The notes beneath the pieces are model-generated. The model was not told the DNA's origin and did no database searches. It worked only from the letters and a program-made list of their open reading frames with translations. From the NCBI GenBank assembly GCA_965197905.1, contig CBDAOB010000005.1, positions 960,001-1,024,000 on the forward strand: DNA of 64,000 nt. The letters run 5' to 3'. Numbering within the stretch: the first letter of the stretch is position 1; the number at the start of each line of letters is the position of its first letter. Source of the stretch: Candidatus Latescibacterota bacterium. GTDB taxonomy: Bacteria > Latescibacterota > UBA2968 > UBA8231. A program made the translations under genes and the position numbers. This document shows positions 1 through 64,000 of this stretch, in pieces.

Positions 1-651
1 CCGGATTCCGATGCCTTCTATGACGACAGAAGCCGGCCAGAAACCCTGAAGCAGATGCAGAACACGGGAAAGGACCCTTTCTTTGACGGTTACCGCCAGA
101 ATCCACGCTGGATCGCACTGGCGGAGGCGCTGCTCAACGAGCCGCTCGACCCCCAGTCGCCGGAGTGGTTCAACAAGCCGCCGGGCACCGTGCATCCGAC
201 GCCACCCCATCAAGACAACTATTACTTCAATCTGAAACCGCCCAACACCGTCTCCATCTGGCTCGCACTGGATCCGGTGGACGAGGAAAACGGCTGCCTG
301 CGTTACGTCGCGGGATCCCACCGTCGCGGCCGGCGGCCTCACGCAGTCACCAGCGTCCTCGGTTTCTCGCAGGGCATCACCGACTACGGTCCCGAAGACG
401 GGTCACACGAAGTGGCGATCAAACTGGAGCCGGGGGATGTCGTTGCACATCACTGCGAGGTCATCCACCGGGCGGATCCCAACGGTTCGCCGACCCGATC
501 CCGCCGTGCCTTTGCGATGGTGATTCACGGCGAGAGCTGCCGCCTAGACGAGGAAGCCCACCGGCGACATGTAGAGGTGGCGCGCAAGCAACACGAATCG
601 ATGGGCTTGGAACCCGGCACCGTTGGGGGCGTGCCGGCGGACGAGGCCTGA
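1..651 (+). CDS. Phytanoyl-CoA dioxygenase (PhyH) family Fe(II)/2OG oxygenase, 5'-truncated by window edge
   Basis: Frame open from base 1; HQD motif (PPHQDNYY), WLALD..DEENGCL..V.GSH, distal His (IHRADPN..RR). Confidence 0.9.
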   Translation, partial: PDSDAFYDDRSRPETLKQMQNTGKDPFFDGYRQNPRWIALAEALLNEPLDPQSPEWFNKPPGTVHPTPPHQDNYYFNLKPPNTVSIWLALDPVDEENGCLRYVAGSHRRGRRPHAVTSVLGFSQGITDYGPEDGSHEVAIKLEPGDVVAHHCEVIHRADPNGSPTRSRRAFAMVIHGESCRLDEEAHRRHVEVARKQHESMGLEPGTVGGVPADEA

Positions 652-709
652 GCATGCGCTCATCGCGGTACAGCTGGGCCAGCACCAAATTCCCAGGAGT
701 GACCACGCC

Positions 710-2923
710 GTGAGCACCGGAAACGGGAACATCAAACGCGTCGGCTCGACCGCCCAGCGCCTCGCCGAAAAGCCGTACGAAGAGCGGATGTGCCGCATTG
801 AAACCTACCCCAGCTGCGTGTCGTGGAGAGCGACCTATGAAGGCCCTTCCGTTGAGGAGTGGGTCGACCTCATCGACGAGATGGGCATGGAGGTGCAGAT
901 CGTTGACGGAGAGATTAATCGCGGAACGCCGCGCTTTCCTTCGGAGATGATTGAACCGCACGCCGGCGTTGCTAACGAACGGTTGCCCCGCTTCCTCGAG
1001 CTGGCTCACGAGCGTGGCATCATCGTGCTCTCCTATTACCCGATCATCTACACCAAACCGTTAAAGCCGCTGCATCCCGAGTGGCTGATGAAGTTTCTCG
1101 ACGACGGTCGACCCGAGCCCGAGAACCTGGGTTGGTTCTGCTTCAACTCGCCGTACCGGGATTGGCTGCCTCAATACCTGATCGAGTGGATGGATAACCT
1201 GGACATCGACGGGCTCTACTTCGACGACACCAATTACGGTACCCACGAGGATCGACCGTGGACGCCGTCCTGCTGCTGCAGCTTCTGCGAAGAGCTTTTT
1301 CGTCAAGAAACCGGAGAAGAGATACCACGGAAGGTGGACTTCGATTCTATGACCTTCCGTCGTTTCATCAACTGGCGCTACGAAAAGATGATCGATTTCA
1401 TGCATCATCTCTTCAGCACGATCAGAGCGAAACATCCCGACGCCATCCTCGACCTGAATTCTTACATCCGCCCACAGAACGACTGGTCCGATGGCCATCC
1501 GTTAGGCTCGCTGCGACTGGAGGAGGTGGGTGGTTATTTCTTCGTGGAGACCTTTCACTCCCTGCGCGAACCAGGTTTTGTGGCCAAGGCATTACGCGCC
1601 ACCGGCACGCCATTCGGCATCTTCCGTAACGTGGCACAAAACTTGAAGGGTTTTGGCTGTCCTCCGTATCCGGAGCCTTATGCGGCTGCGATCTCCGGCC
1701 TCGGGGCGATGATCAACGGGGGTGCTCCGTGTGGCGGCCCCCTAGGTCAATGTACGCTGCTGCAGAAGGAGGCGACGACGCAGGTTTTCTCCGACTACAA
1801 GAAACGCGCTCCATACGTTGCGGGGGAGACGCTGAAACATGTCGCACTGCACTATTCTCAGATGAACCGGGACTTCCGCCCTTCGGAGATCCCTAAAAAC
1901 ACCAACCAGGTCCATTTCCATCAGATAGGACAGGTCGATCAGTACGGGGCTTATGAGATGCTCAATCGGTCCCATGTGGTCTTCGACATGGTGCTGGATG
2001 AGCATCTCGCATTTGAGAACCTTGCGGAGTACGGCATCCTCTTTCTGTCCAACAGCGCCTGTCTCAGCGATGCCCACTGCGACGCCATACGCCGCTTCGT
2101 CGAAGAGGGAGGCACCCTGATCGCCACCCACCAGACCTCGCTCCTGGACGAGTGGGGCCAGTCGCGGGGGCAGTTTGCACTCGCGGACGTTCTCGGTGTG
2201 GAATATCGCGGTCCCCGTGGGGCGGAGGAGAAACACCCGGTCATCTACGTGCCCCACGACGACGGGATCGCCAGTCGTTTTGGCCATGTCATCTGTTTCT
2301 ACGCCGGAGAATCATCGATTGCGGTGGACGCAGAGTCCGAAGTCTTGTGCACTGGCAGCAAGGTGCACGAACCCGAATTCTGCATCGGCCATTTTGACTC
2401 CTCTACCGAGTTCCTCGGCAATTTTCACCCCTCTATGGATTACGATTCTTCCGAACCGGCGGTTACCGTCCACAGCTACGGCAAGGGGCAAGCGATCTAC
2501 ATCGCCGGCGATGTGGGGAGCGCCTACATGAACAGTCCGTATCCGGTCCTGCGCCGGTTTGTCGCCCATCTCGTTGGCCGCACTCCGGCACCGATCGCGG
2601 TGGAGGCGCCGGAAGTGATCGAGATGACCGCTGCCTATCGGCCATCCGGAGAATTGATGATCCACCTGCTGAATAACCCGGTTGGGGTTGTTCCATGGAA
2701 GATCGAGGGTACGCGGGAGGACTATGATGAAACCCAGGGGTTGTTCCACGCTCCGTTCGAGGTAAACCCCATCCACGACATACTGATCCGTTTCAACGAG
2801 CTGAAACCGTTGTCGGCTCGCCTGCCGCTGCAGGATGTCGATCTGGAGATCTCTGGCGACGCCGCCATCGTTGTGCCGAGGGTGGACCTCCACGAAGTCG
2901 TGTGTGTGGGTGTGACGAGTTAA
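710..2923 (+). CDS. Putative glycoside hydrolase (GHL6/GH42-like TIM barrel with beta-galactosidase trimerisation-like domain)
   Basis: ORF 623-2923; likely GTG start at 710 after AGGAG; CFNSPYR, DIDGLYFD, CCCxxC, IRRFVEEGGTLIAT, YGKGQAIY patterns. Confidence 0.7.
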   Translation: MSTGNGNIKRVGSTAQRLAEKPYEERMCRIETYPSCVSWRATYEGPSVEEWVDLIDEMGMEVQIVDGEINRGTPRFPSEMIEPHAGVANERLPRFLELAHERGIIVLSYYPIIYTKPLKPLHPEWLMKFLDDGRPEPENLGWFCFNSPYRDWLPQYLIEWMDNLDIDGLYFDDTNYGTHEDRPWTPSCCCSFCEELFRQETGEEIPRKVDFDSMTFRRFINWRYEKMIDFMHHLFSTIRAKHPDAILDLNSYIRPQNDWSDGHPLGSLRLEEVGGYFFVETFHSLREPGFVAKALRATGTPFGIFRNVAQNLKGFGCPPYPEPYAAAISGLGAMINGGAPCGGPLGQCTLLQKEATTQVFSDYKKRAPYVAGETLKHVALHYSQMNRDFRPSEIPKNTNQVHFHQIGQVDQYGAYEMLNRSHVVFDMVLDEHLAFENLAEYGILFLSNSACLSDAHCDAIRRFVEEGGTLIATHQTSLLDEWGQSRGQFALADVLGVEYRGPRGAEEKHPVIYVPHDDGIASRFGHVICFYAGESSIAVDAESEVLCTGSKVHEPEFCIGHFDSSTEFLGNFHPSMDYDSSEPAVTVHSYGKGQAIYIAGDVGSAYMNSPYPVLRRFVAHLVGRTPAPIAVEAPEVIEMTAAYRPSGELMIHLLNNPVGVVPWKIEGTREDYDETQGLFHAPFEVNPIHDILIRFNELKPLSARLPLQDVDLEISGDAAIVVPRVDLHEVVCVGVTS

Positions 2924-3006
2924 ATGCTCGCCGCTGTCGAAACCAGAATGGCCGGCTTCTCTTGATCGTGCACGAACGACCATCATAAGGGGAGACAAAC
3001 ATCCGC

Positions 3007-4164
3007 ATGCCTTCAATCGCCGGCGTTGAGTTCCGTCGGTTCTCCGCCCGTCACCACAACGCTACACGCAACTGGCTCGTTGTGAAATTGAACACCGACG
3101 ATTCAGCACTCTTTGGCCTGGGTGACGCGAGCGCCATGGAGGACGACGACAAGGTTCTGCAACTGGTGCAGCGCTTTGTCGAAGAGTATCTGGTGGGGCA
3201 GGACCCGCTGGACCACGAACGGCACTGGACCACCCTCTATCACGACCCCCATTCACGCGGCGGCCGGCTGGCCGCCAGCGCCCTGTCGGGCATCGACATC
3301 GCCCTGTGGGATCTCAAGGGCAAGATTCACGGAAGCCCGGTCTACCAGCTTCTGGGCGGGGCTCAACGGCAGCAGATCCGGGTCTATGCCAACGGCTGGT
3401 ACACCAACCCTGGCACGCCAGAGCAGAACGCCGAGGAGGCCCGCACGGTTGTGGAGATGGGCTACACGGCGATGAAGTTCGATCCGTTCGGCCAGGAGAA
3501 CTATTACAAGATCTCGCTGGGCGAGGCACAGCTCGCCGAAGACCGGGTGGCGGCCGTGCGCGCTGCAGTGGGTCCCGAGGTCGACATCCTCGTCGAAGCC
3601 CACGCCAAGTTCAACGTTATGACGGCGATTCAGCTGGGCAAACGTCTTGAGTCATACCGCCCCCTATGGTACGAGGAGCCGGTGTCCGAGGAGAATCTGT
3701 CCGAGCTGCTGGAGGTGCGGCGGAAGGTGGACATACCGATCGCCACGGGGGAGCGACTCTACAGCAAATTCCCGTTTGCTCAGATAGTCGAGGCGCATGC
3801 GGCTGACGTGCTGCAGCCGGACGTTGCCAACGCTGGCGGCGTGACCGAACTCAAGAAGATCGCCGCCATCGCGGAGGCCAAACATATAACCGTGGCGCCA
3901 CACAATGTCTGCTCACCGGTGGGAGCCATGGCCGAGATGCACCTGTGCGCATCTATTGTCAACTTCGAGATTCTGGAGTACCACGCGGAGTTCTACGACA
4001 GCCACTACTTCGATGTTTTCCAGGGGTTCCCGCGCCAGCGGGATGGCCACGTCGAACTGAGCCCCGCCCCGGGATTGGGTCTAACCCTGGACGAGGATGT
4101 GATCGTCGCCCATCCGCCCATGGCCAGCACCACGGCCCGCGGAGGCACGACTCGAGGGATCTAG
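3007..4164 (+). CDS. Mandelate racemase/muconate lactonizing enzyme family (galactonate dehydratase-like)
   Basis: SGIDIALWDLKGK, YANGW, KFDPF, WYEEP, IATGERL, QPDVANAGG, APHN motifs; GGGAG RBS. Confidence 0.9.
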   Translation: MPSIAGVEFRRFSARHHNATRNWLVVKLNTDDSALFGLGDASAMEDDDKVLQLVQRFVEEYLVGQDPLDHERHWTTLYHDPHSRGGRLAASALSGIDIALWDLKGKIHGSPVYQLLGGAQRQQIRVYANGWYTNPGTPEQNAEEARTVVEMGYTAMKFDPFGQENYYKISLGEAQLAEDRVAAVRAAVGPEVDILVEAHAKFNVMTAIQLGKRLESYRPLWYEEPVSEENLSELLEVRRKVDIPIATGERLYSKFPFAQIVEAHAADVLQPDVANAGGVTELKKIAAIAEAKHITVAPHNVCSPVGAMAEMHLCASIVNFEILEYHAEFYDSHYFDVFQGFPRQRDGHVELSPAPGLGLTLDEDVIVAHPPMASTTARGGTTRGI

Positions 4165-4313
4165 CCGACGCTGGCGAGCCGCCGACCAGATCGGCGACGA
4201 CCGTCGCACGAGCGGATCCTTCACCCACAATTTCCTGTGCCTGCAGGATACCGCATTCTATGAGGTGGATCGGTAGCCAGTGCCGATCGCCCGCTGCTTT
4301 CCCAGCCCAATTA

Positions 4314-5540
4314 CTAGCGCGAGCGGCTTTCGATCTCGATCGTTATGCCTGCTCGGCGCAGTCGTTCGACCAATGGCATGCCCAGTGCGGTTGCAGGCGT
4401 GAGAATGCCACCACGGTCTGGACCGCCCGGGAGATCGTCGCGTTGGCCAGCAAGGGCCAGGGCTGCTTCGCATACCATCTTGACGGTGCCGCGGTTTCCA
4501 GGATCGCCACGGTCTTCAATAAGGGCCCAAACCTTCGATCCGTCGGTTCCGGTCCCGACGAACCGACAACGGAAGAATCCCGCGTCCATTTCGCGCTCGG
4601 AAGGGCCCGACCCCGGCTTCGGGGCCAACACTTCTGTCAGTTCTACAGCACCTGGGACCTGGGAGTAGACCTGGTAGAATGCTATGCTCGAGGCCAGCAC
4701 GGAGGCGGAGAGCCAGGGGACAGGGCCACCTACCTCTGCATATTCTTGATAGCAAAAATTCGGACCGTAACCCTCGTGCCACTGTTGAAAGAGGGCAGCG
4801 CTACGCCGGACAACGCGCGTATTGACGGGCCCCATTACGAACGGACCAACCCAGGATCCGAGGTCGCTGTCGTATGCCGGTGCCACGGGGTCGCGTTGGT
4901 CCCCAGATTTTGTACCGGTATGGTCAGGATTGAGCAGAAAGGGGTCTCGCATACGGGATCCCTGCCCGGAGCGTTGAATATTCAGTACCGAGGCTGCGGT
5001 CCCACCGTTCAGTCCTCCCGACGTCGCGATGAAGGCTTTAACCTGCTGGCAGGCTTGCCCGAGACGCTTGGATTCGTCCGCAATCATGAGCGTTCCAAGA
5101 TCCGACGGTACGGAATCGAAACCGCAGAAGTGTACGATTTTTGTAGCCGATGAAACGGCCGTCTCGTGATAGCGGTCGATCATATCTCGCGCCCAGGTTG
5201 TCTCACCCGTGATATCAACATAATCGGTCTGGTTTCTGACGCATGCGCTGACAACCGGTTCACCGTGCAGAGCGAAAGGTCCTGCCGTAGTGAGAATTAC
5301 GCGAGTTCGCTCTGCCATGCGATCGATGGCAGGGCCGTCCTGGCTTGCAGCGACTGCGACTTCGACATCCGTGGGAAGCTGGAGGTCCGTCTTGAGCGCG
5401 GCGAGCTTCTTTTCGTCGCGCCCCGCTAGCGCCCAACGCAGGTCAGGAGTAGCGTGGTCCCGCAGGTAGGCTGCCGCTTGTCGGCCAGTGAAGCCGGTGG
5501 CGCCGTACAGCGTCAGGTCGAGGTTACGAATTTTGGGCAC
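4314..5540 (-). CDS. Saccharopine dehydrogenase-like NAD(P)-binding oxidoreductase (trans-acting enoyl reductase family)
   Basis: YGATGFTG, ALAGR, AGPF..G, YVDITGE, CGFDSVPSDLG, GGILTPA..G motifs. Confidence 0.85.
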   Translation of the reverse strand: MPKIRNLDLTLYGATGFTGRQAAAYLRDHATPDLRWALAGRDEKKLAALKTDLQLPTDVEVAVAASQDGPAIDRMAERTRVILTTAGPFALHGEPVVSACVRNQTDYVDITGETTWARDMIDRYHETAVSSATKIVHFCGFDSVPSDLGTLMIADESKRLGQACQQVKAFIATSGGLNGGTAASVLNIQRSGQGSRMRDPFLLNPDHTGTKSGDQRDPVAPAYDSDLGSWVGPFVMGPVNTRVVRRSAALFQQWHEGYGPNFCYQEYAEVGGPVPWLSASVLASSIAFYQVYSQVPGAVELTEVLAPKPGSGPSEREMDAGFFRCRFVGTGTDGSKVWALIEDRGDPGNRGTVKMVCEAALALAGQRDDLPGGPDRGGILTPATALGMPLVERLRRAGITIEIESRSR

Positions 5541-5577
5541 TTAGCAGATATCTCCGACACAAGCCCCGAAGCGACTT

Positions 5578-6390
5578 TCAGTGTTCGATCGCCATGCCAG
5601 GCTTTGGTTTCCTGGCGCACACAAGCAAGCATTTGCGGATTGCCCAGCTCAAGTTGATGTTGGCCGCAAGCAGGTCGCGCATAGCGAACGGGTTCCACCA
5701 CCGCGACGGATCCTGTTGCACAAATCTGTTGAAACGATCGCGGTATGCGTGCCAGGTCTCTGTGGTTGCGTCGCTGAGATCGGGGTTTCCGAATCCCGCA
5801 TCTCTCAGTAAGTCTCCGTAGCGGCCGGCATTGGGCACGTAGTTTTGCGCAGGGACCAGCGGTGTTCCCCATGCCATCAGAAGATCGGACAGGACTAAAC
5901 AGCCGCCGGGCCTTAACACGCGAAAGGTTTCTTCTAAGAAACGCTTCCGAGTGGAGAAATGAAAGGCAGCTTCGATGCACAGAACCGTGTCGAAGGTTTC
6001 GTCGTCGAAGTCGAGCTTGGTAGCGTCCATTCGCTTGAAAGTGCATCCCGGTGCACGCTTCCGCGCCTCCACCAATTGTGATTCCGAAAGACCAATCCCG
6101 GTGATAGCCGCCGGTTGGAAGTAGTTCATCAATCGCCTGGTGCTGGCTCCCTGACCACACGCGACGTCCAGGATCGTTCCCCTGAGGGGCTCAATCGGTT
6201 CGAGAAGCATGTCCACGAGTCGATCGCCAGCTTCTCTGGCACAACGCGTGGCGCCGTCCCAATATCCGAAATTGGCGTATCCGCTGTCACCGCAAAACTC
6301 GCGGAGAATCGGGTCGGAAAAGACCGCATCGTAGTACAGTGACAGTGCAGTCGAAGTTGCCGGAGAATCGTTTTCAGTTGTAGTGGACAT
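5578..6390 (-). CDS. Class I SAM-dependent methyltransferase
   Basis: YANFGYW, ILDVACGQG, FDDETFD, EAAFHF, RVLRPGG. Confidence 0.9.
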   Translation of the reverse strand: MSTTTENDSPATSTALSLYYDAVFSDPILREFCGDSGYANFGYWDGATRCAREAGDRLVDMLLEPIEPLRGTILDVACGQGASTRRLMNYFQPAAITGIGLSESQLVEARKRAPGCTFKRMDATKLDFDDETFDTVLCIEAAFHFSTRKRFLEETFRVLRPGGCLVLSDLLMAWGTPLVPAQNYVPNAGRYGDLLRDAGFGNPDLSDATTETWHAYRDRFNRFVQQDPSRWWNPFAMRDLLAANINLSWAIRKCLLVCARKPKPGMAIEH

Positions 6391-6444
6391 CGGCGGTATC
6401 TCTAGCAGGTGGCCCAGATTATAAAGAACTAAGATTGGGCAAGG

Positions 6445-7892
6445 TCACCGCATTGGTGTTCTCAATTCGGATCGCCACAGTTCGGCTGCAACCCGAGTCT
6501 GTTTGCTGTTAACCTCGGACCACCATCCAAGCAGCCATTCACGGTCACGTGCGAATCCGTTCAGCGTTGAAAGCTGCCAGAATCCGTAGTCGAGGGCCCG
6601 ACCGAAGAGGTCGGGAAACGTTCGAGTCGACGAGATATCGAAGAGATCCATCCAGAACTGCGGTGGATGTGACAGCGACTTCACCAGGACATCTGGAGTG
6701 AAGCTCTGACGGAACGGGACCAGATCGCTAACACTCCACCGACGCGCCAGGCGTAGTTGGGATCCTTATCGGCCGTCTTGCAGACTACCTTGAGGGCGTC
6801 CATCCAAACACGCAGCAGGTGGCGATTTCGGGCAAAGGACACAAGCAGATCTGCGACCCCGAAGTCCGGATCGAATTTCTGCCTCCATCTGCCTTCGTAA
6901 GCTCGGAGTGTCCTGCGACTGAAATCTCCTCGGTCGAAGGCATCGCTGATCGTCTCCCTAGCCAGCGTCGCGTTCTCCAATGCAGGAGCAATTCCTTCTC
7001 CTGAGAGGGGATCGACAAAGCAGCCTGCTTCGCCGACGAGCAGACCGCGTTCAAAGTAGTTGGTTCGCGCTCCGCCGTAGGTCTTGATCGGCCAACCAAC
7101 CGGTTTCTCGATTTCGCAACGCCAGCCTTGTTCAGCGGCCCAGTTTTGGAGCCGCTTTGAAAGTCTTCCGAAAAAGTCGTGGAGCTTCAGATCGAATCTC
7201 TTGACCGATTCAGCCACCATACCCACACCGATATTGGCTAGCCCGTCCGAGATCGGGTAGACCCAGCCGAAGCCGGGAAAAAAATCTTCCTCAAACCAGA
7301 GCATCGACTCGCGCAACGGTAGTCCGTGGCAGTACGCCCGCATCGCGAACTCAACGAATCGCTCATCAGTCATCGCCAGACCGGCTCTTCTGGCAACGAC
7401 AGAATGAGCGCCATCAGCGCCGACGACCAGACGGGCGGAGTACTGGCGTTGTGTGCCAGATTCCAGGGCGGTCAGAGTCGCCGAATCGCTGTCTATCTCC
7501 AGATCGCGGACAGTGCAGTTCTCGACAGTGGTGGCACCGGCTTCCTGCGCCCGCCGAAAAATGATCTCGTCGAGTACGACGCGCGGTACAGCATGATAGT
7601 AGTCGATAGTATTAGCACGAGGAGGAATGCCGCCTTTGGCGAGCCATTTCCCGTTTAGGGCAGTACGGGCACGCCTCAATGGTAGAAGCTTACGCCGAGC
7701 GATTGCTTCAAAGCACCCGAGTTCGTCGAGTAGCATGAGGCCTTTAGCGCTAACAATGTCACCGCAAACTTTGTCTCTAGGGAAGGATTTCTTCTCCAAA
7801 AGCAACACGTTTTGCCCAATCGCAGCGAGACGGATAGCAAGGCTGCTACCCGCAGGACCGGCACCTACAATCGCTACATCGAACGTCGTCAT
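6445..7892 (-). CDS. Geranylgeranyl reductase family FAD-dependent oxidoreductase (one frameshift near 6725)
   Basis: FDVAIVGAGPAG, EKKSFPRDKVCGD, VVGADGAHS, GWVYP..DGLANIGVG, LLVGEAG..VDPLSGEGI; adding one base near 6725 joins ORF 6681-8003 to ORF 6445-6684; ATG at 7892. Confidence 0.8.
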
Positions 7893-7974
7893 TCTGTTGT
7901 TTCGCAACAAAGCCGCATCGCCGCCGGGAACCGACTTCGGAGATACCGAAAGGGACGCGGTGCAGTGGACATCA

Positions 7975-9909
7975 TCATGGATTCCGTACACGAACGACAA
8001 CACAAGTCATGTCGTCGGCCTGATCTACCCCACCCGCAAACTCCCGCACGCTGTGTAACAAGCGGTCACAGATGTCGCCAGCGGAAATCCCTGCCAGATG
8101 ACCTTCGGAGATCGTCCCCCACGTCCGCTTCTCGCCGAAGAACTCGCCGCTCTTGTTCAGCGCTTCCGAGATTCCGTCGGAGTACAGCACCAGACAGTTT
8201 CCAGGCTCTATTGAAATCTCTACGAGATCGTAAGTAACACTAGCCTTAACTCCCAGAGGGTAGAGCTCATTGCCCAGTTCGGTAATGTTGCCGTCTGCTC
8301 TCACCAATAATGGGAAGGGGCAGCCACAGGTAATCAGCTGAAGGCGATTGCTGTCGGTAATGCGTATCATAACGAAACAGACGAAGCGTCGTTTCTCCAG
8401 AGCGCGAAAAAGCGAGTCGTTGAGATTGGCGAACAACCGGGGCAACTGCGGGTTGGTTTGCATTTGGCTGTCGAGCAATCCGGTGAACATTACTGCCGGA
8501 ATTGCCGCTTCCATGGAGTGCCCGGTCACATCGGCCATTCCGACAGCAATCCCATTAGGCGATTCGAAGTATCGGTACATGTCACCACCGACATCCCCAG
8601 CCGGGTGGCAGCGGCCGGCAATGTCGAGCCCCTCTACCGATGGCGCCCTATCCGGCAGGAGTTCAAGTTGCAGGCGTCGGGCGGTGTCCAGTTCGCGATC
8701 CTGAGCCTCTTTAGCGCGTCGCAGGGTGCTAATGCGATTGCCAAGGGCAAGCGACAGCAGAAGGATCTCAAACGCGTGACCGATCTGAAAGGCGTTCCAG
8801 GAGTAAACGCCAAATGGCAGCATACCGAACACGACGGATAACGTGATCAGTGGGCCCAGCACATAGCCGGACCATGCCACGAGGAAATACCGTGCCGGCA
8901 CAAATCCCCGCTTCAGCGTCAAAACGGCAGCAACAATGATGATCAGCCATAATGACCAATTGTAGACCGTGATGTATGCCGGAAAGAACTCCTCATGCAG
9001 CCCCGCCAGAGATGCCACCGGAAAAGCAAAGCTGACGCCGATAAACCATGACATGACCCGGTGGACTCCCGGCGCATGTGCGTGCGTCAGGAGGAATACT
9101 TGCACGAACCTGAGGACAAAGACCAAATATATGGACCCAGTCACAAGTACGTAGCGGTCCCACCCGAATGCTGTTCCTGGCCATAGAAACTCCTGGGCAA
9201 CCCCGTTAAACTGGAGAAAATAGAGGGCTCCTGTGGCGACCATCAGCACATAATAGAGATACACGTTGTCGCGAAGGTACAGAAACAAGACCAGGTTGTA
9301 GATCGCCATTCCAACAATCAAACCATAGTAGGCGCCAAGCGAGATACTTTCCCTGCGAACGTGGGCGGCAAACGCAGACTCGGAATAAAGGCGCTGATGG
9401 ACAAAGAAAACATCCGGGGTGGCGCGGACCATGTATTCCCTCTTCTGTCCGAGCTCTAGCTCCAAACGGACAGCGAAGTGGCGATGTTCTATCTCCAGCT
9501 CGTTGAACGGGACATGCTCGCCGACCTGAACTATCATCCACTCCGATGTGGAATCGTCGCGCCAGTAGACCTCGATACCGAAATGGATACCGGGTCGCAC
9601 TTCGAAGATCCAGTGGCGTTGTTCAGACTCGTTCTGCAATGTGAATCGGGACCACACTGCGCGACGGGTTTGTCCGAGGTGTGGTGACTCCGCCTCGCTG
9701 TCAACGAAACGACGACGAACCTTCTGCGAGTTGACGTCGTCAATGCTCCAAACTCCAGCCGAATCAGGAAGAACTGCCAGGTACTTCCCAAGAATCACTT
9801 CTTCGGTGTCGTCAGTCAGGATCAAAGTGGCCGGCTCCCCTGCAACTGACGCAGCCACGGAAAGGGCAGCGAGTCCGCAGCAGATCGCGAGGCAGTGCCG
9901 GTGTTTCAT
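7975..9909 (-). CDS. 7TMR-DISM (extracellular DISMED2 + 7TM) sensor fused to SpoIIE/PP2C phosphatase
   Basis: Signal peptide; YYG...MAIYNL.LFLYLRD..YLYY 7TM start; FEILLLSLALG; DVGGDMY, ADVTGHS, LYSDGISEA, DDMT PP2C motifs. Confidence 0.9.
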   Translation of the reverse strand: MKHRHCLAICCGLAALSVAASVAGEPATLILTDDTEEVILGKYLAVLPDSAGVWSIDDVNSQKVRRRFVDSEAESPHLGQTRRAVWSRFTLQNESEQRHWIFEVRPGIHFGIEVYWRDDSTSEWMIVQVGEHVPFNELEIEHRHFAVRLELELGQKREYMVRATPDVFFVHQRLYSESAFAAHVRRESISLGAYYGLIVGMAIYNLVLFLYLRDNVYLYYVLMVATGALYFLQFNGVAQEFLWPGTAFGWDRYVLVTGSIYLVFVLRFVQVFLLTHAHAPGVHRVMSWFIGVSFAFPVASLAGLHEEFFPAYITVYNWSLWLIIIVAAVLTLKRGFVPARYFLVAWSGYVLGPLITLSVVFGMLPFGVYSWNAFQIGHAFEILLLSLALGNRISTLRRAKEAQDRELDTARRLQLELLPDRAPSVEGLDIAGRCHPAGDVGGDMYRYFESPNGIAVGMADVTGHSMEAAIPAVMFTGLLDSQMQTNPQLPRLFANLNDSLFRALEKRRFVCFVMIRITDSNRLQLITCGCPFPLLVRADGNITELGNELYPLGVKASVTYDLVEISIEPGNCLVLYSDGISEALNKSGEFFGEKRTWGTISEGHLAGISAGDICDRLLHSVREFAGGVDQADDMTCVVVRVRNP

Positions 9910-12572
9910 TAAAATGTGTACGAGAGACGGATGAGGCCGAGGCGGCCGATGCGGGGTGCGAAGATGTACTCGCTGTGGCGGTTGTTAAGCAGGTTCTGTA
10001 TTGAGAGATCGACTCGAAGCTGCCAGGTGGGGAGGTCGGCTCCCGCAATCAGGTCGACCAGGGTGTAGGACTTCACACGTCCGCTGCCGATCACGTCCTG
10101 TATACGGAAGCCACCGGTATAGTGCGCGCGTAAACCGCCATCGAATCCGCGGATGTGATCGCGGTAGTGAAGCCTGATAGTGCCTCTATGACTTGGTGCG
10201 TTCATGGCGATGTCGTCGGGCCACGACGATTTGCGCTTGAACAGGGTCTCACTCAAGTGAGAGTAGTTGCCCGAAAACGTCCAACTCTCGGATGGGTAGT
10301 ATGCGAGACCCAAACCCATGCCCACATGAGAGATGTTGCCGAACTGTCGTGATGACAACAACAATGCTACCGGGTCTCCCTCTCGAGGAGAAACGGTACC
10401 GACAGGTATCGCGGTTATTGCTCCGGCAAGGGCTGCAGCCGCCTCCTCGGACATGAACTGTGCCAGATGGGTCGCCAAATGCGTTGGTTCGAAGAACACA
10501 TTCGGGGTGATAACGTTGAAGACGGAAAAGCGCCTGTTGCGCTCGTAGTAGAGGTTTCCCGAGAGCAGCCAACGACCGGAGAGAACGCCTTTGTACCCGA
10601 TCTCGTAGGTCGTCGTGCGGCGGGAGCGCAGTGGTTCGATATTTTCAACGTCAGAAGGCTTGATTTCTTCGTAGGCGAAGGACTGGATGTTGAATTCCCT
10701 AAGGATCGTCGCACCGTCCGAGTTCGGAGCCGACACCTGTGAGAGATCCACCCCGGAAGCGCCCATGATGGCTACGATAGCTCCCCAGGCCGCACCGGCG
10801 TCGGCTGGGAGTGGGGTTGCCGGCCCTCCTGCGGCAGGAGGTGTAAAAGGGGACGTCATATACAGTCCATCCACGCCTCCTTGTTCATCGCGGCGGTAGT
10901 TGAAGCCATCGTCGGCAGGAACTCCAAGGATGCGTGTTGCGTAGGGATTTGTTATCGACGCTGGCAACAGGACAAAATCTGAGAAGATTTCCGCTACCGG
11001 CGGCGTTTCAAAGGCGCGGTTAAAAGTAACCCTCAGCGTATGATTGACGGCCGGACGGTAGACGAAAGCTGCCCTTGGGGACAGCACGGGATCCGGAAGA
11101 TGGCTGTTGTGATCGAGTCGAGCTGTCGCCAGCAGTCTCACTTGAGATGTGATGTCCGTGACCGACTGAAGGTAGATACCGCCTTCGTCCAGCCGATCGT
11201 CTTTCTCATTGCGGCCGTACAACGTGCCGTCAGAATCAGGTTCGGTGCGCAGTAGGTCGAGACCGTAGTCAAAACGCTGACGCCCGTCGATAAATGTAGA
11301 GCTATGCTGGACTTGAGCTACGACCTGCGTCGAGTTGTCAATGATCACGTTGCCAGTGCGCAAGAGACGAGAGTCGCCAGCATCCCCCTTATTGACGAAT
11401 ATCTGCGCGAACCAGTCACGATAGTACAGGCGGCCCTGCAAATATGCCGTTCGCCATCCGTCCAGCTGGGCGGCTCCAGTAGGGTTAAGGGCAACTTGGT
11501 CACTACTAACCAGGCCACCAGACATGACAGCCGTGATGTCAGCTGTCGGTTTGAAATCGACCCGGGCATCGACGTTCAACCGGCGCGTGTCATAGTCACG
11601 GCTGTTGTCGACAGATTCCGTCAGCTGCTTGCGTCCATCAGGTGTATCTTTGCCGATGGTTAGCGAGTCTGGTTCATTGGGATCATCAAACGGCCAGTCA
11701 GTGCCCTCGTGGAGGCGGGCAGAAATCTTGTAACCCAAGGTCTTGTTGCGTACTCCTGCGTGACGAATACCCAGCACGTGCTGGTCACGTTCTCCCAGGC
11801 CGACGTTGACGGTTGTCCCCTGAGAATCGTACGGTGATCGGGTTATGTAATGAACAATTCCCCCGGCCGCGTTGGGACCATAAAGAGCCGACCCTGGGCC
11901 CTCCAGGACCTCAATGCGCTCGAGATCGCCATCGTTGAATGAGACCAATTCTGGGTTGTTGAGACGTAAGCCAGGCAGGTTGGCAATGCGTCTGTCGGCC
12001 AGCGTCATCAATCTCGCCGAAAACAGCTGATTGAAACCTCGGACACCCCAGCGCGAACCGCTGATGCCGGTGCGAATAATATCGACGGCCGGTAAACCCT
12101 GCAGATGCTCGATCGGGCTCATCGCCGGTCGCGTGCTGATCTCGCTACGCCCAACTGTGCTGATTGCCGCCGGGGCATCGATCACCCGCTCCGTACGCCG
12201 GGATGCGGACACTGTGATCGGGTTGAGGGGAATCGAGCCAGGAGTCAACGTGAAATCGATCTTGTGCGACGATGATTCCAGAGGGTCTAAGTCTGGCTTC
12301 ACGGCCGGGTCGAAGCCGACATACGATACGCGCAGGGTGCAGCCGCCCGCGGGCAGGTCGACCAGTATGTAGCTGCCGTCCAGGGAGCTAGTCGTACCGT
12401 GTATCTCCGAACCGCACGAGGCAGCGATGTTGGCGCCGGGAAGCACCTCACCGGAGGCAGCATCTCGTACGGTGCCCCGAAGTTCGACGCCTTCTGCGGC
12501 GGATACAGAGAGTAGCCAGGCGAACGACGCCAGGGCCTTAACACACAATTTCCTGATTTTGGTACTTAGCAT
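9909..12572 (-). CDS. TonB-dependent receptor with N-terminal carboxypeptidase-regulatory-like domain
   Basis: Signal peptide; GTVRDAASGEVLPGANI; ITVSASRR; ERIEVLEGPGSALYG..AAGG plug; C-terminal NLLN...SYTF; start overlaps next gene (TAATG). Confidence 0.92.
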   Translation of the reverse strand: MLSTKIRKLCVKALASFAWLLSVSAAEGVELRGTVRDAASGEVLPGANIAASCGSEIHGTTSSLDGSYILVDLPAGGCTLRVSYVGFDPAVKPDLDPLESSSHKIDFTLTPGSIPLNPITVSASRRTERVIDAPAAISTVGRSEISTRPAMSPIEHLQGLPAVDIIRTGISGSRWGVRGFNQLFSARLMTLADRRIANLPGLRLNNPELVSFNDGDLERIEVLEGPGSALYGPNAAGGIVHYITRSPYDSQGTTVNVGLGERDQHVLGIRHAGVRNKTLGYKISARLHEGTDWPFDDPNEPDSLTIGKDTPDGRKQLTESVDNSRDYDTRRLNVDARVDFKPTADITAVMSGGLVSSDQVALNPTGAAQLDGWRTAYLQGRLYYRDWFAQIFVNKGDAGDSRLLRTGNVIIDNSTQVVAQVQHSSTFIDGRQRFDYGLDLLRTEPDSDGTLYGRNEKDDRLDEGGIYLQSVTDITSQVRLLATARLDHNSHLPDPVLSPRAAFVYRPAVNHTLRVTFNRAFETPPVAEIFSDFVLLPASITNPYATRILGVPADDGFNYRRDEQGGVDGLYMTSPFTPPAAGGPATPLPADAGAAWGAIVAIMGASGVDLSQVSAPNSDGATILREFNIQSFAYEEIKPSDVENIEPLRSRRTTTYEIGYKGVLSGRWLLSGNLYYERNRRFSVFNVITPNVFFEPTHLATHLAQFMSEEAAAALAGAITAIPVGTVSPREGDPVALLLSSRQFGNISHVGMGLGLAYYPSESWTFSGNYSHLSETLFKRKSSWPDDIAMNAPSHRGTIRLHYRDHIRGFDGGLRAHYTGGFRIQDVIGSGRVKSYTLVDLIAGADLPTWQLRVDLSIQNLLNNRHSEYIFAPRIGRLGLIRLSYTF

Positions 12573-12582
12573 AGTTACGTCC

Positions 12583-12604
12583 TTTTGTGATCCAGATCAC
12601 ATTT
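12583..12604. promoter_or_regulatory. CRP/FNR-family binding site (TGTGA-N6-TCACA)
   Basis: tttTGTGAtccagaTCACAttt versus the CRP consensus aaaTGTGAtctagaTCACAttt; the core lies 13 bp upstream of the TonB receptor ATG. Confidence 0.7.
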
Positions 12605-12721
12605 TGCAGATTTCATGTATATGGAATGTGACGGAACTATGCAACTGTGAATCCTGTATCGGCATTGCCTGAACGCTTTGCAGAACGGCATTGTACCCGG
12701 CGGCCAGCTGTGGAAAATGGG

Positions 12722-12772
12722 TTCCCCGGCAAAAAAACGGGCATCGGCCAAGACCGCCTGGGGGGCCGGGGA
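12722..12772. other. Inverted repeat / possible hairpin between the desaturase-like gene and the TonB receptor
   Basis: TTCCCCGGC (12722-12730) ... GCCGGGGAA (12764-12772), just downstream of the 12795 stop. Confidence 0.35.
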
Positions 12773-12794
12773 ATGACCGCGGAATCATCCGCCA

Positions 12795-14924
12795 TCAAGG
12801 ATGATCGTAGCCGATGATCTCTTCGAGGGGCGGGCTGCCGCTCAACGCATGGGCTGCGAGACGACCGGACATGACTGCCGATTCCACGCAGCCCATGTTG
12901 TGCCCGCAGTCTGTCCAATCACCACATATAGTCAAATTGTCATAGGTGTTGTCGAGAGGCGAGATGCGGTGTTGGGGACTGCCAGGTACCGACAAGACAT
13001 AGCGATCAGTTGGATTCACGTTGGCGGTGAAAAACTGACCGTCCACGCACTCACTGCCGACAGTTCTGTCCAATGCCGCGCCGTCGGGGGGTACCAATAG
13101 ATCCCAACGAAAACCTTCCTTGTCTACCGACTTGGGCAAAAGGCGGCCCAAATCGCGTTCCAGGAACTGGACGGCATTCTGGCGCACGACCTCTCGCCAA
13201 TGCTGTTGTGGGGATGAAGCTTCCTGGTCGGTGGGAGGGGTCGCGAGGCTACTGCAGAAATATGCGATTGCTCGCGGCTCATCCGGCCAGCTCTCTTCGG
13301 GGATCAGCTGGGACATGTCGGCCCAGGTGTCGAACGGTTTGACATACGCGGAAAGATTGATCGGTGCCTGTGCGAACCCCAGTTCCTTCGTGCTCTCGCG
13401 CAGCCACAATTGCATGGCCTGGGTCGCCACGGTCTTAACGTTTCGGACCATGGCTCGCCAGCGACGATCGTGGGCGACGATTTCACTGCACACGTGGGGG
13501 ACGGCGCCCAGGCTGACACCGAGAACAGCGAAGTCGAAGTCCTCCATGACTCTCAGGCGTAGTGTGCCGCACCGATGGCTGTCCCAGTGTGACTCGAAAT
13601 CGATCTCGGACCCGTGCAGTCGATCCCCGTCCTCCAGCTGGTCGTAGCGAGGTGCTGCCGGCCAACAGGGGAGACCGCGTACCTCCACCAGGGGCTGGTA
13701 ATCACCCCCACCGGAAACTCGGGCTTGAACGTCGAACTCAAGGGTTTCCACATAGGTTTTTTCGCCGGGTGCGAGCTGCTCTTCGGGAACGAGACCCACA
13801 TTTCGCAGGCGATGGAAGAATTTGAAGTGGACGCCACGCTTCTTCAGCACTTCATAGAGGGGAGCGAAAATGACATCGCCCATTCCGGCCCGCATTTTCC
13901 AAAACGGGGAACCTCTATAGGTATAGAACATGCGTACGGCCCCACGAAGCCCCACACGGGCGGCGATAGCCGGTCGTTGCGGGTCGCCGTCCACATAGGC
14001 AAAACCAAGGTCGTGGAGGCCGCGGACAAAGGCTGATTCCAGAGTAGACTCGGAGGCGCCGTTCAACCGCAACCACTCGCGCATCTCGTAGTCGTTTATC
14101 GCATCGAAACCTCGCGGGTCGGTGGCCAATCCAAAGCGAACCGAACCGCGAAGAGCGGCCAACATGAGATCCAGGACCTCCCAGACTCTCCGACTAGCGG
14201 CGTCCTTGCGACGCAGCGTCTCCAGCTGGCTCTGGGCGGCTGTGCCGATGGCGTCGATTAGGCGTAGCGCGAGACTTTCTGGGAAGCCGGGAAGCATTTC
14301 GAGCAACGCCGGCAGTAAGCGCGTAGCCTCGATGAGTGCCGCCCAGGTCGCGAGTTGGCCGTAACGCAGAACGCGACCCACCGTTGCGGCTAGATCGCTC
14401 AGCGATGCTGGTTCGTCAGTGTTCTCCGGCGTGTGTCCGTCAGAGGACACGGAGGCCAACAGTGATGCCGCCAGTTGGGCGGTGCGGACCATGTAGGATC
14501 GTACGGTGTAAAGACCGTCGGGAAGGGGATCGCCAGGCAAGCCCGGAACGGGTGGAAAGTGGGCCACCCAACTCGACCAGCTGCCATCGGGGTTGCGATC
14601 GGCCAGGCCGACGAGGCGGTCGGGGTAGATGGCATCCTGCCAATCGACGAAGCGACAGGTCGCCGGATTGCGGTCCAACTCCGAGTAACATTCGCGAAGT
14701 TGACGGAAAGCGTTTTCGTAATAACCCAGCCAGAGGTGCAGACCGTGCTCTTCGACGCGATCTGCAGGACCGCGGCCGGAGGCCCCTTTGCCTCCAAGGC
14801 GCCAACCCTGTTGGAAGAGGGTTACCTCGAAACGTCCGTTGTGTTCGGGGCGAGTCAGCTCAAACGCGGTCGTCGTGGCGGCGCAGCCACCGCCGATTAT
14901 GGCGACGCGGACGGGTCGGGCCAC
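12795..14924 (-). CDS. FAD/NAD(P)-binding oxidoreductase, phytoene/zeta-carotene desaturase-like (COG3349-like)
   Basis: VAIIGGGCAA, RLGGKGASGR, EEHGLHLWLGYYENAF (cf. PDS ETGLHIFFGAYPN), C-terminal NLTICGDWT..GCVESAVMSGRLAA. Confidence 0.8.
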   Translation of the reverse strand: MARPVRVAIIGGGCAATTTAFELTRPEHNGRFEVTLFQQGWRLGGKGASGRGPADRVEEHGLHLWLGYYENAFRQLRECYSELDRNPATCRFVDWQDAIYPDRLVGLADRNPDGSWSSWVAHFPPVPGLPGDPLPDGLYTVRSYMVRTAQLAASLLASVSSDGHTPENTDEPASLSDLAATVGRVLRYGQLATWAALIEATRLLPALLEMLPGFPESLALRLIDAIGTAAQSQLETLRRKDAASRRVWEVLDLMLAALRGSVRFGLATDPRGFDAINDYEMREWLRLNGASESTLESAFVRGLHDLGFAYVDGDPQRPAIAARVGLRGAVRMFYTYRGSPFWKMRAGMGDVIFAPLYEVLKKRGVHFKFFHRLRNVGLVPEEQLAPGEKTYVETLEFDVQARVSGGGDYQPLVEVRGLPCWPAAPRYDQLEDGDRLHGSEIDFESHWDSHRCGTLRLRVMEDFDFAVLGVSLGAVPHVCSEIVAHDRRWRAMVRNVKTVATQAMQLWLRESTKELGFAQAPINLSAYVKPFDTWADMSQLIPEESWPDEPRAIAYFCSSLATPPTDQEASSPQQHWREVVRQNAVQFLERDLGRLLPKSVDKEGFRWDLLVPPDGAALDRTVGSECVDGQFFTANVNPTDRYVLSVPGSPQHRISPLDNTYDNLTICGDWTDCGHNMGCVESAVMSGRLAAHALSGSPPLEEIIGYDHP

Positions 14925-14974
14925 TCAGGATGGTCTTCCTGCGGGCGGCGGTGTTGCCTCTTCCATGTGAAGGG

Positions 14975-17776
14975 TCAAGCATCCTTTTTAGGAAAGAACA
15001 GCAACTGGGCTTTGTTTTCCACGTCCAACATGCCGCGGAACACCCTCATCTCTTCAGGGATCGAGTCAAAGGAGTCTCCCCTTAGGTGGAACGGCGGGGG
15101 CATCACGCGGAAACGGGGACGATGCCGAGTCTCCCGGTCGGTCCAGTTCAGCCACCTGTTACTTAGCAAGTACTCGATCGCAAGCTGAGGTTCTAATTCT
15201 TCATTCTTGAGGCGATCGATAAGCCTGACAACCGACGGTCTCTGACCCTCGGCGAGCCAATCCTTTACCCAAACAGAAAGGTTTCGGGGGATCCTCAAAT
15301 CAGTACGGGCGTTTTTCATTTTTTTGTCGATGTGCTCGAGGAGGTCTAGATTCGTCTTGATATCAGCGAAAAAATCGGGAGGGTCTTGGTCGCACGGTTG
15401 CACGTCGTCAACTGACATATCAAACTGGCCCGTAGTGACCCCCGATTGTTGTACTATCAGATTTTCACTGTCCAAGTCGGTCTCGTCGATAACGCTCGAC
15501 TCGGTGTTGCCCACATTGCTCCAGATCTCACAGCCTCGCTCCAGGTCTAGCCGTAGCTGCATGGAAAAAGGACGCACCGGTTCCAGGATGGCCAGGTCGT
15601 CTTCTTCGTGGCGGGTGAGCAGCCCAAGCGTATCGAGGATCGGTTGTCCCTTTGTGCGACGGATATCAATGCGAACGGGTTCGCTATCGAATTCCCATAT
15701 GCGACGCACATGCTTGATCAGCATGGGAGTACGGATAATTGCCTGGTAACAAGCCCGCTCCGGCTGTTCGGCATCGCGGAACTGCTTAACGGAGAATTCG
15801 GGCACTGATTTTCCATTGGCCAATGGTTCCATTCCGAGCGCTACAAGTGCCTTGACCTTACCCTTGCAGTTCTTATATAACCCGACCTTACGTTTAAGTT
15901 CGGTTCTAAGAGTGTCCTCCCATTTAAATGCTTCTGGCTGACCACGCTTCGAATTCTTTACGGTGGTGATTTCCAGGAGGCGTTGAGGGCGCCGCTCTTG
16001 GCTCTGCCCAATAGCATCTAGCATGGGAACGTCCACCCGAAGTAGCCTTTCTGGATTTTGGTCAGTCTCGCTGTCAAGCAACCAGTTCCGACGATCTGAC
16101 TTGATCGCGCACTGTATGGTTGGCCAGCCGAATATCTCGCGACCGATCGCAGTGCCGATCTCAGTGTCACTATACGTAAAGGGTGAAACCAACCCAATGG
16201 TCTCTAGTGTGTTGTTTGATTTGCGATAACACTTCACAGGAATCGAAAAACGTACCTCGTGTTGTGCCCACTGTCCTATGTTCACTGTTCGGGACCGAAC
16301 CTCAGTGAAATTGATAGCTAGAAGGTAAACGTATCGTCCGAATGGCTTGAAAACGTATTTGTCTTGACCGTCCAATCCGACTGGTAGCAATGGCTCATCT
16401 TGCTTGTGTGCCTCATTTAAATACTTGTCGACGAACTTCCTCAGCTTCTTCGGATCTGCCTGCAGCGGCATGACTCGGACGAGAGCGTTTGGGAATCGAA
16501 AGGGCGGTAGTATGCTCAGAACTGCGGCACCGCGGGCTGTATTGAAGGGATTCCCAATTTTCCGCCGCTTATTGTGAACGCTCTCTATTAGACGTTTACC
16601 TGATTTTTCCACGAAGTGATGCCAATTGCTGCGTCGCGTTCGCCAGGCGAGATTTTCTCCTCGTGTGTATCGCATGTCCACCTCGGCCCAAAAGGGGAAC
16701 TCAGGAGTAATCACTTGGACACGGTCATCGCCCGAGCGCTTGTCCTGGGATTCGATTCCGAGTTCCTGGACGATCGGGATGTTCGGGTACCGATGCAGAA
16801 GGACCCTGAAGCCTCCACTCCGATCGCCCGTAAGGAGGTTCTCTCCTCCTAGGAGGCCGCCCCTGTGAAAGCATTTGAGTTCCATCCGCGAACGGATCAA
16901 CGCCTGGTAGCAAACTGCGTTCGGGTTCTCCGCGTCGCGGAACTGCTTGAGGTTGACGGTATCGGCGGTAGGCGCCGCCAATTGCTGCATCTGTTGCATC
17001 ATGGCCTGGAGACGAACGGGCATGCGCAGCAAATCCAGTGGTTCAAAACCTCTAGCAGGCAATGCTGCCGCAATCTCCGTCAACCGAGCCCAACTTTCCA
17101 TTGCAGAAAGCATTATCTCGCTGATGCCGGAAATGGGGTTGAAGGGAGAGCGCAGATCGGGCGGAATACGAAATGGCATGCTTGGCTGCTCGTAGTCGAT
17201 TTCAAGGACGATGCGGCGTTCGCGTGTCTGGCCCCCAAAAGCCTCTGGAAAGACGTAAGATTCGAGCTTTATTAGCGGATGTTGGCGCACGTCGGGTGCC
17301 CTTGCATACGGATCGAACTTGGCGTGCCAACCCTGCACCTTGGGCCAACCGTATACCTCGCGACCGGTTGCCTGTGAAGCGTCGTCGTCAACGAAGATGA
17401 AAGGTGATACGGAAGCGGGGCCGATGTACACTTCGCGGCCATCTTCAACACGGAACCAGTCGAGTAAAACGGAGAAAACGACCTCGTTCTGAGATACCCA
17501 GCCGGCTGTGCGCATCTCCGGCGTCATCTCTGGATAATGGATGGCGCTCAGCAATACGTAGGGGATCGCTGGGCGGAAACAGGCGATTTCGGGTGGTACT
17601 AGGTTGAGGTAATCGTCGCAGAAATCGCGAAGCCTGTTCATGGATGCGCGCAAAGGGTAGAAGCGCAGCATGGCACCTCGAAATTCGTACGGTGGCGTTG
17701 ATACGAGTGACGCCCATCTGCGGGCCATGTTGTAGTGGGGTTGATCTGGGACTTCGACGATTCGACGGCGATTCAA
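14975..17776 (-). CDS. Tandem acetoacetate-decarboxylase-like (2x ADC) domain protein
   Basis: Two internal repeats, each with GRE(V/I)(Y/F)GWP and KQFRDAE.P...CYQA; TTG start overlapping the upstream stop. Confidence 0.75.
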   Translation of the reverse strand: MNRRRIVEVPDQPHYNMARRWASLVSTPPYEFRGAMLRFYPLRASMNRLRDFCDDYLNLVPPEIACFRPAIPYVLLSAIHYPEMTPEMRTAGWVSQNEVVFSVLLDWFRVEDGREVYIGPASVSPFIFVDDDASQATGREVYGWPKVQGWHAKFDPYARAPDVRQHPLIKLESYVFPEAFGGQTRERRIVLEIDYEQPSMPFRIPPDLRSPFNPISGISEIMLSAMESWARLTEIAAALPARGFEPLDLLRMPVRLQAMMQQMQQLAAPTADTVNLKQFRDAENPNAVCYQALIRSRMELKCFHRGGLLGGENLLTGDRSGGFRVLLHRYPNIPIVQELGIESQDKRSGDDRVQVITPEFPFWAEVDMRYTRGENLAWRTRRSNWHHFVEKSGKRLIESVHNKRRKIGNPFNTARGAAVLSILPPFRFPNALVRVMPLQADPKKLRKFVDKYLNEAHKQDEPLLPVGLDGQDKYVFKPFGRYVYLLAINFTEVRSRTVNIGQWAQHEVRFSIPVKCYRKSNNTLETIGLVSPFTYSDTEIGTAIGREIFGWPTIQCAIKSDRRNWLLDSETDQNPERLLRVDVPMLDAIGQSQERRPQRLLEITTVKNSKRGQPEAFKWEDTLRTELKRKVGLYKNCKGKVKALVALGMEPLANGKSVPEFSVKQFRDAEQPERACYQAIIRTPMLIKHVRRIWEFDSEPVRIDIRRTKGQPILDTLGLLTRHEEDDLAILEPVRPFSMQLRLDLERGCEIWSNVGNTESSVIDETDLDSENLIVQQSGVTTGQFDMSVDDVQPCDQDPPDFFADIKTNLDLLEHIDKKMKNARTDLRIPRNLSVWVKDWLAEGQRPSVVRLIDRLKNEELEPQLAIEYLLSNRWLNWTDRETRHRPRFRVMPPPFHLRGDSFDSIPEEMRVFRGMLDVENKAQLLFFPKKDA

Positions 17777-20413
17777 ATTCCGTTCTCTCCGCTTACCGGC
17801 TTGTTTGGGGAGACGCCGCTCGGGATCACCCAGTTGGTGCCAAGAAGCGCCTGAATCGCCGAATGCGGATCACACTCTACGGCATCGATGGCATCTCTAG
17901 GCTTCATGCAGTGATTTGGCTCATTCTCGTGCCAATCCCTGCAGTATTGCTCTCGGCGTTCGTCATCCTGCCAGAAATCGGCGCCACCTTCAGACTCGCG
18001 TCGCGTTAGCATGTCACCACCAACGTGAATGTTTTCTGAGTCGGTGAAGTAGCCTTTCCATTCATTCTCCGCAGGGGTACCTGGGTGATTCGCCAACAAC
18101 CGCGGTCCACAGATTCTGCGCCGTGTCAATTCGCACATTGGCACGGAACCAGAAAGGAGTTTCTGCCTGGAGAATATAGTAGCTGCCTTCGGAAGAAGTC
18201 TCCTCCAGCTTAGCCCGAAGACCCAGCATCTCCACGATGGGTTGCCCCGCAATCTTGTGAATCCGCAAGTGCAAATCCTCCTTGATTTTGTGTAGCGAAA
18301 ACAAGCGCTCGAAAACTTGTGGAACGCGCACAATGCACTGATAGCAGGCGCCAGTTGGTTCGGCAGCATCACGGAATTGTTTGAGCGTGAATTCGTTCAA
18401 ACATTTCTGGTTTACCAGAGTCTCCAAGCCAAGGGCCATCAAATTCTTGAGCGGGGTTTTGGCATCAGCGGGTGCGTTATCGGGACAAGGCACCGCACTT
18501 TTGTCCCAATATCCGGCTTCGGTTTCGGTCTTGGGAAAGGGTGCAGGGCAATTGTCCCCCCAATATTTGGCTTCGGTCTCCATCTTAGGCGGTCCGACCG
18601 AATCAACTATCTTCCCCTCATAGATCTCGAGCAGGCGAAGGTGACGCTCTTCCTGTCCCATGAACAGCGCAGACATAGCCGGAGCGTCAAGCTTGAGTAG
18701 ACCCTGGCCTTTGTCTGGGTCAGGACCTCCGCGTTCCAGCCATTTATTTGCCGGCGCGTAGATCTGGCTCCTTAGAACTGGCAAGCCGTAGAGTTCACGT
18801 GCCGTTACTGCAGTGATTTCGTTGTCCGAGAATACGAAGGGCGAGATTACCCCCGCCGAAACGGGCTTCTTATCTGAGTGCATATGATCGAATAGCTTAA
18901 CGGGGACCGAAAAACGAACCTGGAGGCCGGAATAATGACCAATGTCGTCTCTCCGCGAATGTGCCTGTTGGGTACTCCAGACTATCAGATAGACGAATTT
19001 GCCAAAAGCACGAAATTGGTACCTCTCCTGATTCTCCAGATGATTGAAACGGCGGTCGACGAAATCTTGCAGTTGGCCAGGGTGTGCCAGCAGTGGCAAC
19101 ACTCGGATCGTCGTATCTGGCAGGTGGAATGGACCCGGGAGTGATATAATGGCGGCGCCCCTGGCGGTGTCGTACAAGTGCCCGTAGTGCTCCACCGCAT
19201 AGGCGGCGGTATCATTCTTCTTAAGTTTGGGCAAAGCACCCTTGGGTTGGGCAGGCACCAACCAGCCATCTGTGGCTTTGGATCGCCAGCACAGGTTCTC
19301 TCCTTTGGAATAGGTGAGATCGACATCTACCCAGAACGGGTAGTCTGGCCGCATCAAAGCGACGGGCACCCCGTCGCCTGCTTCTTCATGGCCAACCTCG
19401 ATGCCCAAGCTATCAATGATCGGGAGGTTTGGGTACTTGTGGATGCGTACGAAGTAACCGCCGGTTGAATCACCTCGCATCAAATTCGTGTCGCCGAGCA
19501 TCCCCCCTTGGTTGAAGCGCGATAGAGAAATCTGCGAGTTGACAAGGGCCTGGTAGCAAACCTCCTCCGGGTTTTCTGCGTCACGGAACTGTTTGAGATT
19601 GATCGAATTTCCAGAGGCCGGCTTGAGGGTGGCAAACCCCCGCATCGTGCGTAGTAGCTCGATCGGAATTTGAGGCCATCCTTGGGTTTCATATCCGCGA
19701 CCCGGGAAGGACATCAACATGTCGAGAACATGTGCGTTCCACGCTAGCATGCTGGACGCGGCTTTCGTGCATGCGCCAAAGGGATTGCTCGGTGACTCCC
19801 AGTTAGGAGGAATCTGGGTAAGGGTCACGTCGGGATCCTTCTCGATCTCGAGAAACGTCGCCGTTTCCATAGGTACACCGGTGTATACCTCAGAGAATAC
19901 ACGGGTGCCGACGCTGGTGATCTTGTGGGGAGTGAGTGGTTTTCCTGGCCAGGAATCGATGTGAACCGGCCAACCCTGCATTTTTGGCCAACCGTAAACC
20001 TCGCGGCCGGTCATTTGAGACGAATCTTGATCGACGAAGATGAAGGGAGAAAAGGAGGCAGAACCTTGGTAGACGTACTTGCCATGGATCTTGCGGTACC
20101 GGTCAAGGAAAACGGAGAAGACGATCTCGTGCTGGGACAGCCAGCCGGCGTTACGCGCATCCATCGCAATGCGGTCGTAATGCACGAGCTGCAGGAAGAC
20201 GTATGGTAGGGAAGGCCTGAACTGGGCAATTTCAGGAGGGATAATGTTGAGGTATGCATCGCAGAATCGCCGCAACTGGTCGAGGCGGGCGCGAAGCGGC
20301 AGAAACCAGATGGTGACACCACTGAAGGTGTATGGCGGCGCCGAAGTCTGTGTTGCCGCGCCGCGCGCCATGTTGTACTTAGGCAGATTGATGATGCGAC
20401 CTTGCACGTTCAT
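17773..20413 (-). CDS. Second tandem ADC-like domain protein (frameshift near 18085)
   Basis: Paralog of 14975-17776 (YNMAR, GREVYGWPK, KQFRDAENP); ATG 20413 overlaps the stop of the polyprenyl synthase; the C-terminus continues in ORF 17773-18372 (DPHSAIQALLGTNW aligns with paralog EPQLAIEYLLSNRW). Confidence 0.75.
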
Positions 20414-21447
20414 TGGCGCCGATCCAGCATCCAGGTGGTCAGCTCGCGAATGAACTCGAGATCTCGCGATTCGGGCAGGGAACCGAACATGCGTTGGAAT
20501 TCGTGTTGTGCAGCCCCCGCCATGCCGCGGGCTATCTGACGCGCGTATTCGATGCAACCATAATCTTCCATCCGTTGGCGGATCCAGCGGACGTCATCCT
20601 CCGTCCGATCTCCTTGATCGTCCCCAAGTATGGAATCGAGCCGGTCGATTTCCCTGGGGGTGGATAGTGAGAAGAGGCGAATCAGCATCAACGTTCGTTT
20701 GCCTTCGCGAATGTCTCCATCAATTTCCTTCCCGTAGGCTTCATCACCAACTAGATTCAGAATGTCGTCCTGTATCTGGAATGCAGCACCTAGGAAAAAT
20801 CCGAAGTGGATGAAACCGTCCAGATCAACCCGGTCCCTGGTTCCGATGAGGGCGCCAACACGGGTGGGGTATATAGACAACAGCCAGCACGTCTTTTTGA
20901 GGACCATCTCGAGGTACTGAGCATCATCCAACACGACCGTGTTGTCGCGGCGCCAGCCCAGTTCCATGGCTTGGCCTTCCGCTGATTCACGTGCCATGCG
21001 TTCGGTTTCTTCGAGGATGCGCATTGACAGGAACGGTCCCAACTGAGATCGGTTTTCTATCAACGGGCGGAGGCTCATCAGCGCTAACCCGTCGCCAACA
21101 TTGATTGCCATCGGAACGCCGGCAAGGCGATGAAGCGTAGGTTTCCCGCGGCGTTCCTCGCTACCGTCTTGGATGTCATCGTGGATTAGGAGCGCGTTAT
21201 GGAGCAACTCGATGGAAACGGCGGACCGCAGCGCGTCATTGAGGGTAGCGCCAAAGGCGCGAGCGGTTGCGATGCAGAGGGAGGGACGCAGCATCTTGCC
21301 GCCCCGCCCAGGGTAGTCAGCGAGCAGGTCGTAGAGGTGGCGCCGTGGTTCTTTGCGTGGCAGATATTCCGAAAGTGCTGTGCGTGTGGCCTCGCCGTAC
21401 TCCTCCAAGATCTCGGCGATCAGAGGTCGCGACGAGGTTGCAGTCAT
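20410..21447 (-). CDS. Polyprenyl diphosphate synthase (trans-isoprenyl diphosphate synthase)
   Basis: GGKMLRP, ELLHNALLIHDDIQDGSEERRGKPT (FARM), GQAMEL, KKT, FQIQDDILN (SARM variant), GKEIDGDIREGKRT. Confidence 0.95.
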   Translation of the reverse strand: MTATSSRPLIAEILEEYGEATRTALSEYLPRKEPRRHLYDLLADYPGRGGKMLRPSLCIATARAFGATLNDALRSAVSIELLHNALLIHDDIQDGSEERRGKPTLHRLAGVPMAINVGDGLALMSLRPLIENRSQLGPFLSMRILEETERMARESAEGQAMELGWRRDNTVVLDDAQYLEMVLKKTCWLLSIYPTRVGALIGTRDRVDLDGFIHFGFFLGAAFQIQDDILNLVGDEAYGKEIDGDIREGKRTLMLIRLFSLSTPREIDRLDSILGDDQGDRTEDDVRWIRQRMEDYGCIEYARQIARGMAGAAQHEFQRMFGSLPESRDLEFIRELTTWMLDRRQ

Positions 21448-22150
21448 GCGGAGGGCTCGGTCTCGGGCTCCTCGGAATCGGGGATTTCAACGTCAAGCGT
21501 CCCCGAAGCTGCCGATTGGCGCGATCGTAAATGAGCGCCGAGTAAAAACCGGCAGGTTGATCGTTGGGCACCTCGATGCGGACCGCTGCGGGGCGCCCAC
21601 GTTCAGGCGGGAAGCAGGTGACGTCAAGTGCTAACTTATCTGAATCTTTATCACACAAAGGTGGAACGAACAATTCTTCGGATCCGCTGGTGCCTTCTTC
21701 GAAATCCAACGAGAGGCGGACGTGAACCTCCGAGGCAACCTCGACGTTGAGCGGAACCGTTCCTGACGCGACATCTCCATTTTGGCCGTTGGCAGGCCAC
21801 CCGCTGTCGAATGGCTTTCCAGCCATCGCTCCACTCATAGCTTCGAACCAGCGGGTCGTCAGGTCGACGAAGGAGCGCGCCATACCATCTGCGGTCGAGC
21901 GCATGTTATCGGTGCCCGTGTTCGCGCCCGTCCCGAAAAAGGAACCGCCAAATTGCTCTGCCATTCGACGTCCTTCGCGGATTTGCGAATCGATAAGTTC
22001 GTACCCCAGGCGTACACTGTTCTCGATCGCCTGTTGCCAGTCATTGCCTGCGCCGGAACCGCCGTCCCAGGCGGGGCCATGGCCATCAGTCCAGTTGCGG
22101 CGCGGTGCAGAACGCTCCGGGTCTTCGCGATGTATTCGATCGTCTTCCAT
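21444..22150 (-). CDS. Hypothetical protein (frameshift in GGGG run near 21502)
   Basis: ORF 21317-22150; adding one G gives RGTLDVEIPDSEEPETEPSA*, with the stop overlapping ATG 21447. Confidence 0.65.
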
Positions 22151-22166
22151 CGGAGTCGCTTGTCCT

Positions 22167-22469
22167 CTAACTCTTATCCAGCGCAGACATCATTTCTTCC
22201 ACAAGCTCATCGTTGTTCGCGATCTCTTTCAGCTGCTTTAGTTGCTGCGACAGATCTTCCTTGAGGTTCGCCCGTCGAGTTCTCTTCTTCACCTCCCTCA
22301 ACAATAACGACAAAGCATCGGTCTCAATCGAGCCGCTCTCGTACGAGTTGGTTTGATCTACATCGCTACCACTATCCCGACTGGGCGAGGCCATCTCATA
22401 AGGCAGGCGCCACCAGCGGTCCATCATTTCAGCCCACACCATCCAGGGACTTCCGCTTCTCTGACCCAT
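22167..22469 (-). CDS. Hypothetical protein, first gene of the cluster
   Basis: 100-aa ORF, GAGG upstream, 16 bp from the next gene, helical C-terminus. Confidence 0.6.
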   Translation of the reverse strand: MGQRSGSPWMVWAEMMDRWWRLPYEMASPSRDSGSDVDQTNSYESGSIETDALSLLLREVKKRTRRANLKEDLSQQLKQLKEIANNDELVEEMMSALDKS

Positions 22470-22743
22470 GTTCTCGACCTCTCGGCTTAAGGTTGGTTAT
22501 GCGTTCGCCTCGCAGGGTACCGAAGCCGTGCTTAAGATAATGCGCGACTCCTCTGAACCCAAGACGTTTTAGTGTCTAATATGCAACATAGGAACCTGAC
22601 TGCTCGGTTGCAATCAGACACGCAAGAGAGGGCAGTTTCACGGCAAACAGGTGGCGGATGCGCGATCGGACATGCGCTACGGTGTCTTCGGCGACATGAA
22701 GCCCCGGGGCATGTCCCTGAGGGGGAGGGGCGATCGACAGCTG

Positions 22744-23260
22744 CTACTTAAGGAACAGCATCTTGCTGAATTCGTCCTCGTTTCCGACGCGCAGGCGGGT
22801 AAAATAGGCGCCGCTAGAAACGCGCCTACCCTGGTCATCGGCCCCGTCCCAGACCACCCGGTAGCTTCCATCTCTCTGATGATTCAGCTCAAACGAACGT
22901 ATGAGCTGGCCGGTAACATCGTAGATCTCGAGGGTCACCTGTCCCGGCTCCAAGAGCACGAACGGAATGGTTGTGCTGGTGTTGAAGGGATTCGGGTAGT
23001 TCGGCTGCAGGTGTGCGGTCAAGGGAAGACCGATCATATCCCGCGCCATGGCGAGGATCTTGGCTTGCGCTTCGAGGCCAAACTGGTTGCCGAGAACAAA
23101 GAAGTCGCTAAAGTCGACTTCGCCGTTGCCGCTCAGGTCGTACCTCGCATCCCAGCCGGCGTCGGCACGGGTAAGATCGAAGTGATCGGCGAAGAGGAAG
23201 AAGTCCAGGGCGTCCACCACGAAATCGGCATTGCCTGCCCGATACTCGATCGGTACAAGC
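22744..23260 (-). pseudogene. C-terminal fragment: dockerin/EF-hand-like repeats + FlgD-Ig/T9SS-like sorting domain
   Basis: DFFLFADHF, YDLSGNGEVDFSDFF, LQPNYPNPFN..T.I, LEIYDVTGQLIR, WDGADDQGRRVSSGAYF; in-frame TAG shortly upstream and no signal peptide. Confidence 0.7.
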
Positions 23261-23595
23261 TAGGCGCTGATTGTTGTATTTCAGGGCCGGCGATCGTGGA
23301 GGAGATAGACTCCACGACGCTGCTAAAGCCGGCGTACACCGCACATATCGATCGGTTCGGAAATCTCCTTATCGAATTGTAGAATTACCCCACATCGCAA
23401 CTCGTTTCATCTCCAGGCACCCGCCAGATTACCTTAAGTGCAGATTCACCACGTATGCCCCCATCGCTCATCGACAGAGGACCAACAATCTCCTACGGAA
23501 AATAGGACTTGACAATCAGCAAGGGTAATTCACATAATATGCACTTAAGGGCCATTAGTGCAATATATACCCATTTATGCAGGGAGAAATCAGAT

Positions 23596-24870
23596 ATGGA
23601 TGATTGGCGAGATCTACTCGATGGAATGCTTGGGGATCTGACGAATTGGCCACCAGATGATGAAGATATAACTACCGCCGTACACGCATTAATAGAACGT
23701 CTAGTCGGAGGCGATTATAGCGAATTGGCTATCGGTGTTTTTGAGGCACTGAGGGACGGAGATATTTCGAAGTCCGAAATTATCCAATTGGCTATAGCAG
23801 TTATTGATACCCTTCCCGATAACGAATTGACCAACGGCTTACGCGATGCATTAGAAGATGGCGAGCTTGAACTCATTGAAGTGGGACAAGTCGCCGCAGC
23901 TTGGATAGCAAGCAATAGCCCCAATGCCGCTGTTCGAGAAGCGATCAAAGAACTGATCGTAAGCATCAAAAACGACAGCCTATCGACAGATGCGATCAAG
24001 ACGGCACTTATAGAGTTCGTCAGGAGAAGCAATGCGGATATAGGAGCCGCGCTAGAACAAGCCCTAAACACCCAGTTGCCACTCAGGTCTACCCTGCTGA
24101 CCCTCGTACCTCTGCTGATCAAGCAAGGCTGGATTGACAACATCGGATCGACGACGGAAGAAAAGGCGGCTAACCTATTAGCCGTTTTCAATAATGAAGC
24201 CAATAATATTCCCGAATCCTGGAATGACCTCGTAACGCGACTTACCAATTTTGACAGTGACAATATCCACGAGCTGCTTAAAACAGTCCTAGGATTATTG
24301 GGTTCTGACTCCGAGGCTATAATTGGAGCCGTTCTACAAGGGAATATTGGCAAAATAATAACCGATAGACTGACAACGGAATTAACTCAGAGAATATCCG
24401 ATCTCATTGATGGAATTGACGAACAAGACTCCCAAGCCCTGGCGACTACGATCATTTCAATAATCAAGGGGGAAAAAGAGCTAGTCCCCACGCAGTCCGA
24501 ACAAGACGAGCTCAATATGAACGATAAGGGTTATGATATGTTTAAACGGACGCGCAAGGTGGTATACGCAACTATTTTGGCAGTTGAGGGAGGGGCCATA
24601 GTTCCGACCGTAGCAATGGCGAAACCACATGTTTTTGCCGCTGCCGCCATACGTTCCGATACAACACTTAATGAGCTTGTAGAAGAAGACGAACGAGCGA
24701 AATTTCTCGAACTATTACCGAGATTTGCGAAGAAAGAATTTCAAGACCATCCCAATATCGTCAATCTGACGCGTAACGAACTCTTAAGTTTGCGCGAATT
24801 GAGCGAACTCAGTCTTGAGCTTTTTGATCTATTTTTACGTGTGAATTTTCGCTTATCTCGGGGGGCATAA
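23596..24870 (+). CDS. Hypothetical acidic, alpha-helical protein (AT-richer island)
   Basis: Long ORF 23509-24870; ATG 23596 after GGGAG; repeated AL.DG.(I/L)...E(I/V).Q.A pattern. Confidence 0.75.
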   Translation: MDDWRDLLDGMLGDLTNWPPDDEDITTAVHALIERLVGGDYSELAIGVFEALRDGDISKSEIIQLAIAVIDTLPDNELTNGLRDALEDGELELIEVGQVAAAWIASNSPNAAVREAIKELIVSIKNDSLSTDAIKTALIEFVRRSNADIGAALEQALNTQLPLRSTLLTLVPLLIKQGWIDNIGSTTEEKAANLLAVFNNEANNIPESWNDLVTRLTNFDSDNIHELLKTVLGLLGSDSEAIIGAVLQGNIGKIITDRLTTELTQRISDLIDGIDEQDSQALATTIISIIKGEKELVPTQSEQDELNMNDKGYDMFKRTRKVVYATILAVEGGAIVPTVAMAKPHVFAAAAIRSDTTLNELVEEDERAKFLELLPRFAKKEFQDHPNIVNLTRNELLSLRELSELSLELFDLFLRVNFRLSRGA

Positions 24871-25384
24871 CAATGTTATCTCTTAAAATTGGCATTTCAA
24901 TTCTGTTTTTTCTACTAGCTCATGCTCAAGCCCAAAAAACAATTGAATTCCGGCAAATTGCCGCAGTTGATCAATCTGAATTGAGTTTTGTCTCAATTTT
25001 CATTCAAAAGAGTACCGGATTCCCGAATTTCTCAGATGAGATTGAGGAAAAACAGGCAATTCGCATAATTAACAGATGAGAGTTTGTACTTTTTTCATAC
25101 TGATTGGACTGGGCCCAATACTGATACTGCCAAACGGGAACCAGGTTGCCAAGCTAAACGGGTAGATTCAAGATACGACGAGGAAATAGGTGCGTACTAC
25201 TTCTCGATTTACCCCGATCCTGCTGCTTGTCCAGTTAGAAATACCGGAACCCTTATCATCGAACAACCCCCTGATGGAGCTATAATCAAAAGGTGTGGAA
25301 ATACACAGAAGGCGATCCTACCCTTCCTTTGTAATTAGACATTACACGCGCCGGGGCTGTCCCGGCAGGAAGAGGAGAATCGCC

Positions 25385-28300
25385 ATGCCACAACCTAAGC
25401 TGAGCACCGCGGAAATGTCCATGCCCACGTTCGAAACGTTGGAAGCGTGGACGCGGTCGCAGATTCAGTCTTTGATGCAGTCGGTTTTGGATGAAGAAGT
25501 GACGCAGGTGCTGGGGCGGTCGCGCTACCAGCGTCAGGCCCCGTTGGACGCACCCGGCGGCTATCGAAATGGCTACGGGAAGCGGCGGCGACTGTCCTGT
25601 ACCTCGGGCACGATCGAGGTAAAACGTCCACGCGTGCGAGGTCTGGAAGAGCGCTTCGAGAGCGCCATTCTGCCGCTGTTTGCGCGGCGTACGAAGGAGG
25701 TGGGTCAGCTGTTGCCGGAACTGTATCTGCACGGTCTGTCCCAAGGCGACTTCGAGCTGGCGCTGCGCGGCCTGCTGGGAGCGGGAGCGCCGCTGTCGCC
25801 GTCCTCAATCGCGCGTTTGCGGGATAAGTGGATCGTCGAATACCACGCCTGGCGCAGCCGACGGCTGGATGACCGCGAGCTGGTGTACGCCTGGGCCGAC
25901 GGGATCGTGCGCCACGAGGCGCCAGAGAACCGGGTGGGATGCAAGGACCCACCAACGGGCTGTCGCAGCAGCCCGTTGAAGCTGGAGGCAGCCTGACCCT
26001 GGGAGCGCAGGGGAAGGTGGAAGCAGCCTCGACAACGACAGAGTGGAGTGGCACCTCCAGACACTCCACGTCTGGCAAGCAAGACGGAATGGTGTAACCC
26101 GAAGTGAACCAGTGATGGAACCCCCTTTAGCGGCCCGCCAACCCAAACCTGGTGGATAAGGGTTGGTACGCAACGCACGTGGTCGGATATATGACCGACT
26201 GCGACTCTGGGGAGGTGTGATACCCACCGAAGCAGAGGCCTTGGAGAATGCCTGCGGCGTACCCAAGGCGAAGTTGCAGGGGAAAAGCTGGGCACCTCCC
26301 CCGTCAAACGGTTCATGGTGAACGTGGGAACCGAGCCGAGTCCGACCGTTATCGGGGCAGCGCGCTGTCCGCTGTGGGGCTTGGCAAGGGACGGAGCCTC
26401 TGTAGTAGTCCGCGAGCGGGAAAGCCGCTTACATGGCGAAGGGAGGCAGCAAGTTGCGCAGTGGGGTACTGGAAAAACAGGAGGACGCCGGTGAATGCCA
26501 GCGCTTCGTGGCCCGAGGCAGAACAAGCCCGTAATCGAGTACTGGAAATCCAGACCAAACTGCACCGTTGGGCTGTAGAGGATCGAAGCAAGTGCTTCGA
26601 CGACCTGTTCAACCTGGTGTGTGACCCGGCGTTTTTGAGTGTAGCCTGGCGTCGGGTGCGCAGCAACAAGGGTGCTCGTTCGGCCGGAGTGGACGGACAA
26701 ACGGCCTACTCTGTGGAGACGGAACGCGGCGAGGAGGCCTTTCTCGCCGAGGTGCGGGTTGATCTGAAGACCCGCAGTTTCCGGCCTCTGCCCGTACGCG
26801 AGCGGTTGATTCCGAAACCTGGCACAACGAAGAAGCGCCGGCTCGGCATCCCAACCGCTCGGGACCGAGTGGTCCAAGCCGCACTCAAGCTGGTGCTCGA
26901 ACCGATCTTCGAAGCGGACTTCAAGCCGTGCTCCTACGGCTTCCGCCCGAATCGGCGGGCTCAGGACGCCATCGCCGAGATTCATCAATTCTGCTCCCGC
27001 TCTTATGAGTGGGTGGTGGAGGGCGATATCCGTGCTTGTTTCGATGAGATTGATCACGCAGCCCTCTTGGACCGCGTGCGTCGACGTATCGGTGATAAGC
27101 ATGTTCTGAGGCTTGTAAAAGCGTTCTGCAAGGCCGGTGTCCTCACGGAACAATCGGTGTTGCAAGAAAGCACTTCGGGCACTCCGCAAGGCGGTATTCT
27201 CTCACCGCTGGTGGCAAATATCGCCTTATCCGTCCTCGACGATTATTTCACTGAGGTCTGGAGAAAGGTGGGCGCTACCTCCAGTGCGCGACAAGCGCAT
27301 CGGCGAAAGGGGCTACCGACTTGTCGGCTTGTCCGTTACGCTGACGATTTCGTGCTGCTGGTGGCGGGCACCGAAGCTGCAGCGTATGACCTGCGCGACC
27401 AAGCGGGGGTGACTCTCACCCCCATGGGTCTGCACCTGTCGGAGACGAAGACCGCCATCACGCACATCAGCCGTGGCTTCGATTTCCTGGGTTTTCGCAT
27501 TCAGAAGCGACGGAAACCGGGCCCGGTTGGCGCACGCATCTATACGTGGCCAAGAAAGGAATCTCTGGCCCGGTTGAAGAGCACGGTGCGCGCAGTCACG
27601 AGAACGGGTCGGCAGAGGCCGTTGAAGAGCCTTCTGCGCCAACTCAATCCGGTGTTGCGGGGGTGGGCCAACTACTTTCAGTACGGGGTGTCGAAGGCCA
27701 CTTTCAACTACGTGCGGGGCTTCACTTGGCGCCGCGTAGTGCATTGGCTGCGCCGCAAGCACCCGCGCTTTAATTGGAGGAAGCTGAAACGCCGCTACCT
27801 GCCAGGATGGTGGCCCACCGAGGACGGGATTGCTCTTTACAACGTCGGCGAAGTAGCAGTGACTCGTTACCGCTATCGATCGGCGCGGATCCCTTCTCCC
27901 TGGCCTGCGACAACCGGATGAGACTCTGCGGTCACACGGCACCTTGTGGAGAGCCGGATGCGTGGTAACGCGCACGTCCGGTTCGGAGGGCGGGCCGGAG
28001 AAACCCACATCACGCGTGTGGCGCAGGGCGCTCCGGTCCGACCCTACTACGTCAAAGCCGGGCTCGAGAAAGAAAAGGCCGCTCTCCTGGTGGTCATCGG
28101 CGCCATGAGCGATGGGCGCAAGGAAGTCTTGACGATTGTCCCAGGCTATCGCGAATCGAAGGAGTCGTGGACGAGCGTGCTGCGCGATTTGCGTGACCGC
28201 GGACTGAGCGCGGCGAAGTTGTTGGTGGCGGATGGGCACCTGGGTATTTGGGCCGCCCTGGCGCAGGTCTGGCCGGAGACGGCGGAACAGCGGTGCTGGA

Positions 28301-28764
28301 ATCACCGCCTCCTGAACGTGTTGGATAAGCTGCCTAAACGCGTGCAGGCCGAAGCGCGGCAACTGCTGACACAGATCCCCTACGCGCCGACCCGTCAAGA
28401 CGCGACCAAACGCCGCGATCAATTCGCCAAACGATTCCACCGCGAATGCCCAGACGCCGTAGATATCCTCGAGCGCGATTGGGACCGTATGGTGGCATTC
28501 TACGACTTTCCCGAGGCCCACTGGCAACACCTGCGCACTACCAACGTCGTTGAAAGTCCCTTCGCTTCGGTACGGCTGCGAACCAATGCGGCCAAGCGCT
28601 ACAAGAAGGTGGCCAATGCCACCGCCCTCATATGGCGGGTACTGATGGTGGCCGAGAAACGATTTCGCCGACTCCGTGCACCGCATCTTATGGCTGACGT
28701 GTACGCCAATGTGCGCTACGAAAATGGATCACACATCGCGCAAAGGAAGAAGATTGCCGCCTGA
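25385..28764 (+). CDS. IS256-family transposase (exons 25385-25906 + 28048-28764; 412 aa when spliced)
   Basis: GYRNGY, PRVR, LYLHGLSQGDF, WADGI|YVKAGLEKEKAALLVVIG, VADGHLG, QRCWNH, LRTTNVVES. Confidence 0.93.
25907..28047 (+). ncRNA. Group II intron ribozyme
   Basis: 5' GTGCG; domain V GAGCCGGATGCGTGGTAACGCGCACGTCCGGTTC (27951-27984) with AGC triad; domain VI with bulged A, ending ACCCTAC; removal restores the transposase frame. Confidence 0.95.
26491..27921 (+). CDS. ltrA: Group II intron reverse transcriptase/maturase (no En domain)
   Basis: AGGAGG RBS and GTG start; AGVDG, IPKPG..RRLGIPTARDRVVQ, SYGFRP, GTPQGGILSP, RYADDF, FDFLGF, maturase X (LNPVLRGWANYF). Confidence 0.95.
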   Translation: MNASASWPEAEQARNRVLEIQTKLHRWAVEDRSKCFDDLFNLVCDPAFLSVAWRRVRSNKGARSAGVDGQTAYSVETERGEEAFLAEVRVDLKTRSFRPLPVRERLIPKPGTTKKRRLGIPTARDRVVQAALKLVLEPIFEADFKPCSYGFRPNRRAQDAIAEIHQFCSRSYEWVVEGDIRACFDEIDHAALLDRVRRRIGDKHVLRLVKAFCKAGVLTEQSVLQESTSGTPQGGILSPLVANIALSVLDDYFTEVWRKVGATSSARQAHRRKGLPTCRLVRYADDFVLLVAGTEAAAYDLRDQAGVTLTPMGLHLSETKTAITHISRGFDFLGFRIQKRRKPGPVGARIYTWPRKESLARLKSTVRAVTRTGRQRPLKSLLRQLNPVLRGWANYFQYGVSKATFNYVRGFTWRRVVHWLRRKHPRFNWRKLKRRYLPGWWPTEDGIALYNVGEVAVTRYRYRSARIPSPWPATTG

Positions 28765-29787
28765 GTCGTTTACACACCATTTGACCCAAGCTCCCCTGAT
28801 GTAGACTGGGCTATCAAAGTTCACAATCAGAATAATACAACTATAAGCTGGCAGATAAGCAAAGACTGGAAAGTTCCAGCCTTCAAAGGAGATTGAATAT
28901 AGGTTCGGGGCAAGGTGGCCCATCTTTTGAATTCAATGCCTCAGGTGCTTTAACCAATATTCCATGGATCACAAAAGAATGGTTCCCAACACTCTCGATT
29001 TCCGTTAAAACTCCTTTAGGTGTCCCCCCAGATGTTCAAAAGATCCTCAATCAATCATTGTTACGAAATTCCCAAGCACCATCTGAGCCGGATGCTTCAG
29101 AAGAGAACGTCAAAGCAACCGCCAAGCCTGATGCCTCAGAAGAGAATACCGATGCAATTCACATAAATTTTGATATTAATACCTTCGGACTACTCGATCA
29201 CATAGGATTGCGCCTGAGAGCAACTGGTGAATTCAACGGAGTAGAAACTTCAGGATATATCCAGCCCCCATCCATCAACGGGTCGTGGTACTTTTTAGGC
29301 GCCGAATTAGAAGCTGGATACCGCAAAGGGGATGCCGAATTTAAAGATGTACGAACCAAAGCGCCGGACAGAGGCAACATCCTGGGACGACTCGGTGGCG
29401 TCTTAGAACTTGCCCCCCCCTTGTTATTTATCAATCGCCAGCATTCTAGGGGTTTGCGCTTTTTTATTCGAGGTCGAGGGTGGGCAGATCATTTCGACGA
29501 TTCTAAGGATCCAGATGAAAGTGACTTTTCCAGTTTCAGGCTAAGTGGATTTGCCGACAGTGAACTCTTCTACAATTTCAGTGCAGATAAACGCGTTTTT
29601 GTTCGAGGCGAGTATGGTTCCTTGCCTCCAGATCTGACTCTAGTAGTGAATCGAGTATATGTGGGCGTAGGCAGTGCTTTTTAAGCTTTGACTCATATGT
29701 GGATAACATGTCGCTCGGTTAAATCCGCTGCCAGAGTCCAGATCTAGGGGCAAGGTCAAGCCGCAAGCGGCGGAATTGCTAACGTAG

Positions 29788-29960
29788 TGATGTTGCCCCG
29801 GTTTAGTGGACACACGTTAAGCTGCATGTTGACGCTCGAATTCAACGGGGCTGAGATAACCCAATGTTGAGTGTCGACGTTGTCGGTTGTACTCGGTTTC
29901 GATGTACTCGAAGATGGCGCGCCGGGCTTGGTCTCTTTCGATAGACGCAGCATATCCAAC
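29788..29960 (-). mobile_element. IS3-family remnant (transposase C-terminus + terminal IR)
   Basis: [31 protein letters not shown]; terminal TGATGTTGCCCCGGTTTAGTGGACAC. Confidence 0.75.
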
Positions 29961-30190
29961 GAGGCCCAACGAGGCGAAGCACGGTCCCTGATCCAGCGGT
30001 TTTCCCACCGTGAAGATGCTAAATGCGTATGGTGTACACCATCTGGCTGCGGGACAGCGCTTTCTGAAAGACCAGACTGAGCACATCGCAAGCCGCCAAA
30101 CGGTCGGGGTACTCCTTGAGCAGTTTGGAGCGCCGGGTTCAGGCTAGGTGAATGGTTGTCCTCCCGGTTGACGATCGGGTTTTGCAGCCC

Positions 30191-30430
30191 CTACAGCTCG
30201 AACGAATACTTCCTCACCACATCCTCATCTCCGGTAACTCCCACTCCAGGCACGTCGCGTACTCAAGATAGCTACTCTCCTGCACCCACGGATCGCTGAC
30301 CGGCCGTGCTGCATCGGTGACTCGCGCGGCTTGAAATCCATACACCAGCCGGCCGGCGACGCCGCAGCAAATGAACACTCGCTGCCGAGTTCAGCGCACT
30401 GGGTGTGGGTCTGTGCTGGCACATCCCATG
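30191..30430 (-). pseudogene. Degraded duplicate of the 3' end of the enolase-superfamily gene 33089-34219
   Basis: CTACAGCTCgAACGAATACTTCCTCACCACATCCTC matches from 33089; encodes SPAGWCMDFKPRESPMQH with indels. Confidence 0.85.
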
Positions 30431-30581
30431 CACCTCAAAGGATACGCATGGGCATGCAGGTCGCGGTGTGTGATCGCGTCGACACGAAGTGGCTTCCGAA
30501 GTCGACTCTTGCAGCCGGTACAAAGAAAGCTGACTTCTGAGCTTCTCGTCGCAATGATGTACTGTTCGCGAGGTAGGGGAT

Positions 30582-32156
30582 ATGGCAGAAGACAAGAAGT
30601 TCGAGAGAATCGGTCTGGCTCTGTCTGGTGGCGGTTACCGCGCGGCGGCCTTTCATCTGGGAACCCTCGGTTATCTCAATCGAGTCGGCCTTCTGGACAG
30701 AGTGAACGCCATATCTACCGTCTCAGGAGGGACCTTCACCGGAGAGCGATTCGTGCTCTCACAAGCCGAAGGGATCGCATTCGAAGATTTTTACAAGGCG
30801 TTCTACAGCGACCTGGCAAACATCGATCTCGTGAAGTTGGCGATGAAGAACCTCGGCAAGGGCGTGTCGAAGGCCCCTTCCAAACGGAAGGGCCTGATCA
30901 TCGCCATTGCTCAGGTGTATGCTGAAACCTTCATGCGCAAGGGAAACGAGGACACCTATCTGCTTGGTGATGTGCTCGGAGCCGAGGATATCGCTGTCAA
31001 AGAGGCGGCCTTCAATGCCACCGATTTCAGAAGTGGATCGACTTTTCGTTTCCAGAAAACGGAATCAGGGTTGATCGCCAATTTCTATGTCGATCTTCCC
31101 GAAGATGAAGTCGGTAAGATCCGGCTGGCGGATGTCATGGCAGCACCTTCCTGCTTCCCTGGCGGATTCGAGCCGCTTGAGTCCCCAGACGATTTCGTAT
31201 GGTCCAATGGAAGGGTTCCCGAAGGAATCAGGAAGGCGGTTGACGAACCGGAAGAAGGGAGGATTGCACTGAAAAGGGGGACGATCGCTCTGATGGATGG
31301 TGGCGTCTACGACAATCAGGGGGTGGAAAGCTTGCTGCTGGCAGATGAACGCGAAAAGATGAAACTGGATCTCTTCGTTATTTCCGACACAGATCAACTG
31401 AAGAGCACGCACTACGAGCGGCCTGCGCAACACGGTTAATTCAAACTTGGAACGGCGCGATGGTTGGTTTCACTGCTCACGTGGGGGGGATTGTTTCCGC
31501 ACTAATGCTCGGTGCTCGTCTGGTCGCCGGCTATATGAACGAGACCCTTGGGCTCTTCGATTGGCTGATGGCCGCACCGATTCTGGTCACCGTCGCTACC
31601 GTGTATTTCCTGTTCGTGGGGCATAGCAGGATCGTTGGTGCGGTATCGATCAGTTCGCCGACCTGGTGATTCTGCGCGGCACGTCGTTGGTGTCGATGGC
31701 CACAAACGTCTTCATGTATCGCATACGTTCCCTCTATCGGCTCATCTACAAAATGACCAATACGAGGGAGAACGCGTATCGAACCTAATCTATCACCTGA
31801 CATCGAATTATAGACGGGACAAGTATGAGCTTGTCCAAGCTCCTTCCACGCGGTTGCAAGCTGTAGCCGATGAAGCGGCTTCCATGAGGACGATCTTGTG
31901 GTTTGAGAAGGAAAAGCCCGGCCAACAACGAAAGGTAGTAGTGGCGGGTCAGGCGACTATCTGCTACAACCTTATGAAATACATTCTTATGAAATACATT
32001 GAGCGGAACTGAGGGGAAGAGCCAGAAAAATATACCGACGAGGTCAAAGAACTGTGGAACCGGCTAGAGTCAGACTGGGAGGAGCTTCAGAAAGAACCTT
32101 TGGCTTTCATTGACGCGAAACGTTTGGTGCCGCCCGCTGATGATTTTAAGGAATAG
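30582..32156 (+). pseudogene. Patatin-like phospholipase with TM segments, disrupted in its C-terminal half
   Basis: LSGGGYRAAAFHLG, STVSGG, SCFPGGF, DGGVYDNQG; stop at 31439, fragments 31460-31669 and 31635-32012, in-frame TGA at 32010, final TAG at 32156. Confidence 0.8.
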
Positions 32157-32174
32157 GCGCCCACGCAACAGCTG

Positions 32175-32483
32175 TCAGACTTCCCATTTTGCGTATCCAT
32201 CGATCGTTTGCGATGTGCCATCTTTCATCTGCAGGATTGCGCGTATGTCGAAATACCCATACGTCCAAATTACTAGCCGGAAGTTCCGACGTTGATCGTG
32301 CGCATATCTCACCCGGTCACGGAATGTCGGATGAAGCTCGTATTGGACAGACACCACACTTTTTAAGTCGTCAGGAGTTGACGCTTCTACTGTAATCCAA
32401 ACCTTGTAGTGCTCACGACCACCAGTCCGGAAAACCTTCTTGCTCCCGTCGGGTGCGCGTTGAGATCTTATCTCGAAGGGCAT
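32175..32483 (-). CDS. Prokaryotic YEATS (pYEATS) domain protein
   Basis: YKVWITVEA...VVSVQYELHPTF.D..R.....NFRLVIWTYGYFDIRA, the YEATS-like LHPTF/WG pattern. Confidence 0.8.
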   Translation of the reverse strand: MPFEIRSQRAPDGSKKVFRTGGREHYKVWITVEASTPDDLKSVVSVQYELHPTFRDRVRYAHDQRRNFRLVIWTYGYFDIRAILQMKDGTSQTIDGYAKWEV

Positions 32484-32492
32484 GATTGTTAT

Positions 32493-32900
32493 TCAGCTTT
32501 GGGTTGGAATTTCGATGTCGTCCGCCTCTTCGTCCAGGGTCGGAGATGTGTCTTTTTCGAGTTCTTCAATTAGCTTCTTCTGTTTTTCCACCTCTTTTTG
32601 GGCAGACTCCGATTCCCGAACCGTCTTTTGCAACCTACTTTCAAGTTCCTGGACTCCCTGATTGCCGAAGTAGTATCCGATTATCGTGGTCAAACCGCCA
32701 CCAAGAAGCAGAAAGCCGCTCTTGAACAAATCGAGCCAACTGTTCGTCGGATCTTCGCTGAAGATTGCAGCAGCACCTACGCCTGCTAGCAATGTGACGA
32801 ATGACCCAAGAAGGCTCAGCGCGATGAGTTTGGTCGTCCGCGCAACAGGACCCTCAAGTGTCCGGGGTTTGTCGGCGCCGTTTCCAGTGGCTTCTTCCAT
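32493..32900 (-). CDS. Two-TM membrane protein with coiled-coil tail
   Basis: Hydrophobic LIALSLLGSFVTLLAGVGAAAIF and FLLLGGGLTTIIGYYFG; charged heptad tail; GAGG RBS before ATG 32900; 9 bp from pYEATS. Confidence 0.75.
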   Translation of the reverse strand: MEEATGNGADKPRTLEGPVARTTKLIALSLLGSFVTLLAGVGAAAIFSEDPTNSWLDLFKSGFLLLGGGLTTIIGYYFGNQGVQELESRLQKTVRESESAQKEVEKQKKLIEELEKDTSPTLDEEADDIEIPTQS

Positions 32901-33088
32901 GCGATTTGTTTGCCTCTTTAACATATCTTCATTAAAGTGGCAGGCAGGAGCCATCAAGGACTCCACACATCGTGGGACTAAAGAGTATATTACTCGCAGG
33001 TCAATTTCACGCAAGAATAACGAGCGAACAAGGCTCGAGGGACAGTGCATCCACTTTCAACATGGTCCGAAATAACCATTAGTTTCAA

Positions 33089-34219
33089 CTACAGCTCAAA
33101 CGAATACTTCCTCACCACATCCTCTTTAACTCCTACTCCCAACCCGGGCACGTCGCGCACCTCGAGATAACCACTTTCCTGCACCCAGGGCTCGCTCACC
33201 AGCTCATGCTGCATCGGCGATGCGTGCGGTTTGAAGTCCATGCACCAGCCGGCCGGCGACGACGCCAGCAAATGCACACTGGCCGCCGTGTTCAACGCGC
33301 TCGACCAGGTGTGCGCGGTGAACTTCAAGTATGCCGCCTCCACCAGCTTGATCGTCTTCACACAACCGGTAATCCCCTGGCACCGGCCCGGGTCCATCTG
33401 CACCACGTCGACGCCACCTGCTTCGAGCAACCGCCGGTAACCATCTACGTTCCACTCCTGCTCGCCGGTGCCGACGCGCGTGCGGATGCGCTCGCGCAAG
33501 AGCACGTGGGCCTGGTAATCCTGGGGTGGCAATGGCTCCTCAATCCATAACAACAGGTACGGTTCCAGCTTCTCCAGGCGGTCGATGGCTGTTCGCAGAT
33601 CCCACCGCACCCGGGCGCCGAGAACGTCGAGCACCAGGTCGCACTCCTCGCCGATCACCTCCCGGATTCGTCGAACCAGTTCCAGATCCCGCTTCTCGTC
33701 GGTGCCGAATACCGACTCCGGGCGCGTACCCCAGCCGCCCTTCACGATCTGGTATCCCTGCTCGGTCATCCACTTGAACTCGTTCACAGTCCAATCGAGA
33801 TCGTCCATGTCCAGGTGGATCGAGCCCATGGCGATTACTCTGTCCGTTAGCCGGCCACCGATAAGGTTGCACACCGGCAAACCCAGAGCCTTGCCCTTGA
33901 GATCCCAGAGCGCCATGTCGATGGCGCTGACGGCGAACGCGGCAATCCCCTGTGGACCGTACCACCAGATGCGGTCGAGCATAAGGTGCCAGCAGGCTTC
34001 CACCTCGAATGCGTTCTCGCCCACTAGCAACGGTGCGAATCCGTGTTCGATCACGATCTTGGTGGCATGGCAGGAGTCGGGGAACTGGCTGATGCATTCC
34101 CCCCAGCCGACGGTGCCATCCTCGCTTTCGACCCGCGCCAGCGTGATATGGCGAAGTGCTCCGTGATCGTGAGGCTCGGGATAGCGAAGGGGGTGGGCCG
34201 TCATGGACTTGATCTTCAT
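33089..34219 (-). CDS. Mandelate racemase/muconate lactonizing enzyme family protein
   Basis: VGWGEC, SAIDMALWDLKGK, WIEEPL, GTGEQE, QMDPGRCQG; ATGA overlap with the upstream gene. Confidence 0.9.
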   Translation of the reverse strand: MKIKSMTAHPLRYPEPHDHGALRHITLARVESEDGTVGWGECISQFPDSCHATKIVIEHGFAPLLVGENAFEVEACWHLMLDRIWWYGPQGIAAFAVSAIDMALWDLKGKALGLPVCNLIGGRLTDRVIAMGSIHLDMDDLDWTVNEFKWMTEQGYQIVKGGWGTRPESVFGTDEKRDLELVRRIREVIGEECDLVLDVLGARVRWDLRTAIDRLEKLEPYLLLWIEEPLPPQDYQAHVLLRERIRTRVGTGEQEWNVDGYRRLLEAGGVDVVQMDPGRCQGITGCVKTIKLVEAAYLKFTAHTWSSALNTAASVHLLASSPAGWCMDFKPHASPMQHELVSEPWVQESGYLEVRDVPGLGVGVKEDVVRKYSFEL

Positions 34220-35067
34220 CGCTTCGCTGCCCACGCTTTGGCGATCAGGTCTCGAAGCATGACCGTCTCGGAGAGATTGTCCACGTCAGGCACGATCTCG
34301 TTATCCATGCGCACGTACTCCAGGCCGATGTACCCAGGGTAGTTCTCGCGTTTCATCGCTCGCACCACACGGCGGTAATCGATGGTGTTGTTCTTTAGGG
34401 TGGTCTGCAGGAAGCCTTTGCAGGCGGCGCGTGCGTGAAAATGACCGGCGTGTTTGACCAGCGGTTCGATCTTGCTGTCCGGCATCCCCTGGGTCGTGTA
34501 GTGACCATAGTCCAGGGTGAGGGTCAGACCAGGGGTCATCTCCACGAGCTGCGCGGCCAGCTTTGGGGTCGGTGCCACGGACCACATATGCGCCTCCACG
34601 GAAAACACAACCTTGGCATCGTTGGCTTGCTCTACGCACCACGCAAGCGTCTCGCTGGAGCGTTTCAGGGAATCACTCCTGGGTTCAGATTCAAAGTGCT
34701 GGCCGGGGAGTGAGGTCATGTGAGGCGCATCGCAGCGAACAATGAAGTCCAGGGTGCGTTTGAAGAGGTCGCGAAAGCGACGGCGCACACTGGCATCGGG
34801 CGCGTTCGGTGCCTGCTTGAATACGTCTTGTGAGGGGATCAGGAAAATGTCAGCAAACTTCAGTCCCCGGTCCTTGAGCTTCTTGGACAACCGGCGTGCA
34901 GAAGCCCCGGTGTTTGGAAAGATATCTTTCGGTTGCAGGTGTGAGCGGCCGGCAAAGATGCCGATGTCGACCCCCCTGATACCGAGCATTGCGATCAGAT
35001 CAAGTGCTTCGTCGTGGGATAGGAGGGGAAAGGTGAAGTCGGCACATGCAATTTTAGGTTTTTTCAT
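34216..35067 (-). CDS. Sugar phosphate isomerase/epimerase (xylose isomerase-like TIM barrel)
   Basis: VEAH, LTLDYGHY, HFHAR, YPGYIGLEY metal-ligand pattern. Confidence 0.85.
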   Translation of the reverse strand: MKKPKIACADFTFPLLSHDEALDLIAMLGIRGVDIGIFAGRSHLQPKDIFPNTGASARRLSKKLKDRGLKFADIFLIPSQDVFKQAPNAPDASVRRRFRDLFKRTLDFIVRCDAPHMTSLPGQHFESEPRSDSLKRSSETLAWCVEQANDAKVVFSVEAHMWSVAPTPKLAAQLVEMTPGLTLTLDYGHYTTQGMPDSKIEPLVKHAGHFHARAACKGFLQTTLKNNTIDYRRVVRAMKRENYPGYIGLEYVRMDNEIVPDVDNLSETVMLRDLIAKAWAAKR

Positions 35068-35116
35068 GAGAGCCTCGTTGGATTTGGCGGCCAGTCTGAC
35101 CTTTTCGATGCACCTC

Positions 35117-35914
35117 TTATGGATTACCCAGCTTAAAGCCGCCGTCGATCTCGATCACCTGGCCGGTGATATACCCAGCCTCGTCCGAAAGCAGGAAGGC
35201 GACAAGGGCGGCCATTTCCTCGGGTTGCGCGATGCGATGCATGGGGATGGCATCGACCATCTTCCGGGTCAGCTCACCGGGTTTTAAGCCAAGATGGGCT
35301 CCGCGATTCAGGTCTACGTCCCGCCACATGGGGGTGTCGACGATGCCGGGGCTTACGGCGTTGACGCGAATATTCACCGGGGCGTACTCCAGGGCGAGGG
35401 TGCGCGTCATATGGTCGACGCCAAGCTTGCTGACACCATAATCCACGTTGTTGGGTCGGGCGCCATGGGCTGAGGTCGAGGACAGGTTTACAATGCTGCC
35501 GCCCCGCCCCGCCGATTTCGCAGCTTCTGCCACCTCCCGGTCAAGAAAGAAGCTCGCGGTCAGGTTCAGAGACAGGATCTGCTGCCACTCCTGCCGTTTT
35601 ACCTCGGCAATACTGCGTATGCGAATCATTCCGGCGGCAGGCACACACCCATCGATGCGTCCGAACTCCGACTGTGCCAGCGCGACGGCGCGGGCAGGGT
35701 GCTCCTCGTCGGTGACGTCGCCGGGCAGCAGGGCACAATGGCCACCTGTCTCCTCGATGGAGCTTGCCGTACCCCGAAGGCCGTCCTCGTTCAGGTCTGC
35801 CAATACAACGCAGCCTCCTTCCGCTGCGACGCGCACGGCGATCGCCTGTCCGATGCCGCTGGCAGCGCCGGTGACGATGTAGGCTCTGCCGTCCAGGCGT
35901 CTGGTCTCGTTCAT
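35117..35914 (-). CDS. SDR family oxidoreductase
   Basis: TGAASGIG, NLSS, YGVSK, IRVNAVSPG, ITGQVIEIDGG. Confidence 0.93.
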   Translation of the reverse strand: MNETRRLDGRAYIVTGAASGIGQAIAVRVAAEGGCVVLADLNEDGLRGTASSIEETGGHCALLPGDVTDEEHPARAVALAQSEFGRIDGCVPAAGMIRIRSIAEVKRQEWQQILSLNLTASFFLDREVAEAAKSAGRGGSIVNLSSTSAHGARPNNVDYGVSKLGVDHMTRTLALEYAPVNIRVNAVSPGIVDTPMWRDVDLNRGAHLGLKPGELTRKMVDAIPMHRIAQPEEMAALVAFLLSDEAGYITGQVIEIDGGFKLGNP

Positions 35915-35918
35915 TATA

Positions 35919-37409
35919 TTAGGCTGCCTTCCATACGGTTTCTCGATCGAGCGGATAGATCGGCCTTGGGATGGAGCGGTAGTTCAACCGGTCCAGATAC
36001 GATGGACTGGGGCCGGGACATTCGCACGCCAACGACTCAGTCATGATGTCAGCGAAGACCTTCATGTGGCCGACAGTGCACTTCAACACCACGATCTGGG
36101 CGTCACTCGGCTCCAGTCCGATCTGCCTGAACACTTCCGGATCGTGTCCAGGCCCGGGGCACTCGCTGACAACGATATGGATCGACCCGACACGGAGAAG
36201 CGCACATCGCCCCATGTCGGCTTGCTGAGCGCAGTGGCTGCCGACATCGAAGCGGCCATCGCTGAAACCTTCGACGTGCGCTCGAAGTCGTACCGGTTGA
36301 TGGTATTGGCGGGATCGTTTGGCGCCCAGCTCCAGGTCGATCTCACTCCCCACCGGGACGTCCAGCGCTCGTTTCACCGCCTCCTCGTCTACCATAGTCA
36401 GGTAGGCTGGACAAGTGATCCTCTGGGCCAACATCTCTTTCAGCAAACAAGTGCTGTCGCCGGGGGAACCACCGTTGGTGGCGTCGGCTCCGTCGGCGAT
36501 GACCACCGGTCCACTCGGCGCGGTGGCGGCATGGCGTACTGCATCGGCGGGTTCGTACTTCTCCACGTAGAACTCATTTCGATGATCCCAAGCGTGCTGC
36601 GCAAGATCGCGACACAGTTTTTCCGCTAATTGAGGCTGATCATCGGTGGTCACCACGACGGACCATCCGAGCTCCGGCACGTCGATCCAGGGCTGCACCG
36701 GGAAGAGCGAAACGTCGATTACGCCAGTCTGCTCTTCCATCCGTCTGGCCAGCCCAAACCAGGTGGACATCGGCCCCGCATCCGTCATGAATTGTTCGCA
36801 CGGAGTCACCAGAGGCAACTTTTGGTAAGCCATGATCGGATGAGCCTCTCGGCGGATCAAGCGCAACAGCAGGGCGGCCCCTCGCTTGCCGGTTTTGCGC
36901 ATGTCGATGTGGGGGCAGTGGCGATAGGCCGTAAGCGCATCGCATGCATCCACCATTTCGCGAGTGACATTGGCGTGGTGATCGAGGGTAAGAAGGAGAG
37001 GAATGTTAGGCCCGATCAGGCTTCGGATCGTTGCGGCGATTTTACCTTCTACATCTGCGGTATCTTCGGCGACCAGCGCGCCGTGCATAGAGAAGACCAC
37101 CCCATGCAGAACGGAGGCCTGCTGTAGTTGCTGGGTGAGTGCTGCGATCAGATCGTCGACGAACGCTGCTTCGGCAGGTCCGCCACACCAGCTGTTGGCA
37201 GCGAGCAACGGAACGATGTTGACCTTCTCGTACCCAAGGACGTCTCCAAAGCCGGCTAACTCATCATCTTCGTTCTCAATTCCGTCCAGCATTGCTGCGC
37301 CAGCTAGATATCGGTGGCGGCGAAAATCCGCCATCGTGGTGCGCGCTTGGGAAAAGGTGTTGGTCTCTTGCCAAACGCGACCGATCGCTATGTCCGGGCC
37401 ATCGCTCAT
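35919..37409 (-). CDS. M81 family metallopeptidase (MlrC-like)
   Basis: QETNTFS, SMHGA, LDHHAN, YRHCPHID, IADGADATNGGSPGD. Confidence 0.9.
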   Translation of the reverse strand: MSDGPDIAIGRVWQETNTFSQARTTMADFRRHRYLAGAAMLDGIENEDDELAGFGDVLGYEKVNIVPLLAANSWCGGPAEAAFVDDLIAALTQQLQQASVLHGVVFSMHGALVAEDTADVEGKIAATIRSLIGPNIPLLLTLDHHANVTREMVDACDALTAYRHCPHIDMRKTGKRGAALLLRLIRREAHPIMAYQKLPLVTPCEQFMTDAGPMSTWFGLARRMEEQTGVIDVSLFPVQPWIDVPELGWSVVVTTDDQPQLAEKLCRDLAQHAWDHRNEFYVEKYEPADAVRHAATAPSGPVVIADGADATNGGSPGDSTCLLKEMLAQRITCPAYLTMVDEEAVKRALDVPVGSEIDLELGAKRSRQYHQPVRLRAHVEGFSDGRFDVGSHCAQQADMGRCALLRVGSIHIVVSECPGPGHDPEVFRQIGLEPSDAQIVVLKCTVGHMKVFADIMTESLACECPGPSPSYLDRLNYRSIPRPIYPLDRETVWKAA

Positions 37410-37426
37410 GGATCGGTTGCGTTCCT

Positions 37427-37888
37427 CTAGGCACTACTCGCCGGTTGCAGGAGTTCCAGCGCGATGCCGTCCGGTCCGTTGAAATAGATTCCCTTGGCGC
37501 CTTTGTTGATGCCCCAGGTGACTTCGTGGGGTGCCTCGGACTTGAATGCAACGCCCGCGGCGCGCAGACGATCAACCTCGGCATCGATGTCGGATACCGC
37601 GAAGCAGAGGTGCGCATTTCCTGGGCGATTGGTGGCCGTATCTACTGGTTCGCCGGCGGGTTGCAGATATTCGATTAGCTCGAGTAGGTGACCCCCGCTG
37701 GCGTCCTCGGGAAAGGCCAGAACAGCGATGTTCAGCTTGGCATCGGGATAGGCGATGATGCCCCGGATATAGTCGAAATCGTAAATCCCGCCGCCGACGC
37801 GCTGCAAGCCCATCAGCCCAGTGAAGAAACCCTCCGCCTTTTCCAGGTCGCTGACCGTGAAGCTGGTATGGTGGACTCCTTGAATCAT
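37427..37888 (-). CDS. VOC (glyoxalase) family protein
   Basis: HHTSFTVSDLE, LELIEY, HLCFAVSDID, GPDGIALELLQ. Confidence 0.9.
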   Translation of the reverse strand: MIQGVHHTSFTVSDLEKAEGFFTGLMGLQRVGGGIYDFDYIRGIIAYPDAKLNIAVLAFPEDASGGHLLELIEYLQPAGEPVDTATNRPGNAHLCFAVSDIDAEVDRLRAAGVAFKSEAPHEVTWGINKGAKGIYFNGPDGIALELLQPASSA

Positions 37889-38010
37889 AACCCTCGATGT
37901 GATTTATTTGGATCTTGCCAGCGGATTCGATGACTGGCAAAAAACCATGCGCCTTTTAGCGGGGAAGTCAAGCCGACAGAGAGAATGGGCGCTAAAGCGA
38001 AACGAAATCA

Positions 38011-40260
38011 ATGTCCAGTTTGAAGCTCGAGCACAAGATCCTCGTCATCATCGTGATCGCACTGGTATGCGGCCTCGGTTTATCCGTCGTGATAACCATC
38101 GAGCGCGAATCGGCCAATCTGCGATCGCAGAAGATTCGCGAATCGCGGCTTTTTGCCGAGACCTTGATGGCCGGCTTCCGCAACGTCATGCTGGCGGGCA
38201 GGGCGGGATACGTGAAGCAGCTAGTTGCCGACGCGCGAAACCAGTTCACCGACGGCCATGTGCGGCTGTTCAACAACTCGGGTGAGGAGATCTTCAGCGA
38301 GCGGGGGCAGTTTCTGTCGAACAAGACCGATCAGCCTGAGGTGGCCGGAGCCCTGGCGTCGCACAAAACACAGACCTTCGGATCGGTCCGCGTCAGTCCG
38401 CTCTTCAACGAAGAGCGCTGCCAATCCTGCCACGGATCGAATCACGAGGTTCGTGGCGCCACCTGGCTATCTCTTCGCGCTGAGGAGGGGTCCCATTCCA
38501 TCGGCCTGATGGTAGGTCGGGTCCTGGCGGCGGCGTTTAAGCAGATCATGATTTCGGGCCAGGGAGAGCTTGCGGATTCTCTGCTGATGGATGTGGCATC
38601 GATTCCGGGGGTTCGCTTCGCTCAGGTATACGACAACACGGGAACCTTTCCTGCCTTTGGCGACCTGGATGACGAACTGGACGAGATCGCGCTAGAGCGT
38701 GCCGTCAGTCGTTTCGATGAGGACCCCCACGGACCGCCGCAATCTTCCGGCTCCTCAAGCCATGGGGAACTGTTCTTTCTGCCGTTGCCCAACGAGGAAC
38801 GCTGTTACGTATGTCATGGGGATGACCACCAACTGCGCGGCGTGCTCGCTTTGTCCTTCAGCGAGCAGGAACGAGCCGGGCCCCAATCTGCCGAAGAACA
38901 GCTCCCGGTTGTCCAGGAATCGTTCGACACCGGGTTCCGCAGCATGATGCTGGTGGAAAGCGGGAGCCATAGCGGCCAGTTCGTGCACGCAGTGCGGCAA
39001 CTTCCCTTCGTGGATGAAGCGAGGATCTTCACCGAGAACAAGAGCGAGCTGATCGAAGTCTACGTGCCCAACGAAAACCGGATGCCGGTCCCCCAAAGCG
39101 TTTTGGACAGCATTCAAACAGTGATCCGGGCTGTCAACGTGGGCCATCAAACCAACGACATCGAGCCGGTTATCTTCACCGAGGATCGAAAGGGCGAGCC
39201 CTTTCTCGTGCAGCTCATTCCGATTGTCAATGATCAACGCTGCCAGGCTTGCCACCAGCCTCCTGAAGAGGGCAGCCCCGACTATGCCGCGAACAAAGAT
39301 CGGTGGAGGGTGCGAACGGTAGTGGAGGTAGCCAGTTCCATGGCCGCCATCCAGGACGAGATTGAGGGCAATCAGCGCATCGCAGTAGTCGTCGGACTGA
39401 TCACCTTGGTTTTCGTGTGGATTATCCTGCGGTTTTTCATGAAACGCTTCATAATCCGACCCATCGGTCTCATTGGCGGTGCCGCCGACCAGATCGGTGG
39501 TGGCAACCTGCGCGCCCGTGTCGACGTGGGCTCGGAAGACGAGCTGGGTAGTCTCGCAACGCAAATAAACGAGATGGCCACCGGTCTGCGGGAGCGTTTC
39601 GAGCTCACCAAGTTCGTATCCGGAGAGACCCTGGGAGCCGTCCAGGGGGCTGACGAAGGGGTGCAGCTGGGCGGCGAGCGCAAGGTGAGGACCCTTTTCT
39701 TTTCGGACATCCGCGGTTTTACAGCTTATTCGGAAGGTGTCGAGCCGGAGCAGGTCATCAGGATGCTTAACACCTATCTGCGGGCGCAAACGGAAATCGT
39801 CAATCGGTGGGGTGGCGACATCGACAAGTTTGTCGGCGACGAGCTGGTGGCCACCTTCGATGATGAGGGTGACCATGCGGAAGGCATGGTGGCGCGAGCC
39901 GCCGGCTGCGCCTACGAGATACAGCAGCGCATCGAGGAGTTGAACAAGGAATATCCCGATGCCGCGATCGGCGTCGGCATTGGGATCAACACGGGGCAGG
40001 TGGTGCTGGGTGCGATGGGAAGCGAGGCGCGCATGGATTACACGGTACTGGGTGACAACGTCAACGTCGCCGCACGCCTCTGCAGTGCCGCCGAGGCGCA
40101 TCAGATCATTATCTCCGAGGCCTCATACGACCAGATCAGGGATCGGTCTGATATACAGGTGCGTCCGCTTCCACCCCTTTCCGTGAAGAACAAGAGTGAG
40201 CCGCTCACCGTGTTCGAGATCGTCGGCGTCGAGATTCCACCCACGACGCCTGCGGAGTAG
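38011..40260 (+). CDS. Class III adenylate cyclase with HAMP and three periplasmic c-type heme (CxxCH) domains
   Basis: TM1; CQSCH, CYVCH, CQACH; TM2; HAMP (DELGSLA..INEM); FFSDIRGFT, DKFVGD, DYTVLGDNVNVAARL. Confidence 0.92.
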   Translation: MSSLKLEHKILVIIVIALVCGLGLSVVITIERESANLRSQKIRESRLFAETLMAGFRNVMLAGRAGYVKQLVADARNQFTDGHVRLFNNSGEEIFSERGQFLSNKTDQPEVAGALASHKTQTFGSVRVSPLFNEERCQSCHGSNHEVRGATWLSLRAEEGSHSIGLMVGRVLAAAFKQIMISGQGELADSLLMDVASIPGVRFAQVYDNTGTFPAFGDLDDELDEIALERAVSRFDEDPHGPPQSSGSSSHGELFFLPLPNEERCYVCHGDDHQLRGVLALSFSEQERAGPQSAEEQLPVVQESFDTGFRSMMLVESGSHSGQFVHAVRQLPFVDEARIFTENKSELIEVYVPNENRMPVPQSVLDSIQTVIRAVNVGHQTNDIEPVIFTEDRKGEPFLVQLIPIVNDQRCQACHQPPEEGSPDYAANKDRWRVRTVVEVASSMAAIQDEIEGNQRIAVVVGLITLVFVWIILRFFMKRFIIRPIGLIGGAADQIGGGNLRARVDVGSEDELGSLATQINEMATGLRERFELTKFVSGETLGAVQGADEGVQLGGERKVRTLFFSDIRGFTAYSEGVEPEQVIRMLNTYLRAQTEIVNRWGGDIDKFVGDELVATFDDEGDHAEGMVARAAGCAYEIQQRIEELNKEYPDAAIGVGIGINTGQVVLGAMGSEARMDYTVLGDNVNVAARLCSAAEAHQIIISEASYDQIRDRSDIQVRPLPPLSVKNKSEPLTVFEIVGVEIPPTTPAE

Positions 40261-40299
40261 CTTCCGGTCCCGCAACAACCCTGAACAAGGAGACGAATC

Positions 40300-40614
40300 A
40301 TGGTATCCGTAGGCATGGTCCTGGAACTGAAGCCGGGCTGGTACGACGAATACAAGAAACGCCACGACGAGCTCTGGCCCGAACTAGCCGCTGTGATGAG
40401 GCAAAATCGTATTGATATGGTGATCTATCGGTTCCAGGAGCTCCTGTTCGTTTACGGTACGGCTCCCTCGCAGGAGGCCTGGGATGCGGTGGAGAACGAC
40501 CCCGCGACCCCGCGATGGAACGAGTATATGGCCGAAGTGTTGAAATCCGATGAGAAAGGTGAGCTCATCATGCACGATCTGCCTCAGGCGTTTTCCTTCG
40601 GCAACTTGAAGTAG
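40300..40614 (+). CDS. rhaM: L-rhamnose mutarotase family protein
   Basis: LKPG..DEYKKRHDELWPEL, RWNEYMAEVL; AGGAG RBS; family-level call. Confidence 0.8.
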   Translation: MVSVGMVLELKPGWYDEYKKRHDELWPELAAVMRQNRIDMVIYRFQELLFVYGTAPSQEAWDAVENDPATPRWNEYMAEVLKSDEKGELIMHDLPQAFSFGNLK

Positions 40615-40679
40615 GCGATGAATGAGACCGAGCAACGCTCAGCATCTGGCGCCAAGGCCGGCCTGACCAAGAGTCGCTG

Positions 40680-41995
40680 ATGAGCTCACCCGTCCGCCCG
40701 GATTTTCTGCCGCTTGATGAGATTGCTGCACAACAGCGCGTCCGGTGGAACGAGCAGCGTCGCTATGTTCTAGAACAGTCACCGTTCTTCAAGGCTTTGT
40801 GGCCAACCGACAACGTGCCATCGGCCCTCGAAGACCTGCCCTCGCTACCTATCTGCGACAAGGAGATGTTACGACGCAGCCAGGCGGAGACACCGCCCTT
40901 TGGCGACTATCTGGCGGCACGGCGGCACCGGACCGGGACGTGATACGCATTCATCGGACGTCGGGGACCACCGGCCAACCGATGAATCTGGCGTTGAGTG
41001 CCGCCGACGCCGAGCAAACGGCGGAGGTGGGGGCTCGCGCCCAACGGGCTTCCGGGTTAGGTCCGGGCCATCGCGTTGTTCATTGCCTCAACTACCAGCT
41101 GTGGATAGGCGGTTTCACCGATCACGCCACCCTGGAAATGACGGGTGCGACGGTCATACCGTTCGGAGTGGGAAATAGCGAGCTGTTGATACGTACCATA
41201 AGAGATTTGGACGTCAGCGCGATTTCGTGCACTCCCTCCTATCCGATCGTATTGGAGCGCGTCATCGAAGAGCGCTTTCCAGAGCTGTCACCCCGCGCGC
41301 TCGGGCTGCAACTTGGACTTTTCGGCGGTGAAGCGGGGTTGGACAGCGATAGTTTTCGCGCCCGCCTGGAGACGACCTGGGGATTCAAGGCGCGCAACGC
41401 CAACTACGGGGTTTCCGATGTGTTCTGTAACTTTGCCGGTCAGTGCGAGTACTCCAATGATCTCCATTTCGTGTGTCTCGATCTGTGTTATCCCGAGTTG
41501 ATCGACGCGGAATCTGGGCAGTCTTTGCCCTGGGAGGAGGGCATCGAAGGTGAGTTGGTGCTGACCCACCTGGCGAGGGAATGCCAACCACTGGTGCGCT
41601 TCCGCACGGCCGACATCATCGTCATCACCAACACCGGTCCGTGTGGCTGCGGCCGCACGGTGCCGCGGTTTCGGGTACTGGGACGTAGCGACGACATGGT
41701 GGTGGTGCGCGGAATCAACGTCTTCCCCACAGCCGTGGCCGCCGTGATCAACGAATTCCCTGAATTCTCGGGCGAGTACCGAATCGTGCTCGAGGGTCCC
41801 GGTCCTTACGAGCGCCTACCGCTGGAAGCCGAGCTGGCGTCCGGCCATGAGGCAACATCCGATCTGGAAACATCACTGACACAATCCATCAAGACTCGAC
41901 TTAGCGTCACTCCCAAAGTAACTCTGATGCCGCCAGATAGTTTGCCACGCACCGCCGGCAAAACCCAGCGGGTTGTCCGCCAGGAGAAGCCGTGA
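40680..41995 (+). CDS. Phenylacetate-CoA ligase (PaaK-like) family, frameshifted by an 8-bp duplication
   Basis: RIHRTSGTTGQP, CTPSY, NYGVSD, RFRTAD, GRSDDMVVVRGINVFP, LPRTAGK; GGCGGCAC tandemly duplicated at 40913-40928. Confidence 0.85.
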
Positions 41996-42780
41996 ACAGC
42001 GCGATATTGAGCAGTATCGACGACGGCGTATGTACGGTCACCCTCAACCGTCCCGAGTGTCTCAATGCGCTAAATCGAGCCCTGCTCCCGGTGTTGAAAG
42101 CGGTTCTCAGCAATGCCAACGCCGATCCGACGGTCCGAGTCATCCTTATGCGCGGAGCCGGCCGCGCCTTCTGCTCCGGACAGGATCTCAAGGAGTTCGA
42201 TCATCAAAGCGAAGGGGAGGCGGAGGCTCGCGCCTACATCGAATCGATTCAAGATATCACCCGAGAGATGGTGCTGGGGGAGAAGATGATCGTAGGTGCC
42301 ATACATGGCTGGGCCGTCGGCGGTGGCCTGGAATGGCTGATCAATTGCGATCTGGCGATCCTGGCGGCCGGCACCCGCTGCTTTTTCCCGGAAATATCGC
42401 TCGGTGTTTTTGTGACCGGTGGGGTCACAACGCTCCTGCCGAAGCTCGTCGGGTTACAAAAGGCCAGGGAACTGATTCTTTTCGGTGAACAGTTCGATGC
42501 GCAGGAAGCGCTGGACATGGGGCTGGCCTGGAAGGTCGTGCCCGAATCGGAGTTGTTCGCCGAAGCCAAAGCAGTGTGCCGGCGGATTGCCGCCCTGCCC
42601 GAACAGGCCGTTCGCGATCTCAAACGAGTGATCAACCGCGCCTGCTATCTGGATGTGGAAGGTGCCATGGAGCTCGAGACCGAAGTCACCGTTCGCGCGT
42701 TTCTCGATCCAGGCACGGCGCAGCGCATTGCTCAAAATCGAAACAAGCGCGAGCAAGGGAGTGGGGAAAATGAAGGTTGA
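41992..42780 (+). CDS. Enoyl-CoA hydratase/isomerase family protein
   Basis: LNRPECLNAL, AFCSGQDL, GWAVGGG.E...CDL, FPEISLG. Confidence 0.92.
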   Translation: MNSAILSSIDDGVCTVTLNRPECLNALNRALLPVLKAVLSNANADPTVRVILMRGAGRAFCSGQDLKEFDHQSEGEAEARAYIESIQDITREMVLGEKMIVGAIHGWAVGGGLEWLINCDLAILAAGTRCFFPEISLGVFVTGGVTTLLPKLVGLQKARELILFGEQFDAQEALDMGLAWKVVPESELFAEAKAVCRRIAALPEQAVRDLKRVINRACYLDVEGAMELETEVTVRAFLDPGTAQRIAQNRNKREQGSGENEG

Positions 42781-43607
42781 ATCGGCCCCCCTAGACATCT
42801 TTTCCCCCGACCTCTTCAGCGGACGAACTGCGCTCGTCACCGGGGGAGGCCGCGGCATCGGCCGACATATCGCGCTCGCCTTTGCGCGATTCGGAGCCAA
42901 CGTTGTCATAGCCGGCCGCAAGGCAGAGAATCTGGATCCCACGGCTAGGGAGATCGCCCAGGCTGGCGCCGAGTGCCTGGCAGTGCCAACCAACATCCGC
43001 GAAACGGAAGCGGTCGACGCGCTGCTGGAAAAGACCCTGGTGCGGTTCGGAGTGGTCGATTTCCTCATCAACAATGCGGGTTGCCAATTCCCGGGTCCTC
43101 CTTCGAAGATCAGCGACAACGGTTGGCGGGCCGTCATCGACCTGAACCTCAATGGAACCTGGAACATGTGCAGCCGTCTTGGACCCCATATGATTGAGAA
43201 CGGTTTCGGCTGCATCGTCAACATGGTCCACATCTACGCACTCGAACGCGGGGGGCCGCCCTTGGCCCACTCCGGCGCCGCCCGGGCAGGGGTGGTGAAT
43301 CTGACCAAGTCCCTGGCGTACTACTATGCTCGCCACGGCGTGACTATCAACGCCCTCGCTCCGGGATTCGTCGCTACGGATGGATTGCGTGAAGAGGAAT
43401 TTGGGGGATTGCCTTACGACGACTACGAGGCTCTTGCCTTAAAGGATATCCCCGCTCACCGCCCTGGCCGATCCCAACGAGATTGCGGCACTGGGGCTGT
43501 TTCTGTGTTCCCCAGCGGCGCGGTACATCAACGGGGCGAGCATCGTTGCCGATGGAGCCCTATCTCTGAGCAACTGGACGCCATGGGTCGACCCGGAGGT
43601 GCCGTAA
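42770..43607 (+). CDS. SDR oxidoreductase (2,4-dienoyl-CoA reductase-like), frameshift near 43462
   Basis: TGGGRGIG, INNAGCQF, HSGAARAGV; removing one C gives HRLADPNEIAALGLFLCSPAARYINGASIVADG, stop at 43607. Confidence 0.85.
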
Positions 43608-43681
43608 GACCCGCCAGGAAGATGCGCAACGGGGGCGTAGGTGCCCGGTTCCTGCACGCACGTCGATCCGCGCGCGGCTCT

Positions 43682-44803
43682 CTAGAACCGATCCGGGTAT
43701 GCCATGTATGGGTTCCCCCTCGGAAACAGCATCGCCATGACGGGTACCATCCGAACGGGTATCCTAACCTGCGGATCCTGCGCTACCTCTTCTGCGCTGC
43801 GGTAGCCCATCACAAGCTGCGTCAGCGCCGTCTGTGGAATTTTTATCTCCGACACGCGTTGCTCGGGAGACCTCTACTGAACCCGCCTTCCGTTGACCTC
43901 CAGCCTTATTGCTCCTATGTCGGTCAACAGATTTAGCGAGCCCTTCCATGACGATTCCGCGGCATCCAGCCGGCGGCCGAATTCGGGGAGGAGCTTCCTC
44001 ATGAACCCTTCCAGGCGGATAATGCGGGCCATGGCATTGCCGTTGCGACTGTGGTGGGTCTCCCATCGACAGCCCAGACTGGCGCAGTAGGCTCCGAAGG
44101 GGTGATCCGGCGGTAGCCAGAATCTTACCTCGCTTGCGTTCCGGCGCCGGGCTTGGCGACCGACAGCAGCCGCCAGTGAGTCGAACACTCTGCTGTCGCG
44201 CGTCTCTAGCTCTACAACATCGAGCTTGTCATTCTCGTGGCCGACCTCTTTGAGATACCTCAGATAGCCAACCAGGCACTTGCGCGCATCCAACGCACCA
44301 ATGACACCGAGCGACCGGGGCCGTCGATATCTCCAGTTCTTTGTTCGAATCACTGAGCCCGTGCGCTGGGAATTATTGCGGTTGTACCACCGCAACATTT
44401 CTGGAAGGTCCGTCTTACGCTTCATGTTCTGAGTCGCGCCGCGAGCTTCAGCTCTCAGAAGATCTGTGGTTTTGACGTAGAGCCACGATTCGGGGAAGAC
44501 GGCGGCGTAGCCAAACCGATGATAGAAGTCGGGAATACCGAAGAGTATGCTCATGTCGTAACCGGAATTGTTCATCAACTCGAATGCGGCTTGCATTCCA
44601 CGGCTGGCGTAGCCCTTCAGGCGGTGTTTTTCCGCCGTGTTTACATTCTTAATGCCTCCGGTTCTAACTTTGGCGGATCCAATCCGCACGCGTAACTTCA
44701 CGGTCCAGAGAGCGCCTACCTCGTCACCCGCGAGTTGCAGGCTCAACCTCCAGTGATTCTTGTGGTCTTTCCAGCGTAGCTGTGGATTTTGGTGACTCAG
44801 CAT
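43682..44803 (-). CDS. Eis-like GNAT acetyltransferase with an in-frame TAG at 43874-43876
   Basis: GGIKNVNT...HRLKGYAS, LFGIPDFYHRFGY; the frame continues past the TAG (IPQTALTQLVMGYRS...LFP...YPDRF*) to 43682. Confidence 0.8.
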
Positions 44804-44832
44804 TCTTGTTGCCGTGGTGCTATATTGGGAGC

Positions 44833-45345
44833 ATGGCAGTAAAGTTCATCACGATACCCGTCATCCTGGCTTACGAAGCGTGTCTGATCAACGGACACAC
44901 GACGCGCCAGTGGCGCTACTTCGCAACCGGGGGCGTGCTGATTTCGCTCTGGGTATTCTACCGGTTCGCAACCGATCTCCTTGTCACTTCGGCCATTCTG
45001 GCGCTCTCATTGGTATGCCTGATCGCCTCCAAGATTCTGATCGATCCAAACGAATATAGGTGGTGGAGGCGGAAACTCACCAGCAACGAAGATACCACGG
45101 ACTCATTCGATCGTTGGCATGTGCTATCCTGGCTCAGTCACTATCCGCTCGACCTGTATATGCTGTGGCAGGAATTTCCGTTGTTGCCGCTGGGTAATAC
45201 GCCTCGCTGGCATGTTGCGATCTGGATCGGAACCTCCATCGGGTCATGGATCATCTGGCAAGCGGTGAAGAGGCGAAGGGAGAAGAGCTGGACACCGATC
45301 ATCGTCCAGATATGGAGGAAGCTGCGAGGCCGGCCGACGACATGA
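44833..45345 (+). CDS. Hypothetical membrane protein
   Basis: Several hydrophobic segments; GGGAG before ATG. Confidence 0.6.
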   Translation: MAVKFITIPVILAYEACLINGHTTRQWRYFATGGVLISLWVFYRFATDLLVTSAILALSLVCLIASKILIDPNEYRWWRRKLTSNEDTTDSFDRWHVLSWLSHYPLDLYMLWQEFPLLPLGNTPRWHVAIWIGTSIGSWIIWQAVKRRREKSWTPIIVQIWRKLRGRPTT

Positions 45346-45373
45346 GCCGCATGCGGTCAACGTCTGGTGAATA

Positions 45374-46060
45374 TCAGGCGTTCAATAGCTCCACCCGATT
45401 GTCGAGTTTTGCCAAATACATCAGGTTCCGTTCGTTGAAATAGTTGTCGTCGATGTGAACGGGATCCTGCTCTCTGAAATCACCACCCCATCTCAAAACC
45501 TTGTCGGCACGGATCAGTTCGAAGAACCCGGAAACTTCCTCCGGAAGATTCGGGTGATTGTCTTTCCGCAGCATGCTGGAAGTGTAGAGATGGTGCCGGT
45601 GAAACAGGTTCATGTCGATGGCGTGACCGATATGATGGCAACTGTTGGATGCCGGTCTCATGATCGCACCGTCGACCTGGTTGTTCAGAGGCCTAAGTGA
45701 TGAGGTGGTCCATATCTTTAGATCGCTCCGAGAAGCGTAGTCAGCCAGCTTGTCGAGCTCCGGGACGAAGTCTTCATCGACTTTGACCGCTTCTCCCATA
45801 AACGACTCGTTGGTGTAGACGATCGGATTAAATCTCGGTTTGGTTGCTGGTGTTGCTATGCGGGCCGAAAATTCCGGAATCTTGTCCACGTAGGAGCCGT
45901 GCACATACCCCACCATCCCGTCCTTCGTTTTTATCCTGAAGAAGGTAACCTCGTCCAGGATTGAAAACTCCTCAGCATCTTCGAGGACGCCGATCTTCAC
46001 TCCATTGGGTTTGAAGCGGATATACAACCCGCTGCCTGACTTAACTACACCCTTGTCCAT
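45374..46060 (-). CDS. SH3-like + M15 family Zn peptidase (peptidoglycan endopeptidase/endolysin-like)
   Basis: KTKDGMVGYVHGSYV (SH3b-like); TSSLR, SCHHIGHAID, LRWGGDF..DPVHID; no signal peptide. Confidence 0.82.
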   Translation of the reverse strand: MDKGVVKSGSGLYIRFKPNGVKIGVLEDAEEFSILDEVTFFRIKTKDGMVGYVHGSYVDKIPEFSARIATPATKPRFNPIVYTNESFMGEAVKVDEDFVPELDKLADYASRSDLKIWTTSSLRPLNNQVDGAIMRPASNSCHHIGHAIDMNLFHRHHLYTSSMLRKDNHPNLPEEVSGFFELIRADKVLRWGGDFREQDPVHIDDNYFNERNLMYLAKLDNRVELLNA

Positions 46061-46063
46061 GCC

Positions 46064-46600
46064 TCAACCCTTGGGTTCCTGAACCAGGCCGTCGGTTCGC
46101 TTTTTTGCCTTCTCGAGGTCGGTCTGTCCCGCCGATCTTATCTTCTGAATCTTCTCGATGCCGCGAGATCCGAAGTAGAACGCATAAACTGTCAACATCA
46201 ATGTCGAGAAAAACGGAATCCACTCCTTCAATGCCTCCAACTGAACTTCGTTGAGTTGTTCGTCAAAGACGGTAAAGAATGCCAGGATGGAGATCGTCAC
46301 CGTGAGAAAAATGAGGGCCATCGGCCGAATGTTCTTAGACAGCCACGAGTCGCTCTTCATATCAAGCTTCAAGCGCTCCGTTAGTTCGTTTTCCAGGTTC
46401 TCTTCGTGTTGGGCTTGCTGCTTGTCCAGTTTATTCAACAGCTCACGCATTCGAACCTCATAAGCCGTCTTGATCTTCATCTTTTGATTGTCGCTCAGAC
46501 GGACCTCCTCGTCGCTCGTGGTCAGGTCGTCTAATACCTTCCCCACGGTGCCGACAAGATCCACCCCGACCGCACCGAATATTTTGCTAAACCAAGCCAT
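46064..46600 (-). CDS. Holin-like protein (GTA 3TM holin family)
   Basis: VLDDLTTSDEE, DMKSDSWLSKNIRPMALIFL, FYFGSRGIEK; AGGAGG RBS; 3 bp from the peptidase. Confidence 0.8.
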   Translation of the reverse strand: MAWFSKIFGAVGVDLVGTVGKVLDDLTTSDEEVRLSDNQKMKIKTAYEVRMRELLNKLDKQQAQHEENLENELTERLKLDMKSDSWLSKNIRPMALIFLTVTISILAFFTVFDEQLNEVQLEALKEWIPFFSTLMLTVYAFYFGSRGIEKIQKIRSAGQTDLEKAKKRTDGLVQEPKG

Positions 46601-46656
46601 TCGTTACCTCCTATGTGACTGGTCCCGCCGCTCGGTACCGTGGCGGCAAAGCTTGA

Positions 46657-47400
46657 CTAAAGCCCCAGCAGGCGCCGGGCATTGCCACCCAGGATCAGCT
46701 CCTTGTCCGCGTCGCTGATGTCGGCGGTAATGACTTTGCCCATCTGCGAGCGCGGATCCATCAAGGAGATGTCCGAGCCGTAGATCACGCGGTCCGCACC
46801 GATCTTCTCCACTACCTCTTCGATAACCCCAGGCGTGCGCCAGGTGGAGCAGGTCTCGACGTAGAAGTTGGGACTGCGCAGCGCCGCTTCGATGCATTGA
46901 CTCCGGTACGGTTCCGAGTTGCCTATATGAGCAGCGATGAAGGTGGCGTTGGGGAACCGGGGTGCTGCCTTTCCCAGATATACCGGCGGCGCGTCCGAGC
47001 CGGTGTGCACAATGATCGGAAGCTTTCGGTCGTCGGCGAACTGGTAGACCGGATCCCACGCCACATCATCGGCTTCGCAAGGTGTATATGGTGGATACAG
47101 CTTTATTGCGGAGAATCCCAATTCGTCTATCGCCCGCTCCAGCTCCGGCACCATCCGATCGGGCATGGTGGGTGAAACATAGGCGAAGCCTACCAGGCGG
47201 TCGGGATGTTTCTCAACCATGGCAGCGGTCTGGTTGTTTGCTGTCGTACCGTCCGGATGAAAGATGTTGAAGAGGCAGGCACGGTCGATGCCGGCACGGT
47301 CGAGCGCGCGAATGATTGTGTCGACGTCATCTATCGCCAGGAAGATCTCGAATCGTCCGGTGTGGCCGTGAAAATCGATGACCGTCTTGCCGTCGATCAT
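46657..47400 (-). CDS. Amidohydrolase family protein
   Basis: IDFHGH, IKLYP, IVHTG, IAAHIG, RVIYGSD, ILGGNARRLL. Confidence 0.92.
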   Translation of the reverse strand: MIDGKTVIDFHGHTGRFEIFLAIDDVDTIIRALDRAGIDRACLFNIFHPDGTTANNQTAAMVEKHPDRLVGFAYVSPTMPDRMVPELERAIDELGFSAIKLYPPYTPCEADDVAWDPVYQFADDRKLPIIVHTGSDAPPVYLGKAAPRFPNATFIAAHIGNSEPYRSQCIEAALRSPNFYVETCSTWRTPGVIEEVVEKIGADRVIYGSDISLMDPRSQMGKVITADISDADKELILGGNARRLLGL

Positions 47401-48146
47401 CCATCACCTGCCAGGACTTTTTCCAACGTGCCGCCGCAGACCGCAGCTAGTTCCGTCTCGCTCAAGCCGATGCGGTGCACGTAGAACAGCATCGGACCCA
47501 TCGCCAGCCGCGGATAGTACGAGCCGTAGACGAATCGGTCCGCACCGAACTCTTCCTTCAGATTCTCCAGTTCGCCGAGAACCTCATAGCGGCTGAGCTC
47601 CAGGTAGGATCCCGTTACGTTTTTCAGCAGCGGCCGAACCAGCATGGCATCCACGTAATGCGCACCCACGAAGACCACCTTCAGTTTCGGAAATGCTTTG
47701 AGGATCGGGACTAGCTCCGTGGTGGGTGTGTCGGGAAGAGAGATCCACAGCGGTATGTGCTGAGCCTGGATCCACTCGAACAGATCACCGTAAATCCAGT
47801 CCAGCAGCGGAACGTACGATTGTATGGCGTGAAGGCGGACGCTGGTAACCTTGCCAGCGCCGTGAAGTTCCTGTAGCTGTCTGAAGGTGTGGCGGTCCGG
47901 ACTCGCTACCCACTGATAGGTGAACGGGCCGGCCTCATCCGTCCACTTCATCAAGAGCTCATTTCCTTCGAAGGCACTGATCTTTTCGCCAAGCCGATGA
48001 TAGAGCAGCGCCCGTTCGACGCCGTGGCGCCCCATCTCTTCCATGAGCTCGTCCGGCGTTTCGAATGGACAGGGCGCGTCCACCAGATGTCCAACGCCGA
48101 CGTTGGCATCGAATACGGGTACCTCTGCTTTGAAACTCAGGGACAT
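47397..48146 (-). CDS. Amidohydrolase-fold protein with degenerate metal site
   Basis: FDANV in place of DxHxH; RFVYGSYYP in place of GSD; overlaps the neighbouring amidohydrolase. Confidence 0.78.
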   Translation of the reverse strand: MSLSFKAEVPVFDANVGVGHLVDAPCPFETPDELMEEMGRHGVERALLYHRLGEKISAFEGNELLMKWTDEAGPFTYQWVASPDRHTFRQLQELHGAGKVTSVRLHAIQSYVPLLDWIYGDLFEWIQAQHIPLWISLPDTPTTELVPILKAFPKLKVVFVGAHYVDAMLVRPLLKNVTGSYLELSRYEVLGELENLKEEFGADRFVYGSYYPRLAMGPMLFYVHRIGLSETELAAVCGGTLEKVLAGDG

Positions 48147-48175
48147 AGTCGGTTCTTTCGTCCGGATAGCATGTG

Positions 48176-48979
48176 TTACTCCTTCTCCTTGACGATCTCT
48201 TTGATCTCCGAATGTTTGGCGAGGGCGATCAGCTCGCGGGTTTCGGGGGACAGGCGCTCCACGAGCTCCGGTGGAAAGGTCTCGAAGCTGGCGTATCCGC
48301 TGAACTGGCTCATGTAACGCATGATGAGGAAGCGACGCGGGCGATCCTGCGGTTTCCAGATCAAGATGCCGTGGGTCATCATCTCGGGCATGACGACCAT
48401 GTCTCCGGCTCGCGGGGTGATATTGGTGACCGCCGGGTGCGGTTCCGGATCTACCACTTCCGTGTCGCTGTGGGGCGCGAACAGACCTTCGGGGCGGGTG
48501 AATTCTGACTTGTGTGATCCCGGAACGACAAGAAGACCACCGTCGCCGGGGAAGACATCTGTCAGATAGATAAACACCACCAGGAAGTCGGAGAAGATGC
48601 GGCCGTCCTGGACGAAGTAGTGGGGCATTTCCGGTCCACCACCCCCCTCGCGGGCGCAGTGCAAACGGCCGAAATAGATATCCTCATGGGTGTTATTGCG
48701 CAGGGTAACGCCGGTTAGGCGCGGGCGATCATTGTTGAGCTCTACGATGATCGGCCATATCGCCGGATGCAAGGTGAGACATTCGAGGCTTTTGTCGAAA
48801 GCGAAAGCATTGCGGTAACTTCCCTTTTCACCGTGGAAGCCGGGGGGCAGATCTTCGGAGGGCGTGTCGATATACCGCTGCGCGGCCTCCTGGGCGGCGG
48901 CGAGCTCCTTCCCTTGAAGCACCCCTTCGAGGTGAAGGTAACCGGTGACGTCGAAGAAATATCTCTGCTCAGGTGTCAT
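48176..48979 (-). CDS. PhyH family dioxygenase
   Basis: MTPEQRYFFDVTGYL, LHCAR, YLTDVFPGDGGLLVVPGSHK, MTHG. Confidence 0.88.
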   Translation of the reverse strand: MTPEQRYFFDVTGYLHLEGVLQGKELAAAQEAAQRYIDTPSEDLPPGFHGEKGSYRNAFAFDKSLECLTLHPAIWPIIVELNNDRPRLTGVTLRNNTHEDIYFGRLHCAREGGGGPEMPHYFVQDGRIFSDFLVVFIYLTDVFPGDGGLLVVPGSHKSEFTRPEGLFAPHSDTEVVDPEPHPAVTNITPRAGDMVVMPEMMTHGILIWKPQDRPRRFLIMRYMSQFSGYASFETFPPELVERLSPETRELIALAKHSEIKEIVKEKE

Positions 48980-48984
48980 CGCCG

Positions 48985-49821
48985 TCAACTTAACGTTATC
49001 GCGTCCAGTTTGGCGATCTCTTTGGTGTATTTGAACGGCGCTGGTTGAATCAGCTCCAGCGTTTCCGGGGAAAGGCGGGCCTTCACGCCGTCCGGAAAAG
49101 AATCCATCGGACTGTAATACTGGGTACTGTATCGCAAGGTGAGAAATCGGCGGTCTCGGTCCTCGGGAGTCCACGTTAGCGCGCCGTGGGTCACCCTCTC
49201 GGTGGTGAGGATCACATCTCCGGCTTCGACGGGAAAGCTGGCAACGCCCGGCGGGACCACGGAAGAGTTGAAGTTGTCGTTGTATCCGTCATCCGTGTGG
49301 GACCCGGGGTAGAACATATCCCGGGGCATCTTGAAATTGGCTTTGTGGGAGCCGGGAATCGCGATGAATCCTCCGTCACCCTCCCGCACTTCCGTCAGAT
49401 ATACGAAGCAGATCAGGTCGCTGCAGTAGATGCTGCCCTCGTGCACGAAATAACGCCAGACGTCAGGACGGTTGAAGGGGCCGCCGCTGTGCAGACCGTG
49501 AAAAGGGGCGCCTTGACGGTTGACCATCATATTGCCCAGGGCGAGACGGGGTTTTCCTCTGGTGAGATCCAGGATCAGCGGCCAGGTCACCGGGTTCATG
49601 GTGATCGCTTCCAACGCCTTGTCGAAGGCGAAGGCGTGCATGTACCAGTTGAAGTGGTCGCGCTCGAGGTTGATCTCGAAACCGTCGGGGACCTCGTCCC
49701 GGGGGGTGTCGATGTAACGCTGGGCCGCTTCCTGGGCACGAGCGAGCTCCGCTCCTCGAAGGACACCGGGAATCTTCAGATAGCCGGTGAGATCGAAGAG
49801 GTATTTCTGTTCGGGAGTCAC
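48985..49821 (-). CDS. PhyH family dioxygenase (tandem paralog)
   Basis: MTPEQKYLFDLTGYL, LHSGG, GDGGFIAIPGSHK, VTHG; similar to its neighbour. Confidence 0.88.
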   Translation of the reverse strand: MTPEQKYLFDLTGYLKIPGVLRGAELARAQEAAQRYIDTPRDEVPDGFEINLERDHFNWYMHAFAFDKALEAITMNPVTWPLILDLTRGKPRLALGNMMVNRQGAPFHGLHSGGPFNRPDVWRYFVHEGSIYCSDLICFVYLTEVREGDGGFIAIPGSHKANFKMPRDMFYPGSHTDDGYNDNFNSSVVPPGVASFPVEAGDVILTTERVTHGALTWTPEDRDRRFLTLRYSTQYYSPMDSFPDGVKARLSPETLELIQPAPFKYTKEIAKLDAITLS

Positions 49822-50190
49822 TACTTAACTCTCTTGAAAACAGTTATTTGAAAATTCACTATTAACCAGTTTGGCCAAAAACGGTCCATAAACTCGAACG
49901 AATCTGCGAAAATCTCCCAGAATATAGCGCTAAGGGGAGGGTCTGCGACAGTTGGTTGTCTGTATCTCCATCTACAAAGGAAATCCTACATAACACAACA
50001 CGGAGAAAAAACATGAGTAATCTCTGGCTTCTGCCCGACGACTACAAGCCGATGGAAGAAGAAGCTGAACCCGGCATGATGGGCAAGTTAAGGTTTGAGG
50101 TCCGAACGCCTGGGAGAGGTCCAGAGCACCTGACTTCTGTCGGCAGCAAAATCACTTTCAAAGCATCCTCGATGAGTTGAATCTTCTGAA

Positions 50191-50691
50191 GTGCGCCAGT
50201 TGGTCTCGGATGACGCTGTTGACTTTGGGGTGGTAAGCTTGCCGCTGAGGCAACGGGATCTAATTGGCGAACCGCTGTTCACTCGCCGGGATGTTATTAT
50301 CTGTTCGCCGGACCATCGTTTCGCACACCGCCACCATATCGATCTGAAGACGATTGCAACTGAACCCCTTCTTGCGCTCGAGCGTGGTAGCATGAGTCGT
50401 TTGGTCATGGAGGAGGCATTTTCGCAGTCAGGAGTGGAGATGAATGTGTCAATGAATCTGGGCAGCGTGGAGGTCATCAAACGATTCGTGGAAATCGGAT
50501 TTGGTATCGGTATTGTGCCGCACGTCGCAGTCATGAGGGAGATCGAGGAGCGGAATCTCGTCGGAGTTTCTGTGCGTGGAATGAAACCTCGAAAGATAGG
50601 GCTCGTGTTCCACAGATCGCGGAACAGATCGGCGGCCGCTAGAACGCTCGTCGAAATCGCGAAAGAGCAGCTGTCCGGTCGGCGTCTATGA
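50191..50691 (+). pseudogene. LysR-type regulator substrate-binding domain fragment (HTH missing)
   Basis: VDFGVV, SVEVIKRFVEIGFGIGIVP, RKIGLVFHR; stop immediately upstream. Confidence 0.8.
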
Positions 50692-50814
50692 AGTCGAGAA
50701 ACTTCAGATAGCCGATCCGATCGACAGCGTCGAGGGAGGCGGCACGGACAGGGATATCTGAATTTCTTGGTGCATGTTCACCTCCCCTGATATATTGGTT
50801 GCGGTCTCCCTCCG

Positions 50815-51294
50815 TTGTCCGCGCAGTTCGCGGAATCGATCTCTCGGAATTTCCTCGGTATCAACGACGGGGGGGCTTACCCAACGCTCGAGGTTATAGC
50901 CTCAACACGAAATCGGCCTCCCCAATGGGATGCGAAGCAATTCGAGGAGTATTGGAGAGCTCAGACGCTTCGGGAAGTAGCGGGCGAGATAAAGGACAGT
51001 ACTACTGTGATCGAATTCAACGGAACTCCGGTTGGTCGGCTCCGCATCGTTCGCCCCGGTGGCGAAATCTTTATTGGCGGCATACAGATACTTCCCAATT
51101 ATCAGCGAGCGGGACTTGGCAGTCGCCTCGTTCGCTCTATGACTGAGGAAGCGCGAGGGCAAGCATTGCCGTTGACACTAGAAGTAGAAAAGGACAATCC
51201 AGACGCCAAGCGACTCTATGCCCGACTGGGCTTCAACGTAGTCGCAGATCTCGAATATCAAGAGCGCATGGAGCTACGTGTTACTGGTACATAG
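50815..51294 (+). CDS. GNAT family N-acetyltransferase (start uncertain)
   Basis: IQILPNYQRAGLGSRL, LEVEKDNPDAKRLYARLGF. Confidence 0.8.
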   Translation: MSAQFAESISRNFLGINDGGAYPTLEVIASTRNRPPQWDAKQFEEYWRAQTLREVAGEIKDSTTVIEFNGTPVGRLRIVRPGGEIFIGGIQILPNYQRAGLGSRLVRSMTEEARGQALPLTLEVEKDNPDAKRLYARLGFNVVADLEYQERMELRVTGT

Positions 51295-51698
51295 ATCCTT
51301 GCGATTGAATTGTAAATTGAGTGCTTCACGTCACTTAGATCCTTGGCCTTCGGTACCGCCTCGCGGTTCGCAGACCGGCGCAACGATCTGAGACATGGAA
51401 GCGAATAGCACCATGTCAAACCTGGACATAGGGTGATGCGGGACGAAGACGTTGAGCAGATTCGATCAATGCTTGCCCAGGGGCTAGACGCGAACGAGGC
51501 GTTCGTGTGCGCATTCTACGCAGCCTGGTTGGAGGGCACTCGGGTGAAATTTAAGCCCAATGAGGACCTTAGACAATTGGTCGAATCATCCATTAAATTG
51601 GACAACTAGTGGTTGTCCGAACAGGGGCCGTCTTTCCTGGTTGAAGCCCATTGTTCAGAGACATAACCTCACACCAACCTTGAAGGGAGATGATTAGA

Positions 51699-52127
51699 AT
51701 GGCACAGATTAAACACATTGCTATTGCGACCCAGGACGCTGACAAGACCGCCAAGTTTTATGTTGAGGTCCTTGGGCTGAAGCAAATTGCCAAGGTGGAT
51801 AGCCCCAATGCATCGGGCTATTACCTCAGCGATGGCAATATCAACATGGCTATCCTTAACTTTAAGAACGATCAGGTTGCTGGCCCCGAGTACGGTCAGA
51901 ACTACAGCGGCATCCACCATATCGGGTTCGAGGTGGAATGCATAGAGGAGGTAGCCAAGAAGTTGGAAGAGGCTCACTCCAGTCCCAGGGAGGAAATAAA
52001 CCAGGCCCTCGGTCTGGACAAGGATGGTCCCCGCCATGCCAACGTAGAGGTCAAATACGGCGGACCAGATGGAGTCATCATCGATGTTTCCGAGACCGGT
52101 TGGGTTGGCACCCGCGGGCTAGACTAG
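51699..52127 (+). CDS. VOC family protein
   Basis: IKHIAIATQD, FYVEVLGL, IHHIGFEV, GPDGVIIDVSE. Confidence 0.88.
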   Translation: MAQIKHIAIATQDADKTAKFYVEVLGLKQIAKVDSPNASGYYLSDGNINMAILNFKNDQVAGPEYGQNYSGIHHIGFEVECIEEVAKKLEEAHSSPREEINQALGLDKDGPRHANVEVKYGGPDGVIIDVSETGWVGTRGLD

Positions 52128-52262
52128 ACGGCCTACGTCATCTAACATTGAGTGACCGGCTCCATTTTAGTTTGCCTAACTGCTTCGTAGTTCGGTCACT
52201 CAAAACTCGTTATGTGCCATCGGTATGAACGACAATATCGACATCAAGCCGAGAGGGTGTCT

Positions 52263-52613
52263 ATGAAGGTTCGGAGCACATGGTTAATCCACTACGTGTA
52301 CGATATGGATCGCGCAAAGAATTTCTATATGAAGATTTTTCAGGTTAAACCTACAAAGGAGTCAGAGGGTTGGACGGAACTGGATCTCGGCTCCATGGTA
52401 TTGGCATTGCACAGCCTTCCTGCTGGAAACGCAGGTACCATGCCTCATGCGGGACTAAGTCTGAATGTAGATAACCTGGATGAGGTTCAAGCAGATGTAG
52501 AGCTACATGGGGGACGACTGATCGAAGTCCGCGAAAGGCACGGTCACGTACCAGAGCAGCGCTGCTTCGAAGATTCCGAGGGGAATGGCTTTGAGTGTAG
52601 CGATGGACGATAG
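52263..52613 (+). CDS. VOC family protein
   Basis: YVYDMDRAKNFY, LALH, FEDSEGNGFE. Confidence 0.82.
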   Translation: MKVRSTWLIHYVYDMDRAKNFYMKIFQVKPTKESEGWTELDLGSMVLALHSLPAGNAGTMPHAGLSLNVDNLDEVQADVELHGGRLIEVRERHGHVPEQRCFEDSEGNGFECSDGR

Positions 52614-52679
52614 AGACCTAGAGCGTCACTTGAGTGGTTCGTGAAGCGACGGAGTCTCAGAGTACCTTCAAGACGGCAG

Positions 52680-52830
52680 CACGGCGACTCAAGTGGTCCG
52701 ATCTCGATGAGGAGGGGTGGGTGTGTCGCATTCAACGCCAGCATTCACGTAAGCACGGAATGACGACCACGAAGACTGCAGCCAGTGAAGCGGCGATCCC
52801 TATTCCGTCCGTACTGATCGACTCCTTAAC
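52680..52830 (+). pseudogene. Tyrosine recombinase/integrase internal fragment
   Basis: LKWSDLD......IQRQ......TTKTAASEAAIPIPSVLIDSL resembles the region following integrase box I. Confidence 0.55.
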
Positions 52831-53343
52831 GGGCGCGACTTTCTGGAAACGGTTTGAGGGCACCGCGTCAGGTCGGTCGTGCAAGCGGATTTACGGCATG
52901 AACGCCAGCATGTTACGGATGTTTATGTGCGATACGATGCTGAAGCGTTACGACCCTACATCGAGGAGTTGGCCGATTTGGCCACAAACTCAGGGAATTG
53001 TGCCCGCTACTGGTTGATACTGGTGAACGGTTACCTCTGAAAAAGGGGTTACTATCCCGTGGCCGTACTGAAGAGATCGAAGAGATATTTCTGTTCGGGG
53101 GTCACTACTTAACTCTAATGAAAACAGTTATTTGAGAATTCCTCTTGAATGGTTTTCCCAAAAGCTCGATTGCGATTTGTGAAAAGGTATGAGAATATAG
53201 CTCAATGCGGCGGGTCGTGACAGTTGGTTGCCGACATCTTGTGCCGTGCCCAAAATGTCCCCCTCCCACTGGTAATTTCCCGTGTGTTTTTGACTACGGA
53301 GCGCGTTTAGCAGATACACTGCGTTCTCGAATACGGTGTCAAA

Positions 53344-54411
53344 ATGAGAGAAGTCCTTCTTCAATGGTTGGTATGTATCGAGTGTAACGGGGATCTTGCT
53401 TTGGAAATCATCAGGAGGGAAGGGAGTGAAATTCGAGAAGGGTTTCTTCACTGCACATGTGGTCAGAAATATGCGATTATCCGTGGCGTGCCACGGATGC
53501 TTACCAATGCTTTTGACCGAAAGCTCGAGGAAGTTTATCCAGGCTTCATTGCGAAAGATCGTGCGTTATCGTCGGAGGAGAATCCCAAAACCGTCAATGC
53601 TCACACAGCGGAGAAACTAGATACCATCGACCGATTTGGTTACGAGTGGACCTACTTCTCCGATTATGCATGTGACAACTTCGAGCCGTTTGTAAGCCAC
53701 CTGCCAAACGGGTTCTTCAACGGAACACTTGGGCTTGATGTGGGGTGCGGTGCTGGGAGGCATGTACACCTTGCGAGCGAAAAGGGAGTAGATTCGATAA
53801 TAGGCATTGATCTCTCGAACGCAGTTGATACAGCATATGACAACAATTCATCCAATGATCGCGTTCACATTGTTCAAACGGATGTCTTCAAGCTCCCATT
53901 TCGTGAGCGGACATTCGATTTCATTTATAGCCTCGGCGTACTCCACCATGTACCGAGCCCGAAGGCAGCCTACTTGTCACTCAGGAAGTATTTGAAGCCG
54001 GGTGGTGCGTTGTTTGTGTGGCTCTATGCTTATGGGTTGCGAAAAGTTGCACTCGAGTCGCTGCGATTTATCGCAAAATATTTCTCAAGCCGAAGCATTC
54101 GACGCATGGCGTTTCTCTGTAATCTGCTAGACTACGGAGTTTTCGTAACTCTTTACAGGTTTTTCCGCCAAATACCTTACATCGGACCAATTATTCAGCG
54201 GGTTGCCCCTTTACGTATCAAAGAATATGCCGAATACGGTTACCATGTGTCCTATACAGATTGGTATGACCGGCTCTCAGCTCCCATCACCAATTACTAC
54301 AAAGACCACGAGATGCGTAACTGGCTCGCGAGTAGCGCGCTTTGCAGTACGCGTCTCATCAAGGAGGGCGATTCTTGGTGGTGGTTATATGGTGAACGGG
54401 AGAACCGGTGA
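53344..54411 (+). CDS. Trm112-like Zn-ribbon + class I SAM methyltransferase
   Basis: LVCIECNGDL...LHCTCGQKYAIIRGVPRM; FGYEW; LDVGCGAGR; YSLGVLHH; LKPGG. Confidence 0.88.
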   Translation: MREVLLQWLVCIECNGDLALEIIRREGSEIREGFLHCTCGQKYAIIRGVPRMLTNAFDRKLEEVYPGFIAKDRALSSEENPKTVNAHTAEKLDTIDRFGYEWTYFSDYACDNFEPFVSHLPNGFFNGTLGLDVGCGAGRHVHLASEKGVDSIIGIDLSNAVDTAYDNNSSNDRVHIVQTDVFKLPFRERTFDFIYSLGVLHHVPSPKAAYLSLRKYLKPGGALFVWLYAYGLRKVALESLRFIAKYFSSRSIRRMAFLCNLLDYGVFVTLYRFFRQIPYIGPIIQRVAPLRIKEYAEYGYHVSYTDWYDRLSAPITNYYKDHEMRNWLASSALCSTRLIKEGDSWWWLYGERENR

Positions 54412-55550
54412 ACATTCTGATCGCCGGAACAGATTTCCCACCCAACTGGGGTGGGATCAGCACCTATACGACGCAATTGGCATCATCGCTTGCGAAGAAA
54501 TGCAGTGTGATAGTGTTGAGCCCTGGACCTGGCATACCGGAGTTTGACGATTCCCAACCTTATCGTATCGTGCGAACACCAGCCATCCCGTTCTTTCGGC
54601 TCTGCTGTTTTCTTCTCTTTGTCCCGTGGGCTATTCGAGAATTCAAGGTCAACGTTGTACTCCATACTGTGTGGACTACGTCCCTAGTCAGCCACTTATG
54701 GCATAAACTCATGCCTGTGCCGTATTTCGTCGCCATCCATGGCTCCGAAATTCTTGACGATCATCATTCCTGGCGGCGTCGGCTAAAGCGGTTGCTAGGA
54801 TCTTGGAGAAAGTTAGCGCTAAGAAAGGCGGGCGGAGTTTTTCCGGTGAGCCAGTACAGCGCGAAGTTGGCGGAGTGTGAGGGTGTAAACAAGGAACGTA
54901 TCAAGGTCATCCCAAACGGTGTGGATCCAGTTCGTTTTTTCCCTCGGTACGGGTCTAGTATACAAGATCACGTGGGAACACTGCTTACGGTTGCACGCTT
55001 AGATCTCCACAAGGGCCACGACCATGTCCTCCAAGCGTTGGCGATTCTGAAGCGGAATGGGTTGGAAGCACGCTATATCATCGCCGGTGAAGGAGATGAG
55101 AAAGAACGGCTCTGCAATATGACGACAGAGCTTGGTCTAGAAGAGCAAGTCACTTTCAAAGGTTTTGTTTCGGACCTCGAACTACCCTTGCTGTATCAAA
55201 AGGCAGACGTATTTATCATGGCAAGCAGAGAGGTTCCGGGGCGAGTCGACATGATCGAAGGGTTTGGCCTCTCGTACTTAGAGGCTAGTGCAAGTGGGTT
55301 ACCCGTCATCGGTGGGCGTTCAGGTGGAACGTCCGATGCGATTCGCGACGGAGTTACCGGGTTCCTGGTAGACCCAAATGATATCTTTGAAATCGAGCGA
55401 GCGATACGTCGCCTTCTGACAGATAAGGACCTTTGCAGTCGAATGGGTGAAGAAGGTCGGCGTTGGACAGAGGCAGAGATGAACTGGGATGAAGTTAGCG
55501 AAAAGATGCTCGCGCATATGAGTGCGTTTCATCAAGTTGCAAATTCTTGA
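54408..55550 (+). CDS. GT4 family glycosyltransferase
   Basis: DFPPNWGGI, VIPNGVD, LLTVARL..HKG, EGFGLSYLEASASGLPVIGG.SGG. Confidence 0.93.
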   Translation: MNILIAGTDFPPNWGGISTYTTQLASSLAKKCSVIVLSPGPGIPEFDDSQPYRIVRTPAIPFFRLCCFLLFVPWAIREFKVNVVLHTVWTTSLVSHLWHKLMPVPYFVAIHGSEILDDHHSWRRRLKRLLGSWRKLALRKAGGVFPVSQYSAKLAECEGVNKERIKVIPNGVDPVRFFPRYGSSIQDHVGTLLTVARLDLHKGHDHVLQALAILKRNGLEARYIIAGEGDEKERLCNMTTELGLEEQVTFKGFVSDLELPLLYQKADVFIMASREVPGRVDMIEGFGLSYLEASASGLPVIGGRSGGTSDAIRDGVTGFLVDPNDIFEIERAIRRLLTDKDLCSRMGEEGRRWTEAEMNWDEVSEKMLAHMSAFHQVANS

Positions 55551-55684
55551 TGTCACAATTCTAGGACCAATAGCGTGTAAATCTGATCTGCAAAGTTGTG
55601 TATGACGTTTCTGGATGAACAGCGTAAGTACTCCGGTTTACTCTATTGGCGAGAGCGGCTGATAAAGCGAATACCGTGGTAAAC

Positions 55685-58213
55685 CTAGAGCAGCCGGCCA
55701 TACTCGGTAAAGCCGACCAGCCCGCGCACAAAGAACGACCACCCATCAAATTCTCTTAAACGCTGAAGCGGATCGTCGAAGTCCGCCTCGTCTCGGTTGA
55801 AGCCGATGATCGTATGCAGATCGTAGCCAAAATAGCGCGAAGAGTTGGTAAGGCTAATAAAGGTGGAGCGCCGCTCAAAACTTTCGCGCTTCTGGGTCCT
55901 GTTTTTAAGCCGATAGGGCACCGGCCCCCAGCCTTGCACCCCGGCTTGCAGCATCGCCCGGCTCATTAAGGGATGCGCTACTTTGAGGATCGGAATCACC
56001 TGGTCCTCGAATCTCAGATCCCGGTCGGCCTCCCGGTCCCGCAACCGCAGGTATAAATATTTGAACTGCGGCACCACTCTCAACTTGCCCCAATGCCAGG
56101 TATAATCCACCCGGCTGACCACGCCCCAGAAGTCGAGCCGGCGCGCGCGCTGGAAGCGCTCGCTGGCCAGCCGGCCTCCCTGCTGCCAGTTGAGCCGCAG
56201 GCGCAACCGCTGCGACAGGTTCAACGTCGACCACGGCTGCAGCCGCCCCTCCAGGTAGGACTCGTTGACATAGCTGTTCTGGTAGAACAGCAGATCCGGG
56301 TGCGGCTTGATGTCCGCCGCAACGTCGGTCACAACCCCTGAACCCCTGCTCGTTGGAAGGTCTACGGTGACCAGGCGGATTCCCCGACTGAATTCATTGT
56401 ATTCATCGGGGATATCGTCGTGCACCCGGCGGAAGTGGTTCTCGAAAAGGAGCCGCCGCAACCACGCGATCCCCTCCTTGCGGTAGCTCAACAGGGCATA
56501 GAGCGAGCGGTTGCGCCCACAGCTGGCCAGGCCCTTGATGGCATAACGCCCCACCCCCAGAGACCAGTGACGGCTCAGATCCACCCGCCCGAAGAGATGG
56601 TAGCCGCGTTGGTCCGCATCGTACGGATAGTCCGGCTCCCAATCGTCCTCGCGCCGATCCGGCTCGTCGTTGTGGTTGCGGTCCAGGCCATAGACATATT
56701 CGTTGGGCTCCACCTCGTACATCAGAAAGATCTCTTCGTAGTCGGGGGTGCCGTTGAAATTGCGATCCGTATCCACCAGGCCGTCGTTGTCCTCGTCCTG
56801 ACCCGGGGAAACCCCATCCCCGTGTAAAAAGCGCCGTGTTTTCGCCCACCTGAAAGCGCACCCGCTTGAGATTCGACCCATCCGTCACACTCCCCGGGCC
56901 CGCCGCACCGGGCGGTAGAAGGTACTGCGAAACCAATTCTCGAATTTCGGGGTGCTCTGCTCGATCGAATACACCCCGGCCCATTCCACCCGGTAGTCAT
57001 TGCCCACAACCGCTTCCACCTCTACCGACTCGACATAGGGTTCCCGCCCCAGATCGAAGAGGTAGATCAGTTGCTCGTCCCCATCGGCGTGCAGGATCTT
57101 TGCCGGTGCCTCCAGCGCGAGATTCGCCAGTAGCCCCTCTAAATTGGTGTTGCCGCTCACGTCTTCGCCTGCTTCATATGCCAGGCGATAGAGATAGTCG
57201 GCAAAGGTCGGTATCTCTCGCCCCCGGTAATAGCTGGAAGGATCTTGGAACCCGGTGTAGTTGGTCCGAACAAATGCACCTGTCGAGAGCGTGTGCCCTA
57301 CCTGGGATAAGACGCCGGTCCGCTGCCGGATCACCTGCGCTTGCAGATCGGGGCGCACCCGGCCATTGAGGATCAGCTGCACCTCCTGGACCACGGCCCC
57401 ACCCCGGCCGTCGGTGGGCGCGTCATCCGAAATGCGCACGATGAGCCACTCGTACAGCGGCTGATCCCGCCGCAGTTGTCCTTTCATACTGTTGTTCGGC
57501 TCCGTGCTGTTGTAGCTGTGCAGGTTCACCCCGTTCAGCCCGAGGTGCAGCGCGCCCAGCTCGGCCTGAACGCGGCCGCCGGCAAGCAAGGTGGAATGGT
57601 CGACTTCGACCTCTGCGGCATTTTCGGAGCTAAAGGACGACTCTCTATTCGGCCGGGCAATGCGCGAGCCCACACCGGTGAACTTCACGTGGGGCAGAGA
57701 CACGTCCATGCGCAAACCGTTGAGGTCCGTCTTCGACAGGGTCAGCGGCGTGAGGCGGGCGATCAAGCCGTCGCCGACGATGGCGCCGTAGCCCCAGCCC
57801 CTGTAGCCGTCGCTCGCCACCACCACATTGTTGAACTCATCCGACCAACTCGGCCAGTCTTTGAAGAGCTCGCTGCCCCAGCGCTGTTCCGGCTGGCGGC
57901 GCTCGATCCAAGTGAACAGATCGTAGCCGGTCGCCAGGTAATCCCCCAGGGGGCCCCACAAGGCCTGCGGGCGCGAAATCTCGCTCATATCTAGCCGGGT
58001 TGCTCTCCCGGGCTGCCGCTGGCCCCAGGTGTGATCCGCGTAGTTGGTGTAGAGATCAAAGGCAAAATTCCTGTAGGATGGCCGCTCATAGCGCAGGAAA
58101 GGCCGTGGTCCCAGTACTTCGGGAGGCGCCAGGCGCGGCGCCTCCTCTGCACCCATGGTTGTCCATGCGAGCAGCACAACGCTGCAATAGCTATGAAACG
58201 ATCGGTGGTTCAA
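55685..58213 (-). pseudogene. Large secreted/outer-membrane hypothetical protein with acidic DxDxDG-like motifs, broken near 56820-56900
   Basis: Signal-peptide-like start; ORFs 56885-58213 and 55685-56881 linked by a third frame (GSVTDGSNLKRVRFQVGENTALFT); DEDNDGLVDTDRNFNGTPD; beta-strand-rich C-terminus. Confidence 0.65.
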
Positions 58214-58761
58214 AAATTCACCGCCAGATCTCCATCTGAAAGGTCAATTCAGACAGGCCCCGTCCGTCCTCAGCCCGTGGACTAACCAGCACGCGATGGC
58301 CACCGCGCCGCTGTGGGCTTTGGGTAGAAGGAAAAGGAGGGGAAGGAAAGCAGCAACCCAAAAAAACCCCTGCTGGCCACCCTGACCGTGGGAATGAGCG
58401 GATCGCGGAGAACGCCGGCGCACGGCGCGTCAGCGAGCATACCTTGAGAAAAACAGGTGCGACAGCTCTGTAGGTTGAGTTGGGCGCACCCCGTCAGATC
58501 GTGCAGCGCTACGGCATCGACGTCAGAGCGTGACGGATGCGTAGGTGAATCACGACTCAGAAGCCGTCCGAGAAGTTGGCGGCTATGGTCACGGACGGTT
58601 TGCCCTTAACTTGCCCACAAACTCACCCGATTCTGGCTGACACTGATGCATGACTACCTCTGAGAAGTGGTTACTATTCCGTACCATTCGGTCAATGGAG
58701 CGCCTTTGATTGGGGTCGACGAGGGCGCTATATTGACCAGGCGCCGTGCTGAATAGAAAGG

Positions 58762-60036
58762 TTGGCTGTGGAAAAGATTCCGATCTGCATAGTCGGATGT
58801 GGCGGCATGGGTCATCGTCACCTTCTCGCCTACAAGGCTCTCGAAGATAGCGGCATCGCCAACGTCGACCTCGTCGCGTTGTGCGACGTCCGCCCGGAGA
58901 GCACTGCCCTATGCGCTGGCGAAATGGAGCGTGTGTTCGGGCGTACGCCGATGGTGTTCAGCGATCTGGATGAGGTGCTGGCGCACCCCGATATTGCCGC
59001 AGTGGACGTTGTTACCGACGGCTCGACGCATCACGAGATTGCCGTGCCTGCCCTCAAGGCCGGCAAACACGCGTTGGTGGAAAAACCTCTCGGCATAACG
59101 ATGCGCGCTTGCCGCGCGATGATCGATGCTGCCCAGGCCGGTGGCGCGGTCCTCGCCACCGCAGAAAACTATCGTCGCGATCCGCCCAACCGGCTTGCCC
59201 GGGCCATTATCGACTCGGGACTCTTGGGAACGATCCATACGATGCTCCAGATCTCGGTTGGTGGCGACGACGGGATCGCTATCACGCCCTGGCGGCACCT
59301 AAAAAACAAGGGAGCGATCGGCCTGGATATGGGTGTCCACTTCGCCGACATCATCCGCTATTACACCGGGGAGTACGAGCAGATATTCGGCACTGGTTTC
59401 ATCGTTGAACCGGTGCGCCGGCGCCCCGAGGGTTATGACGACCACCCGCTGGTTTCGTATCGTGAGCGGGCAAAAACCTATCCCGACCAGGTAGAAGCAA
59501 CCGGGGAAGACTCCGTAGTCGCCCTCTACCGCATGTCATCCGGTGTTTTCGCACAGCTTACAATGACAGCGGGTAGAGGAGGAAGAACCTGGGAACGCAG
59601 CGTCCATGGTCAGCTTGGATCTCTCTACTCGGAAGGGGATCGGAGTGGCAGGCCGATCAGGTTACAGTTGAAGGAGCGGGAGTTGGTGGGGCGGGAGATC
59701 CTGGAGTTGGTGCCCGACTTTGAATTGAACGAGATTACGGAACGGCTGTTCGGAAAGCGAGCAGTCGACTACGACATGCCCGCGCACGAAGACCATCCCG
59801 GATATGCCATCGACGCTCGACATCTTGCCATCGAATACCACGACTTCGGCGAAGCCATTTTGAACGGCCGGCCACCGGAAGTGGATGGACTTGGCGGCAT
59901 GAAAGCAGTGGCCGCCCTGGTGGGGGCGTATGAGTCGGCTGAGTTGGGTCGCGCCGTCTCCATGGAGGAGATGTTGTCCGGGTCGGTGGATAGCTACCAG
60001 CGCGAGATCGACGTAGCTCTTGGTCTGGTGCAATGA
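58762..60036 (+). CDS. Gfo/Idh/MocA family oxidoreductase
   Basis: IVGCGGMG, AGKHALVEKPL, AENYRR, LDMGVHFAD. Confidence 0.92.
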   Translation: MAVEKIPICIVGCGGMGHRHLLAYKALEDSGIANVDLVALCDVRPESTALCAGEMERVFGRTPMVFSDLDEVLAHPDIAAVDVVTDGSTHHEIAVPALKAGKHALVEKPLGITMRACRAMIDAAQAGGAVLATAENYRRDPPNRLARAIIDSGLLGTIHTMLQISVGGDDGIAITPWRHLKNKGAIGLDMGVHFADIIRYYTGEYEQIFGTGFIVEPVRRRPEGYDDHPLVSYRERAKTYPDQVEATGEDSVVALYRMSSGVFAQLTMTAGRGGRTWERSVHGQLGSLYSEGDRSGRPIRLQLKERELVGREILELVPDFELNEITERLFGKRAVDYDMPAHEDHPGYAIDARHLAIEYHDFGEAILNGRPPEVDGLGGMKAVAALVGAYESAELGRAVSMEEMLSGSVDSYQREIDVALGLVQ

Positions 60037-60077
60037 AAAAATAGCGAGAAATTATTGCTTAAAGGAAGGAGCCATCC

Positions 60078-60734
60078 ATGAAGGGTTTCACCGTATACGA
60101 TTGTAAAACGGATATCCGGAACATCCTGGTCACGCCCCAGATCCGTGCGCGGTTCTGTTATATGGAGCCCGGATCCGGTTCCCACGTCGGCGGTCACACC
60201 CACGATCTCGGCCACGAAATCTTCATCATTCTGTCCGGTCGAGTGGAGTTCAAGATCAATGGCGAGGCGCATGAGCTGGGGCCGGGTCAAATGTGTTACG
60301 CCCTGGTAGACGAACCACATACGGTACGAGCTTTGGGAGACGAACCGGTATATTTCTACTTGTCGGTTACGCCGCACATCCAGCCCACCCACACCATGTA
60401 CACGGAAGACGGCGAACGAGCTCGCCCTCATTTTCGGCCTTCCAGCGACTACAACAGCGAAACAGATGCTTCACTTCCGGTAGCGGATCATATCGATCGG
60501 TACCTCGGCACAATGAAAGAAACAGCCACGGTGGCCGAAAACTGCTCCACTCTGCAGCGGGAGCTCTCCGCTGCGCTAAAGAAAGCGGTCGCCGAGGATG
60601 ACGAAAAAGCCGCCACGGAAATTCGCGAGCAGATGTGGGAGCCGTTGCTCTCGACATTCAAGCTGATGACCGACCTCGCAGGCGAATGGAACGCGCTCTG
60701 CCCCCGAGTGGGACACGTAACCAAACATTATTAA
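60078..60734 (+). CDS. Cupin domain protein
   Basis: HTHDLGHEIFIILSGRVEF...LGPGQ....DEPH; AGGAG RBS. Confidence 0.88.
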   Translation: MKGFTVYDCKTDIRNILVTPQIRARFCYMEPGSGSHVGGHTHDLGHEIFIILSGRVEFKINGEAHELGPGQMCYALVDEPHTVRALGDEPVYFYLSVTPHIQPTHTMYTEDGERARPHFRPSSDYNSETDASLPVADHIDRYLGTMKETATVAENCSTLQRELSAALKKAVAEDDEKAATEIREQMWEPLLSTFKLMTDLAGEWNALCPRVGHVTKHY

Positions 60735-60778
60735 AGACTTGTGATTGACCCCATCACCCAACCCAGGAAGAGACCATC

Positions 60779-61897
60779 ATGAAACCTGTACGTATCGGAG
60801 TAGTCGGTTGTGGCGCCATCGCCCAGGTGCAGCATCTACCCAACCTGCTGGAGCTGGATGAGGAGTTCGAGGTGGTAGGTGTCTGCGATGTTTCCGCCGG
60901 GACGGCTGAGTACGTCGCGAAGCGGTTCAAGGTGTCCAATCACGTCACCCAGATCCCCGACCTGTTGAGCATGGACATCGACGCCGTCCTTCTGTGCCAC
61001 ACCGATCCCAAGTCCGATGCGGCGGTCGACGCCTTCGAGGCGGGTAAGCATGTCCTGGTCGAGAAACCGATCGCGGCGTCGCTGCAGGAAACCGACCGTA
61101 TGATCGAAGCCCAGCAAAGAGCGGGGAAGGTGGGGCAGGCGGCCTACATGAAGATCTACGATCCCGGCTTCGTCATGGCCAAGCAGGAAATCGACGAGAT
61201 GTCAGGGTACGAATTCGTGCAGATAAACCACCTCCATCCCAACAACTACCTGCACCTGGATCAATTTCGTGTGCGTCACTTCGACGACGTGCCGCCTGAG
61301 GCGCGGGTCGAAAAACGCAAAGCGTATGAAGAAAATCTGCGCGAGGCGTTCGGCGACTTGACGGAGCAGGTCTCCCCATGGTGTGGAATTACCTATGGGC
61401 TGATTCACGACCTCTACAGCCTGCGCACGATGCTGGGCGTGCCCACCGCCGTTCTCAGCGTGGAGATTTGGCAGAACGATCGGGCGATCACCTCGGTGTT
61501 CGAATACGCCAACGGGGCCCGCTGCGTCATTACCAGGGTTGATCTGAACACACTGTGGGATTTCAAAGAAACGCTCGAAGTGTACGGGGATGACAAGCGG
61601 GTATTGCTCGCGTATCCCACGGGATTTTCGCGCCGCGTCATGGCCAAGCTCGAAGTACAGGGGATCGACGGTGCAGGGGTCAGCTATACGAAGGAACCGA
61701 AGATTCCCTGGGACAGCGCCTTCTCTGCCGAGCTAAAGCATTTCCACCAATGCATCACCGAGGGCATCGAGTGCCGATCGGATCTTTCAAAGGCCCGCCA
61801 CGATGTTGAGTTGATCATCGATATCACCAAGGTGTACGCCACCGGACAGGCGATTCGCGATCGAGTTGGTGCCAACGTAGCGGCTGCCGCCGGTTGA
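60779..61897 (+). CDS. Gfo/Idh/MocA family oxidoreductase
   Basis: IGVVGCGAIA, AGKHVLVEKP, YMKIYDP, IHDL. Confidence 0.92.
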   Translation: MKPVRIGVVGCGAIAQVQHLPNLLELDEEFEVVGVCDVSAGTAEYVAKRFKVSNHVTQIPDLLSMDIDAVLLCHTDPKSDAAVDAFEAGKHVLVEKPIAASLQETDRMIEAQQRAGKVGQAAYMKIYDPGFVMAKQEIDEMSGYEFVQINHLHPNNYLHLDQFRVRHFDDVPPEARVEKRKAYEENLREAFGDLTEQVSPWCGITYGLIHDLYSLRTMLGVPTAVLSVEIWQNDRAITSVFEYANGARCVITRVDLNTLWDFKETLEVYGDDKRVLLAYPTGFSRRVMAKLEVQGIDGAGVSYTKEPKIPWDSAFSAELKHFHQCITEGIECRSDLSKARHDVELIIDITKVYATGQAIRDRVGANVAAAAG

Positions 61898-61964
61898 GGC
61901 GCTCCGAGACGAGCGATAACGGCGGCGAATGCCAGCTAGTGTTGGCGTGGCCGCCGGAAGCTTA

Positions 61965-62752
61965 GTGGCTGCGACGGACCGGACCTCCCCGCGGGATATC
62001 TTCGGCCAACGAGCCGGTACACCAATGTCGGCCAACGAGCCGCGCAGTACACCACGAGCGCGTGTCACACCGATCCCGAGGCGTTGTCAATGCTAGCTGC
62101 GGTGTGTGCTCCGCAACCTCGCTGGCAAGTGCTTGACGCGGCGACCGGCACCGGTCACACGGCACTATCCCTGTCGCCCGCAGTTCGTTTCGTCGCCGGC
62201 ATCGACCTGACACCGGAGATGCTGGCGGAGGCCACGAAGCTCCGCGGAATGCAGGGCGTGGACAATGTCGGTTTCGGCCAGGCCGATGTTTCTCACCTGC
62301 TTTTCCCGATCGCTGCTTCGACCTGATCACATGCCGGCGAGCAGCGCACCATTTCCCCGACATTCGCGGCGTGCTGGAAGAGATGTCGCGGGTGCTGCGT
62401 CCCGGCGGGACCCTGGTAGTGGACGATCGCTCCGTCCCCGAGGAAGACACGGTGGACCGGTTGATGAACGAATTCGACCGGCTCCACGACCCACGTGCGC
62501 CAATACCGCCCATCCGAGTGGCGCTCGATGCTCGAGGGAGCTGGTTTCGAGGTCCGCTCGACGGAGGTGTATATCAAACACCGGCCGATGTCCTCACTCA
62601 CCCAGGACCTCTCGCAAACGCAGATGGAATCGATGATCTCCTCCTTGAGAGGACTGAGCTCGAAGCAAACGAAGCTGTTCGATCTGGAAGAGCGGGACGG
62701 CGAAATTCACTTCAACCACTGGTACCTGCTGGTGGGAGCAACGAAACGCTAA
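61965..62752 (+). pseudogene. Class I SAM methyltransferase with multiple frameshifts
   Basis: VLDAATGTGHTA, GIDLTPEML, RRAAHHF, RVLRPGG spread over several frames; imperfect duplication at 62002-62053. Confidence 0.75.
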
Positions 62753-64000
62753 CTCCTTCTCGGGGGAGCGCTGCTACCGTAGGGTTGCTCCCTTGGACTC
62801 TTTGGTCGAGTGGCGAACAGGCTCGTCACGGCCAATACACCCAAAAGACCGGAGAACCCCCACAGCATTGGCAGGTATCCCCCCAAGAAATCGAACGAGA
62901 TCCCGAGGGCAAAGGGGCCGACGCCCGATGAAACAACACCGACGGTGGCGATAAAACCGCGGATCCTGCCGATGTGTCCGCGGCCGTAGTAGCGCACCCA
63001 GATGGTCTCCGCGACCGACATCGACAGACCGCTGCCGACAGCGAGGGCGGCTGGAAAGCAGTATACCATCCAGTCGCTGGGCAAGGCGCCAATAAAACCG
63101 ACGCCGGCGGACATGCATAAGACACCGAACGAGAGCATCAGATTGAGCGGTACGCGATCGGCGAGGTAACCCGCAAAGGGGTGAGACGTGGCCATGATGA
63201 CGGCAGAAATGGAGAACGCCCGCACCGCGTCGCCGGCGGTGAGGCCGCGCTCCTGAAAGATCGACACCATTTCGAAATGGACACCCGTGGAAGTCAGGGA
63301 CCAGATGGAAGTAACGGCGGCGAGGAGCCAGAAGCTGCGGGTTCTCATCGCCGCCTGGAGAGTGAAGGAGGCAGCCAAATCCGGAGGTGAGCTCGATGAC
63401 CGCGTGTCCTCTTGTGGAGGCGGAGACTGGCCGTCGATCTGCAGCCCCATCTCCTCTGGCCGATTCCGGTAGAGCAGGAGCAGCAGAGGCAGCAGGATGA
63501 GACATACGGTCACGCCGAGCAGGATGTAGGTCGAGCGCCAACCGAACTCCCGGATGAGGAACAGGTTCAGCAGGGGAATAAGCCCGAAGGAGGCAGCCAT
63601 CCCCATATTCGAGAGCCCGCTGGCGAATCCCAACCTCCGGCTAAACCACATGGCCATGGTGTTGGTTGCCAGCAATCCCATCGATCCCTGAGCCAGAAAA
63701 CGCAGGCAGAAGAAGACCAGGAAAAGGGACCAGATGCCGCTCACCCGCGACATGGAAACACAGGTCACTCCCAGCAACGATACGATGATGAGCGATGCGG
63801 TGCGGGTGCCGTAGCGGTCCATCAGGCCTCCCACCAAGGTCAGGGGCAGTCCGGCCAACAAGGTGGCCACCATGTATGCGCCCCCCAGGCGACTTGCGGA
63901 GAGGCCAAGCTCCTCGCGGAAGTACGGGTTGAACAACGATATGCCGTAGGTCTGGCCGGGTGCCGTGCAGATGTGAATCAGCATTGCAACCGTAAGCATG
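62749..64000 (-). CDS. MFS transporter (5' end at or beyond the window edge)
   Basis: PGQTYGISLF, GGLMDRYG, WFSRRLG.A, GYLADR, YYGRGHIGRIRG; multiple TM segments. Confidence 0.9.
   Translation of the reverse strand, partial: MLTVAMLIHICTAPGQTYGISLFNPYFREELGLSASRLGGAYMVATLLAGLPLTLVGGLMDRYGTRTASLIIVSLLGVTCVSMSRVSGIWSLFLVFFCLRFLAQGSMGLLATNTMAMWFSRRLGFASGLSNMGMAASFGLIPLLNLFLIREFGWRSTYILLGVTVCLILLPLLLLLYRNRPEEMGLQIDGQSPPPQEDTRSSSSPPDLAASFTLQAAMRTRSFWLLAAVTSIWSLTSTGVHFEMVSIFQERGLTAGDAVRAFSISAVIMATSHPFAGYLADRVPLNLMLSFGVLCMSAGVGFIGALPSDWMVYCFPAALAVGSGLSMSVAETIWVRYYGRGHIGRIRGFIATVGVVSSGVGPFALGISFDFLGGYLPMLWGFSGLLGVLAVTSLFATRPKSPREQPYGSSAPPRRS

What the first reader, a model, noticed from the sequence alone, without database searches (positions are those of the whole stretch)
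4314..22469. Candidate undescribed isoprenoid/lipid biosynthetic cluster built on a polyprenyl synthase, two double-ADC proteins and a desaturase-like flavoprotein
Seen: 11 co-oriented genes, with start/stop overlaps at 21444/21447, 20410/20413, 17773/17776 and 9909, and other gaps under 90 bp except 222 bp before the TonB receptor. Order: hypothetical, hypothetical, polyprenyl-PP synthase, ADC-ADC, ADC-ADC, PDS/ZDS-like flavoprotein, TonB receptor, 7TMR-DISM-PP2C, GGR-like reductase, methyltransferase, enoyl-reductase-like. Known: carotenoid and hopanoid clusters need a phytoene/squalene synthase (CrtB, HpnCD), and I see none here, nor a UbiA prenyltransferase or classical terpene cyclase. 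Inference: the ADC-fold proteins may perform the committed condensation, cyclisation or cleavage step. The product would then be desaturated, reduced and methylated, and the receptor and sensor could import or sense it. I know of no characterised pathway with this gene set.
Basis: partly seen in the sequence, partly recalled or inferred. Interest (0 to 1): 0.85.

Follow-up and report, generated by a model that had tools for sequence, protein, structure and literature searches.

The report
Undescribed isoprenoid-lipid pathway with sensor
This is a real operon whose core (an isoprenoid chain-building enzyme with a probable partner subunit, a carotene-desaturase-like flavoenzyme and a lysine-dependent enzyme) recurs in many unrelated bacteria, usually beside a signal-sensing protein, and it matches no described pathway I could find, so it probably makes an unknown lipid that may act as a signal.

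Summary
The 11 minus-strand genes are real. Their core is a conserved module found across many phyla. Among 43 relatives with full flanks, the flavoprotein sat beside the polyprenyl synthase and 'hypothetical 2' in 43, an ADC-type gene in 35, a STAND cyclase/kinase sensor in 37, and one of two near-exclusive NAD(P) oxidoreductases in 37. A reverse search from the synthase recovered the same module. Flavoprotein-ADC fusions are common. The flavoprotein model is closest to phytoene desaturase (Z 27.6), yet this genome has no detectable phytoene/squalene synthase. Each double-ADC protein keeps the Schiff-base lysine only in its first domain (37 of 37, against 0 of 37 in the second). A complex model supports hypothetical 2 binding the synthase. 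The reductase, SDH-like gene and 7TMR-DISM phosphatase travel with the core in a rearranged relative. Best reading: a dedicated pathway turns a long polyprenyl chain into a desaturated carbonyl lipid by Schiff-base chemistry, probably sensed by the co-encoded receptor. Substrate, product and signalling role are inferred, not shown. Two frame breaks look genuine, so this copy may be decaying. No description was found in six literature searches.

The parts
22167..22469 (-). Hypothetical 1 (100 aa). Orphan, probably not part of the core.
   Evidence: No homologue in 80 loci; 1 hit, 96% identical, in the 5.8-billion-protein search; 2-nt deletion in run X3's contig.
21444..22150 (-). Hypothetical 2 (h2), core gene. 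Conserved helix (residues ~38-67) plus a probably beta-rich C-terminal part; probable partner subunit of the synthase. The window has a one-base assembly error near 21491 (raw ORF runs on to 21317).
   Evidence: 43 of 43 full-flank loci; only unnamed clusters in the ESM Atlas; complex with synthase scored 0.81, best control 0.00; extra base in X1 and X3.
20410..21447 (-). Trans-polyprenyl diphosphate synthase of a cluster-specific clade (345 aa), intact catalytic motifs, Ala at position -5 before the first Asp-rich motif
   Evidence: the genome has two other synthases.
18062..20413 (-). Tandem ADC-fold protein 1 (783 aa). Domain 1 keeps E96/R137/K144; domain 2 lacks the Lys.
   Evidence: Fold Z 20.3 to acetoacetate decarboxylase; residue counts.
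17773..18090 (-). Frameshifted C-terminal tail of ADC protein 1 (break probably genuine)
14975..17776 (-). Tandem ADC-fold protein 2 (933 aa, TTG start), 38% identical to protein 1, same Lys/no-Lys pattern, intact tail
12795..14924 (-). PDS/ZDS/HpnE-clade flavoprotein (709 aa) with a ~130-residue helical insertion; core gene
   Evidence: Model pLDDT 88.5; Foldseek E 1e-17 and Z 27.6 to rice PDS 5MOG; alignment with HpnE-like proteins.
9909..12572 (-). TonB-dependent receptor; accessory outer-membrane transporter (FadL fills this place in other loci)
   Evidence: TonB in 3 of 80 loci, all in the window's flavoprotein subclade; a closer paralogue (41%) lies elsewhere in the genome.
7975..9909 (-). 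7TMR-DISMED2 + 7TM + SpoIIE/PP2C sensor phosphatase
   Evidence: orthologue (45%) beside the core in G015; found in 3 of 41 related genomes, one of them without the cluster.
6445..7892 (-). Geranylgeranyl-reductase-like flavoprotein; frame break near 6726 cuts off the last ~80 residues (raw stop at 6681)
   Evidence: close orthologue only in G000 and G015 of 41 genomes; also beside the core in L001, L120, L122.
5578..6390 (-). SAM-dependent methyltransferase; subclade accessory
   Evidence: 48-53% orthologues right after the flavoprotein in L003, L072, L076; fused to the flavoprotein in P0121.
4314..5540 (-). Saccharopine-dehydrogenase-like NAD(P) oxidoreductase (408 aa); fills the module's SDH-or-HpnA-like oxidoreductase slot
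   Evidence: Found in exactly the 2 of 41 genomes that have the flavoprotein; 35% over full length to the gene beside the flavoprotein in Mycobacterium sp. JS623.

Best explanation
A mobile, dedicated isoprenoid-lipid pathway coupled to its own sensor. (1, strongly supported) The synthase, probably carrying h2 as an adaptor subunit, builds an all-trans polyprenyl diphosphate, probably C25 or longer. (2, inferred) The chain is brought to the aldehyde/ketone level by dephosphorylation (no phosphatase is encoded, so a housekeeping one, or the flavoprotein itself) and the module's NAD(P) oxidoreductase. (3, residues shown, reaction inferred) Domain 1 of the ADC protein binds this carbonyl as a lysine Schiff base and does aldol, retro-aldol or hydration chemistry; domain 2 is a non-catalytic lipid-binding or structural copy. 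(4, fold shown, reaction inferred) The PDS-like flavoprotein, the obligate and often fused partner of ADC, desaturates or isomerises the chain next to the conjugated carbonyl, so no phytoene or squalene synthase is needed. (5, inferred) The reductase and methyltransferase tailor the product in this subclade. (6, inferred from gene context only) The product crosses the outer membrane through FadL or TonB and is sensed by the co-encoded receptor: a STAND cyclase/kinase in most genomes, the 7TMR-DISM phosphatase here. My odds: one functional module 0.95; acts on a polyprenoid made by its own synthase 0.8; Schiff-base carbonyl step on that lipid 0.6; product is the sensor's ligand 0.45.
For: Co-occurrence in 43 full-flank loci: synthase 43, h2 43, ADC-type 35, STAND 37, SDH-like or HpnA-like reductase 37, both together only 1. 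Reverse search: 45 of the 51 best-scoring metagenome synthases have a module gene on the contig; none of the 26 full-length lower-scoring ones has the flavoprotein (threshold chosen after seeing the list). Fusions: 24 of 46 long flavoprotein homologues scanned carry an ADC domain, one a synthase, one a methyltransferase; all 26 aligned fused ADC domains keep the Lys. K144, E96, R137 in 37 of 37, second-domain Lys in 0 of 37; K144 aligns with the active-site motif Lys of 4ZBO and 3BGT. PDS is the best fold match, well above other amine-oxidase-fold enzymes; PDS has a long hydrophobic cavity and positions its substrate by a conjugated reference point (PMC5703498 passages). h2-synthase model scored 0.81, best control 0.00; the mark was reached by 116 of 157 solved complexes and 2 of 215 mismatched pairs; runs share at least 38% of contacts; partner pLDDT at least 57. 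The predicted interface residues are near-invariant on both sides. A cyclase/STAND gene flanks the flavoprotein in 4 of the 5 plasmid loci read. No SQS/PSY family gene in G000.
Against: No metabolite, activity or expression data. No phosphatase or prenyltransferase in the module, so step 2 has a gap. 48 of 50 other carrier genomes have SQS/PSY-family genes elsewhere. Flavoprotein + ADC also occur with no synthase nearby (Azospirillum, Catenovulum, Qingshengfaniella), so the pair can work on an outside substrate. In 8 of 43 full-flank loci an unrelated unknown protein (k6) is present, and 7 of these have no ADC-type gene, so Schiff-base chemistry is not universal. The STAND proteins are of a common class, and 6 of 43 loci lack one; the DISM sensor is linked in only two genomes. 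Two probably genuine frame breaks suggest this copy is decaying. The chain-length and carboxylate-site rules I used are recalled, not read.
Confidence: 0.45

Rival explanations
1. Same biosynthetic core, but the product is a membrane, pigment or antioxidant lipid (a cyclase-free polyene). The neighbouring sensor only switches the operon on in response to some other cue.
For: PDS-like fold and a GG-reductase are typical of membrane isoprenoids. The HpnA-like reductase resembles a hopanoid-cluster gene (TIGR03466, 131 bits against a cut-off of 368). STAND genes are mostly on the opposite strand (40 of 51). One locus has cyclase + Crp regulator.
Against: An outer-membrane importer-type gene (FadL 7 of 80, TonB 3 of 80) and sensors of several unrelated kinds recur; a periplasmic sensor plus TonB receptor points to an outside ligand. 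The patchy spread (2 of 41 relatives) is unlike a housekeeping lipid.
Confidence: 0.25
2. Uptake and remodelling or catabolism: FadL/TonB import a lipid (apocarotenoid, polyprenol, fatty acid), or it is made elsewhere in the genome from phytoene/squalene. Flavoprotein, ADC (hydratase/retro-aldolase) and reductase cleave or modify it; the synthase is secondary.
For: Synthase-less flavoprotein+ADC loci, one with FadL; 48 of 50 carriers have SQS/PSY genes; ADC-superfamily members include aldolase-type enzymes (PMC7820114 passage; PDB titles).
Against: Synthase and h2 are beside the flavoprotein in 43 of 43 full-flank loci of this clade and form their own clade with intact catalytic motifs; a flavoprotein-synthase fusion exists (P0161); G000 has no detectable SQS/PSY gene.
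Confidence: 0.15
3. Anti-phage or other conflict system: the STAND cyclase senses infection and the enzymes make a toxic or membrane-altering lipid.
For: STAND NTPase plus nucleotide cyclase; patchy distribution; an IS256 element with a group II intron about 3 kb upstream; SWACOS-type STANDs occur sporadically in conflict systems (PMC7159879 passage).
Against: No PADLOC match for any core protein (0 of the 5 core window proteins); only generic cyclase and methyltransferase domain hits. The window's own locus has no STAND gene.
Confidence: 0.06
4. Photoreceptor: the enzymes make a retinal-like conjugated polyenal that the ADC protein binds as a lysine Schiff-base chromophore, signalling to the cyclase.
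For: Synthase + desaturase-like + alcohol/aldehyde oxidoreductase is the logic of a polyenal; invariant Lys in a hydrophobic barrel with a non-polar residue where the decarboxylase has Arg30; a cyclase next door.
Against: The invariant Glu suggests catalysis; frequent fusion to the flavoprotein suits channelling; many carriers come from soil or groundwater by their record titles; no precedent known to me.
Confidence: 0.04

Closest known systems
Plant/cyanobacterial phytoene desaturase (PDS, 5MOG), ZDS and bacterial hydroxysqualene dehydroxylase HpnE
   Same: Fold (Z 27.6, rmsd 2.8 A over 443 residues); sequence match from end to end (E 6e-21 with a bridged profile); an invariant Arg (R331, 78 of 78) falls at or one residue from PDS Arg300.
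   Different: About 250 residues longer, with a helical insertion; far below every curated cut-off (HpnE 48 against 283 bits, ZDS 22 against 622, PDS 21 against 569); no phytoene or squalene synthase in the cluster; partnered or fused with ADC.
Acetoacetate decarboxylase-like superfamily (AADase, MppR, Sbi00515, Swit_4259)
   Same: Fold (top five matches Z 18.9-20.3, next 4.7); Schiff-base Lys motif with AADase-type spacing in domain 1.
   Different: Tandem active + inactive domains with insertions and a conserved tail; about 12% identity; Val where AADase 3BGT has Arg30 (carboxylate role recalled); lacks the Gln of the Sbi00515 motif; lies in an isoprenoid context.
Thermus/archaeal-type GGPP synthases (1WMW, 1WY0) and heteromeric HepS/HepT-type synthases
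   Same: All catalytic motifs of an elongating trans-synthase; a small upstream gene predicted to bind it, as in heteromeric synthases (recalled).
   Different: Invariant Ala, not an aromatic residue, at -5; the partner h2 has no Pfam/NCBIfam match and docks on a conserved surface patch (residues 175-183, 210-221, 301-312).
TOMM system kinase/cyclase fusion protein (TIGR03903) and other STAND cyclase/kinase sensors
   Same: The module's usual sensor matches it at 273 bits (cut-off 706): a precedent for this sensor class sitting beside a small-molecule cluster.
   Different: Below the cut-off; beside a lipid pathway, not a peptide one; replaced in this window by a 7TMR-DISM-PP2C.
Linear meroterpenoid clusters (marinoterpins; PMC8383307, listing and start of abstract only)
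   Same: Polyprenyl synthase without a cyclase; FAD enzymes mentioned.
   Different: No ADC term in that paper (0 occurrences); such routes join the chain to an aromatic core by a prenyltransferase (recalled), which is absent here.

Membership tests
Carotenoid cluster (CrtE-CrtB-PDS/CrtI) | Phytoene synthase (SQS_PSY) in the cluster | tested here: not met
   None among the window genes, none recurrent in 80 loci, none detected in G000 (91% complete; control rang in 8 of 14 genomes).
Carotenoid cluster (CrtE-CrtB-PDS/CrtI) | Flavoprotein passes the PDS or ZDS family cut-off | tested here: not met
   21 against 569 and 22 against 622 bits.
PDS-like enzymes (works-like question) | PDS fold and active-site Arg300 equivalent | tested here: inconclusive
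   Fold met; R331 invariant but aligned within one residue, across a gap; not kept in the Azospirillum or Mycobacterium homologues.
HpnCDE squalene/hopanoid route | HpnC/HpnD partners, HpnE cut-off, squalene-hopene cyclase | tested here: not met
   HpnE 48 against 283 bits; no SQS_PSY; only a below-cut-off SQHop_cyclase_C fragment elsewhere in the genome.
ADC-like superfamily | ADC double-barrel fold | tested here: met
   Z 20.3, rmsd 3.3 A, 240 residues for domain 2; Foldseek E 5e-11; domain 1 matches domain 2 by profile.
ADC-like superfamily | Schiff-base lysine | tested here: met
   Domain 1: 37 of 37; domain 2: 0 of 37.
True acetoacetate decarboxylase | Substrate-carboxylate Arg (Arg29/30; role recalled) and family cut-off | tested here: not met
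   Arg30 of 3BGT aligns with Val in a weakly scoring segment; no NCBIfam ADC hit.
True acetoacetate decarboxylase | Decarboxylase activity | not testable with these tools
   Needs an assay.
Elongating trans-isoprenyl diphosphate synthase | Both Asp-rich motifs, RR, KT and IPP-binding residues | tested here: met
   D90, D91, D94, R99, R100, K185, T186, D227, D228, N231, K240, K250 in 73 of 73.
Classical terpene-cyclase or UbiA meroterpenoid cluster | Cyclase or prenyltransferase gene in the cluster | tested here: not met
   No such Pfam among window genes or recurrent neighbours. The genome-wide class I cyclase search was uninformative because its control did not ring.
Known anti-phage systems | Core proteins match PADLOC models | tested here: not met
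   Only generic cyclase and methyltransferase domain hits.
Synthase-plus-receptor signalling circuits | Product binds and activates the co-encoded receptor | not testable with these tools
   Gene context only.

The most novel reading that the evidence does not exclude
A widespread, unrecognised isoprenoid cell-to-cell signalling system. A heteromeric polyprenyl synthase, a PDS-clade desaturase and a Schiff-base ADC enzyme make a conjugated prenyl carbonyl lipid with no cyclase or head-to-head synthase. FadL or TonB move it across the outer membrane, and it is the ligand of STAND adenylyl-cyclase/kinase receptors (or 7TMR-DISM phosphatases). Synthase-less loci would be listeners or signal degraders.
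Probability: 0.35. Interest if true: 0.92.

Novelty: categorically new. Interest (0 to 1): 0.76.

Why it matters
If right, it adds a class of bacterial terpenoid pathway with no cyclase, phytoene synthase or prenyltransferase, and gives functions to two large orphan families at once: the PDS-clade flavoproteins (5,048 proteins among 8,000 candidates scored; 2,629 representatives at E 1e-30) and lipid-associated ADC proteins. It would also offer a testable small-molecule ligand for STAND cyclase/kinase receptors and 7TMR-DISM sensors, whose inputs are largely unknown (my knowledge). Cultured carriers exist (Rhodopila globiformis DSM 161, Methylotetracoccus oryzae C50C1, Archangium violaceum Cb vi76, Minicystis rosea DSM 24000), so it can be tested directly.

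Tried and rejected
Literature: six searches combining ADC, polyprenyl/geranylgeranyl, desaturase, COG3349, STAND and FadL terms gave no paper on this gene set (listings only; the library lacks most subscription journals). Primary papers on Sbi00515, Swit_4259 and MppR were not held, so catalytic-residue roles beyond the Lys are recalled. No supplements were read. A metagenome scan with the ADC alignment could not run and a single ADC protein found nothing, so the reverse test used the synthase. phmmer of the flavoprotein and of the SDH-like protein against PDB gave 0 hits. h2 has no Pfam, NCBIfam, PDB or named Atlas match. k6, which stands in ADC's place in Archangiaceae loci, is not detectably ADC-like (hhalign probability 0.1%) and has no Pfam, NCBIfam or reliable Atlas match; a START-like fold is only my impression by eye. 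Oleate hydratase and prenylcysteine oxidase were considered for the flavoprotein; both score lower than PDS (Z 19.7 and 15.9 against 27.6). The rhodopsin and class I terpene-cyclase genome searches were uninformative (controls silent). Promoter and terminator scans equalled shuffles (9 against 8.2; 17 against 16.7). No RNA holder listed. X6 has no contig over most of the ADC-synthase part, which shows nothing. A STAND gene at G000:C3:114417-117947 has two in-frame stops and an unrelated neighbourhood; it is not assigned to the module. Chance clustering rejected.

Full report
OBSERVATION. The window is G000:C5:960001-1024000 of an unnamed 6.69-Mb, 5-contig genome, 91% complete. Junctions are 16 bp, 4-nt overlaps at 21444/21447, 20410/20413 and 17773/17776, 50 bp, 222 bp, a 1-nt overlap at 9909, 82 bp, 54 bp (290 as written) and 37 bp. 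Gene GC is 52-61% against 58.4% for the genome. There are three frame breaks. The one in h2 (near 21491) is an assembly error, because contigs of runs X1 and X3 (two studies) carry the extra base. The ones after the second domain of ADC protein 1 (near 18065-18090) and in the last fifth of the reductase (near 6726) show no indel in X1 or X3; only the more distant X6 has the reductase intact. These are contigs at depth about 5-8, and one run may be the source sample. The split-off ADC tail is a true homologue of relatives' tails (E 5e-7 against 0.81 for the best of 300 shuffles; 4 of 6 pairwise tests at or under 13 of 500 shuffles, 2 of 6 not significant).

CONSERVATION. A scan of GTDB genomes with the flavoprotein confirmed 302 loci, of which the best 80 were kept (51-64% identity). 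Record titles span Nitrospira relatives, alpha-, beta- and gammaproteobacteria, Acidobacteriota, myxobacteria, Gemmatimonadota, Binatia, Limnocylindria and Margulisbacteria. With profiles built from these loci, all 80 gave h2 78, synthase 74, ADC 54, STAND 48, SDH-like 34, HpnA/epimerase-like 20 and FadL 7. The 43 loci with at least 8 kb on both sides gave synthase 43, h2 43, STAND 37, ADC-type (ADC or the single-domain k7) 35, ADC-type or k6 42, and SDH-like or epimerase-like 37 with both in only 1. These loci include close kin, so the counts are not independent events. The reverse test started from the synthase alignment in metagenomes (80 loci kept of 582). Of the 51 that scored 387 bits or more, 45 had a module gene, 1 only a reductase and 5 nothing (contigs of 4.1 kb or less). 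Of the 16 among them of 9 kb or more, 13 had the flavoprotein and 14 a STAND gene. Of the 29 lower-scoring loci, 3 were fragments of clade members; none of the other 26 had the flavoprotein (threshold set after seeing the list). So the synthase clade is diagnostic.

ACCESSORY GENES. Among 41 related genomes the flavoprotein is found in 2, G000 and G015. G015 has h2-synthase-ADC-flavoprotein with the reductase and SDH-like gene inverted and the DISM phosphatase next, but no methyltransferase or TonB. The SDH-like gene is found in exactly these two genomes, the close reductase orthologue too (a 30-36% housekeeping paralogue is in 32 of 41), and the DISM sensor in these two plus one genome without the cluster. 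In a FastTree of 85 flavoproteins the window groups with G015, L003, L072 and L079 (support 0.99); the three L loci carry the only TonB genes and two of the three methyltransferases. h1 is an orphan and is broken in X3.

THE OBLIGATE PAIR. The flavoprotein family is large. Of 46 long homologues picked from the best 150 representatives, 24 carry an ADC domain at either end, and single cases carry a synthase, a methyltransferase, DUF5995 (2) or DUF2515. Five plasmid loci were read (of 12 records). Azospirillum brasilense has flavoprotein, FadL, ADC, a second flavoprotein and an AAA/STAND gene. Mycobacterium sp. JS623 has synthase, hypotheticals, cyclase, flavoprotein and SDH-like gene. Qingshengfaniella has a flavoprotein-k7 fusion, cyclase and Crp. 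Rufibacter has cyclase and flavoprotein. Catenovulum has ADC and flavoprotein. So flavoprotein + ADC + sensor is the wider unit, and synthase + h2 is one branch.

PROTEINS. The flavoprotein model (pLDDT 88.5, pTM 0.90) best matches rice PDS (Foldseek E 1.4e-17; Z 27.6, rmsd 2.8 A, 443 residues, next 22.9). It has a long helical insertion absent from four HpnE-like proteins and fails all curated cut-offs. R331 (78 of 78) aligns at or next to the Arg in the PDS segment printed, which the mutagenesis primers of PMC5703498 identify as Arg300; that paper (passages) describes a long hydrophobic cavity, flavin-only catalysis and positioning by the central conjugated triene. The ADC model (pLDDT 75.4) matches only the ADC superfamily (Z 18.9-20.3, then 4.7). 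Domain 1 keeps E96, R137 and K144 in 37 of 37 sequences; the matching position of domain 2 is never Lys. All 26 aligned fused domains keep it. K144 aligns with the motif Lys of 4ZBO and 3BGT. Lys115 is the catalytic residue of AADase (PMC11388336 passages); MppR uses an active-site Lys for cyclisation (bioRxiv 10.1101/2023.03.21.533663 passages) and acts as an aldolase (PMC7820114 passages). Arg30 of 3BGT faces Val here (weak segment); if, as I recall, it binds the substrate carboxylate, the substrate here is more likely a neutral aldehyde or ketone. The synthase has every motif of an elongating enzyme and an invariant Ala at -5 (73 of 73), which by the recalled chain-length rule points to a product longer than C20. 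The genome has two other synthases and IspH. The h2-synthase complex model scored 0.81 against a best control of 0.00 (mark reached by 116 of 157 solved complexes and 2 of 215 mismatched pairs, counts only roughly valid with my alignments; runs share at least 38% of contacts; partner pLDDT at least 57). It supports binding but does not show it. The contact residues L179, L183, F217, F218, A221, L309 and A312 are kept in 67-72 of 73 synthases, and V46, Y50 and V52 in 49-55 of 56 h2 sequences. No core protein has clear transmembrane segments; the DISM protein does.

WHAT IS MISSING. No SQS/PSY gene was detected in G000 (control rang in 8 of 14), and no squalene-hopene cyclase over cut-off. Against this, 48 of 50 other carriers searched (49 of the 80 loci plus G015) have SQS/PSY-family genes elsewhere; G015's is a weak partial match. 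No phosphatase or prenyltransferase recurs near the core (gene calling was my own codon-score heuristic, and only representatives of the recurrent clusters were annotated).

MECHANISM. The simplest reading that uses every recurrent slot is: synthase/h2 make a long prenyl diphosphate; it reaches the carbonyl level; ADC holds it as a Schiff base for aldol, retro-aldol or hydration chemistry while its fused or adjacent PDS-like partner desaturates it; an interchangeable NAD(P) oxidoreductase sets the alcohol/carbonyl or enone state; local tailoring follows; and an outer-membrane transporter and a sensor close the loop. The sensor is usually a cyclase- or kinase-AAA-TPR protein, related to the TOMM-cluster kinase/cyclase (273 bits, cut-off 706). 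Module, folds and catalytic residues are shown; reactions, product and ligand role are inferred. Rivals: a structural or pigment lipid under sensor control (0.25), uptake and remodelling of an outside lipid (0.15), defence (0.06), photoreceptor (0.04).

NOVELTY. Six targeted searches found no description (listings and abstract starts only), and PMC7159879 mentions SWACOS STANDs without any prenyl or ADC term (passages). The library omits most subscription journals and I read no supplements. Two earlier notes of this scan describe the same module in other genomes; they agree but are not independent evidence. All parts have known folds, but the combination fails the defining tests of the carotenoid, hopanoid, cyclase, meroterpenoid and defence systems I checked, so I rate the pathway type as categorically new, with the function unproven. 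This copy is a well-equipped but possibly decaying member; intact copies in cultured strains are the better test material.

Noticed in passing
window 25295-28764 (+): IS256/Mutator transposase interrupted by a group II intron (RT-maturase ORF 26248-27921), about 3 kb upstream of the cluster.
   Followed up: partly
window 23509-24870 (+): 453-aa low-GC (about 47%) helical-looking ORF with no Pfam, NCBIfam or PADLOC match, divergent from the cluster.
   Followed up: partly
window 22744-23220 (-): Small protein with a FlgD-Ig / secretion C-terminal sorting tail just upstream of the operon; many similar copies in the laid runs.
   Followed up: no
window 30582-31439 (+) and 38011-40260 (+): A patatin-like phospholipase and a membrane sensor-HAMP adenylate cyclase lie 8-16 kb upstream; a patatin is also near the Rufibacter flavoprotein locus. 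Link untested.
   Followed up: no
L031:6811-8619 (-) and other Archangiaceae loci: Two unknown genes (k6, about 380 aa; k11, about 210 aa) stand where ADC is missing; k6 resembles a 481-aa gene in the Mycobacterium sp. JS623 cluster. No family match.
   Followed up: partly
L022:9000-9986 (+); L034, L052, L059, L070: IspH (LytB) directly precedes the flavoprotein in L022; a CAAX prenyl-protease-like (Rce1) gene precedes it in four loci.
   Followed up: no
L049:17694-20048 (+): SDH-like gene read as one ORF with a class III aminotransferase, hinting at an aminated product variant.
   Followed up: no
G000:C3:114417-117947 (+): Zinc-ribbon-cyclase-AAA-TPR STAND gene with two in-frame stops, far from the cluster.
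   Followed up: partly
P0122, P0123, P0126, P0129, P0197; P0224, P0251, P0238: Tandem double-flavoprotein fusions, and fusions to DUF5995 or DUF2515, in the wider family.
   Followed up: no
L085:5667-7145 (-): The Azospirillum brasilense locus lies next to a phage-tail-like gene block and eutBC.
   Followed up: no
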